DNA of 64,000 nt from Raillietiella orientalis (Eukaryota). This document shows, one piece after another, positions 1 to 64,000 of the stretch (positions are counted from its first letter, which is position 1; the number at the start of each line of letters is the position of its first letter). Where the stretch lies: positions 310,001-374,000 of the forward strand of contig JAYWIR010000076.1 in the NCBI GenBank assembly GCA_036172245.1, given 5' to 3'. Both the position numbers and the translations under genes were made by a program. The notes beneath the pieces are model-generated. The model was not told the origin of the DNA. It worked only from the letters and a program-made list of their open reading frames with translations, and did not search any database.

Positions 1-2141
1 CCCTCCCACGACGTACCCACAGGAACGACCACGCTCTTCTCTCTGTTTACGCTCATGCACGCTCCCCGACGAATCAGGTCGAAGAAATCCTCGACACTGG
101 ACGCCGGGGTGGACATGGGGAGCAGAAGAAGCAGGTCATCAGCGTAAGCGGCCACGGCAGGCGTTCCCGGGCAGGAGCTTGGCAAGTGAGACAGCGTCAG
201 CCTGTATGCTCTTAGCACCAACTCAAAGAAGATGCTGAAGAGCAACGGGCTTAAGCTGTCGCCCTGTCGGATGCCCCTACGAACGGGACTACCATACACG
301 CGGCAGCCGCTGAAAGTAATGCAGGTTAGCGCGTGGCGCCAGCACGCGCGCAAATACAGCAGCAGTTGCGCCGGGAACCCAAGGCGTTCCATAAGCTCCA
401 AAAGCAGCTTCTGGTTTACGCAGTCGAACGCCTTGTGGAGATCGACGGCGACAACCAAGGCACCTGGCGTTCCCTCCTGCCGTCGGCGCCTGTTCTTTTT
501 GCCTGCGGCAGTGACTTTCGCAGCAGCCTGGCTTTGCTGCGTCACAACTTCCTGCAGCTGCATCCATGTACGCGCGAAAAGGATGTTCGCCTCCATGGAT
601 CGTCCCGGAACCGCGTAGGTTTGTTCCGGGCTCACCACAGATTCCGCGATACTTCCTAACCGCGCGACCCACAGCTTGGAAAACAACTTGACGTCCGAGT
701 TCACCAAGGTGATCGGACGCCAGTTGTTAAGTTGGCGCAAGTCTCCGCCTTTCGGCAGGAGACGCACCTTTGCTGAGCGGAAGGAATCAGGGACATTCCC
801 GGATTCACTCATCAGCGTCGCGAGTTTAAGCATCAAGGGAATGAGCTCCACTGCAAAGCACTGATAAAACTCTGCAGGGAGTTCATCCTCGCCTGGCGCC
901 TTTCGTCTCTTCAGCCCAGCGATTGCGGACGAAAATTCATCCGCCGTGAAGTGCTCGTCGAGACGTTCGCGTTCCTCCTCGCCGACAACACGAGCATCCT
1001 GAGACAGGAGTATCTCAGAAAGAATATCCTCCGTCGGGGATTCCGCGTAGAGCGAGGAGTAGTAGCGTCTCACAATGCGGCGTACTTCGGCTGGGGCCGA
1101 ACATTCCTGGCCCTTGTCGTCCAACAGGCATGCTGCTCCGGACTGCCAGACCTGGCGCTCGGCCCTCGCCTTGTACTCTGCGAGACGCCCGACATCAGCG
1201 CGTCTCGAAAACGTGCGGGCCTGCAGAAAGTCTCTACTGTTGGCCACACCCTCTCCGAAACCGCGTAAAAGTTGGTGCAAGGGGAATTGGCAGCAGAACT
1301 CGCGGACAGATCTTTTGAGATCGTCCCAGTCCGCAAGTTCTTGAATAGCAAAGCCTCGGAGGTATCCACGTAGAAGCTCCGCAGCCTCCGGTTGGCTAAG
1401 CCAATCCGCCTGCATCCTCCAGTTTTGCAACGGAGGCCCCCTGCCTGGCGGAAGGATCTCAAACTCCAACCTGTGGTGGTCAGAAAGCTCAGTCAACAAT
1501 CTTCCTCTCCTACTCACACGCGAATGCAGGTTTTCATCGAGGAAAACGTGATCGAGCGATCTTTCCATTCCAGGTTCGCTGACCATCAAGTTGGCGGCGT
1601 GCACGGACGCGCACATCTCGATGGGCAGCGCGCGTTCCCTCGGGCGGCTCCAATCGTCGGAGAGCAGGCGGACGTTGAAGTCCCCAGCGACGAGGTGCGC
1701 CACTTGGAAGCCGAAGTTGTTGAGCCACTGGCTCTGCACCTCACCAAAGAAAGCTACTCTTTCTTCGAGGTAGCGAGAGCCACTCGGCGCGAAGACGTTC
1801 GTAACGACGAGATCGATAGACTCGGACCACTGGATGACAAGCTGGCCTACCCGTCCGTCGTCGTCGAAACGAACACTACGCACCGCTTCCGCCATTTTTC
1901 CTCTTACGAGGAACGCGACGCCGCACGTGTGTGCGCCGCCGCACCGCCAATGTAGCGTTCCGCCTGCGCGCTCCTCGATTTCGGCTGCCTGCTCGTCGGA
2001 GATTACGTGAATCTGCTGCAGCAGCGCGAGGTCGAAGGGGCGCAGGGCATTGGCTACTAATCAACTCTTCTCGTCGTTCTGCAGTCCGTTCACGTTCCAA
2101 CACGTTACGGACAAAAGACGAGAAGACGCGATTTCCCGCAT
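1..2141 (-). pseudogene. Element A ORF2 (APE endonuclease + reverse transcriptase), disrupted
   Basis: Minus-strand translation gives CWNVNGLQ...FDLALLQQIH, GDFNV (~1680), WRPITLVNSDVKLF (~700-725), AVDLHKAFDCVNQ (~415-450) and AYADDLL (~130-150), with stops and frameshifts. Confidence 0.9.
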
Positions 2142-2143
2142 TA

Positions 2144-4062
2144 CTACTGGGAAGGTGGCGACTTTTTGCTCGCTTTATCCGGCGAGCAGACGGCGAGCAG
2201 CACGACTGGCTGGAGGGGACGGTCGTCACCGTCCTCTGTCGTGCTGCATGCATGTAATGCCTCCACGCCAGGAAGATCCCCGTCGGGTTTCGTGGAGACT
2301 TCGCGTGGCTTCGCGGCGAGCGTTGCCTGGCTGCCTACTTTTGATCGGCGCGCACACGCTTTCGAACGAGTTGTCCTCGTCTCGGTGATCGGAACGGCAT
2401 CCAATTCGGAGTCCGACCGGCGCTTGTTCGATCGGGTTTCGGCCTTCCGCGAAGCAGTGACAGGTTCTGCTGGATTGACAGCTGTCCTGTTTTCGTTTTC
2501 CGTCACCAGAGCATCGCTTTTGGTGACGGCTGCTTTCCCGGCGCGCGCGTTTGCAGCGTGCTCACGCGCAGTTGCACGAGGGACCTTTGCTGAAGTCTTC
2601 TTTACTTCATTACGGTTCCTCACTTCGCGTGGCGCCGTAAATGGAGATTGTGCTCCATTGCCATCTTTGAAGCCATCCGCGTCTTTAAACGGGAGCACTT
2701 TCGATGGCTTCGACACGCTCGTCATGGACGCTGCCTTCGGAAGGGCTTTTACTGCCTTCGTTGGCATGGCATCCGCGCCAGTCGAGAGCTTGCTCTCCGA
2801 CTGCGACGGCGTGAGATTTTTCTCCGCTTTCGCGGTGTTGGATCGCGACGCGGATTTTTTTTTGCTGACTTTCGAAGTCGAAACGGCACAACCCTTCTTA
2901 CCCGATTTGGGCTTCTCAGCCACTGCAGGAGGTGAAGGAATGGATCTGACGGTACTGGAAGTGTCCTTACCGCCGTTGTCCATTGACGTCCCCGCCGGTT
3001 GCTCGAACTCCGAGAGAGTCGGGCGTGCTTGGGAAGGACAGCTATTGCGCCTAGGGGGACTTACCATTGCCCCGGATTCCCCGCACCCTTTCTTTTGCGG
3101 CTCCCCTGCCGCGAGAGGGGGTGCGCAGGGCTTCGCGTGCGAGGTTTCCTGCTGCTTTGGGGCGACATTCCGCCTCGCGTTTTTTCGGAATTTCCGCCTT
3201 GGGGACTCCAGGTTTTTCGCAGATTTTTCTTTTTATCCGCGCTTTGTTTTTTAAAATGGAGCTCCGCGGCTGCCTTTTTTTGCAAAAGATCCGGGCAATT
3301 TTTCAATTGGTGCCCGGATAGTTTGCAATAACGGCATTTTCCAGAGGGGCATTTATCCAAACAATGCCCCTCCTTCCCGCATTGCTCGCACGTTCTTACT
3401 TTGCCCACGAACCAGAGGTGAACGACCGTGTCTTTCACCTGTAGTTTGGTAGGCAGCAGACGGCGGTCCGGCATTGTAAGCCGGACTCCAGCGACTCCGC
3501 TGTGTATGGACGGGAAGTCCTTGAGGCTGCTACGCACCCTCCATAGCGCATGGACCGTGGCGAATTTCGCCAACGCGTTCCGAATATCAGTATCGGAGAT
3601 TTCCGACTCGATGTCGAAAATCTCCACCACAAATGAGTCGTCCATGGCGGCCCGGAAGACCTTCTGGCCACGGATCGACAACGGGGTGCGCAGCAAGCGT
3701 TGCACAAGTGCAGCGTCTTTGCAACGCACCTTGAAATAGCCCAGGTCTTTTACGGGCATAATGGCGAGAAGGTCATCCTCCCGCACGCCAACACGGGTCA
3801 GTTCATCGTTGAACTGATTTCCGTCGCGCGCAGAAAGAAAGCCACTCACCTTATATCGGAGAGCAGGTCTATAGCCTTGGGCTACGTATGCCCGCAACTC
3901 CGACTCGTCGAGTGGTTTCCCTTTGACGGCTGCTCTGGCAGCAACGTCAGCAAAACTCCTCTCCATTGGCGAGAAAGACGAAGTGGAGGCGGCCGTCGGT
4001 TCCGCGATTGCAGATCCGGATGCTGTTCCTCCAACTTCAGTAGCTTCAAGTTGGGTCGACAT
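2144..4062 (-). pseudogene. Element A ORF1 (Gag-like, zinc knuckles), frameshifted near 3065
   Basis: ORFs 3061..4086 (CEQCGKEGHCLDKC, CRYCKLSGHQLKNC) and 2144..3067 (K/S/A-rich tail). Homologous to ORF1 of element C. Confidence 0.85.
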
Positions 4063-4141
4063 CGTCGTCAAAATGTACGACGCCAAGATGAAGCGGATGA
4101 AAGCACGGAGACGAGAGCGAAGAAAAACACGTCCGCACCCG

Positions 4142-4600
4142 ATTGAAATCTTTCGCTATCAGGTGAGCCTTTCGCACATTGGTATCCGCCAGCCAGTCGC
4201 GCTTCAGGGATTCAAGAAGCCTGGTAAGGTTGCTGTATCCCTTTTCACCGGTTGGGGCGTACACATTTGTGACGATCAGATCGATCGAGTCGGACCAGCC
4301 GAGTGTCAGCTGACCGACCCGACGGTCGTCATCGAAGCGCACGCTCTTCATGGCAGCGTCGATGGCCGGCTTCACGAAGAACGCAACCCCGCAGGTGTTG
4401 CGGATGCCGCATTGCCAGTACAGCCGACCCCTCGCGATCGTTTCGATCTCCTGGACGTCTGCCGCGGTGATCACGTGGATCTCCTGCAACAGGGCCAGGT
4501 CGAACTCCCGCAGGTGTCGGCTGTATCTCGCCTATTACCGTCTTCGCGCAGCCCGTTGACATTCCAACAGGCCGCGCGAATCCGACGGCGACTGGCGTGC
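4142..4600 (-). pseudogene. Element B ORF2 APE fragment
   Basis: WNVNGL, QEIH, CGVAF, NVYAP and KDFN motifs; truncated by insertion of A. Confidence 0.85.
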
Positions 4601-4816
4601 CCAGGTGTTACTCCTGGGAAGATGGAAGGCGGCGTCCGCCACCTTTTGGGGCGGGACGCTAGGTGGAGGAGGAGGGTGAGGTGCTGAAGGCACCTGGTCC
4701 CCCTCCTCCATAGGTAACGGCGCGTCAAGCGGGTCACCCACAGGTGGGGTCGCGCCTACCTGTTCGCCCTCCTCCAAGGGGCGGGCTGTTCAGGGTCGGC
4801 GCCTGCTGGGAGGACT

Positions 4817-6358
4817 TCACCCCCCTGTCCACCCTCCTCCATGGGGGTGGCCGGATCGACGGCTTCCGAGCGTGGGAATTCCTCCTCCGAACTTCCCACG
4901 CTGGCAACGGATTCCGTCTTCTCCTCCTCGTTGTTGGAAAGTTAGGCGCCTCCTGGGCTTCTGGGACTTGCGTGCCGACTTCCTGGGGGGTGCCTCCGAG
5001 GTGGAGGATGTACTTCCGGCCCCCAGGTCTAACTCACCTGTGGGGGCTTTCTTCGCCGGAGCCGGCCTTCGCACGTCCTTGCGCGAGGGGTTCTCACGCT
5101 CGGCCAGCGTGACCGCGAGCTCCTCCGCCGCCTGCGCGAACGCGGCGTCCGCGGCTTCGACCGCCGCTATGTCGCGCGGCTCACCCTCTGTGTGAACAGA
5201 GGGTTCGCCGTCGCGAGCCTCTGGCGCAGCGGAAACGGCAAGGGGAGGATCGACGCTCCGGGTGGCAATCTCGGGAACGACGATTCGTTCCAGTGCCACC
5301 GTGCACTCGCGCAAAGTTTTCGAGCGCGGACCGGGTTTCTTCGGCTTACCGGCCGTCTTGCCCTCTTTGCTCTCCGCGGGTGGGAGTTTTCTCGGCTTTC
5401 TGGCCTCTACAAGCTTCCATCCCTCTTCGCCTTCCACCGTTTCAGAAGGTTTATCCTCCGGCTTACGCTCCGGAGGTTGAGGTGTTGGCAGGTTGTGCTG
5501 GCCCTTTTCTACTTTAGGTCTAGAGACCTTTGAAGCGCGTTTTGCCTGCACTTTTTTCGCGGCAGGGGGAACCGGGGTGGGGTGTTTGGGACACACGCGC
5601 CGAACGTGGCCCCGCTCCCCGCACAAATGGCATTGTATATTGGGACACCTTTTACGTAGGTGTATCACGGTATCACAATGCCCGCAATACCGGGGCTTCC
5701 CTACATACCACAGATCGACGTTTTCTTGCGCCACCTGTAGTTTGTGGGGAAGCCCACAATTCTCCCGTATGGTGACCCGCGCTGCAGCCTGCCCACCAAA
5801 AAGGCTATCGAAGCCGTCGAAAATGGAGGGTTTCGGCCACAGTGCGTGCACCTCACCGTATTTTCGCAATTCCTCACCAACCGCTGACCGCGTCATGCGG
5901 CTGGTGATGCCAGTCATGTGGACAACCACGGAGCGGTCCATTGATACTGGCAGGATCTTTCGGCCGTCTACGTTCAGCGGTGCATGGATTAGGCGGTGAG
6001 CCAAGGTGACATCTTTGCAGACCACCTCGACCCGCTGCCCGCCGCTGAGGACGGAGAGGCCGTCCAGATCCTTCTCAGTGACATTCGCGTCCTTCAACGC
6101 TTTCCTGAAGGCGCGCGCTGTCCGGCCGTCGAACAAGTTGCCTACCTGGTGGACAAGCGATGGCTTGTACCCGGAGGCCTTGTATGCGGCCATCTCCGCC
6201 ATGGCTTCTGCGCTGGGCGCGGCCACCATGGCGCTCCATGTCCTCGGCGTGGCCGGGGATGATTCCGGGGCGGCTGCCCCTGCTCCAGTAGGCTGTGGGG
6301 GCGAACTAGCCTCCCCCACTCCCACCTCCATCGCGGTGTCCTCTGCCGTCGTGGCCAT
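4817..6358 (-). CDS. Element B ORF1 (Gag-like zinc-knuckle protein)
   Basis: MATTAEDT start at 6358. CGHCDTVIHLRKRC and CHLCGERGHVRRVC knuckles. Homologous to D/E ORF1. The true 3' end is probably a little further (possible frameshift). Confidence 0.8.
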   Translation of the reverse strand: MATTAEDTAMEVGVGEASSPPQPTGAGAAAPESSPATPRTWSAMVAAPSAEAMAEMAAYKASGYKPSLVHQVGNLFDGRTARAFRKALKDANVTEKDLDGLSVLSGGQRVEVVCKDVTLAHRLIHAPLNVDGRKILPVSMDRSVVVHMTGITSRMTRSAVGEELRKYGEVHALWPKPSIFDGFDSLFGGQAAARVTIRENCGLPHKLQVAQENVDLWYVGKPRYCGHCDTVIHLRKRCPNIQCHLCGERGHVRRVCPKHPTPVPPAAKKVQAKRASKVSRPKVEKGQHNLPTPQPPERKPEDKPSETVEGEEGWKLVEARKPRKLPPAESKEGKTAGKPKKPGPRSKTLRECTVALERIVVPEIATRSVDPPLAVSAAPEARDGEPSVHTEGEPRDIAAVEAADAAFAQAAEELAVTLAERENPSRKDVRRPAPAKKAPTGELDLGAGSTSSTSEAPPRKSARKSQKPRRRLTFQQRGGEDGIRCQRGKFGGGIPTLGSRRSGHPHGGGWTGG

Positions 6359-6450
6359 TGGACACCGACGATGTACACAAAACACCACACAGAAGAAAAA
6401 GCGCTTTCCTACTACTCTTTGGGGAGTGAAGGAAAAACACGTCCTGCAAC

Positions 6451-6649
6451 TGGCCGTGGAGGGTTCTGGCTGCAACGAGGCTGCCAGCTCCTCCGCGGCT
6501 CGCGCAAAGGCTACGTCATCGATGGTGGTGTAGATGACGGACGCCGCCACCGGCTCGCTCTTCTCGCTGTTGACATAGTCAACAGAGGGGTTGTTGTCGG
6601 TAGCGGCGAGTTCTTTTTCGCAGCGGTCGGGAATGCGCTCCACGACAAC
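6451..6649 (-). mobile_element. Element E (D family), middle ORF1 segment between the C and B insertions
   Basis: Encodes VVERIPDRCEKEL...DDVAFARAAEELAASLQPEPST, colinear with D ORF1 (14570-14770). Joins in frame to 19414 across TSD ACGACAAC. Confidence 0.9.
6642..6649 (+). repeat. Target-site duplication ACGACAAC of family C (other copies 17991-17998 and 19414-19421)
   Basis: The identical 8-mer precedes C1, separates C1 from C2, and follows C2. Confidence 0.92.
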
Positions 6650-6657
6650 TGTGGCAC

Positions 6658-6666
6658 GGACGTGTT
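6658..6666 (+). promoter_or_regulatory. Conserved 5' GGACGTGTT motif (DPE-like internal promoter element) in A, B, C1, C2, D and E
   Basis: The same 9-mer lies within ~15 nt of all six 5' junctions although the UTRs otherwise differ between families. The promoter role is inferred. Confidence 0.65.
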
Positions 6667-6736
6667 CTGTGTTGCTCCACGAGCGTGATTCCTTTCCGTC
6701 TTCTTGTGTGTGGTGTGCCCGAGTGCGTCCACTGGG

Positions 6737-8680
6737 ATGTCCACGGAGCCCCTGCAGCAAAACATGGATGTGGAGGCTGCTACTGGCAGTGGAGTCTCTA
6801 CTCCAGATGTCCGGTCCGCCTCTGATTCTTGTGTCTCGCCATCGGCGAGAAGCTTCGCCGCCGTCGTCAAGGCGGCGGCAGCCAGCGGAGCAACGCCCGA
6901 CGAAGCGGAGCTGCAGGCATATGCAGCCCATGGCTACAAGCCTGCGCTCTGCTATCCGGTAAGTGCTGCGATCTCCTACGGGGTCGGAGAAAATCTATGG
7001 GATGAGCTTTTGCGCGTCGGGGTCCGACAGGACGACCTCCTGGCCGTCATGCCGGTTAACGCGCTCGGACACTGGGAGGTGCAATGCAAAGAGGCATCCC
7101 TAGTCCAGCGCCTTCTCCGCACCCCGCGAAATATCCGCGGGAAGGAGGTCGTCCCGTCGGCCATGGACCAGTCGTTCGTGGTCGGATTATCCGCCGTCCA
7201 GGTGGACACGCCCGATCGCGTGCTCGTTGCTGCACTAAGTGCATTCGCCACGGTGCACGCGCTGTGGAGAGCAGAAAATCCGATCAAAAGGACTGCATCT
7301 CTTCACAGCGGACTTGCCATGACGCGTGTCACCATGGCGGATAGGAGGCAAATGCCTCCGCACTTGCAGGTGGGCGATGCGATCGTCCACCTTAAATTTG
7401 CCGGTCAGTGACCGGCTTGCGACATTTGCGGTGCCGAGGACCACCGTCCGTGGACGTGCCCTTCACGCAACTGCCGCTATTGTAAACAGCTCGGCCACTC
7501 CATCAAAGAGTGCGCCAAGCTAAAGAGAAAGCGGCAGGCGAAAAGCCGCCAACAATCGACCCCGTCCGCGCCGAAAAGATTTCCCGTTGTGCCACGGGAG
7601 AAATCGGGCGCGAAGGGCGGGGCATCTTCGAGTAGAGGTCCCGCGAAAAAGGGCGCGGTTGCTTCAGGAAAGCCACCATCCCAGACAACCGCGCAGACGG
7701 GAAAGATGCCACGTCGCTCTGGGGGCAAATCGCCCCCTTCGAAACAGCCTAAGAGTGCGGGCACGCACTCAATCAAGGCTGCTGAACCGTCCGCGTCCGC
7801 TTGCGCGTCCAGCGGAGCACACGGGAAACCGTGCGCGGGTACCCTCGGAGCTGCCTCTGAACGGCAGTTTCCTCCTACGGCGGTGGAGATCACTTCATCC
7901 ACGCCGAAGGCACGGGCAGCGAAGGCTGCAATAGCGCCTCGCGGGACGACGGCAATGACCGCCGTTTCGCCCGCATCGGCTAAGGAGCAGGTGCAGTGCG
8001 TAACGGGGACGGAGCCGTCTCCCGCCGCGAGCGCGAAACGTGATCCGGCATCTCCGGCCAAACAATTGAGGGAGGCGTCGGCCTCCCAGGAGGGCGTCCC
8101 CGACGCGGGTTGGACTCGAGTCTCCAGGACGCCCACAAAGGGGAAGAAGAAGGTTGACCCTTCAATATTCCCCATCCTTAAGGTGGGTGGGAGGCAAAAG
8201 AGAAGCACGCCGAAGAAGGTGCGTACCCAGGTACGCACTACGGCTGCGTGCTCTGTCTCCGTCGCTTCGCGCGAGAGGGCGGCTGCGGAAGCCAAAGCTC
8301 CGGAAGCTGCGTTGGCGACTGCGACGACACCCGCGCGGGCAGGGCAAGCCTCCACCTGCCGAAACAAAAAGAGACTGGCAAAACGCCAGTCTCGCGCCAG
8401 GCACTCGGACTCCGAGGTGGAGTCTGAGTGCAAACAAATGGAGCGCGCATCCCGGGGTAAGTCGGTAGCGCGCCGGGCTTAGGTGCGAAAGCACGAGACT
8501 GTTGCCGGAGGCGGTTCCGGCTCCTGCACGGAGACCGAGGCGATGATCCTCGGCTCCCAGGACTCAGCTGGGCGCGATGTGGCGGCGAACGGGAGCGATT
8601 CCGCTTCCCAATCCCCTCTCCTACCAGCTGACTTCTCGCCGGACGGGGCGAGGAGCACGCCGTCATGTCCGCAGCAGTGA
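6737..8680 (+). pseudogene. Element C1 ORF1, two in-frame stops (7409-7411, 8480-8482)
   Basis: ORFs 6704..7411, 7589..8482 and 8483..8680 are in one frame. Knuckles CDICGAEDHRPWTC and CRYCKQLGHSIKEC follow the first stop. Confidence 0.85.
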
Positions 8681-10394
8681 TGCGTGGACTCGCGTCCGCT
8701 CGTCGCGTCAGCGTGGCCTGTTGGAATGTCAACGGGCTACGTGATGCTGACAAAAGGCGGACGGTAGCCAACGCTTTGCGCGCGTTCGATCTGGTGCTGC
8801 TGCAGGAGATACATAGCATCTCCGTACGGCAGGCATCGGATCTGGAAGAGCGCGCGGGCAGGACGCTACACTGGCGGCAAGGCTCCGCGCACACGTGCGG
8901 AGTCGCGTTCCTCGTCCGAGGCAGGGTGGCGGAGGCGGTGCGGAACGTTTGTTTCGACGAGGAAGGTCGTGTGGGCCAACTTGTCCTCAAGTGGTCCGAA
9001 TCGATCGACCTGGTCGTTACGAACATCTACGCGCCGAGCGGCGGCCGGCATTACGCCCAGCGACTTGCATTCCTGGGTGGCCTGCGCAGCCGCTGGCTCG
9101 CTGACTCCGGCCCTAACGTGGCGCACCTCCTTGCAGGAGACTTCAACGTCCACCTGCTAACAGAGGAGAGATGCCGCTTGAGGGAGAAGCAACTGGTGAG
9201 CGAGGTATGCGCGTACGTGCGCGTGCAAAACTTGCTTGCTGGTGAGCCCGGGATGGAGAGATCGCCAGACCATGCGTTCCTCGATGAACACCTGCTCTCA
9301 CGAGTAGGTCGGAGAGGGCGCCTGCTGTCCGCGATTTCGGATCATCCTAGACTGGAGTTCGAGTTCCTCCCGCCTGGCAAAGGGCCTCCGATGAATGTCT
9401 GGAGGTTGCCGGCCGACTGGCTTAGCAATTCGGAGGCGGCGGAGCATCTCCGCCAACACCTCCGGGGCTTCGCCATCTGTGAACTCGAGGACTGGGACGA
9501 TCTGAAAAGATCTGTCCGCGAGTTCTGCTGCCGGTTGTTCTTGCACCTGCTTCCCCGCGGCTTCGGGGAGGGTGTCGCGAACAGCAGATCCTATCTGCAG
9601 GCGCGTACCTTTTCACGATGCCCGGACGTCCGGCGTCTGGCGGAGTATAAGGCCAGGGCCGAGCGCCAGGTTTAGCAGTCTGGAGCGGCTTGTCTGCTCG
9701 ATGACGCTGGCCAGGAATGCTCGGCTGCAGCCGAAGTACACCGCGTAGTCAAGCGCTACTGCTCCTCTTTGTACGCGGAGGAGCCCACGGAACGCAGTCT
9801 CTCCGAGCTGCTTCTTCCGACGGGCAACCCTGCTATCGACGAGGAGGAACGCGCCAGATTGGGTTGGCCCTTCACGGCGGAAGAAGTATCCTCTGCCATA
9901 GCGGGCCTGAAGAGGCGTAAGGCGCCTGGGGAGGATGGCCTGCCCGCGGAGTTTTTTCAGTGCTTCGCGGCGGAGCTCGTCCCCCTGGTGCTAAGCCTTT
10001 CCTCGCTGATGCGTGAGACGGGAGATGTTCCCGCTTCTTTCCGCTCAGCAAAGGTGCGGCTCCTGCCGAAAGGCGGTCATTTGCGCCACCTCAGCAACTG
10101 GCGTCCGATCACATTGGTGAATTCGGACGTCAAGTTGTTCTCCAGGCTATGGGTCGCGCGCCTGGGAAGAATCGCAGAGTCCTTGGTAAGTCCGGAGCAG
10201 ACGTATGCTGTTCCGGGTCGGTCCATGGACGCGAATCTCTTCTTCGCGCGAACATGGTTTGAGTGTCAGCAGCGCGTGGCGCAGCAGAGCCAGGCAGCCG
10301 AAATCGCCGCTGCCAAAGGAAAGCAGCGGTGTTCAAGGCACGATGGAACGCCGGGAGCCTTAGCGGTCGCCGTCGATCTCTGCAAAGCGTTCGA
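8665..10394 (+). pseudogene. Element C1 ORF2, 5' half (APE + RT up to KAFD)
   Basis: WNVNGL, LQEIH, GDFN, SDH, KAPGEDGLPAEF, WRPITLVNSDVKLF, AVDLCKAFD; stop at 9673-9675. Confidence 0.92.
10383..10394 (+). repeat. 12-bp TSD of element D: CAAAGCGTTCGA (partner CAAGGCGTTCGA at 15925-15936)
   Basis: Removing D and one TSD restores VDLCKAFDSVNQDLLLELLERLGLP in C1 ORF2. Confidence 0.92.
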
Positions 10395-10613
10395 TTTTCA
10401 CCCGGATTTCGCCGGGGCGTTAATTGTAAAATAAACATTTACAAAGACGTGCGGTGGCTGGACCATTGCTCCAGCCACGCACGAAGAAACACAGAGCCTG
10501 CCGGGTCACCAGTTCGCAGACCGGTACGGTCCACCACGGCAGCAGGGGGAAGGGGGAAAAAACAAAAAACAAAACAAAAAAGAAAAGAAAAGTTGGGAGG
10601 GTAAGGGAAGGGA

Positions 10614-13600
10614 TCACAGTTGCTGGTGGGGCCGTTGCATCCTTTGCAGGATGCCAACAAGCTCCTTCTGTATTCCTGGATCCAGGTGGGGCCATCGGGA
10701 CGCCCTCCTCAGGAACTGGGAGGCTGGCTGGATGGCACCCTGGTCGCGTTGTCCTCCCGTAGCCTTGCTCCAAGCGGTGACGATCTTGCGTAGGCAGCAC
10801 AAAGCTGCTAACGAGGCCGCTGGCCGAAGGGCGTCGGCAACGAAGAGGGCTTTCAGTGCGTCCCTGGGGTTGCCGCAAGGGATTCCGATGGCCGCGGCAA
10901 AGCGACACCAAAGGGGCCGAAGGGCAACACAATCCACTAGCAGGTGGGGGAGGGACTGCCGTTCCCCACACCTGACGCAATTGGGGTCCACAGATCCCCA
11001 GGTCCAGTGGTGTCGGCGGGCGTTGCAGGGGAGTCCCCAGTGCTGCAACAGGAGAGCCGACTCCTGCCATTTTAAGGGGAGGGCGGAAGTGTTCATGAGC
11101 ACCAAGGGCCACTTCAGATGTTCAATGGGAACATCGAGCAGCGCGCCCCAGCGCAGAAGTTTATTGGGAGGCGTAGTCGGGGTCGCAGCGTCTGTTAACT
11201 GGCCCGTCTTCCACTCTCCTATCTTCTTCTCCTTTCCGGAGATTGTTACTGTAACCACCCACTTCGCCGCAACATCGCTGTCCAGATCTTCCATCAGGGA
11301 GGGCAGCGCAGCAGCGAGGGGAGTTCTTCCTGCCCACGCTCTCTTCTTTGGATCCTCCAGGATCTCGCGGAGCGTGCAACTTCTGTAACCCCCAAACAGG
11401 AACCCTCGTTCCTGTTGGGAGCGTTGCATGCCGAACTGTCCCCACGTTCGAACGGTTTCCTGCAACCAGGCACTACCGTTAAACGGGCGACAGGTGAGCA
11501 ATCCTGGGTTTTTCCGATACAGCGCAGCCACCCTCCGTAGCTGGAGTCCGCATCGGTTGAAGCGGCGACGGAGTCCAAGAAACGACGTCAGTCCCGTCTT
11601 GCCGGTGGCTTCTTGGAGAATGAGACGTGCAAGGACGCACCAACAGGTGCACCACAACTCTGGAACGAGTGCCGACAAGCGGAACTGGAGCTGAAGCTCC
11701 AGCCGCTATAGCGTCAGAGGCCCAGACCACTATCCCGACGAGGAGCGCACAAGTCCTTTAAGCGGACTCGGGCCCTCCCGTTGCCCCAAAGGCCGATACG
11801 TAGGAGGTCCTTTGTCCGCTTTTTAATCCTCTCTGTGGGGGGGCAAACAAAAAGCAGGGGGCAGAGGAGAGGAGCCGCGAACGTGTTCCAAACCGCGGCC
11901 CGTTCAGGCAGGAAAAACCTGCCGCCTCGGAACGGGCCGATTGCCGTCTCTACTTTTTGAAGGCAGCCGGATCACGCTTCCGCAGGGGAGTAGTCCCCCA
12001 ACGGAACACCAAGGTACTTGAAGTACCTCACCGTGGGGATCCCCAAACGGACCCAGTCCTGCTGCCCTGCCCACGCCGCACCAGCTGAAATCACGGACGA
12101 CTTCGCCCTGTTCACCGTAAGTCCGGTTCCCCGATGCAGCAGGTCGAAGAACTCCTCGACCGCCGCAGCCGGGGTGGACATAGGGAGCAGCAGCAGAAGG
12201 TCGTCCGCGTATGCTGAAACGGCCGGCGTACCGGCACAGTCGTGCGGCAGGTGCGCCAGAGTTCCCCTGTGCGCTCTCAGTACCAACTCAAAGTAGGTAC
12301 TGAAGAGCAAGGGGCTCAGGCTGTCTCCTTGCCGGATTCCACGCCGCACCGGCACGCCGTGCACGGTCTGCCCGCTGAAAGTAACATTGATGAGCGTGTC
12401 GCGCCAGCAGGAGCGCAGATAGGCCACTAATGAAGCTGGGAAGCCCAAGCGTTCCAGAAGCTCCAGAAGGAGATTCTGGTCGACGCAATCGAATGCTTTC
12501 CGCAAGTCGATTGCGACCGCAAGGGCTCTCTCCCCCACCCGACCATCCAACCCCCTACCTGCGCACGAACCGGAATTCCGGCTGCGCACCAAACTCCTTT
12601 CATGTTGGAGCTCTAGCCAGGTGGAAGCGTGGAACAGGTTCGCCTCCATGCTTCGCCCGGGAACAGGATATGTCTGTTCCGGGCTGATGAAGATGTTGGC
12701 AACCCGTCCCAGACGCTCTGCCCACATCTTGGCTATCAACCTGGCGTCCGCATTCACTATTGTGATGGGACGCCAGTTGTTCATGCTCCTCAGATCTCCT
12801 CCCTTACGGAGGAGCCGCAACTTTGCCGAAAGAAACGAGGCGGGAACGTCACCTGTTTTGCGTATCAGCAAGGTGAGTTGCTGTACCATGGAGGTAAGCT
12901 CAGCCGCGAAAGTTTGATAAAACTCCGCGGGCAGGTTGTCCTCCCCTGGAGCCTTTCGCCTCTTGAGCTTTCCGATGGCCGATAGGATCTCGTCCATCGT
13001 GAAAGGCTCGTCGAGGGTCTTTCTCTGCTCCTCCCCGATCGCTGGAGCGCCTTCCGGAAGCAGGAGTCGTGAGACGTTCCTCTTTGGAGGTGCCCTGGCA
13101 TACACGGAGGAGTAGTAACTCCGCAGCAGGCCGCGGATTTGGACAGGTGCCGAGTGCTCCTGGCCCTGATCGTCCAGTAAGCTGGCCGATCCGGACTACC
13201 AGGCTTGCCTCTCGGCTCCCGCTTTGTATTCCGCCAGCCTGCGGATGTCGGGGGTCCTGGCGTAACGACATGCCTGCAGGTAGGCTCGTTCGTTACGGAC
13301 CCCGGTCCCAAAACCCGTAGGTAGGCGGTGCAGAGGGAACTGATCGCAGAACTCCTGCACTGACCCCTTGAAGCGGTCCCAATCCTGGAGTGTCCGCAGC
13401 CTGAAGCTCCGTATGAACGTGCGGAGATGTTTTGCCGCGTCCGGGAGCTTTAGCCAGTCCCCTGGAAGACGCCACGCTGACGAGGGGGGGCCCTTGTCGT
13501 GCGGATGGATCTCGAGGACTAGCGGGCGATGGTGGGACAGCTCGCACGGTAACTTGCCGCGCCTGCCCACGCGAGGGCACAGGTGCTCGTCAAGAAACAC

Positions 13601-14194
13601 GTGGTCAATGCTGTCTTCCATCCCCGGTGCACTGGCCAACAGATTACAGGTGTGCACCGCCATGCACACCTAGTTGACCAGGTCACGCTCGGGATTCTGC
13701 TCATCTGGTTTCAGGCGAACGTTGAAATCGCCTGCCACCAGATGGGCATTCCGCACGCCTGCTTCGGTCAGCCAGTCTCGCCGGAGGGCAAAGAAAAACT
13801 GTTTCCTCGCCCTCCTGTTCATCAGGTCCTTGCCGCTCGGTGCGTACACGTTCGTGACGATCAGATCGATCGAGTCGGACCACCTGAGAGTCAGCTGGCC
13901 GACACGACCGTGATCATCGAACCGCACGCCCCGAGCCGCGGCCTCGACGGCTGGCCGAAGCAGGTAGGCGACACCGCAACTTTTCGCTCTCCCACACCTG
14001 TACCATAGCCGCCCTCCGGAGATCCGTTCGATCTCTTACGCTTGTTCTGCAGAGATCACGTGGATCTCCTGCAGCAGCGCAAGGTCGTAGGACTCCAGAA
14101 GAGCGGCCATGTCTCGTCTCCTGCCGGCGTCTGTCATGCCGTTCACGTTCCAAACGGCGATGCGCAGACGACGGCGGGAGGAAATTCCCGGCAT
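10614..14194 (-). pseudogene. Element D ORF2 (APE-RT-C-terminal zinc motif), several nonsense codons and a frameshift
   Basis: ORF pieces 13670..13927, 13196..13669, 11972..13105 (IDLRKAFD, GIRQGDSLSPLLF, YADD, FKYLG) and 10614..11678 (CVRCGERQSLPHLLVDC). Confidence 0.92.
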
Positions 14195-14208
14195 TACTGC
14201 TGGGAAGA

Positions 14209-15828
14209 TTAAGGTGTGGGGGAGCCCTCCTCTTGCGAGGCGGGCGGGATGTCCATGGGGGTTTCGGCCTTCTCAGGCACCTGAGGCACCTGTCCGGCCC
14301 TCACCCCCTCCATCCCCTCGGTGTACGTGCGTGGGAGTCTCTCGGGCGACGGGTCCCGAGAGTTTCCCACGCTCATGGCACCCTCGCTTGCGGAAGCCAT
14401 CTCTTCCCCTTCGACGGGGGAGACGAGCTTCCTTGGCTTTGTGGAATTACGTCCAGCCTTCTTGCGCGGTGCCGTGGAAACGGAGGCTGCGCTTCCGGCC
14501 TCCACCTCGGGGTCGGAAGTGGGGGATTCCTGAGGGGAGGCCGAACGCCTGACGGCCTTCTTGCCAGCCTTGGAGGGTTCTGTCTGCAACGAGGCTGCCA
14601 GCTCCTCCGGGGCTCGCGCGAAGGCTACGTCATCGATGGTGGTGTCGATGACGGACGCCGCCGCCGGCTCGCTCCCCTCGCTGCTGACAGTGTCAACAGA
14701 GGGGAGGTCGTCGGTAGCGGTGAGTTCTTTCCGGCAGCGTTCGGCAACATCGAGAACGCGTTCGACAACGACGCTGCACTCTTTAATAATCGCGCTACCC
14801 TGCTCTTTCTTCTTCTGTTGGTAGGCGATTTTCTTTTCCATCATCCTCTCCTTCTTTGATTTTTTGGCCGTTGCCACTTGCCACTTAGTCTCCTGACCGG
14901 CTCCCTCAACTTTTTCGGCGTTGGTCGCCGAGGTCTCGGAAGCGGCCTGGGTCTTGGGCGCGGGTGGCACAGCCTTCGCGGCAGCTTTCGCCGCCAGCCT
15001 TTTCTGCAGAAGCCGGGCGCGTTTTTTAAGGTTTCTCTTGGAAACCACCCGCACTGCTGCTTTTGGGCACACCTCCCTCGTGTGGCCCATTGTGCCGCAT
15101 ACTTGGCACTGCACATTGGGACACCTCTTTTTGAGGTGGCCCGACGTATTGCAGAAACCACAGTATTTCGGCTTCCCCACATACCAAAGGTCGACGGTTT
15201 CGCCTTCGACCACCAGTTTGTGGAGAAGAGTGCAGCCCTCCCGAACGGTCACGCGCGCAGCAGTGAGGCCGTGTTGCAGCCCCGTGTAGTCCTCGAAAGG
15301 ACTTACTTTCGTCCACTGCGCGTGGACCGTTCCGAACTGTTCCAAAACGGCGCGAACCTGTTCTTTGCGCATCCGCGCGGTGACGCCTAACAGGTGGACC
15401 ACCATGCTGCGGTCCGCCGTAGTGGGGAGGAGCCTGCGCGTCCCCATCACAGCGGGGGTTTTAAGCAGTCGTTGGGCCAGCTCTGCATGTTTGCAGATGA
15501 CCTCAACGTACTGACCCCCGCTGCGGATGGTCATAGCGCTGAGCTCCTCCTCTTTCACATCAAGAGCGCGCATGCCCTTCGAGAAGGCGCGCGCGCTCTC
15601 TAAAGAATAGAAATTGCCTACCTTGTAGAACAATGAGGGGTTGTACCCCACCTCTACATAGGATAACAATTCCGCCGCGGCTGCAGGCGATGGCGCCGAC
15701 ACAACGGCGCTCCACGCCCGCGCTGCAGCGGGGACCGATTCTATGGGGGCGGATGCCCCCACCTCCATCGCCTCTGAGGGCGACGTTACCGCTGCCCCCT
15801 GGCCATCCCTGCGGGTCGCGTCAGGCAT
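14209..15828 (-). CDS. Element D ORF1, intact, 539 aa Gag-like zinc-knuckle protein
   Basis: MPDATRRD start at 15828; CGFCNTSGHLKKRC and CQVCGTMGHTREVC; open to 14209. Confidence 0.88.
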   Translation of the reverse strand: MPDATRRDGQGAAVTSPSEAMEVGASAPIESVPAAARAWSAVVSAPSPAAAAELLSYVEVGYNPSLFYKVGNFYSLESARAFSKGMRALDVKEEELSAMTIRSGGQYVEVICKHAELAQRLLKTPAVMGTRRLLPTTADRSMVVHLLGVTARMRKEQVRAVLEQFGTVHAQWTKVSPFEDYTGLQHGLTAARVTVREGCTLLHKLVVEGETVDLWYVGKPKYCGFCNTSGHLKKRCPNVQCQVCGTMGHTREVCPKAAVRVVSKRNLKKRARLLQKRLAAKAAAKAVPPAPKTQAASETSATNAEKVEGAGQETKWQVATAKKSKKERMMEKKIAYQQKKKEQGSAIIKECSVVVERVLDVAERCRKELTATDDLPSVDTVSSEGSEPAAASVIDTTIDDVAFARAPEELAASLQTEPSKAGKKAVRRSASPQESPTSDPEVEAGSAASVSTAPRKKAGRNSTKPRKLVSPVEGEEMASASEGAMSVGNSRDPSPERLPRTYTEGMEGVRAGQVPQVPEKAETPMDIPPASQEEGSPTP

Positions 15829-15924
15829 CGCTGCCTGATCGACCACCGAACCACACGACGCTTGCACTGGGGAAGACTTCCTGTCACGAGGAGCACCGAG
15901 AAAACACGTCCACCCTGGAGCGCA

Positions 15925-17785
15925 CAAGGCGTTCGACAGCGTAAACCAGGACCTCCTTCTGGAGCTTCTGGAACGCCTAGGCCTCCCGACGCACCTCATC
16001 GCCTACTTGCGCTCCTGCTGGCGCCACGCGTTATGCTGTATCTCTTTCAGCGGGCGTCACGTGTACGGTGTTCCCATACGGCGGGGTATCAGGCAGGGAG
16101 ACAGCTTAAGCCCCCTGCTCTTCAGCATCTTCTTTGAGTTGGTGCTGAGGGCGTACAGGCTGACGCTGGCAAACCTGTCGAGCTCCTGCCCGGGAACACC
16201 GGCCGTGGCTGCCTATGCTGACGACCTTCTCCTGCTGCTGCCCATGTCCACCCCGGCATCCAGGCTCGAGGACTTCTTCGAGCTCATTCGTCGGGGAGCG
16301 GGCCTGAGCGTGAACAGGACGAAATCAACCGTTGTACCGGTTGGCTTTACGTGGGAGGGGCAGTCCGACTGGATCCGCCTGGGGATCCCCACGGGCAGGT
16401 GCTTGAAGTACCTCGGCGTTCCCTTGGGCGCCTTCTGTCCAGCAAAAGCGTGGTCGGATTGCCTTCACAAGACCGAGACTGCTCTGGGCCCGTTCGAAGG
16501 CGGCAGGTTTCTCCTGTCGGAACGGGCCTTCGTGTGGAACATTTTCGTTACCCCCCTCCTCCGTCCCCTCTTTTTTGTTTGTCCACCTCCCTACTCGGCT
16601 AAGCGCCGGGCGCAACGCCTGTTGCGTATCGCCCTGTGGGGACCGGCGAGGTCCAGGATACGCCTGAAGGACTTGGCGGCTCCTCGGCGGGATGCAGGAT
16701 TGGGCATCCTGACGCTGGAGCGGATCGGACTGCTAGTGCAGTTCCTCATGCTGGCACTTTGTGCCCAGCTCTATACTACTCCCTGGTGTGCTCCAGCGCG
16801 GCTGCTGCTGCGGCGCTGCACGGATGGCGACGGACTGCGTTCGTTGCATTTGCGCACGGAGCGCGTTTTAAAAGGATCCGGCTTCCCTCTGAAGCAGCTT
16901 GCTTCGGTTCTGGAAAAGCATTGGTGGATCTCCTGCCGGCCGACGAACTTCAACGCCTGGAGGCAGGAAGCCTTATCGTCCTGGGCAGCGCAACAGGATG
17001 TGTCCCGTTTGGAACTCCGTTGCGTGAAACTTTCCCCATACTGTCCAGTGGGGGAGGTGCTGGAAGACCAGGACCAGTGGACACGCCTAGCCGCTACGCC
17101 ACTCGCCGGAGCACTGTGTGCACTGATGGTGCGAGATGACAGTGACCTGCCGGCGAGGTGGGAGATCACTTGCGAAATCGCATGCGAAACCCGACTGCTG
17201 GGCGGCTGGCGGACTTGCGAAGTGGCAGACGCTTCCACACCCCGCATTCTTGCAAAGGGGCTTCTCCGGTGGAGTGAGCTCCTCGGGGTGCCCACCGATG
17301 AACTTGTGGTCCCTTCTGCGTGTTTGGACGCGACTCTCTTCCCCCTTCGGTGGAAGCAGGACGCTTTTCTGCTGGTGCATTGGGGTTTGTACTGCAACCA
17401 GCGGGCGCACCTGATTTCCGGGGGAGTTGCGTCCCCGAACTGTGCCAAATTGGGAGCGGTGGAAACGCTTCCGCATTTGCTGTTTGAGTGCGGTGCCCTC
17501 CAGGAGCTGTGGCAGCGGCTGTCTTTAGCGCTCCTGCACCCTGGACACACCGCACTGGATTGGATGCGCCGCTTCTACACGCGTGGCGGACTTTCTCTTG
17601 GAGCGGTCGTCGCAATCATCTGCTGCGTCCGCGCCATTGTCAGGGCCCGCCACGTATTGCAGATGCGAGCAGTCCCAACATCGGTCCCCGACACCGCAGC
17701 CTGCAACCTGCAAATGGCTGCCGGCCGGCCACACCTGGGAGCAGAAGTGAGGACGGAGATCGGCGGCATTCATTGCCGGTTCTGA
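15925..17785 (+). pseudogene. Element C1 ORF2, 3' half (RT from KAFD to C-terminus), open frame
   Basis: KAFDSVNQ, GIRQGDSLSPLLF, YADD, LKYLG, ETLPHLLFEC, ending EIGGIHCRF*. Confidence 0.92.
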
Positions 17786-17960
17786 GAATAGGAACGGTTA
17801 GACAGTATACCCCTGTCCCCGCCCTCCCACCCAGTTTATTTATTTATTGTCCCACCCCCTCCCGTTCCGAACTCTCAGTGTGCCCGGACTGCGTTCCGGG
17901 AAATCTACTCCCCATTTTCTCTTCCCCTTGCCTGGGAACACAGTTCTCAGTTGATATTTT

Positions 17961-17990
17961 AATAAACGTCCCGGCGCAACCGGGTAATAA
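17961..17990 (+). terminator. Conserved 3'-terminal AATAAA + CCCGG-loop-CCGGG hairpin + short A-rich tail (also in D, C2, F, H)
   Basis: C1 AATAAACGT-CCCGG-CGCAA-CCGGG-TAATAA; F AATAAACGC-CCCGGG-CGTA-CCCGGG-TGTAA; D (minus) AATTAACGC-CCCGG-CGAAAT-CCGGG-TGAAAA. Confidence 0.8.
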
Positions 17991-17998
17991 ACGACAAC

Positions 17999-19413
17999 TG
18001 CCGCACGGACGTGTTATGTGTTGCTCCTCAAGCGTGATTCCTTTCGGTCTTTTTGTGTGTAGTGTGCCCGAATGCGTCCACTGGGATGTCCACGGAGCCC
18101 CTGCAGCAAAAGATGGATGTGGAGGCTGCTACTGGCAGTGGGGACTCTTCTCCAGATGTCCGGTCCGCCTCTGATTCTTGTGTCTCGCCACCGGCGAGAT
18201 TCGCCGCCGTCGTCAAGGCGGCGGCAGCCAACGGAGCACCGCCCGACGAAGCGGAGCTGCAGGCATATGCAGCCCATGGCTACAAGCCTGCGCTCTGCTA
18301 TCCGGTAAGTGCTGCGATCTCCTACGGGGTCGGAGAAAATCTATGGGATGAGCTTTTGCGCGTCGGGGTCCGACAGGACGACCTCCTGGCCGTCATGCCG
18401 GTTAACGCGCTCGGACACTGGGAGGTGCACTGCAAGGAGGCATCCCTAGTCCAGCGCCTTCTCCGAACCCCGCTAAATATCTGGAAGACCAGGACCAGTG
18501 GACACGCCTAGCCGCTACGCCACTCGCCGAAGCAATGTGTGCACTGATGGTGCGAGATGACAGTGACCTGCCGGCGAGGTGGGAGTTCACCTGCGAAATT
18601 GCAGGCGAAACCCGACTGCTGGGCGGCTGGCGGACTTGCGAAGTGGCAGACGCTGCCACACCTCGCATTCTTGCAAAGGGGCTTCTCCGGTGGAGTGAGC
18701 TCCTCGGGGTGCCCACCGATGAACTTGTGGTCCCTTCTGCGTGTTTGGACACGACTCTCTTCCCCCTTCGGTGGAAGCAGGACGCTTTTCTGCTGGTGCA
18801 TTGGGGTTTGTACTGCAACCAGCGGGCGCACCTGATTTCCGGGGAAGTTGCTTCCCCCTAACTGTGCCCAATGCGGAGCGTTGAAATCGCTTCCGCATTT
18901 GCTGTTTGAGTGCGGTGCCTTCCAGGATCTGTGGCGGCGGATGTCTTCAGCGCTCCTGCACCCCGGACACACCGCACTCGATTGGATGCGCCGCTTCTAC
19001 ACGCGTGGCGGTCTTTCTCTTGGAGCGGTCGTCGCAATCATCTGCTGCGTCCGCGCCATTGTCAGGGCCCGCCACGTATTGCAGATGCGAGCAGTCCCAA
19101 CATCGGTCCCCGACACCGCAGCCTGCAACCTGCAAATGGCGGCCGGCCGGCCACACTTGGGAGCAGAAGTGAGGACGGAGATCGGCGGCATTCACCGCCG
19201 TTTCTGAGAACAGGAACGGTTAGACTGTATACCCCTATCCCCGCCCTCCCACCCAATTCATTTATTTATTGTCCCACCCCCTCCCGTTCCGAACTCTCAG
19301 TGTGCCCGGCCTGCGTTCCGGGAAATCTACTCCCCATTTTCTCTTCCCCTTGCCTGGGAACACAGTTTCCAGTTGATATTATGAACAAACGTCCCAACGC
19401 AACCGGGTAATAA
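17999..19413 (+). mobile_element. Element C2, internally deleted 1.4-kb copy of family C, tandem to C1
   Basis: 17999-18480 matches C1 6650-~7134; 18481-19413 matches C1 ~17060-17990. Both termini and TSDs are kept. Confidence 0.93.
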
Positions 19414-20611
19414 ACGACAACGCTGCATTCCTTAATTTGCTCGCTTGCCTGCTGTTTTTTCTGGCGGTACGCGAGCTTTTTCTCTAATCTTCTTTCTTTT
19501 TTTGTTTTTTTGGCTGTTGCCACCTACCACCCAGGCTCTTGGCTAGTTCTCTCGACTTGTTCGGCGTTGTTCGCCTGGGTCTCGGGTGAGGCCTCAGCTT
19601 TAAGCGCGGGTGGCACAGACTTCGCGGCAGCTTTCGCCGCCAGCCTTTTCTGCAGAAGCCGGGCGCGTTTTTTAAGGTTTCTCTTGGGAACCACCCGCAC
19701 TGCTGCTTTAGGGCACACCTCCCTCGTGTGTCCCATTGTGCCGCATACTTGGCACTGCACATTGGGACACCTCTTTTTGAGGTGGCCCGACGTATTGCAG
19801 AAGCCACAGTATTTCGGCTTCCCCACATACCAGAGATCGACGGTTTCGCCTTCGACCACCAGTTTCTGGGAAAGAGTGCAGCCCTCCAGAACGGTCACGC
19901 GCGCAGCCGTGAGGCCGTGCTGCAGCCCTGTGTAGTCCTTGAAAGGACTAACTTTCGTCCACTGCGCGTGGACTGTTCCGAACTGTTCCAGAGCGGAGCG
20001 AACCTGTTCTTTGCGCATTCGCGCGGTTACGCCTAACAGGTGGACCACCATGCTGCGGTCCGCCGTAGTGGGGAGAAGCCTGCGCGTCCCCATCACAACG
20101 GGGGTTTTAAGCAGTCGTTGGGCCAGCTCTGCATGTTTGCAGATGACCTCAACGTACTGACCCCCGCTGCGGATGGTCATAGCGCTGAGCTCCTCCTCTT
20201 TCACATCAAGAGCGCGCATGCCCTTCGAAAAGGCGCGCGAGCTCACTAAAGAATACAGATTGCCTACCTTGTAGAACAATGAGGGGTTGTACCCCTCCTC
20301 TACATAGGCCGACAACTCCGCCACGGCTGCAGGCGATGGCGCCGACACAACGGCGCTCCACGCCCGCGCTGCACCGGGGACCGATTCTGAGGGGGCGGAT
20401 GCCTCCACCTCCATCGCCTCTGGGGGCGACGTTGCCGCCCCCCCTGGCTCTCCATCGCCTCTGGGGGCGCCGTTGCCCCTGCCCCCTGACCATCCCTGGT
20501 GGTCGCGTCAGGCATCGCTGCCTGATCGACCACCCAACCACATGACGCAAGCACTGGGAGAGACTTCCTGGCACAAGGAGCACCGAGAAAACACGTCCGC
20601 CCTGGAGCAGG
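19414..20611 (-). mobile_element. Element E (D family), 5' end and ORF1 N-terminal part
   Basis: Roughly 95% identical by eye to D over the knuckle region. ATG at 20515; short tandem duplication ~20409-20485; GGACGTGTT at 20590-20598 (minus). Confidence 0.93.
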
Positions 20612-22711
20612 CAAGGCGTTCGACTGTGTTCACCAGGAGCATCTGTTGGAGCTCCTAAGTCGCATGGGCTTCTCACCCTCCTTGATCACTTACCTGCGTT
20701 CTTGCTGGCGTAATGCGATTATCTGCATCTTTTTCAGCAGTCAGAAGGTGTATGGCGTGCCGGTGCGGCGGGGCATCAGCCAGGGCGATAGCCTGAGTCC
20801 CCTGCTCTTAAGTACCTACTTTGAGTTGGTGCTGAGAGCGTACAGGGTGACTTTGGCCCCTTTGCCGAGCTCGTGCCCCGGCACGCCCGCTGTAGCAGCC
20901 TATGCCGACGACCTTCTGCTCCTCTTACCTATGTCCACCCCGGCGAAGGCGTTCGGAGACTTCTTCGATCTGCTCAGCCGTGGGACAGGACTGCAGATCA
21001 ACAGGGCGAAGTCGTCGGTGCTGCCAGTAGGTGCGGCGTGGGCAGGGCACTGGGTCCGTCTGGGGATCCTCACGGCGAGGTACCTCAAGTACTCGGTGTG
21101 CCGTTGGGGGACTACTTTCCTGCGGAAGCGTGGTCCAGGTGCCTGCAAAAAGTCTAGACGGCGATCGGCCCGTTCCTGGAAGGCAATTTTCACTTGCCGG
21201 GACGGGCCGCGGTTTGGAACGCCTTTGCGGCACCCATCCTCCGCCCCTTGCTTTTTGTTTGCCCCGCCTTAGGAGTTGTTAAAAAGAGGACGAAGGTTCT
21301 CCTCCTCATCGCCCTTTGGGGCAAGGGGAGGCCCCGAGTCCCTCTGAAGGACTTGTGCGCTCCGCGTCGGGACGGCGGTCTTGGACTCCTGACGCTGGAG
21401 TGCGTGGAAATCCAGCTGCGATGGCGAACCCTCGCCATCGCAGCGAAGATGTGGAGCACCCCTTGGTGCGTTCCGGCCCGCCTCCTTGCCAGGCGTGAGT
21501 CCCGATGCGAAGGACTCGCGTCGTTTCTTCTGTGCCCTGGCCGGAAGATTCGAAGATGCGGCCTTATGCTCGGACGAATAGCAACCCTGGCGAAGGTGAC
21601 CGGTTGGGTGGTTTGCTGCCCCGCCAACTCCTCTGCCTGGCTGGAGGAGACTGCAGGCACCTGGGCCAAGCAGAACCGGAGAAGAGAAGAGAATATAAAC
21701 TGCCTGCGAATCGGCCCATACGCCAACCGCACTCTGCGGGAAATACTGGAATTTCCCCGGAGTCTCAGGTGGGCGTTGTCGACTCCCCTTGCTACGGCGA
21801 TGCCCTACCTCCTGAGGGCGCTTCAGGATCGCCAGAAGCCGAGGTGGCAAGTCACTTGCCAGATCGCAGGCAGGGAGAAGATGTTAAGTGGCTGGACCAC
21901 AGGAGAACTGGCGGACGCCACGACCCCGAGCGTCCAGCCGCGTGGATTGATGAGATGGGGCGAGCTGCTCGCTATCCCTACCGATGTGCTGAATTGGCCC
22001 CCGGTACTCAAGGAATCCAGGATCCTGCCCCTTAAGTGGCAAGAGTCGGCGTTGCTACTGCTTCACTGGGGTTTACCCTGCAACGCACGCCGCTTCCACT
22101 GGACAAGGGGATCTGTGGATCCTGAATGTGTCAGGTGCGGAGAGCGGGAATCGCTCTCCCACCTTATTGTGGACTGTGCTGCCCTCCGACCCCTCTGGGA
22201 ACGGTTCGGGACAACCCTCGGGCTCCCTACGGGCAGCACCCCCAGAGACGTTCTTCGGCCCCTCTTCGTGAAGGACGCACTGCAGCCAGCCGCAGCCATC
22301 GCAGCCTTGTGCTGTGTCCGTGGCATCGTGGCGGCATGGAGCGACGCCAACTACGGAGGAGTGGGTCCACACGCGAGGGATGTCATCCCATATGCCCAAC
22401 GGTTCTTGCGGAGAGCTGCCGGGTGGCCCCAACTGGGGAATATGCGGATGGACCTCGAAGGTTTCCTTCAACGGATGGGCCCTCCTCACAGCGAGTAGTG
22501 ATCCCTTCCCTGCCCTTCAACTTCTTTTTGTTTGTTTATTTTTTATTTTTCTCTTTGTTTTACCGCCATCCCTTTTCTTTGATATGGAACGCTACGCCGG
22601 GCTGCGTCCCGGCGTCCCGGCAGGTCCCGTGCGTATGGCCGTTAGCGGGGTCTTGTACTGCGTATGCAGGGTATTTTTAAAATAAACGCCCCGGGCGTAC
22701 CCGGGTGTAAA
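20612..22711 (+). mobile_element. L1/Tx1-clade element F, 3' half (RT from KAFD, C-terminus, 3' UTR); probably B family
   Basis: Starts KAFDCVHQEHLLELL, has YADD and CVRCGERESLSHLIVDC, stop at 22498, AATAAA + hairpin 22681-22705. Family assignment is inferred from the target site shared with B. Confidence 0.9.
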
Positions 22712-22873
22712 CCTCCAAGGCTGGCAAAAAGGCAGTTAGGCGTCCGGCCTCCACCGAGGAGTCGGTAACTTCCGACCTCAAGGCGCAGGCCGGAAACGAA
22801 GTTTCCACCTACGCGGCACGCCGCCGGAAGGCTGGAAGGAAGTCCAGCAAACCCCGGAAAGCCCTTCTCCCAG
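22712..22873 (+). mobile_element. Element G, D-family-like ORF1 fragment (host of F)
   Basis: Encodes SKAGKKAVRRPASTEESVTSD...RRKAGRKSSKPRK, matching D ORF1 SKAGKKAVRRSASPQESPTSD...RKKAGRNSTKPRK. Confidence 0.85.
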
Positions 22874-23148
22874 CCGGCGATGGATGCCGGAGAGATCGCC
22901 GGCATCCATCGCCGGTTTTCAAAGGAAACAACGGACTCACCAGAGACCCCTGTCCCCTGCGTACCATATTTTTATTTTTATTTTTTATAGTAGTGTTTTT
23001 GTGGTCCTTTCCCTGCCCTTCCGGACTTTCGCCATACCCACCTGCGTGTCGGGGATTCCACCCCTTTGGTATCTTGTTTTCCCCTTTGTCCAGGAACTCT
23101 GTTCCCGGATAGTTTTTTAATAAACGCCTCGACGCACCCGGGTGATAA
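22874..23148 (+). mobile_element. Element H, 3' terminus of a C/A-subclade element with a 17-bp 5' inversion
   Basis: EIAGIHRRF resembles the C terminus of C (EIGGIHCRF), followed by a T-rich UTR, AATAAA and a degenerate hairpin. Confidence 0.75.
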
Positions 23149-23296
23149 ACAACCGCCCCCCCGCGATCGTTTCGATCTCCTGGGCGTCTTTTGCGGTGAT
23201 CACGTGGATATCCTGCAAAAGCACCAGGTCGAAATCTCGCAAGGTGGCGGCTGTGTCCCGTTTGTTTCGGTCGTCGCGCATCCCGTTGACGTTCCA
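23149..23296 (-). mobile_element. Element I, B-like APE fragment
   Basis: WNVNGMRDDRNKRDTAATLRDFDLVLLQDIHVITAKDAQEIETIAGGRL, colinear with B 4420-4570. Confidence 0.85.
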
Positions 23297-24399
23297 TAAA
23301 ATGGAAAACCAGCAAAATAACCATTTTACTGACCTCAAAATATTAACCGTTCACTACGGTCTCATGAAAATACACAAATATTTTGCGTTGCACTGAATTT
23401 TGCATGAATTTTTTGTCACCACGTTCTACCTGATTTTACAAATACATATTTCAAATATAATGGGGTCACACGTTATTCCTTTAAAAACTAAGGTTAAAAA
23501 ATTGCCATGTGCCAAAAAAATGAAATGAACTCTAGAATCTGAAGTAAAAAAACTCTGCAACAAATTGTTTGAATCCCTTTATCTATGCCTTCATGAAGGA
23601 CTATAAACTCTGAAGCACCTTGCAGAACACCTCATAAGCTTTGGTATTTCCAGGCAGATGTCATAATAAAACAATGATGTTCAGACACATGGTAAACTTA
23701 TTGCACAAGCTCGGAGCAAAGGATTACCTGTTACTCGCATCTTATCCGGAAAGGGTTAGCATTCCCAGAATCCACAGCATGAAACTCCTAGACTGAAACA
23801 TACCATCCTGGGAGCACAGTCGACTGTGGATGGGATCAGATGAGAGAGATGCTAATCAATAGCACCAAATCAAGTAATAACCTTGGCAACCAAACCTCAA
23901 ACAGGACATCTTTATCCTTTTAGACATACAAGAGTACCATACTGTAGTTCCTTCGTCAAATCTCTCAAATAATGGGATCTCTCCAAGAACATCCTCACAA
24001 ATTCACATTCCTCATCCGCCAGAGAGCAAGCATGCCACTTGCTACAAGTCAACAAACTGCACCAACTCCCACTTCTGCAAGAACTACTCCTCATCCCACA
24101 AGCAGACCATCTCCTTACATCACACTCCAATCTACAGGTGATGATTCTCATCTCAAAATTTCCTCCTCTATAACTGAACAGCAAGATTCCATTTCAAACT
24201 AGTTTCAAGGGAAAATTGCGCGATTTGCAATCACAACCAAAAGATGTACAAACATGCCAGTTAGCCATGGATACACTGAACGATGTCAACCATACCATTT
24301 ACACATACTTTCGAACCCTGGGTGCAAGCCCAACCTTCGAAGGACCTACCCAGGAGATTACAACCCCCAAACACATCCACCCCTTATATAAGCTCTTTC

Positions 24400-24575
24400 C
24401 ATATTGGGATCCAATCACTATGACAGGGCATCAGAAAAGCATTGCCAATCCCAAGATCTTAGCATCTGCAGACGATCTCGTGATTGTAACCAGAAATCCA
24501 AACGATCTGCCATCAGCCTCAGACCTGACAGGGGCACTCACAAAATGCCTTGTCGTACTGCTAAACACAAATTAG
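24400..24575 (+). pseudogene. Possible highly decayed RT remnant
   Basis: ILASADDLVIV resembles L[AF]YADDLVI; little other support. Confidence 0.35.
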
Positions 24576-27500
24576 TGTAACGAACTTTACCGCCAAGAGA
24601 AAACAACATCTCCAGGATTGAATTATTGTGAGATGCTTTCACATACGACTATCATTGCATATCAACTTCTTCTCAATGATATAAGTCATATCGAAGAGAT
24701 ACCTGCATGAGGTTACATTTGCATGGTAACTTCACAAAACAACACGTTGTCAACCACCTGCACAGCTGAGTGCTCACAACCTTAGATTGCACCTCGAATT
24801 TAAAAAAGTCAACTCTACTCTCAGCAGGCCCTGCTGTCAAAAAGCATGGCATGAACAGAAACGTTGCAAACCTCAACACTTTGTCAGCAGTGCAAGTCCA
24901 ATGGTTTTAAAACCTTTCCTGCTAAAACTCATAACATCCCAAGTCATCTCATCGCAAGAATCAGAACATCAACATCAGAACATCAACACTCCCTTTTCGC
25001 GTTCATGAACATTCCTGTAAACAATCGCCATCACAGTAAACGTGCAAGGAGGAATGGGACAGATGCAGTTCTCAAAACAACAGCTTACCATGAAATTGCA
25101 CCTTTTCACTCTTCAATGATCCTTTCGAAATGATTTCACTACGTCTCCTAGCGTTTCTTCCACTCATGTCGGTGTTCTTTTGCAATCTGAGGTCTCCTCC
25201 GGATGCAGAAGAGGCTTCTCACGTTCTCCAATCGTCACTTTTACGATCTGTTGCCTCTGCTTTCCACACTTTCCGGCCACAAACGGCTCGTCTTGCATGC
25301 CGCGTTGTTCAACCGTTGTTCCCACGAGAATCTTCAAAGCCACCACAAAGCCGACACTGCACATTCAGCAATCGTCTTTCCGAATTCGTCGTTCTTTCAG
25401 TGATGCCCATGGCATCGCGGAATCTTTCCCATTTGTAGTATTACAATGACAACTTGGCATTTCTCATTCTTGGTGTGGCTCAGCCACGCGGCTAGGGATC
25501 ATGCAGACTCCTGGAATGGATCATATTTCCCAAACGTGGCTCATTGGAGTCGCGTCGACTGAAACCAATGTCTCCATCATGGCCGTTGGTGCATTTCGAT
25601 CCTCCGCTATTCGAAACGGAGTACCTTCCAGAAAGTTTTCTGAACACTTCTTATGATTCTGAAGGTGCGTCCCAGTGGACTCGTCAATGCCCACTCCCTT
25701 CTAAAGATCCATTGTCTAGCATTGAAGTGTTCGCGTATAGATGACTATTAGTTTCTAGGTAACGACTATTGTACGAAAAAGAATTGGAATCATGCGAAGT
25801 GTTTTATCAGTGGACGTACTTTTTCAAAAAACACTGCACATGTACACGAAAATGAATCGAGATTTAGGCTTTCTTATACGCAGAAAGGCTGTTTTCCATC
25901 GTAAGCACGAAACCAAACCTTCTCCCTATTCCACGCTTGGCTTTTCAAGAATTCAAACTCGGCAGGGCCTGCAAGCAGATTATTTCACGAAGCTTCCATG
26001 GATGTGAAATTCAAATCACGGAACAGTGGTGCAGAGAGAGCAGCAGCCGAGCACATCGGAACGAATATCTCAACACCAGGAATCAGTTTGAAACAAGTTC
26101 GTGTGTGATTGAATTGGGCATACATTCTGCGGGTAGAGGAATCAGGGAAGGAATCCTAGCAAAAAGAGACTGCTCCTTGGAACTGCCTATGTTGCCTTCA
26201 GGACATCAGCCTTGCTATAAAGGACGCAGGGGAGTGCCAAACCAAACGGCGCCACATGCTGGAAAATCGAATAATTCGTGCACCTTCTAGTGCACTCTTT
26301 TCCTCTCCGGGCAACCTTCCCCCTTGCTTTGGACTCCACAGCAGCAGTCACTCATTTCCACATCGGGATCTTACAGGTGGGCTCGAGGTGCTTCCACTTG
26401 GAAAGTCATGCAGAGGACCTCGCCAGCATACTGCAAGGAATGCAAAGGACCCAACTGTGCAGGGATTTGCGCTCCTCCCTCCGTTCTCCGGAACGATTCT
26501 TCCCTGCATAAGAGGCACCCCCTTTCTTGGGATGCTGGGACACAAGGAATTCCATGCAACCAGGCAGCATTTCCTCTTGTGCAGCACGTAAAAACACAAA
26601 GCCAGGAAATGATTACAAAAGAGAGCCGTTTCCTTCAATGCTTGAGTTTTCTTCTTCCCTGATTCTTCTTTCCTGCTGATGGCCCAGAGTGCATGCAGAC
26701 CAAAATGTTTGCTGGAAAACTGATAGTTTTCCAGCAAACATGGTCTGCATGCACTCTGGGCCAATAAAGGGACCCACAAAAGCAAAGAAACTTACTTTTC
26801 CAACTAATGCACAACTTCATCTATGATCATAACGAAATAGCTTCTTTCCTTGGACTGCAACAGTAAAATCTGATGTTTAAGAATAGGTGATTAATCTGCT
26901 TGCGAAGGATGCTTTAACCTTGCATTTCTAGCATTCAGTCAGTGCAGCAGTGGTTTCCCTAAGCAGAAAGACATGATACTTGGCCAGCTGAAAGATTGAT
27001 CAACCTATGCATGGAGGGCCAGGATGTATGACTACTTTAAACTATGCTCCATCATCACTATTTGCAACTACACCTGAAAACTTTTGAATGGAATTGTACC
27101 TTAAGACCTGCTTGCATGCAAGGAGAGATCTGTGGGCAAGCCACCTATTCTGCCAATTTTGGAGCCATATATGAAACTTATTAACAGACTCTGCTGTCCT
27201 ACCATTTCCAGGTTGCTGGTAGGCCTATACTTGTCTACCGACATTGAAAGACTGAACTGCTCACCTTCTGTTTCCACATTGCTAAAATGACTCGCAGCTT
27301 GCTACAAGCATTCTAGCTTTTTTCTTGAGGGTGAGCTTGATGACACCGAGCCTCACATCTTTCCTATTACCCCTGAAGCACATGCTACATGTACAGTGGA
27401 AATCAAAGCATTATTTGCAGTTCCAGCCCAATGCTTTTGTTCATTCCTAATCGTTTCTCAGATGTCATCTACGCCAATCATTTTAACATTCCTATCCTTA

Positions 27501-30229
27501 GCCTGAGAACTTCTTCCTTTTCCTGCCTGAACGTACGTCGGCAATCTTTGATGCTCCTGCATCTTCACCATAGCCAAGATGATAGTGTTCCAGTTCACAG
27601 AATCACACAGAGGACCCTGCAACCTGCGGCTTTCATCTTCTGCCGTTTCTCTTTCCTTGGAATCCAGAACACTGGTCACAAAAACTGGCATTCATGTAGC
27701 AACCTCTCCTCCTCATCGCAGCAATTCTGTTCAGACCGATAACTTTGCGAGTTATTATTGGTTTCTCACCACTGAGAATATTTTGCTTCCTAAATGCTGT
27801 GCAGCTGGAGGGTTTCAAACCTTTCACATGCAAGAAATGCTCTTTGTTCTTGCTGTGTCACCAGTGTGAAATCCATGAACTAAAGTAGACCCATCCACTG
27901 CATAATAGATGCAAATCAACTTTCCAAAGTGCTTTAGCTATGATGTGCTCATTACTTTCCCAAATTGTGGCACCACATGCCTATTGTGTTTCTTCCCAAA
28001 CCATTCAGGAACAGTGCATCTCAGAACACTGGAGAATCACTTGCTCTTTTGAATGGACTCACCTGCCTTCAAGTGGCTACAGTAGAAAACAGGATTACCA
28101 AGACAAGAAATCACCACATGTATTACATATAGTGACTATTTAGAAAACGGGTAACCTCTCATCGATATCATTGCTGTCCTTCCGAAGACAAACGAAAAAT
28201 ATCCGAATCCAAACTACCCTTCACTATTCAAATGCAGCACGTGCTCAAGCGTACGCGAAACAATCATCGACAAACAGCTTTTTCTTTTTTTGAATTCAGA
28301 ATTCAATTTTTGAATTGCATGATGTTCAGTGTAAGAAGTCAGCTCGAGTGAAGAAGCTTCGTGCAGCTCATCAGATTCCACCGAAACCGAGGAAACGTGC
28401 CGTCCGACACACAAGTGAGTACATTTTTGAAAATCTGGTTATTAAATGGTGTTGTTACTTTGAGCATGTTTCAAAGTCATCTTGAAAATCTGAACCTATG
28501 TATCCAACAGATTTTCTTTTCAAGCTAACTTTTGTGTGAATTTTTGTGAAATCGTCGCCTTGAGATTCCTAAATGAGGATTTTCCTTTGGATCCGAAAAC
28601 TCTTCTCACATCCGCGGAGGGCGACGGCCGCTCCGCGTTATTGAGCAACTGTTTTCATCCAAAGTTCCGTTTCATCATCTCTTAGAATTTTCGAGTCCGA
28701 GGCATCGAAAAACCAAACCACAGATGAATGCTGCAGAGGAAACTGCACTTCTGCACTCCTGCCGTTCAGCTAAACCATTTGAATGCTATTTTGGCAGAAT
28801 GCTTTTCTCCGACGCCAACTCACTTGTCTTTTGTTTTTCGAATCCACTGAGAATTAGCACGTCTTTGCTGTCCTGAGTATGTTGATGACCTATCCTAAAC
28901 GAAACAGTTGCATTTACTGTCCACTCTTCCAAAATCCAGGCAGCTGCAACGTTTGCAATGGGGAAGTGCTCTTGGGTGCACTACGTTGATTGCTTGCCTA
29001 GTGTGCTGCCAGGTTATGGTGTTTCCCGCCTCCAGGAATCGGAAAATGGGGATTGTATGCAATTTTCAGCTGCATAGGAGGAATCCAGTTGTAGTAATCG
29101 AGCAATCTTTGGTGTTTCAGTGCAGGAATTGAGGGTTCCCTGGGAACATGTACCCGTTTGGTGTCTAGCAGTGTCAGATCACATGCTGCTCCCTTAATCA
29201 GTTTCTCACAATTGGCGTTGCCACAACCTAAATGTGTTGGCTTTCAGTTAAAGTTCGCACTCTATGGATTGAAAGCTCTCAGTGTTTGAGACGTGATGTG
29301 TTTCCACACTTCGGTCACCTGCTACATTTGCATAGTTCAAGGAAAATGGTGTTGCAGAATTTGCATTCCACAGCCACTTGATATGAAGGATTTTAGTTGC
29401 ATGAATCTCCAACTGCTAAAAGAATAGTTCTGAACTTGAAAAACTGTTTCTACGACTGATTTTAAAAGATGGCAATGTAGAGTTCAGAGATGTTGGAGGG
29501 GATCAAAACCTGGAAAGGAAAGACCCCTGTTGCATAGAGATGAGAATGTTTTAAAAAGTAAATTCCTGAAAACACTGGCCCTAGTTGGGATACTGTGTTT
29601 TATGTTGAAGTTTTCCACTAGCTGAATGAAGAACCTCAATAGCTTGTGCAAAGAAACGATAGTGCTAGGATAAGAAGATAAGGATTGATGTAAGGAGGGA
29701 TGTGATGGTGAGCTAGAAAGAATTCATTTCATCTCGTTCTACAGCAACTGGTCATATTAATGCAAAAAAGGTGGTTGCCAAAGATTCCTCCAGCTGGATA
29801 CCTTATAGGTTTTACATCAACTTGAGAATGTATAATTGCTTGTGGTTATTTACCTCGAACACATGTTGTTAGAGCAGTTGAATTCACTATAAAATTATTC
29901 TTTCCATCAATAAGGCAAAATCTCTTTTCGGATTTCTTGAGGATCTTCCAAAGTTACCTGGGAGAGTGTCAGCACTAGTAGAAGAAATGTGTGCCTTCCT
30001 TAGAGATTGGATTTGGTGGCTCTCAAGTGGAGCTGGGATTCATCAAACGAAACCACCCTCTCCTCATTTACCCCGGAGCTGACTTTCTTCATTTTTCAGG
30101 AACCATGGTATCTCTTGTTAAACTTTCTTGAAGGCTGACTTGGAGTGTTTGTGTCTAACTGCCCTCTTTGCTACGTGTTTGCATTTTCATAAAATTCTGA
30201 AAGTTCTGGAAGTCTTTGCGAACAGTGTT

Positions 30230-30800
30230 TGTTCATAAAACTGCCGCGTCCGATCTCTCCCATGTTGCCCAATTTCCCCTCCCTGCGATCTCGAAGGAAA
30301 TGGAAAAAATCATTAGCAAATTACTTGTTGGAAGACTGCACTGAAAAATTTTTTCCTCATGAGCACATTACTCGATCGTTGCAGAGTCCATCATCGGAAT
30401 GTTGCTATATTTTCGGAACATTTTAAAGATGTCCCTACTTGTGTTTCTCATGAACTCGTCCTTCGAACATGGCAATCCTTCCGTGTTGACAGCAACTTTT
30501 GTGTACTCATTCGAGATCTGTATAGCAATCTCCTCCCATATAAGATTGGATGCGTGTTTGTCTGCGCAGACAATATCAGCATTTTTGGAGGCGTACGGCA
30601 AAAGTGTCCATTCGGTGGATTGCTGTTGAACATTGCACTCGAGCCATTCATTGAAGTTGTACTCCATGGACACCCTTCAGTCATGCCCTTGCCTTATGCT
30701 AATGATGATGCACCCTCTCGGCAAATACTCGTGAAGATTTGCAATTGGCACTTGCATCCTTCGCTGAGTACACGTTCGATGCTGCATTGTACATCAACCC
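30230..30800 (+). mobile_element. Decayed non-LTR RT fragment (RLE-type related)
   Basis: VSHELV...IRDLYSN...GVRQKCPFGGLLLNIALEP...PYANDD corresponds to RT domains 3-5; similar to the RT at 40624-41094. Confidence 0.75.
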
Positions 30801-33399
30801 TTGCAAATGTGCATCTTATTAGTTTCATGTGTAGGGTTGTTGTTTTCTATCGCTTTTCCATCAATAAATATATACATACTTAGAGCCTTTTTTTCTGTAC
30901 AATTCCGCAATGTTCCCAATAATCATTTGTCCCGTAGTGGAAAATAGATTCCGTGGAATCTTGCTTTGCACCTTTCCCAGTTCACAATCCACGCAGAGGG
31001 AACAACATCGTTCCTTCCTGGACAAGATGAAACAAGCTGATCAAACATTAGGCAAATTTGTCTCCAGGCTCGCCTAATAAATTTATTTTTACGCATACGG
31101 GCGACCGATGTCTCAGTGAGATGTTGACAGTGCAAGAAGCTCGTAGTATGGTAGCAGATTCATTCTTGGTCACTTGCTCGGATACCATGGTTTCCGAAGT
31201 TGCTCTTGCTGCTTTAGCGGACCCCAGAAGTAGGCAATCACATGCGCCTCCCACTACTGAACCGATGGCCAGATACTGAATTAGCAGCTGATTCACCCTG
31301 TAGCGACCCCCCTACATAGTGGTTCTTCATGAAAAAAGCCCCAAAACTGTCATCCTTGCAGTTTACTCTACAAGATGGTAATATCTACTGGTAAATTGAC
31401 CTCCAAGAAGTAGCTTTCTTCAAAGTCATTATTTCCTCCAACAGGAGATAGGTCTCACGGACAATCGTGCCGTTTTCAGGGATGCGAAGCGTCTGTCATT
31501 CACGTTAAAGAAACCTTGGCTGAAGTACCATGTCACTCCCAGACTCACCTTGCTACTATCATTATCCGGAAGTGCAGCTACGTTGTCCACTTGTTGGCAG
31601 GAATGCCCTCCTCAGGATGGCTTTTCTGAACGTTTGATGGTAGATGCAATTTTTACAACTCCACGTTCCTACCGGATCTTTATTTTCTAGACGCAACGGC
31701 CACAGTAACAGCAGACGTCTAGTCCCGTTGAACAACCGTTCTTTCACGAAAAAGCCAAAATTGCCTGCACTCGAAGGAAGTGGGAACTATTGAGGCCTGC
31801 AAACCATGAATGATGCTAACGTTGTACAATCTTGCAAGCCGTCCTGTTTTTTCTGATCCCTCACCTTGGACTAAAAATTCAATGGCAAGTAATCACATTT
31901 GCTTAAGTACCTTTGAATTTTGCTTCTTAGTTTGACCAATATAGCCACGGCCAAATCTTCTTGTGTCACTTTGGTTAATACTAATTTTGCACTCACTCTG
32001 CCATCTGTCAATTCACCGTTAGTAATATTCGGATTCTTATATCCTGCCATACCCTTCGATATGTATAAGCTCATTGGCAACAGCAATCGGCACATTCTGA
32101 GGCTTTCGACTGCTCTGTACCTCACCACACTTGAAGGGTCTTTCTCTTCTTGAGCCATTAACGCGTTCTCTACCGGATTCCCCATGACGCATCCATGGTG
32201 CATGACACGAATTAGCAACTTTATTCCAATGCAAATCAAGGTCACTATCCATATCTTCAACGGGTGTGTATTTTAACATTCTAGGAGCACATATTTGTGG
32301 TTCCTCTTTGGATGCTATGTGTTTCCATGATCTTTCCTCCATGCTGTACCTCATCACATCCATTGATAACTGTTCCATCGGCATATGGAACTGCCGTTTT
32401 GTATAAAAGTTGTTAAGATTAATAAAGGCTGTATTTTAGGTTTTGCACAGTGTTTCCGACTTTGGCTCAAACTAGACATATTATCGCCCTTCCATAAATG
32501 TTTTACCAACAACACTCTAGATTCTATCATGAAGTAAATCATTTTCTATGTTGAACTTTGACTCACAGCACGGCCGCATAAGAGAAAAGCAAATAAGAGA
32601 AATTCACTTGGCAATTCCAAGAATATTAGCAAGGTTTATGAACTTCAGTTGGGTATGGAAGAAAAGAAAACATACATCATTGGTGTATGGTGAAAATTAA
32701 CAGAGGTATCGGTGGACGATGCGTGGTTTATGCAGATACCTAATTTCAAGCTAGAGAGTGTCCAAAGACATTCGGAAATAGGTGGATCGTGCGTTTCAAC
32801 CGATGCCATTCGTCGACCCTGCGGATGTCGGCGTCCTGCAATGTCAACTCCATCAGCTTCTGGTGACCGACAAACGTATCGGCAAATCGAAACGATCACC
32901 AACCGCTCGGGCGTGCAGAGCAGCGCAGCCCTGAAGCTGTTTTCCATCATCAAGGTGAACTGCAAGAGAGGCTGATCCGAGAGTAGGGCTTGAATGTCCT
33001 GGTACTTCTGGATGCTCGTCTTCGCCATACAGAACGTGGTCAATCGGATTCTGTCTAGCGGTGAGCCATTGCAGGCCGAAGTCGTCGGAGAGGAGGTGTT
33101 AGGACCGCTCTCCTCGTGATTCGAACTGTCGATTTCGATTCGAATGTTGCTGAACTCGACCTTGCTGCTCCCGCGGATGGCACTGCAAAGACGTCCCGTA
33201 ATCAGGCATTTTTATGAAGACCGACTGGCGTGACCCATCCATCTGCATTTGGTCGTAAATTAGGGCAAGCGTTTACCAACATTCTTCCCGCAAGCTTTCA
33301 AGGGTTCGTGAAACTGGAATGCAAGCTCAACACAAGAATCAAACGTCTGTAAAGAAATGGATCTATTCCTGGCACCTCTAATCTTGCCTCATGCGTGGG

Positions 33400-35700
33400 A
33401 CACCACCCCTTTCTTTCGTGTCTATCCCATCCATTTGAAATGGGGACGTTGCGCTGACGTCTGCACTCCAACTGTTTGCATTCGCGTTGCCTTTACGCTG
33501 CACGGGTTCATTACGACTTGCTCAGGAAAAATGGTTGCGCTGGACTCAAAATGGACTGTCCACTTGGAGCGACATCTCTATGGAATTTACAACCTGTTCT
33601 TCCACAAACCCTGTTTCAATTGTCTGGAGTGCTGAAACATAGTCTTTTTTCCTTTTTTTCCTAATCACCACTACGCTTGTTGGAAACATTCCACAATCAA
33701 CGCATTCAACCAACCTTTCCACCACCCATTTTTTCGTTTGAATGATCTATACAAAGATGTGATGCGTCCTTTCCTTCAGTCAAGGAATCACAAGCCATAA
33801 CACTGTCTACCTCAAAACAGACTGTTGGCCGGGCCACGGGCCAGCGGACAGGACGGTGTGTCCGTTTTGACAAGGATTGAGAGGCCCATCGTGAGTCTTT
33901 CTTCTGAATTCGACAAAATCTTGGCGTCCAGACGCCGTTCCAGTCCGAGGCAGATGTTTTGTCTCGCCTCGTAGGTTTCCTGGAGGCACACCAGGTCAAC
34001 ACGATCGATGGTGCGCGTGACCCTTCTTCTCTTGTCTATGTTCATCACCCCTTTGATATTCCAGGAGTCCATCTTTAGGGTCCTTGCAGACGACAGGAAG
34101 AAAACCAATGGTTTCTTAGTTGCTTTTCTGTTCTTCTTTGATGGATTCGTGCAGCTGAGTTGAGAAGCTTTCCACTACTTCACTTTCAGATTCGCTAATT
34201 TCTGCATTGTCCTTTTCTTGAAGTAGGCATGTCGCTCTTCTCAATTTCCTGATGTATTTAGAATAAAATTTTGTGTAGTTTTCCGAAATGTACTGCTCTT
34301 TGTGTAATAAGCGAATAAGTTGAAGTATACAAAATAAACAAAGGTATATATTGAAATGGAATTGTGTTTATGTTTTCTTCATACTTCTTGCCAGTTAGGT
34401 TGTGGTTGAGCGCTCCGTGGGCCCATGAGTGGTTGTCTTGTCTGAAGCAGTACTTGAGGTTGCATGTTGCAGTACCTTAGCGTGGTTAAGGTGGCATCTG
34501 GTGAGCGTTGGTCTTCGTAGTTGAGCGAGTGTTTTGTGGTCATAATATTTTATGGATCCCTCGTATATGGGATCGAAGTGTATGCCGTTTTCTGAGGACT
34601 CCATAGAGCCGTATTGCAGTATTTCCTTGGAGTCTCTTCTAAAGTCTACAGCGACGATGGGATCGCCGTTGTAGAGGTGAGCTGCATGCGCTTTCTTGCA
34701 GCTTTGCATATGGATGGCACGTCGTCGCAGGAAGAGGAATTTGGCAAACGTCGTGTTCGGGTGTTTTCTTTAGTGTCTTTGATCCAGAACATGTTCCTGG
34801 GATTTTTCTTTTCGTACAGATCTTCTCCGTGAGCATTGCCTCTTCCTGAAAATACTCTTCGGCTTTCTGCTTTTCAGTTTCGGTAGCGCGGATTTGCCTG
34901 TCTTCGGAAAAGAAGGCTCTCCTACCGCTACTTTTTGCTTCCTTCCATGTTGAGTTTCATCCTCTGTTGATGTTGCTGTGGGTCTTTTCCTGCTCTGAGG
35001 GTGAATGGAACCTTCTGTTGCTGTTCTGTCTTCTTCCTTTTCCTCTCCTCCACCACCTTTACCGGTGGTAGCCCTCTGGCCATCGACGAGTCCGATTACG
35101 TCTCACATTCTTTCTTTAGATGACGTTCCATCTTGAAAGGGTGGCATTGCAATGATTTATTGGATTCCTCCATAAGATGACCACTGTGTCCGGATTTGAA
35201 ACATTTCACCCTGGAGCAGGCACCCACTCGGTGTCCGTATTCCTTGCATCCCGTACAGAAAGTTGGTCGTAGCGTATATCGTGTTGTGACATCCCGTGAA
35301 TCCTGGTCAACTGTTGTGATGCTGGAATGTCCTCATCAGTAAACGGATTCACCTTTTTTCTTGCTACTCTTCCCAGGCTTTCCTTCATATGGTTACGGAA
35401 CGCAGCCTCTTGGACTTGCCCATGATCGGTAACGAATTCCCATATTGTTTTGCTCGTTGTATCACAGTGGATTGTGGTGAGATGGATTGCTGTGTCGGTC
35501 AGTTCTCCGAGTCCTCGCCACTTTTAACCATTTCTTGTGATTGCCTGCTCCATCAGGAATTCTTCGAACTCCACTTCGGGGTGAGAACCCGTTGCCGAGA
35601 AAGTTGACTGCTTTCATCTCGCTGAAAATAACGTTAAAATGATGGCAAGCAGCGTACACGTCACGATTACTCTCGATACGCAGCATCCCTGTTTCGAAGG
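33400..35700 (-). mobile_element. Old decayed L1-clade element (ORF1 remnant + APE N-terminus)
   Basis: SWNIKGVMNIDKRRRV...DLVCLQETY (33960-34080); knuckle relic KCFKSGHSGH near 35175-35207. Boundaries are approximate. Confidence 0.65.
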
Positions 35701-35761
35701 TGACCTGGTTTACGTCCTGGTGAACCCTCCAGTCTGGCTTCTTTCCCTACTTTAAGGAAGG

Positions 35762-35799
35762 TGCTGTAAGGTCGTCGGTATACCGACGACCTTACAGCA
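35762..35799. repeat. Perfect 38-bp palindrome TGCTGTAAGGTCGTCGGTA|TACCGACGACCTTACAGCA
   Basis: Directly visible; the 19-bp arms are exact reverse complements. Confidence 0.95.
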
Positions 35800-36865
35800 A
35801 GTGTTTCTACCGCCGTGACCCCTGCTGCGCCGGACCCTTTCTTGGCCCCAACAAGCCTCTCCCCTTGCAGGGGCCTCGTTTGCTTAAATCTATGGGTCTG
35901 GACGTGAAAGGTCGTTTTTTCCGATGGTCCACCCGCAACGTCGACGCCTTCGATGCACGCGGAAAAAAGAGTCGTGCAATACTCACATGTTGACGGAAAT
36001 TGCTAGCAAAGCACTCCCCGTGCTGCTTCTCAGAAATACTTTCCCGGGTCGAGATCACAGAGGCCTCGAAGCCACGTCAGTATGTTAAACATTTGGTAAC
36101 GTGGATCCAATCAATTCTGAAGATGTGAAAATGCCTTATAAATCAATTTGCTTAGATTGAAATTCCTGAACATCAGTGGCGCCATCTATGCATCTATCCG
36201 CTATCCATTAAAAGTTGATTCCAATTCTCGAACGAGAGCCCTTTACCATCAGTTTTGATGCTCTTTTACCAGTTGCTTGCCCTAAATGTGTGAATATCTT
36301 GTGGTTTCAATCAAATTGCTCCGGAACAGCTGCCATTCAGGAGTTTTCGGATGGAAAAACGTGGCACCATCTATTCGCCAAGTTCGTAACTAGGAATTAT
36401 TTCTGTTCAAATTGGATATGACGTCCTTGGTCGATATTCGCGGTTGATTGAATTTGCTCAATGGTCACAAATCTTTTTTCCAGGTGAACGAAGACATGCA
36501 TATGTCTTCGTTCACCACATCAAAATCGAGTGCATGGACTCGAGAATAGGAGTGACTTAATTTGTTTCCATCTGAAATACTGAAAATCATTTTCAGTTTC
36601 GCCATCGATACATGGATAACGGCACCAATACGGGAATTTGAATTTGTTGAATGACAATACCTTTGCAGCTGTTTTCATGTTGTCCAACCACCTGCTTTCT
36701 CCAGCTGCACAATGAGGCTGTTGCTTGAGCCAAATAACCCTGGAGAAAACGATAATGACAATTTTTTTTTGAAGAAACTTCCCGCATCCCAATGCTCTGG
36801 ACCGCTAGACGCTCTGGAAGAGCCCTTAGAACAAGTTTACGCCAAAAAGGACTCTGCTTGAAGAT

Positions 36866-38800
36866 TTGATTGGAGCCCAAAACAAAAGAGCTCATGGCGA
36901 TGGAGATTCTTCACTTCACGTTTCTTCACGAAATATCCGAATCTTCACAGCATCGATCTCTGATCCAGAAGTCATTTCCCAATTCCGTCCATTTCGCGTA
37001 TCCAACACGATTCGAAAACTTTTTTGTAAACTGCTTGCGAAACGACTGAGATATCTGTTCATGGACAACGGGAACAACGGACATCATCAGGGAGCATTCC
37101 TTCCTTAAACAAAACTTTGTACAATCAGAGAGCGGACTCGAGATCATTAGGAGGATCTAGCAATTACTTGGCTCGACCTTGACGATGCATTCCACTTCGT
37201 CTTTTGCGAGCTCAGAGTCTTTAAGATCCTTCTGTGCAGCGAACATCTCAATAATTCCGAAGCTCTACAACGGGTGCTTTACTTACGTCACGTGTCTGGA
37301 AGGTCTCACGAGTGATATTCCCATTAAAACTGCCTTGTCCGGCAAGGAGGTCCTTTCAGTGGTCACCTCTTCCACACGACTTTGGAACCGTTCATCCCTC
37401 TTGTTTTGGATCACCATCCCGGAGTCATGCCTCACGCCTATGGAAATGAAGTTGCCCTGCGTTCGAATGAATACGATGATCTCCAATTTGCCCTCACAGC
37501 TTTGGGGCATGCTACCTTTGTGGTTGGCCTATACGGATATGATGAAAAATTTGGGTCCCACCACCACTAGTCCTCTCTCCCGCAAGTCCTTTCATCCATT
37601 CCCTCTCTCGTCATGAAACCCACTAGCATCTAGGCAGAACAGTCTGGTTCGACTCAAGCTTCCATGATGGAGGTGTCGACACCTTCGATAGTTGTTCTCA
37701 AACTTGAGCCTAATCTTCCCATGCACCGTCAAAGGAACTCCATGACACAAAACATTTTCTAATTGCTTCCCTATTCCACGAACGGCAACTAGCACGAAAC
37801 CTCGTTCTTCATCAGTAAAATCAGATAAAATAATAAGGAACCCCATCAAGCATAGCATCCTGCCCTGGAGCCACGGTTCCGCCAATGAATACATCTATGG
37901 TCGTACATCTATGGCTGTTTCGGCGTAATGTTACTGTTCCAAGAGGAAGGAATAGGGATCGCGAACTCTGGTTTCCAATTATATAGGCGACCTGACCCTA
38001 AAGTCTTCGAACCTTCTTTCGATGTTCTGGTTGCAGCAACAGAAGTAAGGCACATTACCCTTCACTCGGAAGCTAAGGAGCAAATACCTGAACGGCTCCT
38101 GTGTGCCCTCGACCATACCAGAGGAGAACCTCGTACTGTGTGGTCAACCGTTAGGGAAGCCACGAAACATTTACGTGACCAATGGTTGATTCAGGATGGT
38201 ACTCTTCACCTTTCCCCAGATTACCAACAAGCCTGTTGTCCGAAAATCATCACACCTCCCAACCGGTGACAGTTCTTTCGTTGCATCCGTGCCGTATTCC
38301 GGGATGAAAATCGTCAACCGCTTTTCAATAAACCTAATCAAGGCAGGATGATGGAGTGTGTCGGCTTTCGTCCAGCGGCCACCAGTTTCCTCCCGACCAG
38401 CGACGGTTTGCGGTTTGGAGATTGGCGATTTGGGCACCGTGCGCGTAAGCTCACGGTGCACATTAGCTAAAGCGAAATCACAAACGTCCTGGTAAATAGG
38501 ATCCCTGTGGGCGATGTGGATACGAGAAGGACACCCTGGAACGCGTGGTCTGCCACTGCAAGGCGGTTTTCTACTCTCATCACTGAAAGGCACAACTGCG
38601 TGCTTGACCTTATGCTAAAAATGCTTTTCCCCGAATGGCCTATTGCTACGAATGACCGTGAGTTGCGTCACGATCCCTTTTTCCAAAATTCTATCACCGC
38701 AGTCATTCTTGATGTCATTGCCCCACTCGAGGGTCGTCCCCAATGCTTTCCTCGAACCCGCGCCTCCACAGTTGCAAAATACTTCAAAGAACAATAATGA
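36866..38800 (+). mobile_element. Decayed RLE-type non-LTR retrotransposon (R2/NeSL/Utopia-like)
   Basis: FRPFRVSNTIRKLFCKLLAKRL, QGAFLP, and C-terminal RHNCVLD...ILDVIAPLE...VAKY; AATAAA near 38800. Confidence 0.75.
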
Positions 38801-39146
38801 ATAAAACATCAACAAATAGATAGCCACCCAATAATCAATATGAAAGTTACAATAAGGTAACATAGTTTGAAACAATTAGAGTTAAGAAGTCATTCGATTG
38901 GGAGGTCAGAGGTTTTTAATGTTTGAAACGCTGGAGTAGTCAATCCAAGGGAGATCAAGGGGGGAGGGGATAGAAGGAAGCAAAGGGATTGTTAATAGGG
39001 GATTCAAAGTTTTTCACCATAGTCATCGTTCAGTGGACACGGGTCGGTGATGCATATTAATGGAGGAGAGGGATGAGGTTTGGCATCGGGTTGAGAAGGG
39101 AGCAACACTGAGGGTAGGGGAGGGGGCGATTTGAACCTGGGAGAAC

Positions 39147-41915
39147 TTAGTTGTATTTTCTTGAGAAATATGATGAATATAAATCTCCCGCGACCATAGG
39201 ATTTCTAGTTGGGAAGCGCATGATGCGATTTGCTTGACAACTTGTTTGGGAGAGTAAGCGGAGAACACCATCATTTAGTGGATCCCAAGCACCAAGAGTA
39301 CCGACAGCAATTGCATCATTGAGAACTTGGAGGCCTTGAGATTCCAGAAAATGCCGTAGGGGACGATATTTGTTTTGTTTAATTTCTCTCGCCAATTTGA
39401 AAGGCTTCTCACGATTTTCATAGGTGACTACCAGGTCAAGAATTAAGGCGTGGGGTTGGTCTCGATGAAAAATGTCAGGGCGAAGGGTGGAATGGGAATC
39501 AGGAATGCAACAATCACTGGAAGAAATGGACCAGAGAGGAAGTAGAGTTTCTCTAAATAAATCCAATGTGCGGTTGTGTCTATAGTGGATCGTAGTGCCA
39601 AGATGAGCAGGAGAATGAGAGAGAGCATGCACTAAAGTCTGTTTTAAGTAATGACATTCACGGCAATGTTCCATAAAGCCTTGTCTTTTTCGGTTACCAT
39701 CAAGTACTCATTGATTAATCTGGCCACGGTGAATAAACCGCTAGTCAGCGAAGCGGAGAAAAAATCCATCCTCATCGAAGCTGGGTGTCGTGCAACGCAA
39801 TCTATGGATCTAGGTCGATCAGACTTAGAAAGTAAAGACACAATCTTCTGATCTCGAAGGAGGAAGCGAATTGATTTCGCCATATGTCTGCGGTATGAGG
39901 AAAACAGATTCTTGGAGTTTTCTGGGTTATCAATAGCAAGTCCTAGGACAGTTTGTCCTTGAACAAGATCCCATTGAGTGGGCAAAAATTTGACAAGAGA
40001 GCAACAGCGTGACCAGAATGTTTTAGGATGTCCACTCCGTTTGTCAAGGGGAGGGAAGGTGGAACCGTTTAAGAACCTACAGACAATGGAGGTCAGAGGA
40101 ACAATGTGATTTTCCTCTAACAGCATCCATAAGGGTTTGAAGGGCGAGAAAGGAGATGGTACTTTAGGGACAACAAAGGAGTTTGAGGGCCGAGTCAATT
40201 GACATAATGCGAGTTTCTTCGGAAAGAGCCACAATTCCAAGACAGCCATCTTTAACACGTCCATACATATTCGGTGGACGAGGCTTCAGTGAGGGAGAGG
40301 ATGTGTTGTTTCAGAGCATCTCGAATCATTTTGTCGAATTTGGGCCATTCTTGGAAGGGTTTTGTACCTAAGCGAAGGTCATGGACATGGGAAGGAAGAA
40401 GGAACGTGTTTAAAGCGTGGAACTTCTGCCATGGAGCAATTTGCGAATGAATAATAATTTTGAATTTGTCAGCAAAACCGGAGATATCTCCGTTGTAGAA
40501 AAAGGGTCAAAGCCAACAGATTTACCTGTGAGTATTTGTAATTTTCATGATGGTATCGCTTCTCCGTATATAATGAAAGGGGAGGGGATGACTTGCGGGG
40601 GGGAAGTAACCAAGTGAAAAGACCTACACAGTCTTTGGGTTAACTTGAAGACCAAGTGAAGAAGCAGAGTTGTTGAGGAATGTTACTGCAAGTTGAAGGT
40701 CTTGAAGCACACTAGAAGTAAGGGCAACATCGTCTGCGTACATAAGGGGCATTACATTGGAAAAGGATTGTATCATTAATTGAATAACGGGTTCCAGAGA
40801 CATTTCAAATAAAAGACCGCTATGTGGAGATCCTTGCTTAACACCAGTTCGGATGTAGATAGGATCCAAGAGTTCCCCTAATGCACAAATTTGTGTGAAG
40901 GACTAATCATAAAGGTTTCTGATAATGGCAAGAAATTCCTCACCTATACCAAAATGAGGTAAGGAGAAAGAGATGAGGGCATGAGGAAGGGAAGAAAGGT
41001 TATCCATAAAGTGCAACCAGCGAATGCAGAGGTTTTCATGGTGTACTCTGGCACGCTGTAGTTGTGAAGCGAGCAAGAAATTCTGCTGAAGCACACCCTC
41101 CTATGGAAGAAACCCTTTATGTTCTGGACCTAAGATCGAAGGGGCGTAGGCACAGCAATGTTTTCGGGTGAATCCACGCTCTCGGGTTCACTTTCATCTT
41201 CCAGCAGGGCGTAACGGGAGCCATTAGCTAGAGAAGATTGTTCACGACTCCTGGCCAGTAATTTTTTGCGAGCCTGGCTCCTGTCGAGTGGGCAGGGGTG
41301 AGCAGTTTGTATTAAGGCGTTAATTTGTGGGCGCCTTCGGCGGTTTCGTACTGTCTCCCACCAATGTTAAAGGGGCGGTTCAGGTGGCTGGAATTCATGC
41401 CGAACCGTCAGAGTCGCTTGCACGGTGTCCCGTCAAGGTCGCTGATCGTGTCTCCGTTCCGGAGGGCGGGGACGCGTTCGATTCCGCTGGGGTGTATGGG
41501 GTCGCCGTTGACCTCATATTTCAAGAAGAATATTCCAGAAGGCTCAACGAGCGAGCTCGTCATGCCATCGAATGTGATTAGCAAGCGCTTTTTTATTCAA
41601 AAAACATTGTCCGCAGTTTTGTTCCGGACACCGAGGAGGTGCTGGTGCTGCCCGGGGAAAGGGCTGAGGGCCACAGCGATGGTGCCAGACCGGAATCGAT
41701 AAGGTAGCCTTACACCTTCGACAAATGAGGTAGGTGCCACGTACCGGGATGTGGTGCGCTATCCGGGATGTCGGCGTACGAAAATAGGATGCGTTTCGCT
41801 TCCACTGCGGAGGATTGCCATCAGCATCGGGGTAGTGGGCATGGCATTGTCCTGGGAGTCGGAAGGAGGACGAGGAAGACGTCCTCTTCCGTGAGCACGG
41901 CTGTTGGCCTGTCAT
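39147..41915 (-). mobile_element. Decayed RLE-type non-LTR retrotransposon (NeSL/Utopia-like), tail-to-tail with the previous one
   Basis: N-terminal C2H2 finger CPEQNCGQCFLNKKALANHIRWH; RT GVKQGSPHSGLLF...MYADD; RLE domain CREC...RHN...RPDI...LDLVVTYEN...KQNKY...VGTLGAW. Confidence 0.88.
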
Positions 41916-43495
41916 CCATATTTCCTAGTTGATTTCCAGATTGTGCTACCGTCGTTGTCACCACGAGCAGAGTAACCGAGCTGTCCGAAGCAGGGGTTGT
42001 CGACGAGACTTATGCCGAGGAATAATCCGGCGGTTGGAACAGGTCGGAGTTGCATCAGTATGGTAACTGAGTGTTTTACCACCGGTGCTGAAACAGCAGT
42101 TAGTACACAGGTACAGAACTCACGAGTTCACAAAGAACCAGGGGCAACGATTTCCTTCGAGGTGTCCCTCTTACCTTCCCGTCATGACTGATATCTGGCT
42201 CCGCCATGGCTGCAGACATGCGAGTAGTGGAAAAAACTTTACCGATACCGGGAAGCGACCGTCCGCCATTTTGCCCGAGACAGCAAGCTGCTGGTGCTTT
42301 CCAGGGTTGCAGCACGGGAAGAAAGCGGCAATGCTTATTGCCTTCAACTCGGCATACGCCGCGATCCGACCGTGAGGCGCGCGCTTCGCCTCCGACTATC
42401 GCCACCTATTTCAGCATGCTCCTTCCATCCCCTATTGCTTGCGACGAAAAGCACAAAAGGAACATGCGCGGCCAAGGGAGATGGGCCGCTTTCCCGGCTG
42501 TTCTTCGCGTCGTACTCTATGCTTCCTGCAACCTTCGGATAGCAGGTCATCTGCTTGCGACCTGGTCACCTCTCGCAAAGAGGGCACTTTCATGTCTCTT
42601 GCTCTGCAATTTTCGGTCGATGCCCTGGGAGCGTGAGAAGCAGCCCGGCCGGCCGGAAACGTGTCTGTAGTGAGGTGGGAAGCCTTTCTTAAAGCGCGAT
42701 TCAGAGTCTGCTAGGAGGCGAGGAGACAGAGAGATACACAGAGAGAGAGCGTGGAAAAAAAAGTGTGCTTTTGAGTGCTGCTGGCGCATAAATCGCACGT
42801 TCGCTTCGCAGACTGCTTGCTTGGCCCTGGGACCTCGATTCGCACAGGAATGAGGCCCTTTCCACTTACCCGGTCCTTCTGGTCAACTTTCAAACCCACA
42901 GGCTGTAGGGGCTTTCCACTTTCCGATCCTCGCTGGCAGGAACCTTGGAAACACAAACCTAGCGCGTCCCTCGTAAGAAGAACTTGCGCCCGGGAAACTC
43001 GTCGTGAAAGACGAAGACGAAGGGCTCGTTGCCCTGCGACCGATCCGCATCCGAGACCGAGGTGGGCGAGCACGGGATCCAGAGGCAAACGGATGAAGCA
43101 TTTATTGTGCCCCACGTAAATCCGATCGACCGAAATGGATGCGCTAGGGTGACCGCTGCGTCGAGTCCCTCCGTTTGCTTCTGTCGACCCAAGGTGCACT
43201 TTTGCATAAATTGGAGGCGCACCGAAGCTGCAGATCGCAAAAGCGGAACGTTACCCAGGGAGGAAGGCGAGGATCGCTTTGCCCAGCAGCATGGGTCTCG
43301 AGACGTCTCTCGCTCACCGTTCTCCGTATCTCTTTCAGGACCTCCGCAGCACAGTCGGCGTGCGGAGCGCTCCGTGATCGTGCAAAGGCGTGGCGCAGCT
43401 TGCCGCCCTCATGATTGAAACTCATGTCTGGAGTGAGACGGCCCGAAGCACGGGGTGGTGGCGTCACGATCGGCAGCGAACATGGAGCGATGCGG

Positions 43496-45162
43496 AAGCA
43501 CCGGAAACGACGGAGAGACTGCTGGAGCGGGGAGGCTGCTCTCAGGAAAGGGGAAAAGCGAAGAGGAGGGGGCATAGGAGTGGGGCTGGGGAGCGCGGAG
43601 AGAAAAGAGAAAAACAAAGTGCTCCATCTGTCCGGTCCGCCTGCGGGGAGGCAACCGTCATCGCTGCATTCGGAGATGCAAGTGCACGACGGACCTTGGC
43701 GGAGTCGCGATTTATCCGGGAAACTAGCGCGCGTGCACGTGTACCCAGGGCGAGTGCGCCGCTCTCGAACCGTGAAAGCGCAAATCCGGATGAAAAGGAG
43801 GAGGCGACGGGCAGCGAAAGCAAGGAGGGCGTTTCAGACCGGGCTTTAACACCACTTGGTGGTGCCCCGCTAGTTCGAGATCACCTCGGGGCAATAGAAT
43901 CCGTGGGGAAAGCAGAGTGGGGGATGCGGAAGAAGCCTGCAGCAAGAAGGGTTGAGCGAAAGCGCGGCAGCGGCTGGACGCCGGTCTTGTGGGAAGGCTG
44001 CGCACGCTAACTGGCTCGTACGCGGTAGCTAATGCTGCTGCGCTGGTCTGCTTCACCCTTGAAGCCTGTTCCCGCCCTCGTCCGCGCACTTTGCGAAGGG
44101 AGCGGATGCAACGCGGTCACACGGTACAGCTTACCGCCGCGTGCTGCAGAAGGAGCCACATAGCTCCGGGACAAACACAACTGTCCGCGAGGATCCGAAG
44201 ACCGGGCTCGAGCCCTCGGTCTTCGGATCGTGCGCGCTCGACCGCACGTCCGCTCTTTCCGTCACGAGCCGCGAGCTACGGACTACGAGCGGTCGTACGT
44301 AAGAGCGGGCGGACCTGCTTGCTGCGGACTTGTCCTTGCTGCAAGAAGGACCGGCAATGAAGAGTCCAGGAAGAAAGGATGCTTTCCCAAACTCAGTAAT
44401 CGCAAGTAGGACTCATAGGCATTTCGAATGCCGCATACGCGTGCAGCATCAGACGGTTTGGAAACGTGCCTACGCATTACGGATGTGTTTCTGTACTTCC
44501 TCTTGCACTTCTTCTTTTCTTTTTTGTGGCAATTGCTTGTCCTTTTTTCGCTGCTTTCAAATTCGCCACAGAAAGATGGCAAAGCATCCAGACATTACGT
44601 TCTTGTGCCTTTGGCAAATGATCTTTTAACGGGCTCTCGTGGCTCAAATTCTACGCTCAATCCTTTTGCATTCCCTTCTGTTTCTCTCTCTTTTTTCCCT
44701 TGTTTCCATCGCTGAAATCCTCTGAAATCTTTGTCTTTCCTTATCGGTTCAGTTTCGACGTTCAAGCTCTCCTACTGTGACCTCGTGAAAGTGAGACGTT
44801 CGCGTCTTGCGAAGAGTAACGCAGGACAGCAACGCTCCTGATCACCCCCACACCCTGACTTTGCGATCCCATTCCTCCGTGCTAGTCGTTTGCGATCGTC
44901 GCAATTCGTTCCCGCAGAGGGATCGCATGCGTATCCGGTAAACTCAGCGCCGATGGGACAAACTACTAGGTCGTGCGCTTGAATCTCCGAATGCAGCGAT
45001 GGCAGCAGCCTTCCCGCAGGCGGACCGGACAGACGGAGCACTTTGTTTTTCTCTTTACTCTCCGCGCTCCTCAGCCCCATTCCTTTGCAGCTTCCTCTTC
45101 TTCTTTCCCTTTTTCGGGGAGCAGCCTCCCCGCCCCAGCAGCCTCTCAGTGTTTCAGTGCTT
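43496..45162. repeat. ~195-bp imperfect inverted repeat pair (43496-43690 and 44970-45162)
   Basis: GAGAAAAACAAAGTGCTCC[A/G]TCTGTCCGGTCCGCCTGCGGG and flanks occur on opposite strands, roughly 80-85% identical by eye. Confidence 0.85.
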
Positions 45163-45765
45163 TCATTTTCTGTTCTTCTTTTCCGGTTACTACGGAGCGT
45201 CAGGAAAATTCCCTTACCCTGAATACGATTTAGGAAGTTTTTTGTTCTCGGTCCCCACCTCCCACACCCATTTGGAACCTACAGCTTTCCTGGCATGCGA
45301 ACCGTTGGTGTTTTTGAGTTTTGCTTTTTGGTAGGCTTCAGCGGGAGGAAGCAACTGTTCCCTGCTTGTTCATGGAAATAAACGTCCCCTCGTGACAGGG
45401 AAAAAACTTCATGCCAAACATTGTCGTGAATTCCTTCTCGAACGGGAGAGGTTGGGGTGCAGGAGAGAACATTCGGACGTGTAGTGCGCGCGAGCTCAAC
45501 AGCATTGCATTGTCCCCGCGCGCAGCATCCCTCCATTAGCCTCCTCCTCTGCAGAAAGAGTCGATAGGCTTTCTTCTTGGTTCTGGAAGCGGCATTTGAA
45601 CGGACGAAGGCAGTGAGCGGTTCCCCGCGTCTCGCCTCTCCATTGCTTTTCCTCGGGTCGCACACCCCGTGCCTGCTGTCGTCAGGCAGCCGTCGACGCA
45701 CGCTGAGCGCCTCCGGCACGGGACATGGGTCTGACAGAGGACCTGCGTATGCTTGGTTTTCCGCG

Positions 45766-46860
45766 GGTTCGCTGCTGGCGATTGTGCCTCTGCAGCATCA
45801 GGAGTGCACAGAGTGCTACCATCAGGGCACCTGCCTCTGGTGCCTCTCTCACCTCAACTGCGTTGTTCGCAGGGGCACCTTCGTGGATGGGTGCGGCTTC
45901 GGCGTCTGCTGCAAAGTTCAGGCACGACACCCGCCCGGCTGTTCCAGATTTTCGCACCCTGAATCCGGATCCCAGTGTTCATCACGTGGAATCGCACCAT
46001 CTCTGCCAACAACACGTTCTCTGTCAACACACTGGAGGTCGTGTATGCTAAAGGAACCTTCCAGGAAAAGCTAAACAAAGGCGACTCGTCCGCGTTCCAG
46101 TAGAGATATGCGGAAAGGGAGGACACGCGGTGAATAAGGAGGATCTGGAGGATGGAAGCACGGAGACATACGCCAATTCCCCCCCCCCCCATTGCAGGAA
46201 CGACGGCGTGCCCATTGCTGCATAGCGGTGGGAGAGCATGGCAACTGGTGCGTTGCCAAGGTGGAGTGCGCCCGGAGATCACCAATCGCGTGCCTTCTGT
46301 GCAAGGGGGAACTTTGCAGGAATGCCACAGTAGGTGGCATGTGTCTGCATTCAACGGGGGCGCATATCCTTCCGAATCTGTCGCCTCCACAACTCCTTTC
46401 CTCCGGCAACTTCGAAGGCAGAACCGGGAACGCACGGCCCTTCGTGCTATCTCTGGCACTGCACGATAAAGGCATCTGCTGAACGGATTCGCTCTCCGTT
46501 TCTTCCGGAGGGAAGGGTCCAGCCATCCGCTACCTCTGAAATGCGCTTCGAACAAGAGCAACCACTTTGAGCAACCGTCGAGGTCCCTCTCTCCGATTGC
46601 CTTTCGGCAAATGTGCGTCCGCGTTTTACCGGATGTCCGGAAACTCGCTTGCATGCCTTGCTTGAGGAAAAAGGGGAAGAATGGGAGACGTCTGTCCAGA
46701 AATTCCTGCTGGACGGCGGCTTCCTGCCCGACCATCCTTCCATTGTACGTCCCTTCCGACACGGACGTTTATCAACACATTATTACGGCGACCTTGGGGT
46801 CCTTGTCCATGGACCTCATTTGCATGTGGATAATCCGAATACTGCAGATGCACCTATTGC
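45766..46860 (+). pseudogene. Decayed paralog of the CUB-domain gene
   Basis: GSLLAIVPLQHQEC...GTC...GCGFGVCC (exon 2-like); ISANNTFSVNTLEV...GTFQEKLNK...FQ* (exon 3-like, with a stop); LYVPSD...WIIRILQM (exon 5-like). Confidence 0.7.
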
Positions 46861-47235
46861 GCCTGGCCTGGACTCGTTCGTTCTTTGCTCTTCCAAAAGG
46901 AATGCGAAAAGCGAAGTATTATCCCAGTATGTAGAATCCCAGGAGCTCGATATGAAAAGTATTGTAAGGCGAGTCCATCTGGCCTTTGCGTTCGATTCTT
47001 CCCACCGCACCATCCACGAGGTTTCCTCAGCTCTTCCGAAATCACGCAAACAGCAGCGACATCGCAACGCCGAATATTTCATTCTCAACCTTAAAGTGCC
47101 TATCTGCACCGAATACATGAGCATCCTCAAGCAGCATCACGCCCATTGCATGTGGTTCGCAGCAGTTATCCTTGCAAACCTCCGGCGGCAAGAGTCACAG
47201 TCCTTTCTCAACCCACGAGAGGTACAGAGCAAACT

Positions 47236-47241
47236 TTTATT
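47236..47241 (-). terminator. Polyadenylation signal AATAAA of the CUB gene
   Basis: Lies about 25 nt downstream of the TAG stop. Confidence 0.7.
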
Positions 47242-47265
47242 GCTATACCAGATATCAGCAGATCA

Positions 47266-47366
47266 CTAATTCACTTGATTGTACATGAGGTTGAACCCAA
47301 CGTTCCTCGCCATGGTCATCACAGCGTTGTTTGTTTTGATGTGCAGCATGAATGGAAACACGGCAG
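47266..47366 (-). CDS. CUB-domain protein, exon 7 (last)
   Basis: ttcag acceptor; (T)AVFPFMLHIKTNNAVMTMARNVGFNLMYNQVN* with the typical PF...GFxLxYxQ end. Confidence 0.88.
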
Positions 47367-47413
47367 CTGAAAGCACAGATGACTCCGAAAACCTATACTG
47401 ATCGTTATCTTAC

Positions 47414-47788
47414 TGCACACTTGAGATCCAGCATTCATCCCAGTTACAGCGTTTAGCCAATTCCCGCAGAAACGCTCTTGCGTGCACATTGGGTTGGCCG
47501 CAAGAACAGCAGCCTGAGCACCACCGCAAGGGATGATAAACGCATCGTTGACACAATTTGCTGCTGCACTGTTGCTCAAGGAAGTCGCAGCAGTCGCGTC
47601 AATCGAGAAACCAACGTCGGCCATGTTGGGTATCGCATTCAAGCACAACGCCCTGGCTCCAGGGGTAGCCCTCACACACATCGCGTATTCCAGGTTGGTA
47701 TTTAGAACCGACATGACGTTGTTCATCCAGCCAAAGGATACGATCATACCTGTGGCCTCAAGGAAGTACTGAAGGCATCCGATGGGAG
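47414..47788 (-). CDS. CUB-domain protein, exon 6
   Basis: ttgcag/gtaag boundaries; APIGCLQYFLEATGMIVSF...YAMCVR...CVNDAFIIP...ERFCG. Confidence 0.9.
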
Positions 47789-48344
47789 CTGCAAATGAGA
47801 AAACACTTTGAATTCACCCCACTCTATCCGCATCGCGGTGAGGATGCGATAGGGTGTTCTGTGAATTAACTGTCCGCTTCCATTTCAACATATAATTTGG
47901 CACAACCCCTTCATTCCGCTGGGAGTTTTTGCTATTGCACAGACCAATGCAGCGTCAAGGAAGCTGCGAACCCTCCACTGGTCATGGAGTCGACCGACCT
48001 CAGCAACAACCAAAAGGCGGGACATGCCATCGTCAAACAGGAAACCCCTGCCGTCAGCTCCGCCGCTCGCATTGCGAAATCGAATGGGAGTTCCCAACAA
48101 ATTTACTGCTCTTTCCTTGCGACATTCTTTTTTCTAAACTACGGCATGCACCATGTCCCTTTTAATTGCACGTTCGGTGTCTCGCGGGAGGGAGAATGGG
48201 GTGGTACGCGTAAAGGGATATTCGCGGCAGCCATTGCCACAACGGTGCAACCTCCTACAGCGCGTGGGACAGGAAGGGCAGAGCTTTCTTTGGGTGGGTA
48301 GCCAATTCGACGAAGCATGGAATGGGACGGTTCCATCCACTTAC

Positions 48345-48473
48345 CCAGATACTCGGATCCGGATTCGATCTGCAACACACGGATGGACCAGGATCTTATT
48401 TCCATAGGCATCGCAGAGGCGACCGTGATGACTAGCATAACTCCCGTCGTTGCAGCGTCCATCCTCACGTACA
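48345..48473 (-). CDS. CUB-domain protein, exon 5
   Basis: ttttag/gtaag boundaries; LYVRMD...RSWSIRVLQIESGSEYL. Confidence 0.88.
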
Positions 48474-49191
48474 CTAAAATCCAGAAGAGGGGGGGCTTAA
48501 CTATGCCAGCTGGCATTGGGGTTCTGTGTCTTCTGATTGTACTTCAGTCAAGCTCTTTTGGCCAATATCCGTAGCGACTTCACAGATATGTGTCCAAGAG
48601 CCCGGCACCGCTGATTCATACCAGCGGACACACGCCGACATGCCACGTAGGCAAAGACAGCAGTGGCACCCTCTTTTCCGAATTCGCTTCGGGACTCCAA
48701 CAGATGCACAAAAACAGGAAGACCTTTCGAGGGTGCAGAAATCTTTCGGTACTGTGTCACCAACCTACGTCCCTTTCACCAATACACTTTGGGAGGACAA
48801 CCCCCGTGGTACGAGATCAGCACCGCGGATGGCAAGAGCGATGTTTAGCTAACATTTCCAGGGACGTTTGGTTCCCATTCCTGCAGGACTGTTGCTTGGA
48901 TTTGCTCTTCTATCTCTAAAACCGCAGAAAGCCAACAGCAGCATTGCAAGAGAGAAGCGTTGGTCCGGCAGACTCGAGCGCGAGAGATGGGAGTCGGCTC
49001 TCCGCATCCCCCTCTGTGGTGCCGCACACGGCAAGCGAACCGACGATCTTCAGCGGTCAAGCCGCGCCGAAGATTGGCAGCGCTGTTTCGGAAGACGTAC
49101 TCAATTCAGCGGCTTCCTATGACTACGGTCTCACACGAATGGCGCCAATGCTGGTGCTTGCCACTTACCAGCGACCAAAATAGTTACTTAC

Positions 49192-49337
49192 GGTGATTGT
49201 TCGGGTTCGGTCCGCAAATCGAGGAAGGGATGCTTTGTAAAGATCCGCTACCCATGGGCGTTATCACCAACGAATCCGGGTCGCATTGCCCGGTGGTACG
49301 CACTGCTGATCGAAGAGTCAGGGGCTGTAGTTCGATC
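49192..49337 (-). CDS. CUB-domain protein, exon 4
   Basis: tttcag/gtaag boundaries; IELQPLTL...GQCDPDSLVI...ICGPNPNNH. Confidence 0.88.
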
Positions 49338-50446
49338 CTGAAATTCACAGGTGCTTGTAAATCAAATTCTCCTCTGTGTCCCTGCTTTGCCACCGAAAAT
49401 TGACCCCGTACATCCCAGCAGGGAACAAACAGCGCTTGTGCGAGAGGGAAGTGCGTGATGAAGAAGCGCGGTCAGCAGTCCCTCGGCTTTTCTCACTGTG
49501 CATCAAACAAACGAGCGGTGCCTTCATGCCGGGAGCTCTTGAGGCAGCTCCTTCTCATTGCATGCGACCTTTCTCCCCCAAAATAGGCTTCCTGCGGTAT
49601 CTTCTCCCGCAGCTTGTGCTTCCCTTTGGGCTTCCTGACCTTTACACGTATTCTGATTCCCGATGGCTACCAAGCACGTGTACAAGCTCATACCCTTCGG
49701 TTCCGCGTTTTTCCGGCTTCACAATTGGTGGACGTTCGTTTTCCATTCTCGCAGGAGGAGAAATGCAGAAAGAATTCTATTTATGCTTTGCTTTATAGAA
49801 GGGTGTTGCCGCACCCAACAGTATCGTGGAATCTCACTCCCCCCTACAGCGTGGCGCCTGTCGTAAACTTCCACAGCAAAACTGCCTGATGCTGCATGCA
49901 AGTGGATGCGCTTCCCGTGGAAACGACTTGCTCGTCCGTCTTAGCGTTCGTGTTTTCCAATGTGGCGGCAAGAACTGCAGATCGACTTCGGTTGACGGTG
50001 TTTGCGATCGTCTTCCCGGTAGGGTCCTCATCCCAACGGCTGCTTGGCTTCTCTACCTCAAAAGCCACGTCTGGAGCGGAGACGTTCATCGGCGTAGCCA
50101 AATTTGACAGACACTTGGGAACCATCGTGGGTGAAACGAATGTCGATGGACAAGATGCTGCTCACAGCTACCAAAAGGGAGGCTTCGCAGGCACTGAAGC
50201 CTTTTACGATTCGATGGTGATCAGCAACCATTCCAGGATCAGTGGGCTCTCTCGCGCTGTGAGATGACGAGCTGCTTGACGAGCGAGACTCGCGTCATCC
50301 TCCATTGTGTAGCTAATTGAGACCCTATTCCGTTGCCTACGTTCTGTTTCAGCACACTACTCAATATTCGAATAGAACCGAATTTCCGAAGGTCGTCCGT
50401 TGCCCGGGGATCCACTTGTGGGTTCGAACTGCTCCCTCGTCCTCAC

Positions 50447-50576
50447 CTGAACTGTTGGATACGCGAGTTGAGTTTCTGGACCGTCGCTTGGCATGTCCCT
50501 CCGGTCGTTAGGACGTCCGTCGTGTTCTCGAAGTACGTATTGTTTATTCTTGAACTTTGCCCGCATCCAAGTATCA
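50447..50576 (-). CDS. CUB-domain protein, exon 3
   Basis: aag/gtgag boundaries; VILGCGQSSRINNTYFEN...GTCQATVQKLNSRIQQFR. Confidence 0.85.
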
Positions 50577-50623
50577 CTTTGGAAGTTTGACCATTTTCGG
50601 CATGGGATCATTGCGGGTCTTAC

Positions 50624-50770
50624 CTATGCAGCAAACACCGATCCCCAGGGCGCATTGACCATTCCTCAAACCACCGGCATTTGAGCACTCTCCAGGAGGA
50701 AGGCACGTCCCGTTGCGCGAGTTGACGAAGCAAGGCGTGTTTTGTATCCGCACTATTTGCATCAGTGAAC
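50624..50770 (-). CDS. CUB-domain protein, exon 2 (Cys-rich N-terminal module)
   Basis: ttcag/gtaag boundaries; NTPCFVNSRNGTCLPPGECSNAGGLRNGQCALGIGVCCI. Confidence 0.9.
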
Positions 50771-51342
50771 CTGAAGAGGAGGACGAAATGATGAGTACTC
50801 GGTGGTGATCCCGAAACGCCATTTACGTTTGCCACGAAAATCGTGCCCGTCGAAGAAAGCGTCATTGGGTGTCATCGCTTGACACTGTCGGCGAAGTTCC
50901 AGTTGCACGCGTTTTGAGGAATGCTTTCAACAGGAATGGTTTCGATCGTCCAACGAGGTCATACGCTGGCGTGGGAAGGATTGGGAAGAAGCACGTGGAG
51001 GGAACATTCGGGAATAAGGAGATTGAGGAGGTGCACGACTTCGATTCCTCTCGTGCTTCGCCCTAGGCCACCTGACTGAGGACGAATGGCTGCACTCAGC
51101 AGGCGCGTTCTTCTCGAACTGGCAAGCACAGAGGAATCCGTGCAAGAGGGCAGCTGCCCGACGGCATGTGCGCCTCTGCAGCTCGGCCAAGTCGACTCGT
51201 TTGGCATGGCGGTGGTGAATGTGTGTGTGGATGTGTGCGAGTGGGTAGGAAGGTGGATGTGTGGATGCATGCGTGTGCTTGTGTGTTCGGAATAGCCTCA
51301 AGCGAAAACGCGCAGAGGTCCGCGGAAGCACTCGTTACTTAC

Positions 51343-51424
51343 GGGATTGGTGTCTTGAGGTTGTGTTTGCTGCTTCTCCCTGCATGCACGTCATGACGAA
51401 AATTCCCAAAATCCACGCACACAT
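51343..51424 (-). CDS. CUB-domain protein, exon 1 (signal peptide); spliced CDS 1110 nt = 369 aa
   Basis: MCAWILGIFVMTCMQGEAANTTSRHQS + gtaag donor. All seven exons join in phase without stops. An alternative in-frame ATG lies at 51475. Confidence 0.8.
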
Positions 51425-53920
51425 CTCGAAAATCGCGCAGCCACCTTGGTAACCACCTCGAGTTGTCAGCTCCATGGATGCAATTCCCTCGGTTTGCGGC
51501 AACCCTTAGATGAAAACCTCTCCGCAAGATACGTTTTTTGTGAACAAAATGATGTTCTTGAATGACAAAAGAGGAAAACGGTGAGGTCAGTTTTTTTTTT
51601 TCTCCAATGTGCGTTTGTGAGTTTTTGTGTCTGCTGGGGATGCCCGTTATTCGGAAAGGGCCGGTTGTGGTTCCATGTTCTGGTGTCTGGGGAAATACCA
51701 GTGGATTTAAAGAAAATCATTTCGGTCTTTCAATTTTATTACATTAATTTAGAACTTTTGCTGGATCTTTCTCTGTAGGTCTGTTTCATGAGTAACAAAG
51801 ACACTCTACGGATTCGTATAGGGCAAAACAGGAGTGGTGTTCTTTTCTGCTCTGATCAAAGGACGCTCTCCAAGCAAACTCCTCGGTTCTCGCAAGTTTC
51901 GCAGGCAAATGGTCAACTGCGCTTGCAGGCGAGCGGGCGACGAGACCTTCCAGAAGAATGGTATACGACGCAGTGCAGCCTTACTTTCCCATGTGCTTTA
52001 CATGCTGAACGTCCATTCACACTCAGTAGTCCATGTGGGGTAACAGAAAGTGGCAAAGGAGAAAAGCCTCACATGCGATGTGGCAGCATTTTTTATCGCG
52101 TTCTGAATCAAATGTGCGTTTTAGATAGCATCCGGAACGCGCATTTGATACCAACAGCCGGCCGTTTCTGTTCTGCTGCGAGCAGACTCTTTTGGTATTC
52201 GAATTGACCGTGTCAGTGTAGGGCTCGCGAATTGATGTGCCGTTCTCGCTTGGCAAACTGTCTGAGGCAAAACTACTCATTGGATAGCTTACGTCAGAGG
52301 AATTGCCATTTGCTCTTCGTATCGTTGCATTTCTGGAGACATTCCAAAGACAGAACTGTGTATTATTCCAGCAAAAGGATCTGCAGCCTGTGCAGCCTCT
52401 TTGAACTTTTCGTACCCGTAGTTCTCTATCCTTGCGTTCTTTTCTGAGCGTAAATTGCTATAAGCAAAAAAGCTGAAAAGCCACGCTGCCTTTTATGAAA
52501 TTCTTGCAGCTACTTGGCTGATTCGAAACGGAACCTTCTCCGTTGCCCGCAGAGCTCTGCATCCTTGCAGTGCTCGCTGCAACTTGAAAGGGAAAGCGCT
52601 CGCTGAAGAAAAGAAACTTTGTCCTGAGATGAAGCACTTGCTAGACGGATATAAGTAGAGGGGAACAGTTTCTCGTCGCTCTTGAAGTCCTTTTTCCTGA
52701 TGCGGAAATGACGGCATTGGAAAAGGCAAACTTTGAACTTCCTCTCCCTACGCCCAATCTTTTTCCTGTTGATACCGTCATACGCGACATTCGTCATCTC
52801 ATTCGTCAAGGGAATATCCTTTATCGAAAGGCGTGCTTCCTTCATATGCATGAATTGACCTCAATGAGAAGCTTTACTTCACGTCCGTGAAGTACGTCGA
52901 CCGTTCATCTGTTAATTAGCGGTGCAACATATTTTGCTCCTTGGTTTCCTCGAGTTGATGAGTGAGTAGAAGAATACGATTTTAGCGAATGTTATTGGGT
53001 GCAATCACGACTGATTATTTGGAACGATACTGATTGTGGATGAGTCCTCGTTGTGCGAAAAGCATTTGTTTCCCTCTGGAAAAATTGCAATTTTCGAAGC
53101 ACAATGAAGAACGTTCAAGGTATAACTTCAACCCACTCTGAAATAAGAAACTTTGATGATGGGGAGATGATGGTCGGTTTTTGATTTGCTCGGGTGTACC
53201 TGAATGGACCACCATTATTTCTGCAAGGCGATGCTGCCTCATGGCTCTGCCGGTTTAAATGTGTGGTGGCTTTCTGGAAATGAATCTTAGAAAGCGGCTC
53301 CTTGGTGCTTTGAAGAAGAAGGGCTTATGTGGTTCCTTCCAAGGATAGCAAAGAGGCGCTTGGTATGAGAAAAAGTGTCTGTTTAAGTCCCAATTATCTT
53401 ACGCACACCAAGGAAGCATCGGGAAATTGTCGGAAACACATTGATGCACCGTGAAAGTGAAAGAAAATGAGAGAACTGTATTGCGCTGGACATTTTGCGT
53501 GTCACCGCGAAATACTTTAATTGACGAGGGACACTGTGACGAAATGTAATATTGGGAAGAGAGTGAAGGGGTAGGATGGGGAGAAGATGAGCTCAGTAGT
53601 GACCATTTTGTTTTGGGATTAATGGAAGTGTCGGAGGAGGGTGGTGGCACTTGTGATGTTAAAATGATGATTGCATAATAAATGATGACGGTAAAGTAAT
53701 GGAGAATAAGGAATCAGAATATATCGGCATGGAATGTGGAAATCGATCGATCCGTTATAGAATTCATTGTAGTAATTTTTATTGGCAGCGTATTGCTATT
53801 TGTTATTTGAAATTCAAATTGTTCTAATAAAGTCGTGAGGGTAAATCGTCTTGAACTGAAAAGAACTGTTGCTGCAGATTTCGGAACTCTGAGGGGATAA
53901 GAAGCGCGGATGATCTTTTA

Positions 53921-56095
53921 CAGGGGTGTCAAACTGTGGGCCCTCGATGTGATGTTATGTGGCCCTCCATCCTCTGAAATCAAAAGAAAAAAGCATACAC
54001 ACCCACCCACACAATATGTTACGAGGAAAATAGAGAGTAACCTTCGCGCCGTTGCTATGGCATCCGCCATGATGCACTGGTCAACCGTGGGAGACCTGTG
54101 GAAGTCCCAAATGCATCGTTAGAAATAACCCGAGTCTTTTGAAATTTTAAAATGTAGATGAAACCCCTATTTCTTTATACGGAGAATGTTGCTTTCGACG
54201 CGAAGCAAAAAGCGAAAGATTGATGACGAGAGAAGAAGATTTTAAGAAAGGTGGGAGCCGAACTACTTTTGTGTGGAAAGGAGCAATGAAATTACGCGCT
54301 TAATTTGCTAAAGAACACAACATGAAGCGTCATTATAGCACGAATCTCGAAGAAGAGGTTTGGTGCTTTGAAGGAAATGCAAGAGAAGAAAAATGGAAAA
54401 CAAGGAAGAATTCACTTCACAGCCAGCGGCGACGAGTGCTTACAAAATTCACGAAAAGTAGTGAATCAGTGTCAACAGTGTCTATTTATTAGAGAACCGT
54501 TGGAAATCATCCACCGAATTCCTCTGTCCAGAACAGTCTCTACAGTCGTTTCCAGATATACCACTATCAAGATGCACGGTGGCAGACAGAATTGCAGACA
54601 TGGCAGCTGACAGCTACAGGAAATATCTACCAAAGTGCAGTTCTTTTCGATGAGTGCGCGGATGTAAGAGATGTTGCAGAAGTTACTGATTTTTTTTTTT
54701 CCGTGGTTGAGATGACAACGTGAGGATCACCGAAAAATTGTCGGAAGTTGGAATCCTCTTCACGTAACCACAACTGGTGGAGACACTTTTGGTGCCGTAT
54801 AAAGCATTTTGGAAAAATGAAAACTTCCTCTTGACAGTCTGTTTCCGTGACAACAGCTGACGGCTTCAGATCGATGACGATTGAAACGAAAGGATCTGTG
54901 TCAAGACCAGCAGCAAAATTACAAGATGAATGTCCAGAGAGACCGAGAACAAGTTTTCTGTTAAAGAATGTGAAAAACGGACGGAGAGATGCTTAGAACA
55001 GGAGCAAAAACAGTCAACTTTATTGGATGGAGAGCGCTTGACGATCGCGAATTTACTTCGTTCCTTGAAAATTTGGAATTCCAACATCTTCCTCATCGCA
55101 CAGAGGTCAGTTGGTCAGTTCTGCTGCCACAATGTCCTGAAGAGCTCCTATCTGCTTTTTGAGAAGATTATCGTATTTCTTGGAATGAAAGATGAAGAGA
55201 ACGAAAATATCTCGGGTATGAAAGATCCCTTGTGATAGAGGGCTATCTATTTTCCAGCAGAGGAAAGTTTTGTACAAGAACTGACTTTGTTTAAAAATCA
55301 TTCCCAAAAAGTGTTTTGACGTATCTTCCAACGTGTGAGCAGTTAAGAGCACAAAATCAAAGTCGCTCGTCTTCACAATATTGTGACGAAATGGAAGAAA
55401 CGAATAACGAATTCGACAGAAGTTTTTTCGAAGAGTCACAAGAGAAGAAATTTCTTGTGACTTTTTCTTTGCAGTTGAAAAAAGCTCCCACTTCGAAATA
55501 AGCAGAATTAATTGATTTCCAGAATGATTCGGTTTCAGAAGACAAACATCGGGAAGTTGGAATTTATCAAAATGTATTCTCGCTTAGGTGAAAAATACCC
55601 GGAAGTGAAAAAGTTTGCTGCGCAGAGCTTATGCTATTTTGGGAGGACGTGTTCGTGTGATAGCATGAAATTTGGTGCATGGAGGGAAATAAAACGGCTC
55701 GCAGATAAAGAGCAGCTGAGAAACATCGATCCCTAATGAAGACATAATCTGATAGATATCTCTAATGAAGATTGTTTGCTCTTAGTCTTTGATTCCAGAT
55801 ATTGAAAAACGAGAAAGGGGAAAGGGCTGGCAAGTTTCTGGTGCAAAAAAATGAAATTTAGTTTTATGAACACATTAAACCAAATGATCGTCTAAATAAA
55901 ATCATTAATATATCAATTATTTACCATTACACCAAATTCACTTAATTACAGAATGTGTTTTAACTACCCTATTTATATTCCTGAATCCTCACTTCAAAAA
56001 GTAATTTTAAGAAAATTTGTAAATGCTGTGTCCCCCGTGTAAATCTTACCGGTCGCATTAAATGACCCGTGGTTTCAATGAGTCTGACACACCTG
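53921..56095 (+). mobile_element. Decayed hAT (Charlie/SPIN-like) DNA transposon
   Basis: TIRs CAGGGGTGTCAAACT ... AGTCTGACACACCTG; transposase relic KKRKIDDERRRF*ERWEPNYF...LIC and YPEVKKFAAQSLCYFGRTCSC. The right flank CTCTAGGA is Charlie-like, but the 8-bp flanks do not match. Confidence 0.8.
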
Positions 56096-58989
56096 CTCTA
56101 GGATGATGGGGGTCAGACTCGGGGCCAGGTGCAGACTCGGGGCTAAATGAGACTTCCGCGACATGATGAACCCGCGTACCGTTTGAGGAAACATCTGGAA
56201 ACCCCCCCCCCCCCATGCACTACGCACAGCCGTGTTTTTTGCGTCGACACGTGACTGCGCAGTCTGTCTCTCTCTCAGCCGAAGTATTTCACGTAAGCAG
56301 GAAGTGCCGCGAACGGACCGTGCGGTGATGGACCTTCCTGCCCTTGATTTCATTCATCCCACTGATGGGTAGCACTGAACCTTTGGATTGCAAGTGGCAA
56401 AGGGTCCAAAGGGGTTTTCAGGTGTTCATATGATGTACATGCTGGAATAGATTTGCAGAACAAAAAAAAAACTGATGCAATCACTGAGGATGGCATAAGA
56501 TGGATGCGACTCTCGTCCGTCATTACTTTTGCTGGTAGTGCACTCTGCTGGGTGGAGTACTCGTCTTCCTTCGTTGACATCTTCTCCTCTAACAGGCTCG
56601 TGACTCTCTACCTGGACCAGCTGCTCTTCAAGTCCTCCGGAGATCTCTTTAGATGTCTTTTGCTTTCAATCCTTCGAGAATGGACTCTCCTTGATCATTT
56701 TTCAGCTCATTGCGATTTGTTTCGTCAGCATAGCGCACATCGGAGCAGGAATGCAAACTATAAATATCTTTCTCAGCTGCCACATTCATCACTCACCTAT
56801 TTTTTCTATCTCCCTTTTCGTCCAACACACCATTTCCTTTTCATGGGAAAATTTTTTTGTTTCCAGCTCCACTGTAAGCCTTATAAGGCACTGCCTTATT
56901 ATCAGTGCGATTCACCCGAGAACTCTCCTCCCTGCTCCTGGAGCTGGATAGCTACCTTCAAACCACTCATCACTGCATCAAAAGAAGGCAAGGCAACTGT
57001 TGGCAAACCTCATCTTGGCAAATTTTGAATCCTGCAATTTGTAACTGGATGTAGCAGTATTAATTTGAATAATAAAGAGCATCGCAGATCTTTGAAAGAA
57101 ATTTCTACAAAAGAATGATCCTATGATGAAGAGTTCCGAATTGAAACACGACACTGCAGAGGCAAGGTGGCTAGTTCCCGGAATTTCTTCCAAATGTGGT
57201 TTGCGTTGGGATTGCAGCAGCTTATTAGCAGATCAACAGAAGGAAACGTGTGCTCTTGCTTCCTGTGCCTGGCTTTCCTTCCTGAGGCATCTTTGCAATC
57301 ATTTTCAGTCATCCTTCTGTTGAAAAAGGCGTACAAAGTATACCAGAATGGAGGTTGATCCGCCTTAGGGGAGTCGTATTCTAGACCTTCCTCTCCAGCT
57401 TTGTGATCCGGTTCCTGGATCATCTTCATGGGAACAGCAGCCTTCGACCCCACGTGCCAATACATTTCCGTCGCTGCAAGTGAGGCTGTCTCCGCGAAGC
57501 AGGAGGCGTTGTGCAACTGGATATGCTCACTTACCTCTCTTACTTTCCTTTACTGAAGCGAGCGGATGCCATTGAGGGGCCGAAACCCCATGTTGCATCC
57601 TCGACAAGGCATCTGACGCTCAAGTTCGGAAGATGCTGGAGATGATGCCTTCTGCGCATGCGATGCAACTCATGCTTTCCAAAGTTGAAGTCTTCGCGAA
57701 GTATAGCTCCTAACATTGTCACAAGTTCGGAAAGGTTCTAAAAGGACTTTGCAAGGCAGTCTGAGTTCAAGAAACACAAGAAGGGCAGGTGATGAGTGCC
57801 AAACTGTGAATGTTCCGTTCCCATACACGATCCCAATATAAGAAACGATTTCCGAAGCCCTGAGAGAGTTTTAGGCAGTGCAAAGGTACATTGAAAATAT
57901 TTCCAGTTTGATGCATTTGTCCATCCACAGCAGTGTCACTATTTGTTACTTCGCGTCATCCATATGGAGAGAAGCAGAAGTTTCTAAAGCACATTCTTTA
58001 CGCACACATATAGAGTGTGTTTTGCCATGAGATTAATGGCTCGACCGTTTGGCTCACGCTGATACCGGAAATGCTTCCAGATTGAAATTTGCAGATTTCC
58101 TTGGGGCAGATTCGTACAACGCGCCTAACAAATCAGTATTTTCAAAACAGACACGTTGAAAAACGCAACTCACAATACCTCGGACAGGGAAATAAATGAA
58201 ATCGGCACTCGGAATATATCTCCATCGTGCCGATTTCACAACGATGTTCGCAGCAATGAAGTTCAACGTTCCACTCGTCTTTCGTGGACTGTGGATCTAT
58301 TCTCGTGAGAAACATGCGTGTGTGCAAACAGTACAAAAATCGGCAAATCAGACGTTACCTTCTTCATAAGTAATGTTTCTGAACACTGATTCCGTTAACG
58401 GATAAGAGTTATGGCTAGTCGTGGGGAAATGGTTGCTTCCTAACTATGGGAGTGCTTACGGATGTGCTTGACAGGTCGGTGCCTCTCAGCTGAAGGGAGT
58501 TACCTACAGAGTACTGATCTCACAAATACCTGGAAAGTGCCAGGAGTTTGTAATGTGCAACAGCAGCACGGATTTTGGTCCACGGAGTTTCATGCAATTT
58601 GGAATGCATTGCTGGAATGATCATCTGAAATGCAAGTATTGCAAAGAAAACTGACTCTACCTACTCTACTCTACGATACCCAAGTAGCATTGCTCATGCT
58701 GATTGGGAACATCAAATCGGTTCGTTCTGATCTCTTACTAACCTAAGCGAAGCTGCAAGCTTATTCTAACGAATGTACTGTTCGGAAATCTGAAGATGAA
58801 CCATAAACAAAGAATTCGTGGTCCAATCATGAGAGGAATTTTCTGATGGCCTCGAATATGGAACCTTTCCGATGCGTTTCTTAATCTCTTGGTTCTCTCG
58901 AGAGATGTCGTAAGTGTTCAGAGCAATGTGAGAGAAGGGATGCTATGGTGCTTTATGTGGCTTCTTTCTTGGACGCGAAAATTGGGTGC

Positions 58990-59780
58990 CATTGAAATCA
59001 CGTGATTCTTGCCTTCGGTTTTCATCGCCCCCTTACGGACTTGGCGAGGCGTAGAGCGAGGCGGGTGCCTCCCATCTTCTCAATGACGGCGGGCCGGTTC
59101 TCGCCTTTCGAACCAAGCGCTGACCACCCGACCTTTTCGGTCGTTCGGATTGCCCTGCGCGCACGTCAGAGCTCTTCCCTCGTTCCGCGAGGCAGTACAT
59201 CCGTCAAAAGCTAACGTGGGCCTCCTTGAGGCCACTTAAGGACCCTTGAGACCGAACTTAAGTACGGATCAGCGAGGACGGAAACCACAGGTTGAGCAGA
59301 AGCGCGAAACCTGGTTTCATCCGGATTTTCAGTACGTACGCAGACCGCGAAAGCGAGCCCTACAGAGACCCCCTTGACATTGCGCGCAGATCGTGATTTT
59401 TGAGCAAGACGTCTCAGAGAAGTTACTTTTATAGAGGACTGGATTGTGGCAGACAGGAGTTCATAGCGACGTCGCTCCTTGATTCTTCCGTACCTTCACG
59501 AATTCTTCGATATCTTCTCTCCCTATATTCAGAAGACAGAATTCGCTAAGCGTTGGATCGTTCACTCGTCAACAGGGAACGCGATCTGCGTTTAGACCGT
59601 CAGGTTGGTTTCATCCTACTGATGACTGCTCGTTGCGATGGGAATCCTGCTCATCCCGGGAGCCGCTGCAGGTTCGAACATCTGGTACACGACCTTGGTC
59701 CAGTGGTGATCATGCCGCCGTATTATGCCTGAACGCTCCTAACACAGAATCCGTCGTAGACGTGAGCAATGTATCGGACG
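58990..59780 (+). pseudogene. Degenerate nuclear 28S rRNA 3' fragment
   Basis: GATTTTCAGTACG, GTTCATAGCGACGTCGCT, AAGCGTTGGATCGTTCAC, GTTTAGACCGTC and CCTGAACGC occur in LSU domain V-VI order. Universal positions, including the sarcin-ricin loop, are damaged. Confidence 0.88.
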
Positions 59781-60729
59781 GACAGGCTCGGCGTGCCAGG
59801 AATTTTCTTCCGTTCTTTAGGGACCAGTCCTGCCTCTGTCGTCAATCCTCGGCAAGCGAAGAAAAAAACTCATCAGGGCGTCCTCGCGCAGCGACTCAGC
59901 CCGCGGATGTACGCGTTTTCGTAATCCGGAGTGTCATCAAGCATTCCGTACGGTGAACGTGGATTGTGACCAGGGTGCGGAGTGGCATTTCATAAAAAAA
60001 ATAGAGAACATCTTCAAATTTGTGTGGTTGGACCACCCATTCAGCAACGACCGTTTCAACGGGAGTCTGCCGGGTCACCGATGCGCAGAACAGAGAGGCT
60101 CGCTACGACAGGAGAGGGTAGAGGGCAAACAAAAAGAAAATACACAAGCAATAAATAAATATACTTGGGAAGGTGCGGGAAAGAATCACGTCCTGCTGGA
60201 AGTGATCCTCTGCATTTTATCGAGAATGCCGTCAAGCGCTTGCTACACGCTGTTCTTCTGGTGGATCCATCTTGTTACCGTATTCGTGAAGCAAACAGCA
60301 AGGTGGATGGCATTTCTGTTGCTGTGTCCTCCCCTTGCATCGCCCCAGACCCCTGCAATCCCATATACGCAGCAAAGAGTGGTAATAAGTGTGGTTGTGT
60401 TTATGGGAGGGTATGAATTGGGCTTGGAAGTGGGGGGACGGTTAATGTTTTGGGTAAGTTGATCGTTTGCCGTATGATTTTTTTGAAGGGACGTCTGAGT
60501 TGCTGTCTGGATATAATGTGGAGTATGGTGGTAGTAAATTTGTTTTGTGATTTTTATCTGAATATGAATTTATTGTTCATTGAAGATTGATTACAAGATG
60601 AATGTATATTATAGGGGGTTATATGGTGGGAGTGAAGAGTTTGTTTGTAATGTATGTAATTATGTGACGGCGAAGGGTATTGCCACGTTATCGTTATGAT
60701 AGGATATGCGTTGAGGCATTTTGTTATAT

Positions 60730-61685
60730 TGCAGATTTGAAGAATATAAAGCAGATGAGTGATGAATCTTTTCTGAGGGATAATATTGATGAAGTGATGG
60801 TTTGATTTCCCTAATCATGTGAGTATTGAAAATGATGAAATTAGCATTGAGAGGAGAATTTTTTTTGTAGGGTAGTAGTGAGAGGATGGAAGGGTTGGAA
60901 GTTTGTATATTGGTAAGGTGGTTAGGATAAGAATACCGGAGATTAGGGCGATTACTCCTTCTAGCTTGTTGTCTAGGGATCGATCGTAGAATAGTGTGAG
61001 TGAATCATCTGGGTTGAATGTGCGTAGGAGTTACCAGGGGGCTGAAGAGCATGAGATTTTCTTCGGATATGAATATGTGAGGGAAAAAGGTGGATGTAAG
61101 GAGGAAGAGTGTGGCGGATGGTAGAAGACCTGTTAGGTCTTTCATGATGAAGAATGTTCGGAAGGGGAGCACGTCTAGGTTTCCCTTGGTTCCTAGAGGG
61201 TTTGAAGAGAAGCTTTTTTGGAAAAAAAATAGATGTGATGGGGAGATGATTACTATAACGAAGGGTGAGATGAAGTGTAGGGAAAAAGATCGATTAAGAG
61301 TAAGGTTGGAGACGAATAAATTTCCTCATAAAAAGGAGATGATGTGTTGTCCAATGAAAGGAACGATGATGTTATTATTAGTAAGATAAAAAGAAGTAAT
61401 CCCGATATTTAGGTTGTAATATTTTTATAAAAGGAGTATAATGCGCGGAAGGTGTGCAGGTGGATTGCTATGAAAAATAGGGAGGCCGCGTGGGCGTGAA
61501 GTACCGCCTAAGTCATCCGTTGCTGGAATTGTGTATTATATTGATGATTGATGAAAACGCTTCTGCACTATGGGGGGCGAAATGTGCGGAGATGATAATG
61601 CCTGTTGTTAGTTGAGTGATTAGAAAGATTCCTATTACGGAGCCTGGATTCCAAGAGTAATAGATGTTTGATGGTGTGAAATAAA
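60730..61685 (-). pseudogene. cytb: Nuclear mitochondrial segment (NUMT), cytochrome b
   Basis: TPSNIYYSWNPGSVIG...QLTTG...H...AFSS and THIQP...ILRSIP..KLEGVIAL, with frameshifts and mtDNA-like strand skew that continues to ~60400. Confidence 0.88.
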
Positions 61686-62153
61686 ACAAAAGCAGCAGAG
61701 GTTCCAGGAATAAAAAATAAAATAAAGTAACACAAGTTCTTTGATTTGGGACCACAAAATTCATTACAAACATTTAAAACAAATCCAAGTGGGGCAACAT
61801 ACCAACAAATAAAACAGACATCCACTGGGATGAGAGTGAGAATAGGAAAAAATGAGGGGAATAAAACGCCACAAGTCATCCTATTCAAATGGAGAATAAC
61901 CTAAAAGGGGACGCCTTAGATTTCGTAACAGAATCAGGGAAAAAAATCGCAATTTAATTGCATAAATTTTGATCAGAGCTTTTCCATATTCCATGAAACA
62001 TCAATTGAAGAAAGAAGGTTCGAAGGAAGCCAGCGAGGAATTAAATCTCACAAAAAATACAAGATTACCCACAATATGATGACGTCATAGGACACTATAT
62101 AGATCTGACAATCGATATCAACAGGTTCGAGTGATTCCCGCTAGATGGTAGTC

Positions 62154-63790
62154 CTAGTATTTATTGAAACCAGGATTGTGAAAATACAATGTGATCCCTA
62201 GGAGGGTGAACAAACACTGGAGGCGCCGTGTGAGGAATTTTGCACTGAGTGTCCACAAGGTGATGAGGTCTCGAAATGCCCCTCCACACCAAGAAAGGTG
62301 GTGCAATAACGGAGACAGTGGGACAAGGGCCTTCGGTTCGGTGTTCGCCAACGGTCGTCTCGTAATGTGGTCAAAGTAGATGTGCCTTGCCTCCCGGGTC
62401 ACTGAGCACACGATTCTAAGGCGAATCACCCTCATTTCCTGTGAGCTCAGGCCCAGGCAGCTCAGGGCCGCATCGTTGTTTGGGTGCCAGCTACCCAGCG
62501 ACCCACAACGGGTGCTTCCACTTTGACCTGTCGACCCCTTGACTCGTATTCCCTCCGAACCAGTTGGTATTTGGAGAACTTGCAAGCCCGGGCTTCGTCC
62601 ATCGACGTCTTCTTGTTTTCGAACGGGATAGTCACTTCGATGATGAGCATACGAGCTTCTTCTGAAAGAGCCACAATTCCAAGACAGCCATCTTTAACAC
62701 GTCCATACATATTCGGTGGACGAGGCTTCAGTGAGGGAGAGGATGTGTTGTTTCAGAGCATCTCGAATCATTTTGTCGAATTTGGGCCATTCTTGGAAGG
62801 GTTTTGTACCTAAGCGAAGGTCATGGACATGGGAAGGAAGAAGGAACGTGTTTAAAGCGTGGAACTTCTGCCATGGAGCAATTTGCGAATGAATAATAAT
62901 TTTGAATTTGTCAGCAAAACCGGAGATATCTCCGTTGTAGAAAAAGGGTCAAAGCCAACAGATTTACCTGTGAGTATTTGTAATTTTCATGATGGTATCG
63001 CTTCTCCGTATATAATGAAAGGGGAGGGGATGACTTGCGGGGGGGAAGTAACCAAGTGAAAAGACCTACACAGTCTTTGGGTTAACTTGAAGACCAAGTG
63101 AAGAAGCAGAGTTGTTGAGGAATGTTACTGCAAGTTGAAGGTCTTGAAGCACACTAGAAGTAAGGGCAACATCGTCTGCGTACATAAGGGGCATTACATT
63201 GGAAAAGGATTGTATCATTAATTGAATAACGGGTTCCAGAGACATTTCAAATAAAAGACCGCTATGTGGAGATCCTTGCTTAACACCAGCTCGGATGTAG
63301 ATAGGATCCAAGAGTTCCCCTAATGCACAAATTTGTGTGAAGGACTAATCATAAAGGTTTTTGATAATGGCAAGAAATTCCTTACCTATATCATAATGAT
63401 GTAAGGAGAAAGAGATGAGGGCGTGAGGAATGTAAGAAAAGGCATTCTTAAAGTACAACCAGCGAATGCAGAGGTTTTGATGGTGTACTCTGGAAGAGGG
63501 TACCAACGACGATAGCATCGTTGAGAACTTGGGGGCCTTGGGATTCCAGAAATTGCTTCTACTGACGACAGTTGGTCTGTTTCGTTTCTCGGACCGATTT
63601 CAAGTCTATGGAGGATCTTCATATGTAACCACAAGATCTAAAAGTGAGGCATGGGTCTGATCTCTCAGAAAGAGATCAAGACGAAGGGTTGAGTGGGAAT
63701 CAGGAATGCGGCGATCACTCAAAGAAATGGGCCATAGGGGAAGTATATGAAGGATTGCGTAAATTGTACTGACCTTCCCAATATTGGGCA
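62154..63790 (-). mobile_element. Chimeric RLE-type retroelement fragments
   Basis: 62664-~63490 duplicates 40222-~41050 (offset 22442). 62154-62660 is a different RLE C-terminus (IIEVTIPFEN...KFSKY) ending in AATAAA. 63500-63790 resembles 39270-39550. Confidence 0.85.
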
Positions 63791-64000
63791 AAAATGTATT
63801 TCAAATGTCGTAATAAAAACTTTCTAAAAAAGAATAACAACCCATAGGAATAAGCTTTTCCTTATCCCCTGTCAACGATCCACGTGAATACCACCTTGGT
63901 ATGAATATCTCGTTGCCAATTCCGACGTTCCTATTCTGAACCAAAGTCATACTCGGCTGTGGATCAGTAAACCATATATTAGAGCCCCTTTACTCCAGAA

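Follow-up and report, generated by a model that had tools for sequence, protein, structure and literature searches.

Nested LINE families at recurrent sites in one another's coding sequences at a locus of Raillietiella orientalis

Introduction

When retrotransposons are found packed inside one another, it has to be asked whether they were guided to each other by sequence or gathered in a tolerant region. The question is raised here by a stretch of 64,000 nucleotides from Raillietiella orientalis (the window, by which the whole analysed stretch is meant). A preliminary description of this DNA had proposed a guild of Tx1-like retrotransposons that insert site-specifically and reciprocally into one another.

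Structure of the nest

Positions 1-23298 of the window are a nest of nine non-LTR retrotransposon copies of the L1 superfamily, with APE and RT domains. The elements were mapped by self-BLASTN, tblastx and junction alignments, with boundaries holding to +/-2 nt. Their letters were paired with those of the preliminary description through its nesting and its phrase 'B/F, C, D, H families'; in the window, B and F share no overlapping segment on which they could be compared as one family.

1..4141, minus strand: element A, 5' end complete, 5' motif at 4133, sense insertion into B
4142..6452, minus strand: element B, 5' 2.3 kb only, 5' motif at 6443 (junction alignment)
6453..6649, minus strand: element E (D-type), downstream piece, equal to D nt ~1152-1354, between the B and C1/C2 insertions
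6650..10395, plus strand: element C1, left part, complete 5' end, 5' motif at 6659 (Pfam)
10396..15921, minus strand: element D, full length at ~5.5 kb (termini, junctions, ORF list)
15922..17998, plus strand: element C1, right part, from KAFD in the RT through the end of ORF2, 3'UTR and 3' end, 3' motif at 17980
17999..19415, plus strand: element C2, C-type, internally deleted (5' 483 nt and 3' 934 nt), in tandem after C1 in E
19416..20608, minus strand: element E (D-type), 5' piece, equal to D nt 1-1148, 5' motif at 20597 (junction alignment, identity bins)
20609..22712, plus strand: element F, KAFD codons to 3' end, left half outside the window, 3' motif at 22701
22713..23150, plus strand: element G, D-like, internally deleted, 3' motif at 23138 (junction alignment)
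23151..23298, minus strand: element H, B-like APE N-terminus, 83% identical to B 4420-4566

The coding content of these copies is preserved to different degrees. ORF1 of A is divided between two frames, and its ORF2 (APE and RT; Exo_endo_phos and RVT_1 in Pfam) is open for 686 aa and continues past the start of the window. Element B holds a 5'UTR, an ORF1 that is open for 542 aa and, up to the DFN motif, the N-terminus of the APE, the remainder lying beyond A and outside the window; it is 68-69% identical to the ORF1 and APE of D. D itself has an open ORF1 of 569 aa and an ORF2 split into several frames. The downstream piece of E is 89% identical to D 14567-14747, and the 5' piece carries a 41-nt internal duplication.

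The left part of C1 has an ORF1 with one in-frame stop and a weak zf-CCHC match, followed by an ORF2 with APE and RT as far as the KAFD codons, and is 73.5% identical to A over the APE-RT stretch. The right part has a 620-aa open frame, is 82% identical to A 43-437, is collinear by tblastx with F and D over their C-terminal halves, and ends in 6-8 nt that are a target copy. The two ends of C2 are 95.3% and 95.2% identical to those of C1. The segments 17060-17998 and 18481-19421 were considered as a separate family, a reading that was dropped because ORF2 is collinear through 17060 with F and D (tblastx); instead they form the 3' portions of C1 and C2. Element F contains RVT_1 and a weak zf-RVT match, with 77-80% identity to the RT of D and 70-77% to C1. 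In G, an ORF1 piece (D 14579-14408) that is 75% identical to D ORF1 is fused to the ORF2 end and 3'UTR, the latter collinear with other families; G lies antisense within the APE of H. Through 5' truncation, H begins only at WNVNG, the start of the APE domain; from 23299 on the DNA is unrelated and AT-rich.

Among 18 long ORFs searched with Pfam, RVT_1 was above cut-off in four and below it in one, Exo_endo_phos was above it in two, and zf-RVT (two ORFs) and zf-CCHC (one ORF) appeared below cut-off only. The nest has a GC content of 0.599 and a CpG o/e of 0.99 (1-23296), against a GC of 0.447 in 23296-42000. An Rfam search gave no matches.

The insertion order was rebuilt from BLAST and junction alignments and came out as previously described, namely G > F > E > [C1 > D; C2] and E > B > A. 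The whole is set in H through G, and H adjoins the unrelated DNA. Host elements become collinear again once the guest is taken out. Likewise, the junctions proved to be true element termini within the ORFs of sister elements, a sister element being the host for 8/9 insertions. Of the eight nested insertions, five lie antisense (D, E, C1, C2 and G). Wherever a D-type element takes part in a nesting, which is so in six cases, its partner belongs to the other class, non-D-type, and the window has no D-in-D or C-in-C nesting apart from C1 and C2, which stand in tandem at a D-type site. RT nucleotide identity between the nesting families is 66-82%. The reciprocity that had been claimed is also present at the locus, where C and F host D-type elements, and D-type ORF1 in turn hosts C, B and F.

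Classification and element ends

In ORF2 of A an N-terminal APE is followed by RT, with Exo_endo_phos and RVT_1 above cut-off, and matches to both were also found in pieces of C1 and D. By tblastn the elements are collinear with 1290-aa proteins carrying APE, RT and zf-RVT; A matched residues 18-675 of P0001 and D residues 19-872. In a PDB search, the best match of A ORF2 was human L1 ORF2p (8uw3, 8sxt and others; E 8.5e-40), the RT being nearer to L1 than to R2 proteins (E 2.9e-14 or weaker) on a coarse measure that covers solved structures only. The match is limited to the RT and the neighbouring region; the KAFD of A ORF2 aligns to 'EKAFD' of L1, and GDFN to 'GDFN'. Human L1 itself has only a loose TTTT/AA target preference. 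The APE and RT layout and the L1-nearer RT place the elements in the L1 superfamily of APE-type non-LTR retrotransposons; a poly(A) or A-rich tail is absent.

The element ends are uniform. Each 5' end that is visible (A, B, C1, C2, D and E; 6/6) starts 8-11 nt upstream of the shared GGACGTGT motif, and all six are full length and constant within the family. The visible 3' ends (C1, C2, D, F and G; 5/5) finish in AATAAACG..CCGGGT(R)(W)AAA(C). L1 proper has a poly(A) 3' tail, while a poly(A) or A run is absent from 5/5 ends here, which come after an AATAAA-like word. A conserved 3' hairpin was looked for, and only a 5-bp stem with no compensatory changes was found.

Recurrent insertion sites

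Three sites had been described as each used twice, and junction alignments and pattern searches agree on this, with the same nucleotide and the same orientation in each case. At site 1, the KAFD codons of RT motif A, C1 carries D and F carries E, both antisense and at the identical nucleotide; their 5' ends (..CCCTGGAGC on the plus strand) each adjoin ..AAGGCGTTCGAC.. of C1 and F. The insertion of D into C1 is accompanied by a 15-nt target duplication, with its left copy at 10381-10395. The two copies flanking D differ at 4/15 positions, all transitions, and since this exceeds the ~5-10% divergence seen elsewhere, the duplication departs from a textbook TSD. The two parts of C1 are contiguous in A, an intact relative, where positions 424-2189 match C1-left and 43-437 match C1-right, and the ~14 nt by which the two matches overlap correspond to the target duplication. 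The uninterrupted site is found in the same element:

411..435, minus strand: site 1, unoccupied copy in A, spanning the RT KAFD codons and bases downstream of them (pattern search, motif scan)

The KAFD codons of D itself carry three synonymous differences from the target of D. In contigs of an independent public run the C-type RT is uninterrupted, and at the joint 10245->16004 there are 216 letters between the sides against ~217 expected for an empty site; the D stretch is therefore an insertion and not C-type sequence. Two close relatives in public data, P0048 and P0119, are both uninterrupted at KAFD, which is uninformative and not contrary. A 5' transduction, in which D-type elements carried the RT piece along, was rejected because the flanks are 71-84% identical against 91-98% for the elements, and because C1 is restored collinearly.

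At site 2, B in E and F in G are sense insertions at the same position of D-type ORF1. The E piece ends in CCTCCACGGC and the G piece starts with CCTCCAAGGC; the word is undivided in intact D:

14561..14580, minus strand: site 2, unoccupied copy in D ORF1 (pattern search, alignment)

For site 2, one junction per insertion lies within the window. Site 3 is held by C1 and C2, which stand in tandem and in the same orientation at one site of E ORF1, with the 8-nt target ACGACAAC in three copies (6642-6649, 17991-17998 and 19414-19421). The tandem pair could come from a single event with template jumping or, alternatively, from unequal exchange. Two further sites are single-use: A is a sense insertion, found once, at the codons of the 'DFN' motif (GDFN) of the B APE, and G is inserted into H.

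The target words were compared with chance in shuffled windows, where those of 20 and 25 nt are expected 0.01 and 0.00 times. For a target of ~5.5 kb, the chance that two independent insertions share both nucleotide (+/-2) and strand would be roughly 5e-4 for each such pair. Site-specific, reciprocal targeting at this locus is well supported; it is not absolute, since unrelated DNA harbours H, the outermost copy. All the reused sites are seen at one locus, with two uses per site.

Origin of the block

The block was probably built by several related LINE families, each with its own sequence-specific target inside a sister family. A passive or region-targeted TE island, heterochromatin- or centromere-like, would need no base-level specificity, as its repeated sites could arise when single events were copied by segmental duplication, gene conversion or ectopic recombination. 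At green-algal centromeres, L1-type elements form nested clusters for which no sequence target is known (bioRxiv 10.1101/2025.03.28.645958). The other 40 kb of the window (23.3-64 kb) hold no recognisable gene, as 0/71 ORFs of >=110 aa were matched by Pfam, and the 4/15 mismatched duplication could mean that C1-left and C1-right came from different copies that recombined. Both C1 ends, however, are ~95% identical to C2, which fits one copy. Segmental duplication of a single event is argued against at site 1. There, D and E are 0.91-0.98 identical in 100-nt bins across the initial 900 nt, with 0.87 and 0.75 for the final two bins, against 0.71-0.84 for C1 and F over the first 800 nt and 0.63-0.70 further on, and the identity step between inserts and targets coincides exactly with the junction, unlike a duplicated segment. 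At site 2 the B/E and F/G junctions are on opposite strands, and their hosts differ in identity to D (E 89%, G 75%). Three exact coincidences by chance are very unlikely, and a TE island is an unlikely source of the block.

It is quite improbable that the specificity came from RNA or cDNA homology and not from the endonuclease, with elements transcribed together with pieces of their host and the host-flanked cDNA annealing to or recombining with host-family copies in a homing-like manner. The four transitions in 15 nt between the 5'- and 3'-side target copies of D look as if they were imported by a transcript, target-like bases follow the 3' ends (AAAC/GACAAC), and co-transcription is discussed as strengthening target-specific integration of R2-type and Tx1-type elements in one paper (PMC4494074). 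Host-host identity nevertheless falls at the junction, an imported tract longer than ~15 nt is absent, and an initial nick at a defined place would still be needed. Chimeric joining of repeat copies in the assembly is most improbable of all, for although the region is entirely repetitive and a public run holding 10% of sampled words has, among the contigs listed, none that spans the stretch, the junctions link non-homologous sequence (an element terminus and an antisense ORF) and come with target duplications and hosts that are collinear again, and a 3755-nt public contig, which differs from A at 12 of 670 nt (~98% identity), extends ~28 nt beyond the A 5' end into B-type sequence.

Insertion by several LINE families, each with a target of its own, would have taken nine or more target-primed reverse-transcription events in succession, carried out by L1-superfamily families. 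In C- and F-type elements, D-type elements would nick the antisense strand of the ..KAFD.. codons (RT motif A) and integrate there with a 15-nt duplication. C-type elements would insert antisense at ..CACGACAAC/GCTG.. in D-type ORF1, at about nt 1150, and may strike twice, giving a tandem pair with a target copy in between. Similarly, B- and F-type elements would insert in sense at the site 2 word (nt ~1346-1354, in D-type ORF1), duplicating 9-10 nt, and A would have inserted once at the GDFN codons of the B endonuclease. In R1 and TRAS, target specificity is determined by the APE endonuclease, and by analogy with these and Tx1L the encoded APE endonuclease may set it here. Conserved coding motifs may be favoured as targets since an element that stays active has little room to mutate them, and each insertion would kill a rival copy and supply new targets for other families.

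Only tentatively can the nest be seen as part of a self-renewing reciprocal network. Three or more sister LINE families would then have endonucleases retuned to each other's conserved coding words (RT motif A, APE GDFN and two ORF1 sites), new copies would disable a competitor and supply landing sites, and escape would come through synonymous change, as in a TE-versus-TE arms race. The 'safe haven / mutual inactivation' of the preliminary description may apply in this sense.

Comparison with known systems

The Tx1 clade occurs in animals, and in a paper on such elements a target-sequence preference is counted when >20% of flanks are of one kind (PMC4494074); in this window alone, 8/9 insertions are flanked by sister elements and three sites are reused. 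The targets given there include other transposons, for example Tx1D, a piggyBac element (Tx1L), Mariner-N4_AMi (Tx1-Mar), LTR retrotransposons (Tx1-8_Crp and Tx1-4_AMi) and Harbinger (Tx1-9_AMi), as well as U2 snRNA genes (Keno), and target-specific Tx1-mobilised elements form tandem copies around a target duplication (PMC4494074). The present elements resemble Tx1-group LINEs in being APE-type, in using one position and orientation of a multicopy sequence and in their tandem copies around a target duplication. They differ in that their targets are the coding sequences of sister LINEs, reciprocally, and in a 3' end without a poly(A) or microsatellite tail.

Self-nesting LINEs are represented by Cnl1 of Cryptococcus (PMC9942834) and by Zepp/ZeppL of green algae (bioRxiv 10.1101/2025.03.28.645958). 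There too, non-LTR copies lie mostly within other copies in nested arrays. Cnl1 and Zepp/ZeppL, however, are single self-inserting families at subtelomeres or centromeres, whereas several families, defined and differing sites and both orientations are found here. The one-family nesting of Zepp/ZeppL is replaced by different families at fixed sites, and the only counterpart to Cnl1-type tandem self-insertion is the C1/C2 pair, at a D-type site.

R1 and R2 in 28S rDNA and the HeT-A/TART/TAHRE telomere trio are LINE lineages that share one renewable multicopy niche. The nest is like them in its shared renewable niche and in double insertions that yield tandem pairs, on which McGurk and Barbash are reportedly a point of comparison. 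Their niche is a host sequence or the chromosome end; here it is the ORFs of partner elements.

No report of reciprocal LINE-into-LINE targeting was found in the literature searched, which left most subscription journals and Repbase Reports outside its reach, and with such coverage the gap is weak evidence of novelty. The novelty is also narrower than the preliminary description implied, because transposon-targeting Tx1-type LINEs and self-nesting LINEs are already in print (PMC4494074, PMC9942834).

If the pattern were true genome-wide, transposons would partition a niche composed of one another, giving a natural system for competition, mutual parasitism and target-escape evolution of selfish elements. 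Several related APE endonucleases, roughly 50-65% identical in amino acids (tblastx segments), would then have differing recognition sites of ~10-15 nt or longer. Their comparison could show how LINE endonucleases retarget, with relevance to site-specific gene insertion tools. If it is not genome-wide, the locus is a well-resolved nested LINE island.

Relatives in public sequence data

Overall, almost nothing of these families is found in public data. The named protein matches are plant and assorted animal L1-like sequences at 24-40% identity, with no named Tx1 sequence among them, and the 47 matches of A ORF2 to longer proteins are all at <=29%. The C1-right ORF begins 27 codons inside the antisense 5' end of D and would therefore expose the same junction elsewhere; its protein search gave one close match, P0048 (59%, uninterrupted), and that of the F junction ORF gave none at E <= 1e-10. 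A representative protein library yielded 7353 matches at E <= 1e-3 and one at E <= 1e-30; in this library P0119 is 75% identical over 80 aa and uninterrupted. Metagenome contigs gave at least 22 loci at 22-39% identity, with none of these families among the loci listed, prokaryote genomes gave one locus (24%) that is not of these families, and viral contigs gave no match. One run was found among public reads, and the parts of the window that it leaves uncovered carry no meaning; at least 509 pieces of its contigs match the window at >=85% likeness.

Organization of the nest

The analysis of the retrotransposon nest by self-BLASTN, tblastx, and junction alignments confirms what the preliminary description had observed, namely element termini lying inside sister elements. 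There is good support at this locus for insertion that is both site-specific and reciprocal, as D-type elements (D and E) have inserted into C1 and F, and B, F, C1, and C2 have inserted into D-type elements (E and the D-like G). The junction alignments likewise bear out the use of three sites, each used twice. The letters follow the nesting proposed in the preliminary description, and coordinates are accurate to ±2 nt.

Elements of the nest, by position in the window
1-4141, minus strand: A
4142-6452, minus strand: B
6453-6649 and 19416-20608, minus strand: E (D-type)
6650-10395 and 15922-17998, plus strand: C1
10396-15921, minus strand: D
17999-19415, plus strand: C2
20609-22712, plus strand: F
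22713-23150, plus strand: G (D-like)
23151-23298, minus strand: H

Each host becomes collinear again once its guest is removed. For example, the left part of C1 corresponds to A 424-2189 and the right part to A 43-437, which are contiguous in A, an intact relative, and the two pieces of E correspond to D nt 1-1148 and ~1152-1354. Similarly, the C1 ORF2 continues across 17060 and is collinear in tblastx with the C-terminal halves of F and D. Guest removal and alignments thus reproduce the nesting order proposed earlier and add H as the outermost shell; the order read from them is H > G > F > E > [C1 > D; C2], together with E > B > A. For A, B, E, F, G, and H, the left portion must be located outside the window, before position 1. 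Two of the nine copies, C2 (17999-19415) and G (22713-23150), have an internal deletion that fuses a 5' or ORF1 piece to the 3' ~0.3-0.9 kb, and they could be non-autonomous riders that have retained both termini. The 5' region of E carries a 41-nt duplication which is absent from D (20400-20450 vs 15720-15760, junction alignment).

Class and termini of the elements

A GC-rich block (GC 0.599, CpG o/e 0.99) occupies the first 23.3 kb of the window, and the adjoining DNA from about 23299 has a GC of 0.447. Long frames in the block code for the two enzymatic domains typical of APE-type non-LTR retrotransposons, an endonuclease and a reverse transcriptase. RVT_1 exceeded the Pfam cut-off in four of the 18 long frames and Exo_endo_phos in two, and zf-RVT and zf-CCHC gave only sub-cut-off scores in these frames. 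P0001, a database protein of 1290 aa with APE, RT, and zf-RVT domains, is a distant relative (24% identity) collinear with five major stretches and several small ones of the block. Among solved structures, the longest frame matches human L1 ORF2p best (E 8.5e-40), and R2 proteins follow at a long distance (2.9e-14). Hence, the elements are assigned to the L1-superfamily LINEs; the relatives retrieved in the protein searches include no named Tx1 reference. In the contig collections, the matches listed are relatives of 22-39% identity.

According to the ORF list, B and D have an open ORF1, and ORF2 is open across the visible part of A and of C1-right. The ORF2 of D is broken, a stop or frameshift interrupts C1 and F, and none of the copies visible across both ORFs is intact. 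A 725-aa open frame (4817-6994, minus strand) runs from B ORF1 in the upstream direction through the B 5'UTR and the E piece into the antisense of the C1 5' end. Frame length alone is therefore not coding evidence here, since open frames span element boundaries in the GC-rich block.

Each of the six 5' ends that can be seen (A, B, C1, C2, D, and E) starts 8-11 nt upstream of the common word GGACGTGT, and the leading bases are constant per family (D = E, C1 = C2). Likewise, every one of the five 3' ends in view (C1, C2, D, F, and G) has an AATAAA-like word followed by ..CCGGGT(R)(W)AAA(C), the 3'-end word of the families being ..CCGGGTRWAAAC. None of these five ends has poly(A); a 5-bp stem can be drawn there, with no covarying pairs. 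The nest junctions are true element termini.

Insertion of D-type elements into RT motif A

The guests of site 1, D in C1 and E in F, are both antisense. On the plus strand their 5' ends read ..CCCTGGAGC, followed within 2-4 nt by AAGGCGTTCGAC, which encodes K-A-F-D of RT motif A and aligns with 'EKAFD' of human L1 ORF2p. This word is occupied in two of the three window copies (C1 and F) and free in A. In 100-nt bins to the left of the junction, the identity between D and E is 0.91-0.98 for the first 900 nt and drops to 0.87 and 0.75 in the final two bins. On the right, C1 and F share 0.71-0.84 through the initial 800 nt and 0.63-0.70 farther out. The step between guest pair and host pair falls exactly at the junction. 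This pattern argues against a single duplicated event behind both junctions, since a duplicated segment would have diverged equally on either side. A 5'-transduced flank was also rejected, as it would equal the element in similarity and the observed flank is less similar.

Contigs from the one public run with related sequence contain an uninterrupted C-type RT, in which the joint 10245->16004 has 216 letters vs ~217 expected for an empty site. In the protein collections, the only two relatives above 50% identity have no interruption at KAFD, and the junction-bearing frame of F has no match there. D is bracketed by a 15-nt duplication of the KAFD word (10381-10395 and 15923-15937). The two copies mismatch at 4/15 positions, all transitions, where at most about one difference is expected from neighbouring comparisons (similar elements differ by ~5-10%). 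A few flank bases imported with the transcript, or later exchange between copies, may account for this. The KAFD codons of D itself (12488-12499, minus strand) read AAAGCATTCGAT against the target AAGGCGTTCGAC, three synonymous differences that may shield D from self-insertion, as judged from this one copy.

Insertion into ORF1 of D-type elements

The guests of site 2, B in E and F in G, are both in sense orientation. The piece of E closes with CCTCCACGGC and that of G opens with CCTCCAAGGC, while the word is undivided in the ORF1 of D (14561-14580); the comparison implies that 9-10 nt were duplicated, at D nt ~1346-1354. One junction is on the minus strand and the other on the plus strand, and the hosts differ in their identity to D, with 89% for E and 75% for G. 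Two of the three window copies of the word are occupied, and that of D is free.

At site 3, C1 and C2 stand in tandem and antisense within the ORF1 of E, and ACGACAAC is found ahead of C1, between C1 and C2, and behind C2. The usual reading is a double insertion, and the guests differ by ~5%. A single event with template jumping, or unequal exchange, is a possible origin of the same tandem. PMC4494074 describes target-specific elements mobilised by Tx1 that form tandem sandwiches with their target, like C1/C2 here.

Single-use insertions and the outermost shell

Two further insertions are single observations. The complete 5' end of A adjoins B directly after the DFN catalytic-motif codons of the APE (4134-4160), which align with 'GDFN' of L1, and G entered H 279 nt upstream of the DFN point in APE coordinates. 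DFN is, in this one instance, a second conserved enzyme motif serving as a landing site after KAFD. A public contig of 3755 nt, which differs from A at 12 of 670 nt (~98% identity), extends ~28 nt past the A 5' end into B-type sequence. H, the oldest shell, is 5'-truncated and sits in unrelated DNA; hence the closed network suggested earlier does not hold in the strict sense.

Proposed mechanism and known systems

All six nestings with a D-type element are cross-class. In the mechanism judged most likely, the APE endonuclease of one family would cut one strand of a particular target word in a sister family, and reverse transcription would be primed at the nick. A second nick 15, 9-10, or 6-8 nt off would yield the duplications observed. 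The target words include codons of catalytic motifs (KAFD of RT and DFN of APE), which active targets would find hard to alter. By analogy with R1, TRAS, and Tx1L, specificity would be set by the endonuclease. In R1 and TRAS, target specificity is determined by this enzyme. For Tx1L, the case is cited in PMC4494074.

PMC4494074 also reports Tx1-group LINEs that target other transposons, including piggyBac Tx1D, Mariner-N4_AMi, Harbinger, and LTR retrotransposons. Other accounts describe Cnl1 as a LINE nesting in itself (PMC9942834) and ZeppL as a self-nested LINE at centromeres (bioRxiv 10.1101/2025.03.28.645958). A search mainly outside subscription journals and Repbase Reports found no paper on sister LINE families with reciprocal fixed sites in each other's ORFs, a weak negative.

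Surroundings of the nest

The surroundings of the nest are poor in genes and rich in repeats, with no recognisable host gene in 23299-64000 (Pfam matches in 0 of 71 ORFs of at least 110 aa, and no Rfam match). An 845-bp direct repeat (40207-41051 and 62649-63493, 97.8% identical) includes part of the RT of another LINE on the minus strand, corresponding to P0001 residues ~607-750. The adjacent segments 39295-39544 and 63497-63745 match each other at 73.7%, and neither pair has DNA-level kinship with the nest families. An inverted repeat (43496-43690 and 44970-45162, 85.6% identical) lies within a GC-richer stretch at 42-52 kb (GC 0.51-0.58, CpG o/e 0.99, no Pfam matches), which may be another mobile element.

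Follow-up and report, generated by a model that had tools for sequence, protein, structure and literature searches.

A total of 64 kb of a Raillietiella orientalis contig (JAYWIR010000076.1, positions 310,001 to 374,000; hereafter the window) was analyzed. Positions 1-23300 consist of nested GC-rich LINEs that carry an AP-type endonuclease (APE) and a reverse transcriptase (RT), with a GC content of ~60% in the nest versus 41-48% in the flank (table 1); none of five ORFs examined in the host flank matched a Pfam family. The endonuclease domain is located at the N-terminus of ORF2 (PF03372, E 1.8e-14 in element C and 4.5e-06 in element A) and its closest solved chains are L1 endonucleases (E 6e-08), while no R1 or TRAS endonuclease among the solved structures was matched at E <= 0.01. 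The reverse transcriptase domain (PF00078, E 1.4e-20 in A and 3.8e-15 in C) finds its best solved match in human L1 ORF2p (E 8.5e-40). Signals for zf-CCHC (16.5-20.5 bits) and zf-RVT (19.6 bits) were all under the Pfam cut-offs, and CX2CX4HX4C strings are present in the LINE translations. Judged by their APE and RT domains, the LINEs of the nest are non-LTR retrotransposons of the L1 superfamily.

Table 1. Elements, target copies, and landing sites in the nest (positions of the window)
Feature	Positions	Strand	Remarks
A, LINE (5'UTR, ORF1, ORF2 with APE and RT)	1-4141	-	Exits at window start; 5' motif 4124-4134
A 5' junction			...GATTTCAAT / CGGGTGCGGACGTG, directly after the K-D-F-N (GDFN) codons of B ORF2, sense
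B, visible part, cut by A	4142-6452	-	5' motif GGACGTGTTTT at 6434-6444, 8 nt from junction
B 5'UTR	6452-6359	-	
B ORF1	6358-4817	-	514 codons, open
B ORF2 N-terminus	about 4660-4142	-	Two stops
Upstream target copy at B 5' junction	6453-6462	-	CCTCCACGGC
E, ORF1 piece of D' between the hotspots	6453-6649	-	88.7% to D; CGACAAC end at 6643-6649
C, full-length LINE	6650-17991	+	Antisense in D' at CGACAAC; D nested at KAFD; tail GGGTAATAAA ends 17991
D, full-length D-family LINE	10396-15923	-	Antisense in KAFD codons of C; TSD about 14 bp
Empty target in D ORF1	14567-14576	-	CCTCCAAGGC, codons P-S-K-A
Empty hotspot 1 in D ORF1	14763-14769	+	CGACAAC
C2, internally deleted C copy	17999-19414	+	Tandem with C; 5' 483 bp + 3' 932 bp, ~95% to C
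D2, 5' part of D' (5'UTR and N-terminal part of ORF1)	19415-20611	-	90.8% to D; 5' end at F KAFD codons
F, visible part	20612-22711	+	ORF2 from KAFD to stop at 22498, degenerate with stops
F 3'UTR	22499-22711	+	Ends ...CCCGGGTGTAAA
Downstream target copy at F 3' junction	22712-22721	+	CCTCCAAGGC
G, D-like ORF1 tail (73% to D) fused to C-like 3'UTR	22712-23149	+	Without ORF2; tail GGGTGATAAA ends 23149
H, 5'-truncated B-like ORF2 start (82% to B)	23150-23300	-	Outermost shell, then AT-rich host DNA

The elements are nested in the order H, G, F, and D' from the outside inwards; D' in turn hosts B with A inside it, C with D inside it, and C2. The fragments E and D2 are adjacent in D coordinates, show similar identities to D, and are bracketed by a triplicated CGACAAC around C and C2 (at 6643, 17992, and 19415), indicating that they represent a single element, D'. 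F inserted into G first, and the insertions of D' into F and of B into D' came afterwards; since B lies in D', D' in F, and F in G, the hits of B and F are successive events. If F lies inside G, the sequence expected before the 5' end of F is the ORF1 of G up to ...GAACCCTCCAAGGC. Six of the eight visible insertion events pair at three sites (KAFD, CGACAAC, and a 10-mer described below, twice each), and of the five distinct sites visible, three were used twice each. As a rule, insertions in this nest occurred at fixed sites.

The 5' end of B abuts a near match of the 10-mer (CCTCCACGGC) in the ORF1 of D', and the 3' tail of F abuts an exact copy (CCTCCAAGGC) in G; the same ten bases run uninterrupted through the ORF1 of D. 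In an alignment of D with the E/B and F/G junctions, E tracks D as far as ...GAACCCTCCACGGC and then becomes CAGTTGCAGGACGTG..., and the tail of F is immediately followed by CCTCCAAGGCTGGCAAAAAGGC, which tracks D. An 18-mer (GAACCCTCCAAGGCTGGC) is found only in D and, with two mismatches, at the F/G junction (chance expectation 0.10). The codons through the site are GAA CCC TCC AAG GCT (E P S K A) in D and encode E P S T A in E, and both B and F lie in sense relative to the host ORF1 at the P-S-K/T-A codons. Alignment and junctions agree with the earlier note, which had placed both junctions at one site, in sense at EPS(K/T)A, and its claim that the site is empty in D holds, with coordinates right to within 1 bp. 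The B 5' and F 3' junctions map to one 10-mer in one orientation, as is characteristic of a target-specific LINE, and D supplies an empty target in another host copy. Because the two elements landed separately, in the same direction, and on the same ten bases, they probably aim at this shared spot in D-like ORF1, and the two half-junctions, taken from different events (the 5' junction of B and the 3' junction of F), would correspond to a TSD of 10 bp, which the earlier note put at 10-13 bp. The second hotspot, CGACAAC, is located 186-187 bp from the 10-mer in D (start-to-start offset 196 bp); in D' it received the antisense insertions of another family (C and C2), which bears out the previous description of two ORF1 hotspots about 190 bp apart that are used in opposite orientations.

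Both junctions are formed by true element ends. Across the 64 kb, the 5' motif GGACGTGTTNT has six occurrences (0.09 expected), all of them at 5' ends of elements and 7-13 nt inside the inferred end (A, B, C, C2, D, and D'). Six full-length 5' ends lie within 23 kb. Since B carries the motif, its 5' end is the genuine one of a full-length element. The tail of F bears the terminal block AAACG-CCCGG..CCGGG-T..AAA that is common to the tails of C, C2, D, and G, and this shared hairpin-plus-AAA block identifies the 3' end of F as a true 3' end. The fold of the terminal hairpin was no better than that of shuffles (35-nt pieces, z -1.6 to +0.8), and the hairpin is treated here as a conserved sequence block.

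B and F have no homologous overlap in the window, where B is represented by its 5'UTR, ORF1, and the first ~125 codons of ORF2, and F by ORF2 from KAFD to the tail. Support for the earlier note's suggestion that they are one family is indirect. A DNA tree of the RT region separates (A,C) from (D,F) with a support of 100/100 and a DNA tree of the APE region separates (A,C) from (D,(B,H)) with a support of 100/99; a protein tree of the RT region was discarded, as F is frameshifted (three stops) and forms a long branch. Furthermore, the ORF1 of B is 43% identical to that of D over the full length (34% to that of A), and the 3'UTR of F is similar to the 3'UTR of D. These comparisons are consistent with B, F, and H belonging to one lineage that is the sister of the D family; the position of B and F on the D side is a necessary and insufficient condition for one family. 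Assignment by tree position is weakened by the fact that segments can reshuffle between lineages, as exemplified by G, which mixes a C-like 3'UTR with a D-like ORF1 tail. In addition, the B-like element H borders AT-rich host DNA at its truncated 5' end (its 3' junction is outside the view), so that the B/H lineage is perhaps not strictly confined to the 10-mer.

It is conceivable, if rather doubtful, that B and F stem from two distinct LINE lineages that both target the 10-mer in sense, with a specificity that is either ancestral on the D side or was gained twice. Only the site, the orientation, and the side of the tree connect B with F, which have no homologous segment in common, and each of the two hot regions of the crocodilian Mariner-N4_AMi is common to several Tx1 families according to the accessible text of PMC4494074. 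However, the other sites in the window each serve one recognizable family (C and C2 at CGACAAC, D and D' at KAFD), and B/H and F are compatible with a single tree position. An improbable explanation is that G is a 5'-truncated copy that was cut by chance at CCTCC and lies beside the tail of F, both within H, leaving B as the only real hit. LINE 5' truncation is common and H itself is truncated, tandem re-insertion at a used site occurs in this nest (C and C2), and G comprises just 438 bp in the window; but a TSD copy separates C from C2 whereas no copy of the H flank CAACCGCC lies between the tail of F and G, and the cut would have to match the B site to within 10 bp (probability ~1e-3). Very improbable is a template-switch chimera at the E/B junction, in which the RT jumped from the 5' end of the B RNA to a D-family RNA and no insertion of B into D' took place. 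The junction is sense-to-sense and coincides exactly with the 5' terminus of B, as a template jump predicts, but D' extends as far as the KAFD codons of F, where it has the normal 5' end of a D-type element (the same junction as that of D in C), which fits an ordinary insertion later struck by B and not a placement by the B machinery, and a template jump leaves the F 3' junction at the same 10-mer unexplained. Pure coincidence of two unrelated junctions, for which it can be said that there are two events only with one end visible for each, is hardly credible given a roughly estimated probability of ~9e-4 for the pair (for a 3' junction to lie, within a 5.5-kb host and with matching orientation, 7-16 bp upstream of a particular 5' junction) and the double use of three of the five distinct sites.

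The reading favored here, with moderate confidence, is that B and F represent time-separated sense insertions of APE-type LINEs at AAC/CCTCCAAGGC/TGG in the C-terminal ORF1 tail of D-like LINEs, probably targeted by the endonuclease and made by one sister lineage of D. Most likely, the 10-mer is recognized by the AP-type endonuclease that the element itself encodes. The bottom strand would be nicked at the left edge of the 10-mer, reverse transcription would be primed at this nick from the hairpin-plus-AAA 3' end of the element, and a top-strand nick 10 bp further along would result in the duplication of the 10-mer. Against this mechanism, the primer end of the proposed nick (...GGAGG-3') is not complementary to the tail (...GUAAA-3'). 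The B/F/H lineage appears to lack the target in its own ORF1; at the homologous place the ORF1 of B reads ...ERENPSRK... and the target is absent. The reading frame of the D' ORF1 remains open through the 5'UTR of B into the ORF1 of B, so that B entered in frame, perhaps by a one-in-three chance. A general rule of in-frame entry was rejected, as the ORF1 of A is out of frame with the ORF2 of B.

Sequence collections were searched beyond the window. A protein search with residues 110-420 of P0001, which span the E/B junction, returned none of 8000 scored candidates at E <= 0.001. A search with the ORF2 of A returned 29 proteins, the best of them 62% identical and the others 32% or less, indicating that LINE proteins of this organism are absent from the protein collection. 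One sequencing run, X1, contained 0.13 of the sampled words. Its Logan contigs were aligned to positions 4000-17050 at a likeness of at least 80%, a range that avoids the 95% C/C2 repeat and excludes the F/G junction; 497 contigs aligned, 27 of them at 99% or more, and among the joints listed (15 of 22) one that connects 10257 to 15923 represents a relative with an empty KAFD site. Among these joints and the loose ends listed (6 of 322), none lay at 6452 or at 14567-14576, which weighs neither for nor against an insertion there. Metagenome matches to a 17-mer across the F/G junction (54 loci) included none with blastn similarity to the window and were taken as chance, a scan of viral contigs with the C-terminus of F ORF2 found no relative, and the only match of a 21-mer upstream of the site among prokaryote genome contigs, a Rhizobiales contig, is presumed to be chance.

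A bolder extension of the favored reading, which we consider unlikely, is that the B/H/F lineage is an obligate parasite of its D-like sister within a guild of LINEs that builds a LINE-only, possibly centromeric island. Its endonuclease may be tuned to a 10-bp codon block of the D-like ORF1 tail that was lost from its own ORF1, the host LINE could drive the transcription, and even the translation, of an insert in sense, and the specialists for KAFD, GDFN, and CGACAAC would, together with B/H/F, home into one another's genes.

If, as in the favored reading, the B/F lineage homes to the 10-mer, a sense-orientation site in ORF1 joins KAFD, GDFN, and CGACAAC as inter-LINE sites. This would provide a mechanistic account of self-assembling, LINE-only, GC-rich islands that spare host genes (like Zepp and ZeppL of green algae), as well as a group of AP endonucleases, closely related but differing in their short DNA specificities, that is useful for studying the evolution of specificity.

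Tx1-clade LINEs are known to insert inside transposons. The accessible text of Kojima (2015; PMC4494074) describes Tx1 in Tx1D, Tx1-Mar families in Mariner-N4_AMi, and insertions of Tx1-8_Crp and Tx1-4_AMi in LTR retrotransposons; two hot regions are present in Mariner-N4_AMi, with insertions in the opposite direction at one and in the same direction at the other, different LINE families prefer them, and tandem insertions sandwich a TSD. By insertion pattern, the nest is comparable to these cases, with APE and RT LINEs (of the L1/Tx1 kind) at fixed places in another mobile element, and the antisense use of CGACAAC (C and C2) next to the sense use of CCTCCAAGGC (B and F) resembles the pattern in Mariner-N4_AMi. 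In contrast to the Tx1 cases in that text, what is hit by B and F is coding sequence (the ORF1 tail of a sister LINE family) and not a DNA transposon or LTR element, and the tails in this nest end in a hairpin plus AAA. The mechanism proposed for B and F, two-strand cutting by an AP-type endonuclease, is like that of the R1 clade, in which the sequence-specific AP-type endonuclease of R1Bm cuts both strands of a defined target (available text of PMC1919474); the R1Bm target is 28S rDNA, whereas human L1 ORF2p is the solved structure closest to the endonuclease and RT of the nest. By cluster architecture, the nest resembles Zepp (Coccomyxa and Chlorella) and ZeppL (Chlamydomonas), which form GC-rich clusters of nested L1-type LINEs (61% GC in Zepp versus 53% for its genome in the accessible part of PMC3446292). 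The ESM Atlas cluster nearest to the ORF2 of A has Chlorophyta as its commonest phylum (a lead only). For Zepp and ZeppL, the portions of text available describe a single family piling into itself, mostly as 5'-truncated 3' ends, whereas this nest contains several families that each use a fixed site, defined at the codon level, in a different family. In the openly readable literature that was searched, no case was found of LINE families that target one another at the level of codons, and the LINE targets named in its accessible parts are DNA transposons, LTR elements, RNA genes, microsatellites, and Zepp for Zepp itself. The ten-base site is one more fixed landing place in a nested pile of LINEs, and a variant of what is known from target-specific LINEs.

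The two LINE insertions B and F share an insertion site: the 5' junction of B with its host D' and the 3' junction of F with its host G both adjoin one 10-mer, CCTCCAAGGC, in the ORF1 tail of D-like elements (see table). The 10-mer is unbroken in D and directly follows the F tail (...CCCGGGTGTAAA) in G, and a variant of it (CCTCCACGGC) directly precedes B in E, one of two pieces of D'. The codons at the site read E-P-S-K-A in D and E-P-S-T-A in E, both inserts are in sense relative to the host ORF1, and the longer sequence GAACCCTCCAAGGCTGGC has no further occurrence within the window (0.10 matches expected). The heptamer CGACAAC, a second insertion hotspot in D-family ORF1 (hotspot 1), lies ~187 bp away. 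An earlier note had described both junctions, the sense orientation, the empty site in D and the hotspot spacing, all of which are seen to within 1 base, and the observation of B and F junctions at one 10-mer is confirmed. A 725-codon open frame runs from D' ORF1 through the 94-nt 5'UTR of B into B ORF1, which is thus in frame with its host; this in-frame entry may be chance, since A ORF1 is out of frame with B ORF2.

The sole content of positions 1-23300 is LINE-type retrotransposons (GC ~60%, vs 41-48% in the adjoining 18 kb). Their ORF2 encodes an AP-type endonuclease (PF03372) and a reverse transcriptase (PF00078), for which the closest solved structures are the human L1 endonuclease and L1 ORF2p, and zinc-knuckle matches in ORF1 are weak. 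A second GC-rich stretch (42000-46800, 55-58% GC) has no similarity to the nest in the window self-comparison, and the sole ORF tested in it (45857-46768) has no Pfam match.

The nesting order was worked out from the window self-comparison and the junction sequences. E and D2 are a single element, D', because they are adjacent in D coordinates and 88.7% and 90.8% identical to D, respectively. C2 is an internally deleted C (first 483 bp fused to the last 932 bp, ~95% identity to C), and its tandem position beside C accounts for three copies of the 7-bp CGACAAC, at the end of E, between C and C2, and at the start of D2. The core octamer of the KAFD target, an insertion site in ORF2, also occurs in hotspot 1, where it shares bases with the CGACAAC that C and C2 duplicated. 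The C and D families cut within or next to this octamer, in differing orientation and register. In run X1, one Logan contig connects 10257 directly with 15923, leaving out 5665 bases; it is a related C-like copy with an empty KAFD site.

Nested LINEs and associated sequence features (window coordinates)
Feature	Position	Strand	Description
H	23150-23300	minus	B-like ORF2 start, 5'-truncated; adjoins AT-rich host DNA; contains G
G	22712-23149	plus	D-like ORF1 tail and 3'UTR; contains F
F	20612-22711	plus	ORF2 from KAFD codons to tail; contains antisense D' at KAFD
D'	19415-20611 (D2), 6453-6649 (E)	minus	interrupted by C and C2 at CGACAAC, by B at the 10-mer
C	6650-17991	plus	in D' at CGACAAC; contains D in its KAFD codons
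C2	17999-19414		in D' at CGACAAC, tandem with C
D	10396-15923		in KAFD codons of C
B	6452-4142	minus	in D' at the 10-mer; interrupted by A
A	4141-1		5' end directly after B codons K-D-F-N (4142-4150, minus; corresponding to GDFN in C and D), in sense
10-mer, D	14567-14576		CCTCCAAGGC
10-mer, E	6453-6462		CCTCCACGGC
10-mer, G	22712-22721		CCTCCAAGGC
Hotspot 1, D ORF1	14758-14769		contains GCGTTCGA; CGACAAC at 14763-14769
KAFD target core	10387, 15929, 20616		GCGTTCGA
5' motif GGACGTGTTNT	4124-4134, 6434-6444, 6658-6668, 15901-15911, 18007-18017, 20588-20598		
Open frame	4817-6994	minus	D' ORF1, B 5'UTR, B ORF1
Inverted repeat	22874-22915		20-nt arms, 95% complementary, 2-nt spacer

The earlier note had further proposed that B and F are one family. 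The visible part of B (5'UTR, ORF1 and the first ~125 codons of ORF2) and that of F (ORF2 from KAFD onward) do not overlap. DNA trees separate (A,C) from (D,F) in the reverse transcriptase region (support 100/100) and (A,C) from (D,(B,H)) in the endonuclease region (support 100/99), and pairwise identities agree with both. Compared along its full length, B ORF1 shows 43% identity to D ORF1 vs 34% to A, and the F 3'UTR is D-like. The trees, identities and F 3'UTR place B/H and F each as sister of D, a sequence-based position that is consistent with one family and is necessary but not sufficient for it. Segments can reshuffle between lineages, as in G, where the ORF1 tail is D-like and the 3'UTR C-like. 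One family with a 10-bp target site duplication is plausible but unproven, and use of the one site by two different lineages is the less favored, rather unlikely alternative. The part of B ORF1 that corresponds to the target reads ...ERENPSRK...; the B lineage lacks its own target. G contains no ORF2, its ORF1 tail passing directly into the 3'UTR, and may be a non-autonomous, ORF1-only derivative; the inverted repeat lies where G stops matching D.

The B 5' end and the F 3' end are real element ends. The motif GGACGTGTTNT has six copies in the 64 kb, where 0.09 would be expected, and all of them lie 7-13 nt inward of the inferred 5' ends of A, B, C, C2, D and D'; it is present at every full-length 5' end across all four families and nowhere else, and may act as an internal promoter or 5'-end recognition element common to them. 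Its position near the B junction, where the 5' end reads CAGTTGCA-GGACGTGTT, indicates a normal, full-length end. The terminal block AAACG-CCCGG..CCGGG-T..AAA is common to the 3' ends of C, C2, D, F and G, the five present in the window. In C, D and F it could fold into a small hairpin, but short terminal pieces fold no better than shuffles and the block is therefore taken as conserved sequence rather than structure. That G is a truncated copy which landed next to the F tail is improbable, as its truncation point would need to coincide with the site of B and the F tail adjoins G without an intervening copy of the H flank, unlike the arrangement in the C/C2 tandem. A template-switch chimera at the E-B junction is still harder to sustain: the 5' junction of D' at KAFD is ordinary and D-type, and the F 3' junction cannot arise in this way.

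Coincidence is the least credible explanation, the chance being ~9e-4 that a 5' and a 3' junction (one of each kind, 5.5-kb host) share an orientation and lie 7-16 bp from each other in the required order. Overall, six of the eight visible insertion events pair at three sites (two each at KAFD, CGACAAC and the 10-mer) and the insertion pattern of the whole nest is non-random, although the C/C2 pair could be a single insertion followed by duplication. The two hits at the 10-mer are separate in time given the order of insertion (F into G, D' into F, B into D'), and since the G ORF1 tail is only 73% identical to D, the hosts of B and F represent different D-like lineages that both kept the 10-mer. 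It is likely that CCTCCAAGGC in D-like ORF1 is a recurrent target of sense insertion.

By analogy with other APE-type site-specific LINEs, the endonuclease of a B/F lineage, with GCAGACAGAACCCTCCAAGGCTGGCAAG as its putative target duplex, would nick the bottom strand between AAC and CCTCC, and the RNA would be copied from its 3' end starting at this nick. A top-strand nick after ...AAGGC would then produce a 10-bp duplication, or one of up to ~13 bp should the AA that precedes CCTCC at the F-G junction be host sequence and not tail; the full-length F 5' end would be preceded by G ORF1 up to ...GAACCCTCCAAGGC. The primer end (...GGAGG-3') and the tail (...GUAAA-3') are not complementary, so that priming would require either no annealing or a read-through transcript carrying the downstream target, as discussed for R2 and R1 in PMC4494074. 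The site sequence differs for each family in the window, which argues for recognition by family-specific endonucleases rather than a shared structural hotspot.

The 10-mer adds one more LINE-into-LINE fixed site, resting on two half-junctions. Searches of open-access literature turned up no account of LINEs that target codons within ORF1 of a sister family. Tx1-clade LINEs that target other transposons (Kojima 2015, PMC4494074) offer a close precedent for two hotspots used by two families in opposite orientations; the LINEs analyzed here differ from them in their target, a short run of ORF1 codons in a sister LINE family.

Follow-up and report, generated by a model that had tools for sequence, protein, structure and literature searches.

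The 64,000-nucleotide stretch of Raillietiella orientalis DNA analysed here (the window; contig JAYWIR010000076.1, positions 310,001 to 374,000) raises the question of whether a LINE family can use, as its insertion target, the K-A-F-D codons in the reverse transcriptase (RT) of its siblings. In positions 1-23,300 of the window, related L1-like non-LTR retrotransposons with an APE endonuclease, RT and zf-RVT form a GC-rich nest, with a GC content of 0.56-0.63 across 1-22 kb vs 0.40-0.50 further on. Based on their domains, structure match, and insertion marks, the nest elements are non-LTR retrotransposons of the L1 group (APE type). Exo_endo_phos was detected by Pfam in C1 (E = 1.7e-14) and RVT_1 in A, C1, and D (1e-9 to 2e-23) as well as in F (4e-8). 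Also, the endonuclease and RT of D are collinear with those of C1 and A in the tblastn map, the best solved relative is the human LINE-1 ORF2p (E = 9e-39, with R2 at 2e-14), and D bears the marks of target-primed reverse transcription (TPRT), namely a 12-bp target site duplication (TSD) and a GAAAA tail. The same tblastn map distinguishes at least four families in the nest, and the public contig and protein collections searched contained no relatives of the nest elements, the database relatives being distant.

The order of nesting is H > G > F > E > {B > A, C1 > D, C2}, with a depth of at least five insertions (H > G > F > E > C1 > D). Repeated rounds of insertion would have built the nest on H (23150 to ~23300, minus strand), a 5'-truncated founder bordering ordinary AT-richer DNA, which retains a B-like endonuclease (aa 20-65) and hosts G. 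This last element (22712..23149, plus) is a D-like remnant comprising ORF1 aa 398-476 and then its 3' end ...CCCGGGTGATAAA. F (20612..22711, plus) is a host LINE visible from the KAFD codons of its RT to its 3' end ...CCCGGGCGTACCCGGGTGTAAA. E, a D-family element on the minus strand, is divided into a 5' part (19422..20611; 5' end CCTGCTCCAGGGCGGACGTGTT, 5' UTR, and ORF1 aa 1-334) and a continuation beyond the inserted C1 and C2 (6453..6649, corresponding to D coordinates 1178-1358 with 89% identity to D), where the 5' end of B cuts E at 6452. B (4138..6448, minus; 5' end TGCAGGACGTGTT, ORF1 6370-4820, endonuclease 4614-4142) holds in turn A (1..4137, minus; 5' end TGCGGACGTGTT), a C-related LINE with ORF1 at 4086-2147 and ORF2 from 2144 running off the window, which interrupts the endonuclease of B close to aa 161 in the alignment with the C1 endonuclease, the cut being at 4137/4138. 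All six visible 5' ends (A, B, C1, C2, D, and E) are full length and carry GGACGTGTT, H being the sole 5'-truncated element, and the 3' motif AAYWAACGYCCCGG-loop-CCGGGT is exact in D, C1, and F. Defined ends and A-tails of 3-4 nt are typical of site-specific LINEs.

D (10395..15924, minus) is a full-length L1-like LINE of 5,530 bp according to Pfam, tblastn, and sequence reads, with 5' end TGCGCTCCAGGGTGGACGTGTT and 3' end ...AATTAACGCCCCGGCGAAATCCGGGTGAAAA (in short form, ...CCGGGTGAAAA for the family). It comprises ORF1 (15768-14212) with two CCHC knuckles, the APE endonuclease (14200-13205), the RT (13105-11975), and a C-terminal zf-RVT region (11678-10617), and it is a dead copy, since ORF2 has in-frame stops and a frameshift. 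Its host C1 (6650..17991, plus; 5' end TGTGGCACGGACGTGTT, 3' end ...CCCGGCGCAACCGGGTAATAAA) carries ORF1 at 6779-8479, the endonuclease at 8665-9672, and an RT that D splits at the K-A-F-D codons (9769-10394 and 15926-17782).

An earlier note on this DNA had placed D between copies of a 12-mer, CAARGCGTTCGA (the T1 site), inside the C1 RT, and E against the same 12-mer, with identical spacing, inside the F RT; reading of the junctions bears out both placements. At the left junction, C1 runs to ...GTCGCCGTCGATCTCTGCAAAGCGTTCGA at 10394 and is followed by the antisense 3' end of D (TTTTCACCCGG...), so that the left T1 copy (10383..10394, plus; CAAAGCGTTCGA) adjoins the 3' A-tail. At the right junction, the antisense 5' end of D (...AAACACGTCCACCCTGGAGCGCA) finishes at 15924 and C1 restarts with CAAGGCGTTCGACAGCGTAAACCAG, the right copy being CAAGGCGTTCGA (15925..15936, plus). 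The TSD is then 12 bp with one G/A mismatch between copies, or alternatively 14 bp with three differing bases, since the CA at 15923-15924 is ambiguous. In the case of E, its antisense 5' end (...AAACACGTCCGCCCTGGAGCAGG) finishes at 20611 and is followed by CAAGGCGTTCGACTGTGTTCACCAG of F, with T1 at 20612..20623 (plus; CAAGGCGTTCGA), and the distance from junction to GGACGTG is 13 nt for both D and E. The upstream half of F and the 3' junction of E fall outside the window (left edge), and E therefore shows a half-site. Each insertion is antisense to its host, D and E lying on the minus strand and C1 and F on the plus strand. The perfect empty site that the same note attributed to A is indeed present in its RT (424..435, minus), where uninterrupted T1 reads GTCGATCTCCACAAGGCGTTCGACTGCGTAAACCAG.

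These four are the exact matches of the 12-mer in the window, vs a mean of 0.02 in shuffled sequence, and four or more matches occurred in 0/100 shuffles; shuffling is a lenient baseline for a motif that belongs to homologous RT genes, and the real test is the adjoining of element termini to the motif. T1 is filled in two of the three non-D RT copies that have it (C1 and F) and empty in A. Self-BLAST pairs A 424-2189 with C1 10394-8632 and A 43-437 with C1 16317-15923; A thus aligns to C1 on either side of D, which corresponds to a simple insertion into a contiguous host. Moreover, in one public run, which may be the window's own sample and is therefore not independent support, a contig links 10245 to 16004 with 216 letters between, that is, 149 + 67 nt, the length expected without D and without one TSD copy. 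Three contigs of that run read ...CGCAGTCGATCTC ahead of 15923, a contig loose end at 15923 shows the unbroken host ...GTCGATCTC|CACAAGG, and the host sites are all empty among the matches listed, which include no flanks of D termini from other copies.

D and E belong to one family, as had been proposed, being 91% identical without gaps over the 5' 1.2 kb and sharing 289/331 amino acids of ORF1, and their insertions at T1 are independent events. The hosts C1 and F are 72-76% identical, and identity per 100 columns falls from 89-100% within the insert to 64-77% within the host precisely where the two meet (mismatches 101/1146 vs 73/298; Fisher p = 6e-12). The same difference is observed at synonymous sites, dS being 0.197 between the inserts D and E vs 1.30 between C1 and F. 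The omega of D/E is 0.34, which suggests that the two diverged in good part within lineages that were still functional. Both D-family copies (2/2, a small sample from one 23-kb nest) are at T1, at the same nucleotide and orientation, in hosts at a dS of 1.3, in agreement with the earlier claim of antisense, independent insertion at the same KAFD nucleotides of two divergent hosts.

From these sequence features, the D family is probably a sequence-specific, or very strongly site-preferring, L1-like LINE whose target would be the RT motif A K-A-F-D DNA of sibling LINEs, within a community of families each using a fixed site in another. In this mechanism, the complex of the APE-type endonuclease and ORF2 would nick the host sense strand between ...GCGTTCGA and C, the first-strand nick being located by the TPRT model on the plus strand after ...TTCGA. 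The exposed 3' OH would then prime reverse transcription of D RNA from the short A-tail behind AAYWAACGYCCCGG-loop-CCGGGT, and priming on the nicked sense strand would leave D antisense to its host. A cut of the second strand 12 bp away would generate the duplication CAAGGCGTTCGA, and joining of the full-length cDNA would finally give a defined 5' end lying 13 nt ahead of GGACGTGTT.

We infer that specificity would come from the endonuclease and not from pairing of read-through transcripts with the target. The opposite possibility, a homing in which the nicked target pairs with 3' read-through RNA of resident copies and the endonuclease is mildly selective, is unlikely, although it survives better than the other alternatives. 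Pairing of this kind is described for R1; here TCGAACGC... comes after every element copy lodged in a T1 site, the letters expected beyond D-family 3' ends at T1 being TCGAACGC(C/T)TTG, so that read-through RNA would pair with ...GCGTTCGA. The A-tails of just 3-4 nt and the tandem of C1 and C2, with a target repeat between them that fits half-target re-use or read-through templates, also point in this direction. However, the very first insertion into a site would be left unexplained, and the precise 5' ends would require a separate explanation.

Recognition of the target by the D family itself would have counterparts in the other families, since two more sites in the nest are used repeatedly. 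At T2, C1 and C2 lie in tandem and antisense at one site in E's ORF1, each with a 7-bp TSD and a TAATAAA tail. The TSD, CGACAAC, brackets them at 6643-6649, 17992-17998, and 19415-19421, and the corresponding site in D (14763-14769) is empty. C2 (17999..19414, plus) is a C-family copy with an internal deletion, consisting of the 5' ~490 bp and the 3' ~940 bp and 95% identical to C1. The tandem could alternatively derive from unequal exchange instead of two insertions (C1/C2 omega 0.70). At T3 (CCTCCAAGGC), B and F are found in sense orientation at one site in ORF1 of two D-like elements, E and G. B is inserted in E directly after ...GAACCCTCCACGGC, with a T3 copy at 6453-6462, and its 5' end comes after ...CCTCCACGGC, at the position of the D-like ORF1 homologous to the F/G junction; for F, CCTCCAAGGC opens G at 22712-22721, directly after F's 3' end. 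In D, T3 (14567-14576, minus) is empty. Then, the C family would use T2 in D-family ORF1 (antisense), and B and F elements would use T3, approximately CCTCCAAGGC (sense). No obvious motif is shared by the three nick contexts. Fixed-site targeting is thus not peculiar to D, a point absent from the earlier note.

The repeated use of these sites also bears on a second alternative, in which insertion would be directed regionally, by chromatin or, as has been suggested for Zepp, by a LINE array already in place, with a loose nick preference and with the coincident sites being chance or mild hot spots. Every insertion seen is inside other LINEs of one cluster, two of the eight (A in B and G in H) are at sites with no second hit, and Zepp is said in the accessible part of PMC8226300 to target existing copies, the site being unnamed there. 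Nonetheless, six of the eight visible insertions are at the three fixed sites, which amounts to three separate coincidences at single-nucleotide precision, with orientation and family pairing preserved in each, and at T1 the two hosts hit differ at a quarter of their bases. By our own rough estimate, a second random insertion into a 5.5-kb host would fall within 2 nt of the first, and on the same strand, with odds of ~5e-4, and among ~21 event pairs even one coincidence would be ~1% likely. Regional targeting on its own is thus improbable.

A homology-driven spread, where D entered one RT once and then passed to other hosts by homing-like gene conversion or recombination, is more doubtful still. 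The nest is dense with homologous DNA, and the hosts are homologous around the site, the T1 12-mer and its neighbouring letters being conserved in A, C1, and F. However, the flanks are 71-77% identical right beside the junction, with no co-converted tract, and hosts at a dS of 1.3 are too diverged for efficient homologous exchange; moreover, D carries the signature of TPRT in its 12-bp duplication, A-tail, and defined ends, and the process would need to be invoked again separately for T2 and T3. Finally, a single ancestral insertion, followed by duplication of the host-plus-D composite (segmentally or retrotransposed as a unit) and divergence of the copies, is barely credible: a continuous 2,006-bp alignment (80%) spans both junctions (14765-16720 vs 19414-21400), with the junction sequence identical in D and E, but this reading predicts equal divergence and is contradicted by the step between insert (91%) and flank (72-76%, p = 6e-12) and by the synonymous divergence (0.20 vs 1.30), and the first 3 nt of the D and E 5' ends are unlike (TGC vs CCT).

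Site-specific insertion by the endonuclease, as preferred here, allows a comparison with known systems, and the nest would be best read as behaving like Tx1L or R1 and being built like a Zepp cluster. In Xenopus, Tx1L targets the Tx1D DNA transposon. Tx1L and Tx2L share with the nest an APE-type endonuclease plus RT, a fixed target sequence and orientation with a TSD, and a target inside another transposable element; in the nest, however, the target is coding sequence of a sibling LINE (RT motif A, ORF1 codons), and targeting between families goes both ways, the likeness being one of behaviour. R1, R2, TRAS, and SART occupy their targets repeatedly or in tandem and have defined 3' ends. Their nucleotide-exact, orientation-fixed TPRT into conserved multicopy sequence (28S rDNA for R1/R2, telomeric repeats for TRAS/SART) is similar, although their targets are host genes or repeats instead of retrotransposon catalytic codons, and R2 uses a restriction-like endonuclease, its structure match here being far poorer than that of the L1 ORF2p (2e-14 vs 9e-39). 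The accessible part of Kojima & Jurka (2015, PMC4640811) states target-specific LINE insertion generally, includes 'transposons' among LINE targets, and gives Tx1 and R1 as APE-encoding target-specific clades. Compared by description, Zepp (Chlorella/Coccomyxa) and ZeppL (Chlamydomonas) are likewise L1-type LINEs piling into existing copies in GC-rich nested or tandem clusters (Zepp 61% GC vs genome 53% in the accessible part of Blanc 2012, PMC3446292). However, Zepp arrays are described as being mostly 5'-truncated 3' ends of one family, whereas the nest has 6/6 full-length 5' ends and at least four families, several of which hit nucleotide-exact sites in one another; the accessible Zepp literature, primary descriptions aside, names no target sequence.

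A broader and tentative proposal, to which we give rather less than even weight, is that the nest could be a closed 'ecosystem' in which the sites that LINE families recognise, exact to the nucleotide, lie in one another's coding regions (at the RT active-site motif, at two places in ORF1, and perhaps also in the endonuclease), with an arms race in synonymous codons. If so, each family's only safe harbour would be another family's gene, and reciprocal targeting would supply the mechanism, long missing, that makes nested LINE clusters of the Zepp type grow in one place. Such clusters are candidate centromeres of some algae. D relatives are not all KAFD-bound, given that an endonuclease gene is the host of G, which is clearly distinct from D (ORF1 48% identical at the amino acid level), and that no RT host can be recognised beside the degenerate 3' fragment of a D-like element at ~60063-60359.

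It had also been argued that KAFD is a site hosts cannot easily change and that insertion destroys the host's RT. The second part holds for the copy that is hit and not beyond it, and the first is weakened by D itself, which keeps the KAFD peptide. Its own codons (12489..12500, minus; GAAAGCATTCGA then T) are not hit and spell K-A-F-D as GAAAGCATTCGAT, with three silent differences from T1, two of them within the 12-mer and the third at the base that follows the inferred nick, which indicates that a silent escape is available to hosts. In an arms race of the kind proposed, these three differences from the attacked site may protect D from insertion.

The first 23.3 kb of the window consist throughout of related non-LTR retrotransposons, with a GC content of 0.56-0.63 compared with 0.40-0.50 for most of the remainder. 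The long frames of this region match the apurinic-like endonuclease (APE), RVT_1 and, weakly, zf-RVT in Pfam, and the best solved relative of the ORF2 from copy A is human LINE-1 ORF2p (E = 9e-39; R2 proteins, 2e-14), the region being a eukaryotic LINE cluster. No Rfam match was obtained in the whole window at the gathering threshold, and none of the 24 longest stop-to-stop frames between 22.7 and 64 kb matched Pfam.

The order of nesting was established from self-BLAST, a tblastn map made with the window's own translations and the direct reading of every junction. Copy H (23150 to ~23300, - strand), a B-like endonuclease remnant 5'-truncated at the GC drop, contains the D-like copy G (22712-23149, +), which in turn contains F (visible part 20612-22711, with the 3' end at 22711, +). 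Inside F lies E (20611-19422, continuing at 6649-6453, -), a member of the D family that carries three insertions: B (6448-4138, -), which contains A (from 4137 and running off the window, -); C1 (6650-17991, +); and C2 (17999-19414, +), in tandem with C1. Finally, D (10395-15924, -) lies inside C1 and is a dead copy, with in-frame stops at four positions before the end of the reverse transcriptase (RT), plus a frameshift. The border of the nest is sharp, at 23290-23320, where the founder H stops inside its endonuclease and GC goes from ~0.6 to ~0.45. The two longest frames, 4817-6931 (-, 704 aa) and 14209-15999 (-, 596 aa), are chimeric read-throughs across element junctions and are not to be read as genes, the former joining the C1 5' end, an E fragment and the B ORF1, and the latter the antisense C1 RT, the D 5' UTR and the D ORF1.

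D and E are both antisense to their hosts, C1 and F. The earlier note had placed the 12-mer of the host RT K-A-F-D codons (T1) on both flanks of D and next to E, and this is borne out by the finding of CAARGCGTTCGA four times and by direct reading of the junctions. The C1 host reads ...GTCGATCTCTGCAAAGCGTTCGA up to 10394, followed by the antisense A-tail and 3' motif of D; the antisense D 5' end extends to 15924, beyond which the host sequence continues as CAAGGCGTTCGACAGCGTAAACCAG. The uninterrupted site in A is GTCGATCTCCACAAGGCGTTCGACTGCGTAAACCAG, and the alignment of A to C1 covers both flanks of D. Taken together, these observations indicate that D is an insertion of 5,530 bp whose target duplication, of 12 bp, shows one G/A mismatch and two further ambiguous bases. 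At the other insertion, the last base of the antisense E 5' end is 20611, and the 12-mer seen at D opens the F sequence beyond it, the distance from the junction to GGACGTG being 13 nt in D and E alike. Outside D-family ends in general, T1 would be expected as TCGAACGC(C/T)TTG in antisense RT genes, with AAGGCGTTCGAC as the form of the host RT site, and the 3' junction of E would be expected as ...GGGTGAAAA joined to TCGAACGC, followed by the antisense of the upstream half of the F RT.

Empty host sites are observed in one public sequencing run containing part of the stretch (word share 0.24, Logan contigs), possibly the window's own sample, when its contigs are compared with 9900-16500, among the rows listed (237 loose ends and 401 pieces being outside the listing). 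The rows listed show no flanks of other D termini and so do not bear on enrichment at KAFD. In one contig, 216 letters separate 10245 from 16004, and since these equal 149 + 67 nt, this is the length expected of a host without D and without one copy of the duplication. Also, CGCAGTCGATCTC stands directly before 15923 in three contigs among the rows listed, corresponding to the uninterrupted host. Joints between opposite strands (10137/10166 to 12685; 12438 to 16045) are not real but cross-matches between the C1 and D RT genes, which are homologous and inverted.

Because a single 2-kb self-BLAST alignment crosses the D and E junctions, a duplicated composite of host plus D needed to be excluded. 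It is ruled out by an identity step at the junction, the synonymous divergence and the D/E omega. The insert sides of D and E are 91% identical (1045 matches, 101 mismatches), whereas the host sides reach 72-76%, and the identity per 100 columns, 89-100 on the insert side, drops right at the junction to 64-77 (Fisher p = 6e-12). Moreover, synonymous divergence is 0.197 for the D/E ORF1 (331 codons) versus 1.30 for the C1/F RT (160 codons), and the D/E omega of 0.34 indicates that a good part of the difference between D and E built up in lineages on which selection still acted. The independence claimed for these events is thus upheld: by this sequence comparison, members of one family entered long-distinct hosts in two separate events, as D and as E.

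Two further sites are used repeatedly. C1 and C2 lie head to tail and antisense in the E ORF1, and CGACAAC (T2, a site in D-family ORF1) flanks this pair on either side and also separates the two copies; D carries the homologous T2 stretch uninterrupted. At the third site (T3, in D-like ORF1), the F 3' end ...GGGTGTAAA runs into CCTCCAAGGCTGGCAA of the G ORF1, and the B 5' end comes after ...GAACCCTCCACGGC in E, the flank expected at B/F-family ends being CCTCCAAGGC and the uninterrupted site in D being GAACCCTCCAAGGCTGGCAAG. T3 is therefore seen as two half-junctions in two different hosts (G and E) that bracket the same ~10 bp, both in sense orientation. Of the 8 insertions that the window shows, 6 fall on these three sites, the remaining two being at once-seen sites (A in the B endonuclease and G in the H endonuclease). 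That the sites coincide through chance is not credible, since by our own rough estimate the odds that a second random insertion into a 5.5-kb host falls within 2 nt and on the matching strand are ~5e-4 for one coincidence, yet the window holds two or three. Site-specific nesting is the best explanation and a rather probable one, the numbers being small.

Beside T2, D reads GAACGCGTTCGAC at 14754-14766 (+), with 11 of 13 bases matching the KAFD target CAAGGCGTTCGAC and the A/C base boundary aligned, and the D 5' leader TGCGCTCCA is identical to the E antisense sequence directly beside T2, AATGCGCTCCACGAC (6634-6642, +). Both likenesses may be chance or a clue to target recognition.

An exact GGACGTGTT lies 3-13 nt from the junction in all six visible 5' ends, those of A, B, C1, C2, D and E (4126-4137, 6436-6448, 6650-6666, 17999-18015, 15903-15924 and 20590-20611, respectively), and may serve as a common start site or promoter element, or as a signal for end joining. 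The leader ahead of it begins with TG (CCTG in E) in families otherwise 25-40% different. Occurrences of GGACGTGTT at 40254, 55645 and 62696 were rejected as further 5' ends, being in unrelated sequence. For the D family, the 5' end takes the form ...CTCCAGGG[C/T]GGACGTGTT and the 3' end the form ...CCGGGTGAAAA. The elements have a 3' motif in common, AAYWAACGYCCCGG-loop-CCGGGT and then 3-4 A's, of which D, C1 and F hold exact versions and C2 and G degenerate ones. In D, C1 and F this sequence folds into the corresponding hairpin as drawn, but the z score is only -1.2 to -1.6, and G forms no such hairpin, so that for this motif we would claim sequence conservation and not a hairpin structure.

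The duplication length is fixed per family, at 12, 7 and ~10 bp. Fixed-length duplications, together with short A-tails and defined ends, are marks of target-primed reverse transcription. The geometry of D points to a first nick on the host sense strand after ...GCGTTCGA, whose 3' end would prime cDNA synthesis from the D A-tail, and the second nick would fall on the other strand, 12 bp upstream. In Tx1L and R1, specificity comes from the ORF2 endonuclease or an accessory DNA-binding part, and the same would be the case here. Perhaps it is read-through transcripts pairing with the nicked target that confer specificity, which is a live alternative or could act as a helper. No convincing common motif was found among the three nick contexts (TTCGA^C, GTCG^T and GGAGG^G). 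Regarding the wider group, G, which is D-like but of another family, sits away from KAFD, and a decayed D-like C-terminal/3' fragment at 60063-60359 (-; ~70% nt, 37% aa) has no recognisable host RT adjoining, both of which argue against a strict KAFD rule. A second decayed LINE relic outside the nest, at 33866-34096 (-), is endonuclease-like (32% aa).

The earlier note also proposed that insertion of D destroys the host RT at a site that hosts cannot easily change. The first part stands, with RT motif A of the struck copy being split; the second is weak, because D's own K-A-F-D codons, GAAAGCATTCGAT, are three bases off the target and encode the same peptide, the D-like silent variant form of the site being AAAGCATTCGAT. 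D's own KAFD site is unoccupied, and B's own T3 equivalent also differs from the target. With one copy each (D and B), these differences hint at a self-immunity that would operate via codon choice.

An Atlas look-up returned generic RT/APE clusters only. In protein searches, the A ORF2 had one close relative (62%), all others being 34% or less, the C1 RT N-terminus including its read-through tail had a best match of 42%, and the D ORF1 including the junction read-through had no relative; thus, these searches found no junction-spanning products elsewhere. When metagenome contigs were scanned at the protein level with the D C-terminal ORF, 179 pattern matches came up, none of them a relative. 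The flank-blind 3'-end pattern ACCCGGN{5,6}CCGGGRCGTTWATT, which recovers D, C1 and F in the window, gave 14 loci in metagenome contigs, with a LINE relative encoded at 0 of 14 (tblastn), and 4 in genome contigs, all bacterial and none with LINE similarity, and a junction pattern gave 1 locus in viral contigs, without LINE similarity.

Site-specific LINEs are known from rDNA, telomeres, small RNA genes, microsatellites and a few DNA transposons. Transposons are counted among the known LINE targets in passages of Kojima & Jurka (2015, PMC4640811), which name the Tx1 and R1 clades, and passages of Blanc (2012, PMC3446292) and Craig (2021) describe Zepp/ZeppL clusters as nested, GC-rich and "targeting existing copies". 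The LINEs of this nest are alike in behaviour to target-specific APE LINEs, and the nest is alike in architecture to the Zepp/ZeppL clusters. However, in contrast to both, the targets here are coding sequences of sibling LINEs, including catalytic-motif codons, the insertions are reciprocal between families, and the copies are full length, with no arrays of truncated 3' ends. In the literature searched, to which the primary Zepp papers do not belong, no LINE was found that targets codons of the catalytic motif in other LINEs and is hit by them in its own ORF1 in return; those primary papers may already report a fixed target site for Zepp. If genome-wide, this would be a concrete, testable mechanism keeping nested LINE clusters at one locus, and a conflict of transposable element against transposable element visible at nucleotide resolution. 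It would also provide several naturally occurring APE-type endonuclease/RT systems, each with its own target of 7-12 bp, whose comparison could reveal how L1-like machines gain sequence specificity.

The AT-richer part of the window holds an 845-bp direct repeat, which has no relation to the LINE nest and whose frames lack a Pfam match; its two copies (40207-41051 and 62649-63493) lie 22 kb apart and are 97.75% identical. Adjoining it is a weaker match of 73% over 250 bp (39295-39544 and 63497-63745).

What the first reader, a model, noticed from the sequence alone, without database searches (positions are those of the whole stretch)
14740..14960. Possible escape from targeting: the younger D copy is synonymously recoded over the C target site
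D sits inside C1, so it post-dates the C insertion into E. Over IKECSVVVER the protein is identical, but 6 of 10 codons differ (D aaa gag tgc agc gtc gtt gtc gaa; E aag gaa tgc agc gtt gtc gtg gag), removing ACGACAAC. This lies in a ~220-bp divergent tract, whereas the knuckle region of D and E is about 95% identical by eye. A tract swap or selection conferring immunity would point to an arms race between families.
Basis: inference. Interest (0 to 1): 0.7.

Follow-up and report, generated by a model that had tools for sequence, protein, structure and literature searches.

The report
Retrotransposon variant resisting a rival's insertion
One jumping-gene family here comes in two versions that differ only in a short stretch around the spot where a second jumping-gene family lands. 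The second family has broken most copies of one version and almost none of the other, now commoner, version, which looks like one parasite escaping another.

Summary
D and E are one L1/Tx1-like LINE family with two haplotypes. All 38 diagnostic differences lie in 14691-14952, around the target of family C; elsewhere net divergence is about 0.

Genome-wide, C fills 25 of 41 E-type sites but 3 of 91 D-type sites (p=4e-13), and 0 of 74 with D's own 8-mer (two exceptions outside that set). Age, location and general protection do not explain this: the gap holds in every age bin, and two other inserting families hit D and E equally.

D was not recoded from E. The tracts split long ago (synonymous divergence 0.69 in the core, with amino-acid changes and indels) and are shuffled by recombination. 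One synonymous G>A separates the near-resistant young D form from the partly susceptible older D form.

Resistance is shown statistically. That escape drove D's rise is inferred (~0.6); other mosaic blocks lie off target sites. The scan found the mutual-targeting network before in this genome; my look-ups returned no note of this allele-specific resistance.

The parts
10395..15928 (-). Element D, a full-length L1/Tx1-like LINE (ORF1 with knuckle-like Cys/His motifs, then ORF2 with APE region, RT and zf-RVT, broken by stops), inserted antisense in C1's RT
14209..15828 (-). D ORF1, open
14691..14952 (.). Dimorphic tract: all 38 D-versus-E diagnostic sites; densest part 14731-14836
14765..14778 (+). 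Homologue of the C target in D: ACAACGAC followed by GCTGCA. 14767 (A; G in E and older D) and 14770 (G; A in E) are the only D/E differences in these 14 bases. Empty.
6453..6649 (-). Left (3') piece of E ORF1, ending in the left duplication ACGACAAC at 6642-6649
19414..20615 (-). Right duplication ACGACAAC (19414-19421), then the 5' half of E ORF1 and E's head, which sits in the RT K-A-F-D codons of element F
6650..10394 (+). C1, 5' part (head, ORF1, APE, start of RT)
15929..17990 (+). C1, 3' part (rest of RT and tail)
17999..19413 (+). C2, an internally deleted tandem C copy (head 17999-18480 joined to the 3' end), separated from C1 by ACGACAAC at 17991-17998
14567..14572 (.). Target of family B in D/E ORF1 (empty in window D; filled in window E at 6452). 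Control site.
14031..14040 (.). Target of a further family ('X', tail ending CGGGTGAGAA) in the D/E endonuclease region. Control site, empty here.
15334..15430 (.). Second, weaker mosaic haplotype block, found in both D and E types, with no recurrent insertion site

Best explanation
Family C is a sequence-specific LINE that inserts antisense into the Ser-Val-Val codons of the D/E family's ORF1, at ACGAC(A/G)AC followed by GCTGCA, and so breaks the copy (shown as a pattern). The D/E family carries two anciently diverged versions of the ~260 bp around this site on one shared, recombining backbone (shown). C fills E-type sites often, older D-type sites (third base G) sometimes, and young D-type sites (third base A) almost never (shown). 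The likely cause is a mismatch in the sequence that C's endonuclease, or its priming and 5'-joining steps, must read: the G>A at base 3 plus the diverged flanks (inferred). About 60% of E copies but about 3% of D copies are hit, so D source copies survive better, and the young D form replaced E while C was active (replacement shown; selection as its cause inferred). The immunity came from an old tract kept or imported by recombination plus one synonymous CpG-type change, not from six steps of recoding.
For: Occupancy is 3 of 91 D vs 25 of 41 E among the 134 sites of two exact 15-mer anchors (2 further sites are of neither type), p=3.6e-13. After collapsing 6 near-identical pairs, p=5e-13. Within D: G at base 3, 3 of 16; A, 0 of 74; p=0.005. 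D with G vs E, p=0.007. By private-mutation age bin, young-D is 0/27, 0/26, 0/16, 0/4 against E 3/5, 4/6, 5/11, 5/10. An exposure model expects 7.5-21.9 hits in young-D and finds 2 of 56, P<=0.005 in all 8 settings. Controls: family B hits 18 of 92 D vs 4 of 22 E, and family X 14 of 67 vs 2 of 11, both p=1. Young-D sites lie no farther from C copies than E sites do (22 of 74 vs 3 of 15 empty E within 100 kb). Recombinants: E next to the site with D farther away, 6 of 8 filled; the reverse, 0 of 5. From the C side, 59 of 84 C 3' ends lie on typed D/E-family sites: 41 E, 9 D (2 with A at base 3), 9 other. An unsupervised scan of 158 copies peaks on the site (net divergence 0.16-0.19 at 14700-14849; next highest elsewhere 0.068). 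Young-D versus E counts go from 3:10 in the oldest bin to 13:1 in the youngest.
Against: No biochemical test was done. Two C insertions lie on D-type sites with A at base 3, one in a true young-D background. Other mosaic blocks lie away from known targets: 15334-15430 and 15019-15094, and a single-copy ~200-bp patch in ORF2. The B and X targets, each hit in about 20% of copies, show no dimorphism, so target site does not imply dimorphism. The tract changes the protein (pN 0.10-0.15, two indels), so selection on ORF1p is open. The D tract is slightly more uniform than its backbone (0.029 vs 0.035) and its age correlates only weakly with backbone age (rho 0.29, n=81), which leaves room for some late conversion. 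Sites were found through exact 15-mer anchors and D/E-like queries, so a third deep haplotype or heavily decayed copies would be under-counted. Ages are rough (700-900 bp each).
Confidence: 0.6

Rival explanations
1. By-product. D is truly refractory to C, but the two tracts persist and D rose for other reasons: selection on the lysine-rich ORF1p segment, or chance turnover of source copies in a family that swaps tracts all the time.
For: The family is mosaic elsewhere. The tract carries 19.5 non-synonymous differences and two indels. Both tract types occur on old backbones 14-20% from modern copies, so they pre-date the last C wave. Mouse L1 families exchange the ORF1 coiled-coil segment with no rival inserter invoked in the passages read (PMC3600994). 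The B and X targets are not dimorphic. With several target sites in 2.6 kb, a 260-bp tract could cover one by chance (my estimate, 10-35%).
Against: The deepest block peaks on the most heavily hit site. The change that marks the young, expanded D form is synonymous and falls inside the 8-mer. A 61% versus 3% loss rate is a large survival difference whatever made the tract.
Confidence: 0.3
2. Artefact of timing, sampling or gene conversion: young D copies arose after C went quiet, or D tracts were written over empty E sites, so they are empty by construction.
For: Young-D is younger than E (median 0.023 vs 0.035) and than most C insertions (median 0.032). The D tract is slightly more uniform than its core. 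The first D query spanned the site and was biased to empty copies; it was not used for the counts.
Against: The youngest E copies are still filled (3 of 5, 4 of 6) where young-D is 0 of 27 and 0 of 26. Among hosts older than the youngest quarter of C insertions, 0 of 33 vs 13 of 26. C end branches reach about 0.01. D tract divergence is 83% of core divergence and correlates with it (p=0.008), which does not fit recent wholesale conversion.
Confidence: 0.07
3. One reading: D arose from an E-like ancestor by targeted synonymous recoding of the C site, as one move in a two-way C-versus-D arms race.
For: Synonymous differences are dense in the core tract (pS 0.69 vs pN 0.15). An older C group sits mostly in ancestral-type 8-mers (9 of 11) and a younger clade mostly in E-type (41 of 47), clustered beyond shuffles.
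Against: D's tract is nearer than E's to most of the older copies compared, and ACGACGAC is the inferred ancestral state. pS much greater than pN is what long divergence under purifying selection gives. The C tree pattern is confounded with age and uses only the last 1 kb. D/E rarely inserts in C (4 of 114). No C lineage specialised on D was seen.
Confidence: 0.03

Closest known systems
Target-specific Tx1-clade LINEs that insert into other transposons: Tx1 in Tx1D (piggyBac type), Tx1-Mar in Mariner-N4_AMi, Tx1-9_AMi in Harbinger, Tx1-8_Crp and Tx1-4_AMi in LTR elements (PMC4494074, passages read)
   Same: APE plus RT LINE with a fixed site inside another mobile element, a short duplication, tandem copies sharing one duplication, and in part antisense orientation. 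C meets that paper's criterion of more than 20% of flanks (59 of 84).
   Different: The targets here are conserved coding motifs of sister LINE families, several families target the same host family, and the target family has a resistant haplotype. The passages read mention no target-side resistance.
Zepp and ZeppL L1 elements of green algae (PMC8226300, passages read)
   Same: L1-type elements that build clusters by inserting into existing copies.
   Different: Described as self-nesting of one family. Here insertion is across families, at fixed codons, and depends on the allele.
Recombinant mouse L1 families, with transfer of the ORF1 coiled-coil segment (PMC3600994, passages read)
   Same: A short ORF1 segment from an older lineage on a modern backbone.
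   Different: Here both versions coexist at high copy number and the segment overlaps another element's target.
R1 elements of Drosophila 28S rDNA (PMC2718515, passages read)
   Same: APE-type site specificity (recalled), tandem arrays at the duplication, and transcripts that carry flanking target sequence, proposed to anneal to the target. One C junction hints at this (L243).
   Different: The rDNA target is held fixed by host selection; a transposon ORF can change or swap its target tract.
Cleavage-resistant alleles at homing-endonuclease and gene-drive targets (search listing only; concept otherwise recalled)
   Same: Function-preserving changes in a conserved coding target block an invading element.
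   Different: Here both players are retrotransposons in one genome, and there is no homing between alleles.

Membership tests
L1/Tx1-type non-LTR retrotransposon | ORF2 with APE endonuclease, RT and C-terminal zinc-binding region | tested here: met
   PF03372 in C1; PF00078 in C1 and D; weak PF13966 in D and F, below the curated cut-off. D's APE was read from the translation and from similarity to sister elements; it was not scanned.
L1/Tx1-type non-LTR retrotransposon | ORF1 with zinc knuckles | tested here: inconclusive
   Weak PF00098 in C1 (E=5e-4, just under the cut-off), none in D. Cys/His knuckle-like spacing is visible in D, E and B.
L1/Tx1-type non-LTR retrotransposon | No LTRs; short target duplication; 5'-truncated or deleted copies | tested here: met
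   8-bp duplications for C and D; no terminal repeats in the self-comparison; truncated C copies.
Tx1 clade in the strict sense | RT phylogeny groups with named Tx1 elements | not tested
   Best hits are fish proteins at about 30% identity with RT/APE/zf-RVT domains, none labelled Tx1. No tree with named references was built.
Target-specific LINE | More than 20% of copies flanked by one target (criterion of PMC4494074) | tested here: met
   C: 59 of 84 3' ends on typed D/E-family sites. D/E: 139 of 169 heads on a K-A-F-D-like RT junction by a loose motif test.
Target-specific LINE | The endonuclease itself cleaves the target specifically | not testable with these tools
   Needs a cleavage assay.
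Selected escape (resistance) allele | Lower insertion rate in the allele at equal exposure | tested here: met
Selected escape (resistance) allele | Rise of the allele caused by the parasite | tested here: inconclusive
   Replacement of E by young-D over time is seen; its cause cannot be separated from drift or protein selection in one genome.
Two-way arms race | Counter-adaptation of C to the resistant allele, and reciprocal harm | tested here: not met
   No D-specialised C clade among 59 copies, 3' kilobase only. D/E in C in 4 of 114 heads.

The most novel reading that the evidence does not exclude
A host-parasite cycle between retrotransposons is recorded in one genome. An older C lineage hit the ancestral site, a younger C lineage hit the E form, and then the D/E family escaped through a recombined tract plus one synonymous base. 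Target-site escape would then be a force that shapes LINE subfamily turnover.
Probability: 0.3. Interest if true: 0.88.

Novelty: new variant of a known kind. Interest (0 to 1): 0.72.

Why it matters
Target-specific LINEs are usually read as living in harmless, fixed sites. Here the target is a living transposon gene, and a natural pair of susceptible and resistant alleles with 134 scored sites gives a measurable strength of selection between transposons. It also gives a one-base prediction for what an APE-type endonuclease reads, and it makes the idea that transposons compete by inserting into one another directly testable. My literature searches (open-access library only, listings read) returned no report of allele-specific resistance of one LINE to another. 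Subscription papers and supplements were not seen.

Tried and rejected
(1) The first D search spanned the site and could only return empty copies. It was replaced by one-sided queries and exact anchors.

(2) The pattern happened to exclude empty D sites. It therefore only shows that one D-left anchor is followed by a C head (1 of 3 matches); it gives no denominator.

(3) The idea that base 3 of the 3' junction is copied from C RNA, which would hide the allele: off-target ends show varied bases there and A occurs at on-target ends, so it is at least often target-derived. It could not be excluded for each site. The left junctions of the three filled older-D sites were non-collinear or not found.

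(4) Use of the 3-nt-shifted near-match in D: 0 of 24 junctions.

(5) Spatial separation of D from C: rejected.

(6) A recurrent insertion site in the second mosaic block or in the right flank: none among 20 breaks in 183 copies.

(7) D/E differentiation in ORF2: none, in 11 D and up to 7 E copies per window out of 19 fetched stretches plus the window copy.

(8) Distance-to-majority ages were inflated by mosaic blocks, so ages were recomputed from rare alleles, with the same result.

(9) No Pfam match in 17 ORFs of 30-63 kb; no sizeable tandem repeats.

(10) Look-ups in earlier scan notes by words and by the tract sequence returned nothing.

Rows dropped: one mis-anchored row (L186), restored; copies without enough core sequence have no age (5 of 125); 7 of 66 C copies were left out of the tree.

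Full report
Setting. Bases 1-23,300 of the window are a nest of related non-LTR retrotransposons with APE, RT and zf-RVT regions. The nearest database proteins are fish LINE proteins at about 30% identity. The window lies on contig C76 of a 210-Mb assembly. E's ORF1 (minus strand) is split by two tandem C copies, each bounded by ACGACAAC at 6642, 17991 and 19414. D (10395-15928, minus) sits in C1's RT K-A-F-D codons with the duplication GCGTTCGA.

Observation. The protein is identical over IKECSVVVER and 6 of 10 codons differ between the two window copies. Against most E copies the count is 5 of 10. Identity falls to 70-74% over 14762-14961, against 91-100% over 14962-15761.

D and E are two haplotypes of one family. 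All 38 sites that separate D from E lie in 14691-14952 (56 D and 57 E copies). Net divergence is 0.16-0.19 at 14700-14849. It is at most 0.011 across the rest of 13300-15899 and at most 0.005 across ORF2 in a smaller sample. The groups were defined by the tract, so I also ran an unsupervised scan of 158 copies. It peaks on the target site; the next block, at 15300-15399, reaches 0.068 and occurs in both types. In the core tract, synonymous divergence is 0.69 and non-synonymous 0.15, and there are two in-frame indels. That is old divergence under purifying selection, not fresh recoding. Recombinants with a switch between 14836 and 14872 occur in both directions. A D and an E copy 2.7% apart in the backbone are 24% apart in the proximal tract. 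Of 13 older copies, 7 are clearly closer to D in the tract, 3 to E and 3 are near-equal. Most of the oldest copies carry ACGACGAC and are C-filled. I infer that this is the ancestral 8-mer, from which E (base 6) and young D (base 3) each differ by one CpG-type G>A.

C occupancy by allele. Two exact 15-mer anchors on the right flank gave 92 and 42 sites, with 0 control matches. By the haplotype next to the site, 3 of 91 D and 25 of 41 E sites carry a C 3' end; 2 sites are of neither type. p=3.6e-13, and the result is unchanged after collapsing 6 near-identical pairs. Within D, sites with G at base 3 are filled in 3 of 16 and sites with A in 0 of 74 (p=0.005). Older D is itself below E (p=0.007), so both the base and the context matter. 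From C's side, 59 of 84 3' ends lie on typed D/E-family sites, 41 of them E and 9 D. Base 3 is G in 63 of 67 filled sites, while base 6 tolerates A (50) and G (16). Immunity is not complete. L157 (older-D background) and L119/L243 (young-D background, full-length C, both flanks collinear) have A at base 3.

Confounders. Age: young-D is younger than E, but by rare-allele ages it is empty in every bin (0/27, 0/26, 0/16, 0/4) while E is filled in 3/5, 4/6, 5/11 and 5/10. An exposure model expects 7.5-21.9 of 56 insertions in young-D and finds 2. C was still inserting at about 0.01-0.02. General protection: family B (site 14567-72) and family X (site 14031) hit D and E alike, 18 of 92 vs 4 of 22 and 14 of 67 vs 2 of 11. 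E could be scored there only where C is absent, and B is younger than C. Place: young-D sites are as near to C copies as E sites are. Recombinants follow the half next to the site, 6 of 8 vs 0 of 5. Late gene conversion is not fully excluded.

Mechanism. Shown as a pattern: C is sequence-specific for about 14 bases and avoids the young-D version. Inferred: the mismatch lowers nicking or priming. One junction (L243) has E-like bases at 14758, 14761 and base 6 in an otherwise D-type host. This would fit C transcripts carrying upstream target sequence, as proposed for R1 (PMC2718515, passages); two of the three bases could also be CpG decay, so it is only a hint. Also inferred: the 61% versus 3% loss gave D an advantage. 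Young-D to E counts run 3:10, 13:13, 31:6, 13:2 and 13:1 from oldest to youngest bin (7 E-anchor sites are not in this count).

Against an arms race. D/E inserts at the K-A-F-D motif of many sister families (139 of 169 heads by a loose test) and in C in only 4 of 114 classified heads. The C tree has an older group mostly in base-6-G sites (9 of 11) and a younger clade mostly in E-type sites (41 of 47), with 9 label changes against 14 in shuffles. This is confounded with age, the bootstrap had not settled, and no D-adapted clade appears. Mosaic patches occur off target, and the B and X sites are not dimorphic.

Comparison. The closest known cases are Tx1-clade LINEs that target other transposons (PMC4494074, passages), Zepp self-nesting (PMC8226300, passages) and ORF1 segment exchange in mouse L1 (PMC3600994, passages). 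Strict Tx1 membership was not tested. The scan had already noted the cross-targeting network in this genome, and had judged two other synonymous-escape claims unproven. Seven literature searches (listings only) showed no report of allele-specific resistance between LINEs; supplements and subscription papers were not seen.

Verdict. The feature is real. Resistance of the D haplotype is well supported (my estimate about 0.9). Selection for escape as a cause of its spread is about 0.6, and a full cyclic arms race about 0.3. New variant of a known kind; interest 0.72.

Noticed in passing
window 14567-14572 and 6452; many loci: Family B is very young (0.008-0.03 from its majority) and inserts in the same orientation as its host, about 200 bp from the C site. 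Several contigs end about 540 bp into these B copies, perhaps at an unassembled repeat.
   Followed up: partly
L243 (C33:380591), left junction: A full-length C in a young-D host has E-like bases in the last 15 nt of its left flank, a hint that C RNA carries upstream target sequence.
   Followed up: partly
C heads genome-wide; D and E heads 15905-15928 and 20590-20615: The outermost 4-7 bases of C heads resemble the target bases that follow the duplication (GCTGCA, GGTGCA and variants), and D heads likewise resemble the RT target. The families here share a GGACGTG(T) motif just inside the head.
   Followed up: no
L104, at D coordinate 15725: A C head sits at a second ACGACGAC-like site in an old copy's ORF1, which suggests that C reads sequence rather than position.
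   Followed up: no
L093 and L174: C also inserts in the matching Val-Val-Val-Glu-Arg codons of a family only 71% identical to D.
   Followed up: partly
window 15334-15430 and 15019-15094: Two further linked-variant blocks in D/E ORF1, largely synonymous, with no recurrent insertion site.
   Followed up: partly
L257, at D coordinates 13100-13300: A single copy carries an internal ~200-bp patch 22-24% diverged from the family.
   Followed up: no
L080, L091 (14412); L251, L261 (12733-12752): Further recurrent insertion sites in D/E, each seen twice.
   Followed up: no
window 9673-9675 and 13196-13198: C1 and D each have an in-frame stop at neighbouring codons of the APE-RT linker, where element A reads through; probably independent nonsense changes.
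   Followed up: no
window 40207-41051 vs 62649-63493; 39295-39544 vs 63497-63745; 43496-43690 vs 44970-45162: An 845-bp direct repeat (97.8%), a weaker adjoining one, and a 195-bp inverted repeat in the lower-GC part of the window. No Pfam match in 17 ORFs there.
   Followed up: no
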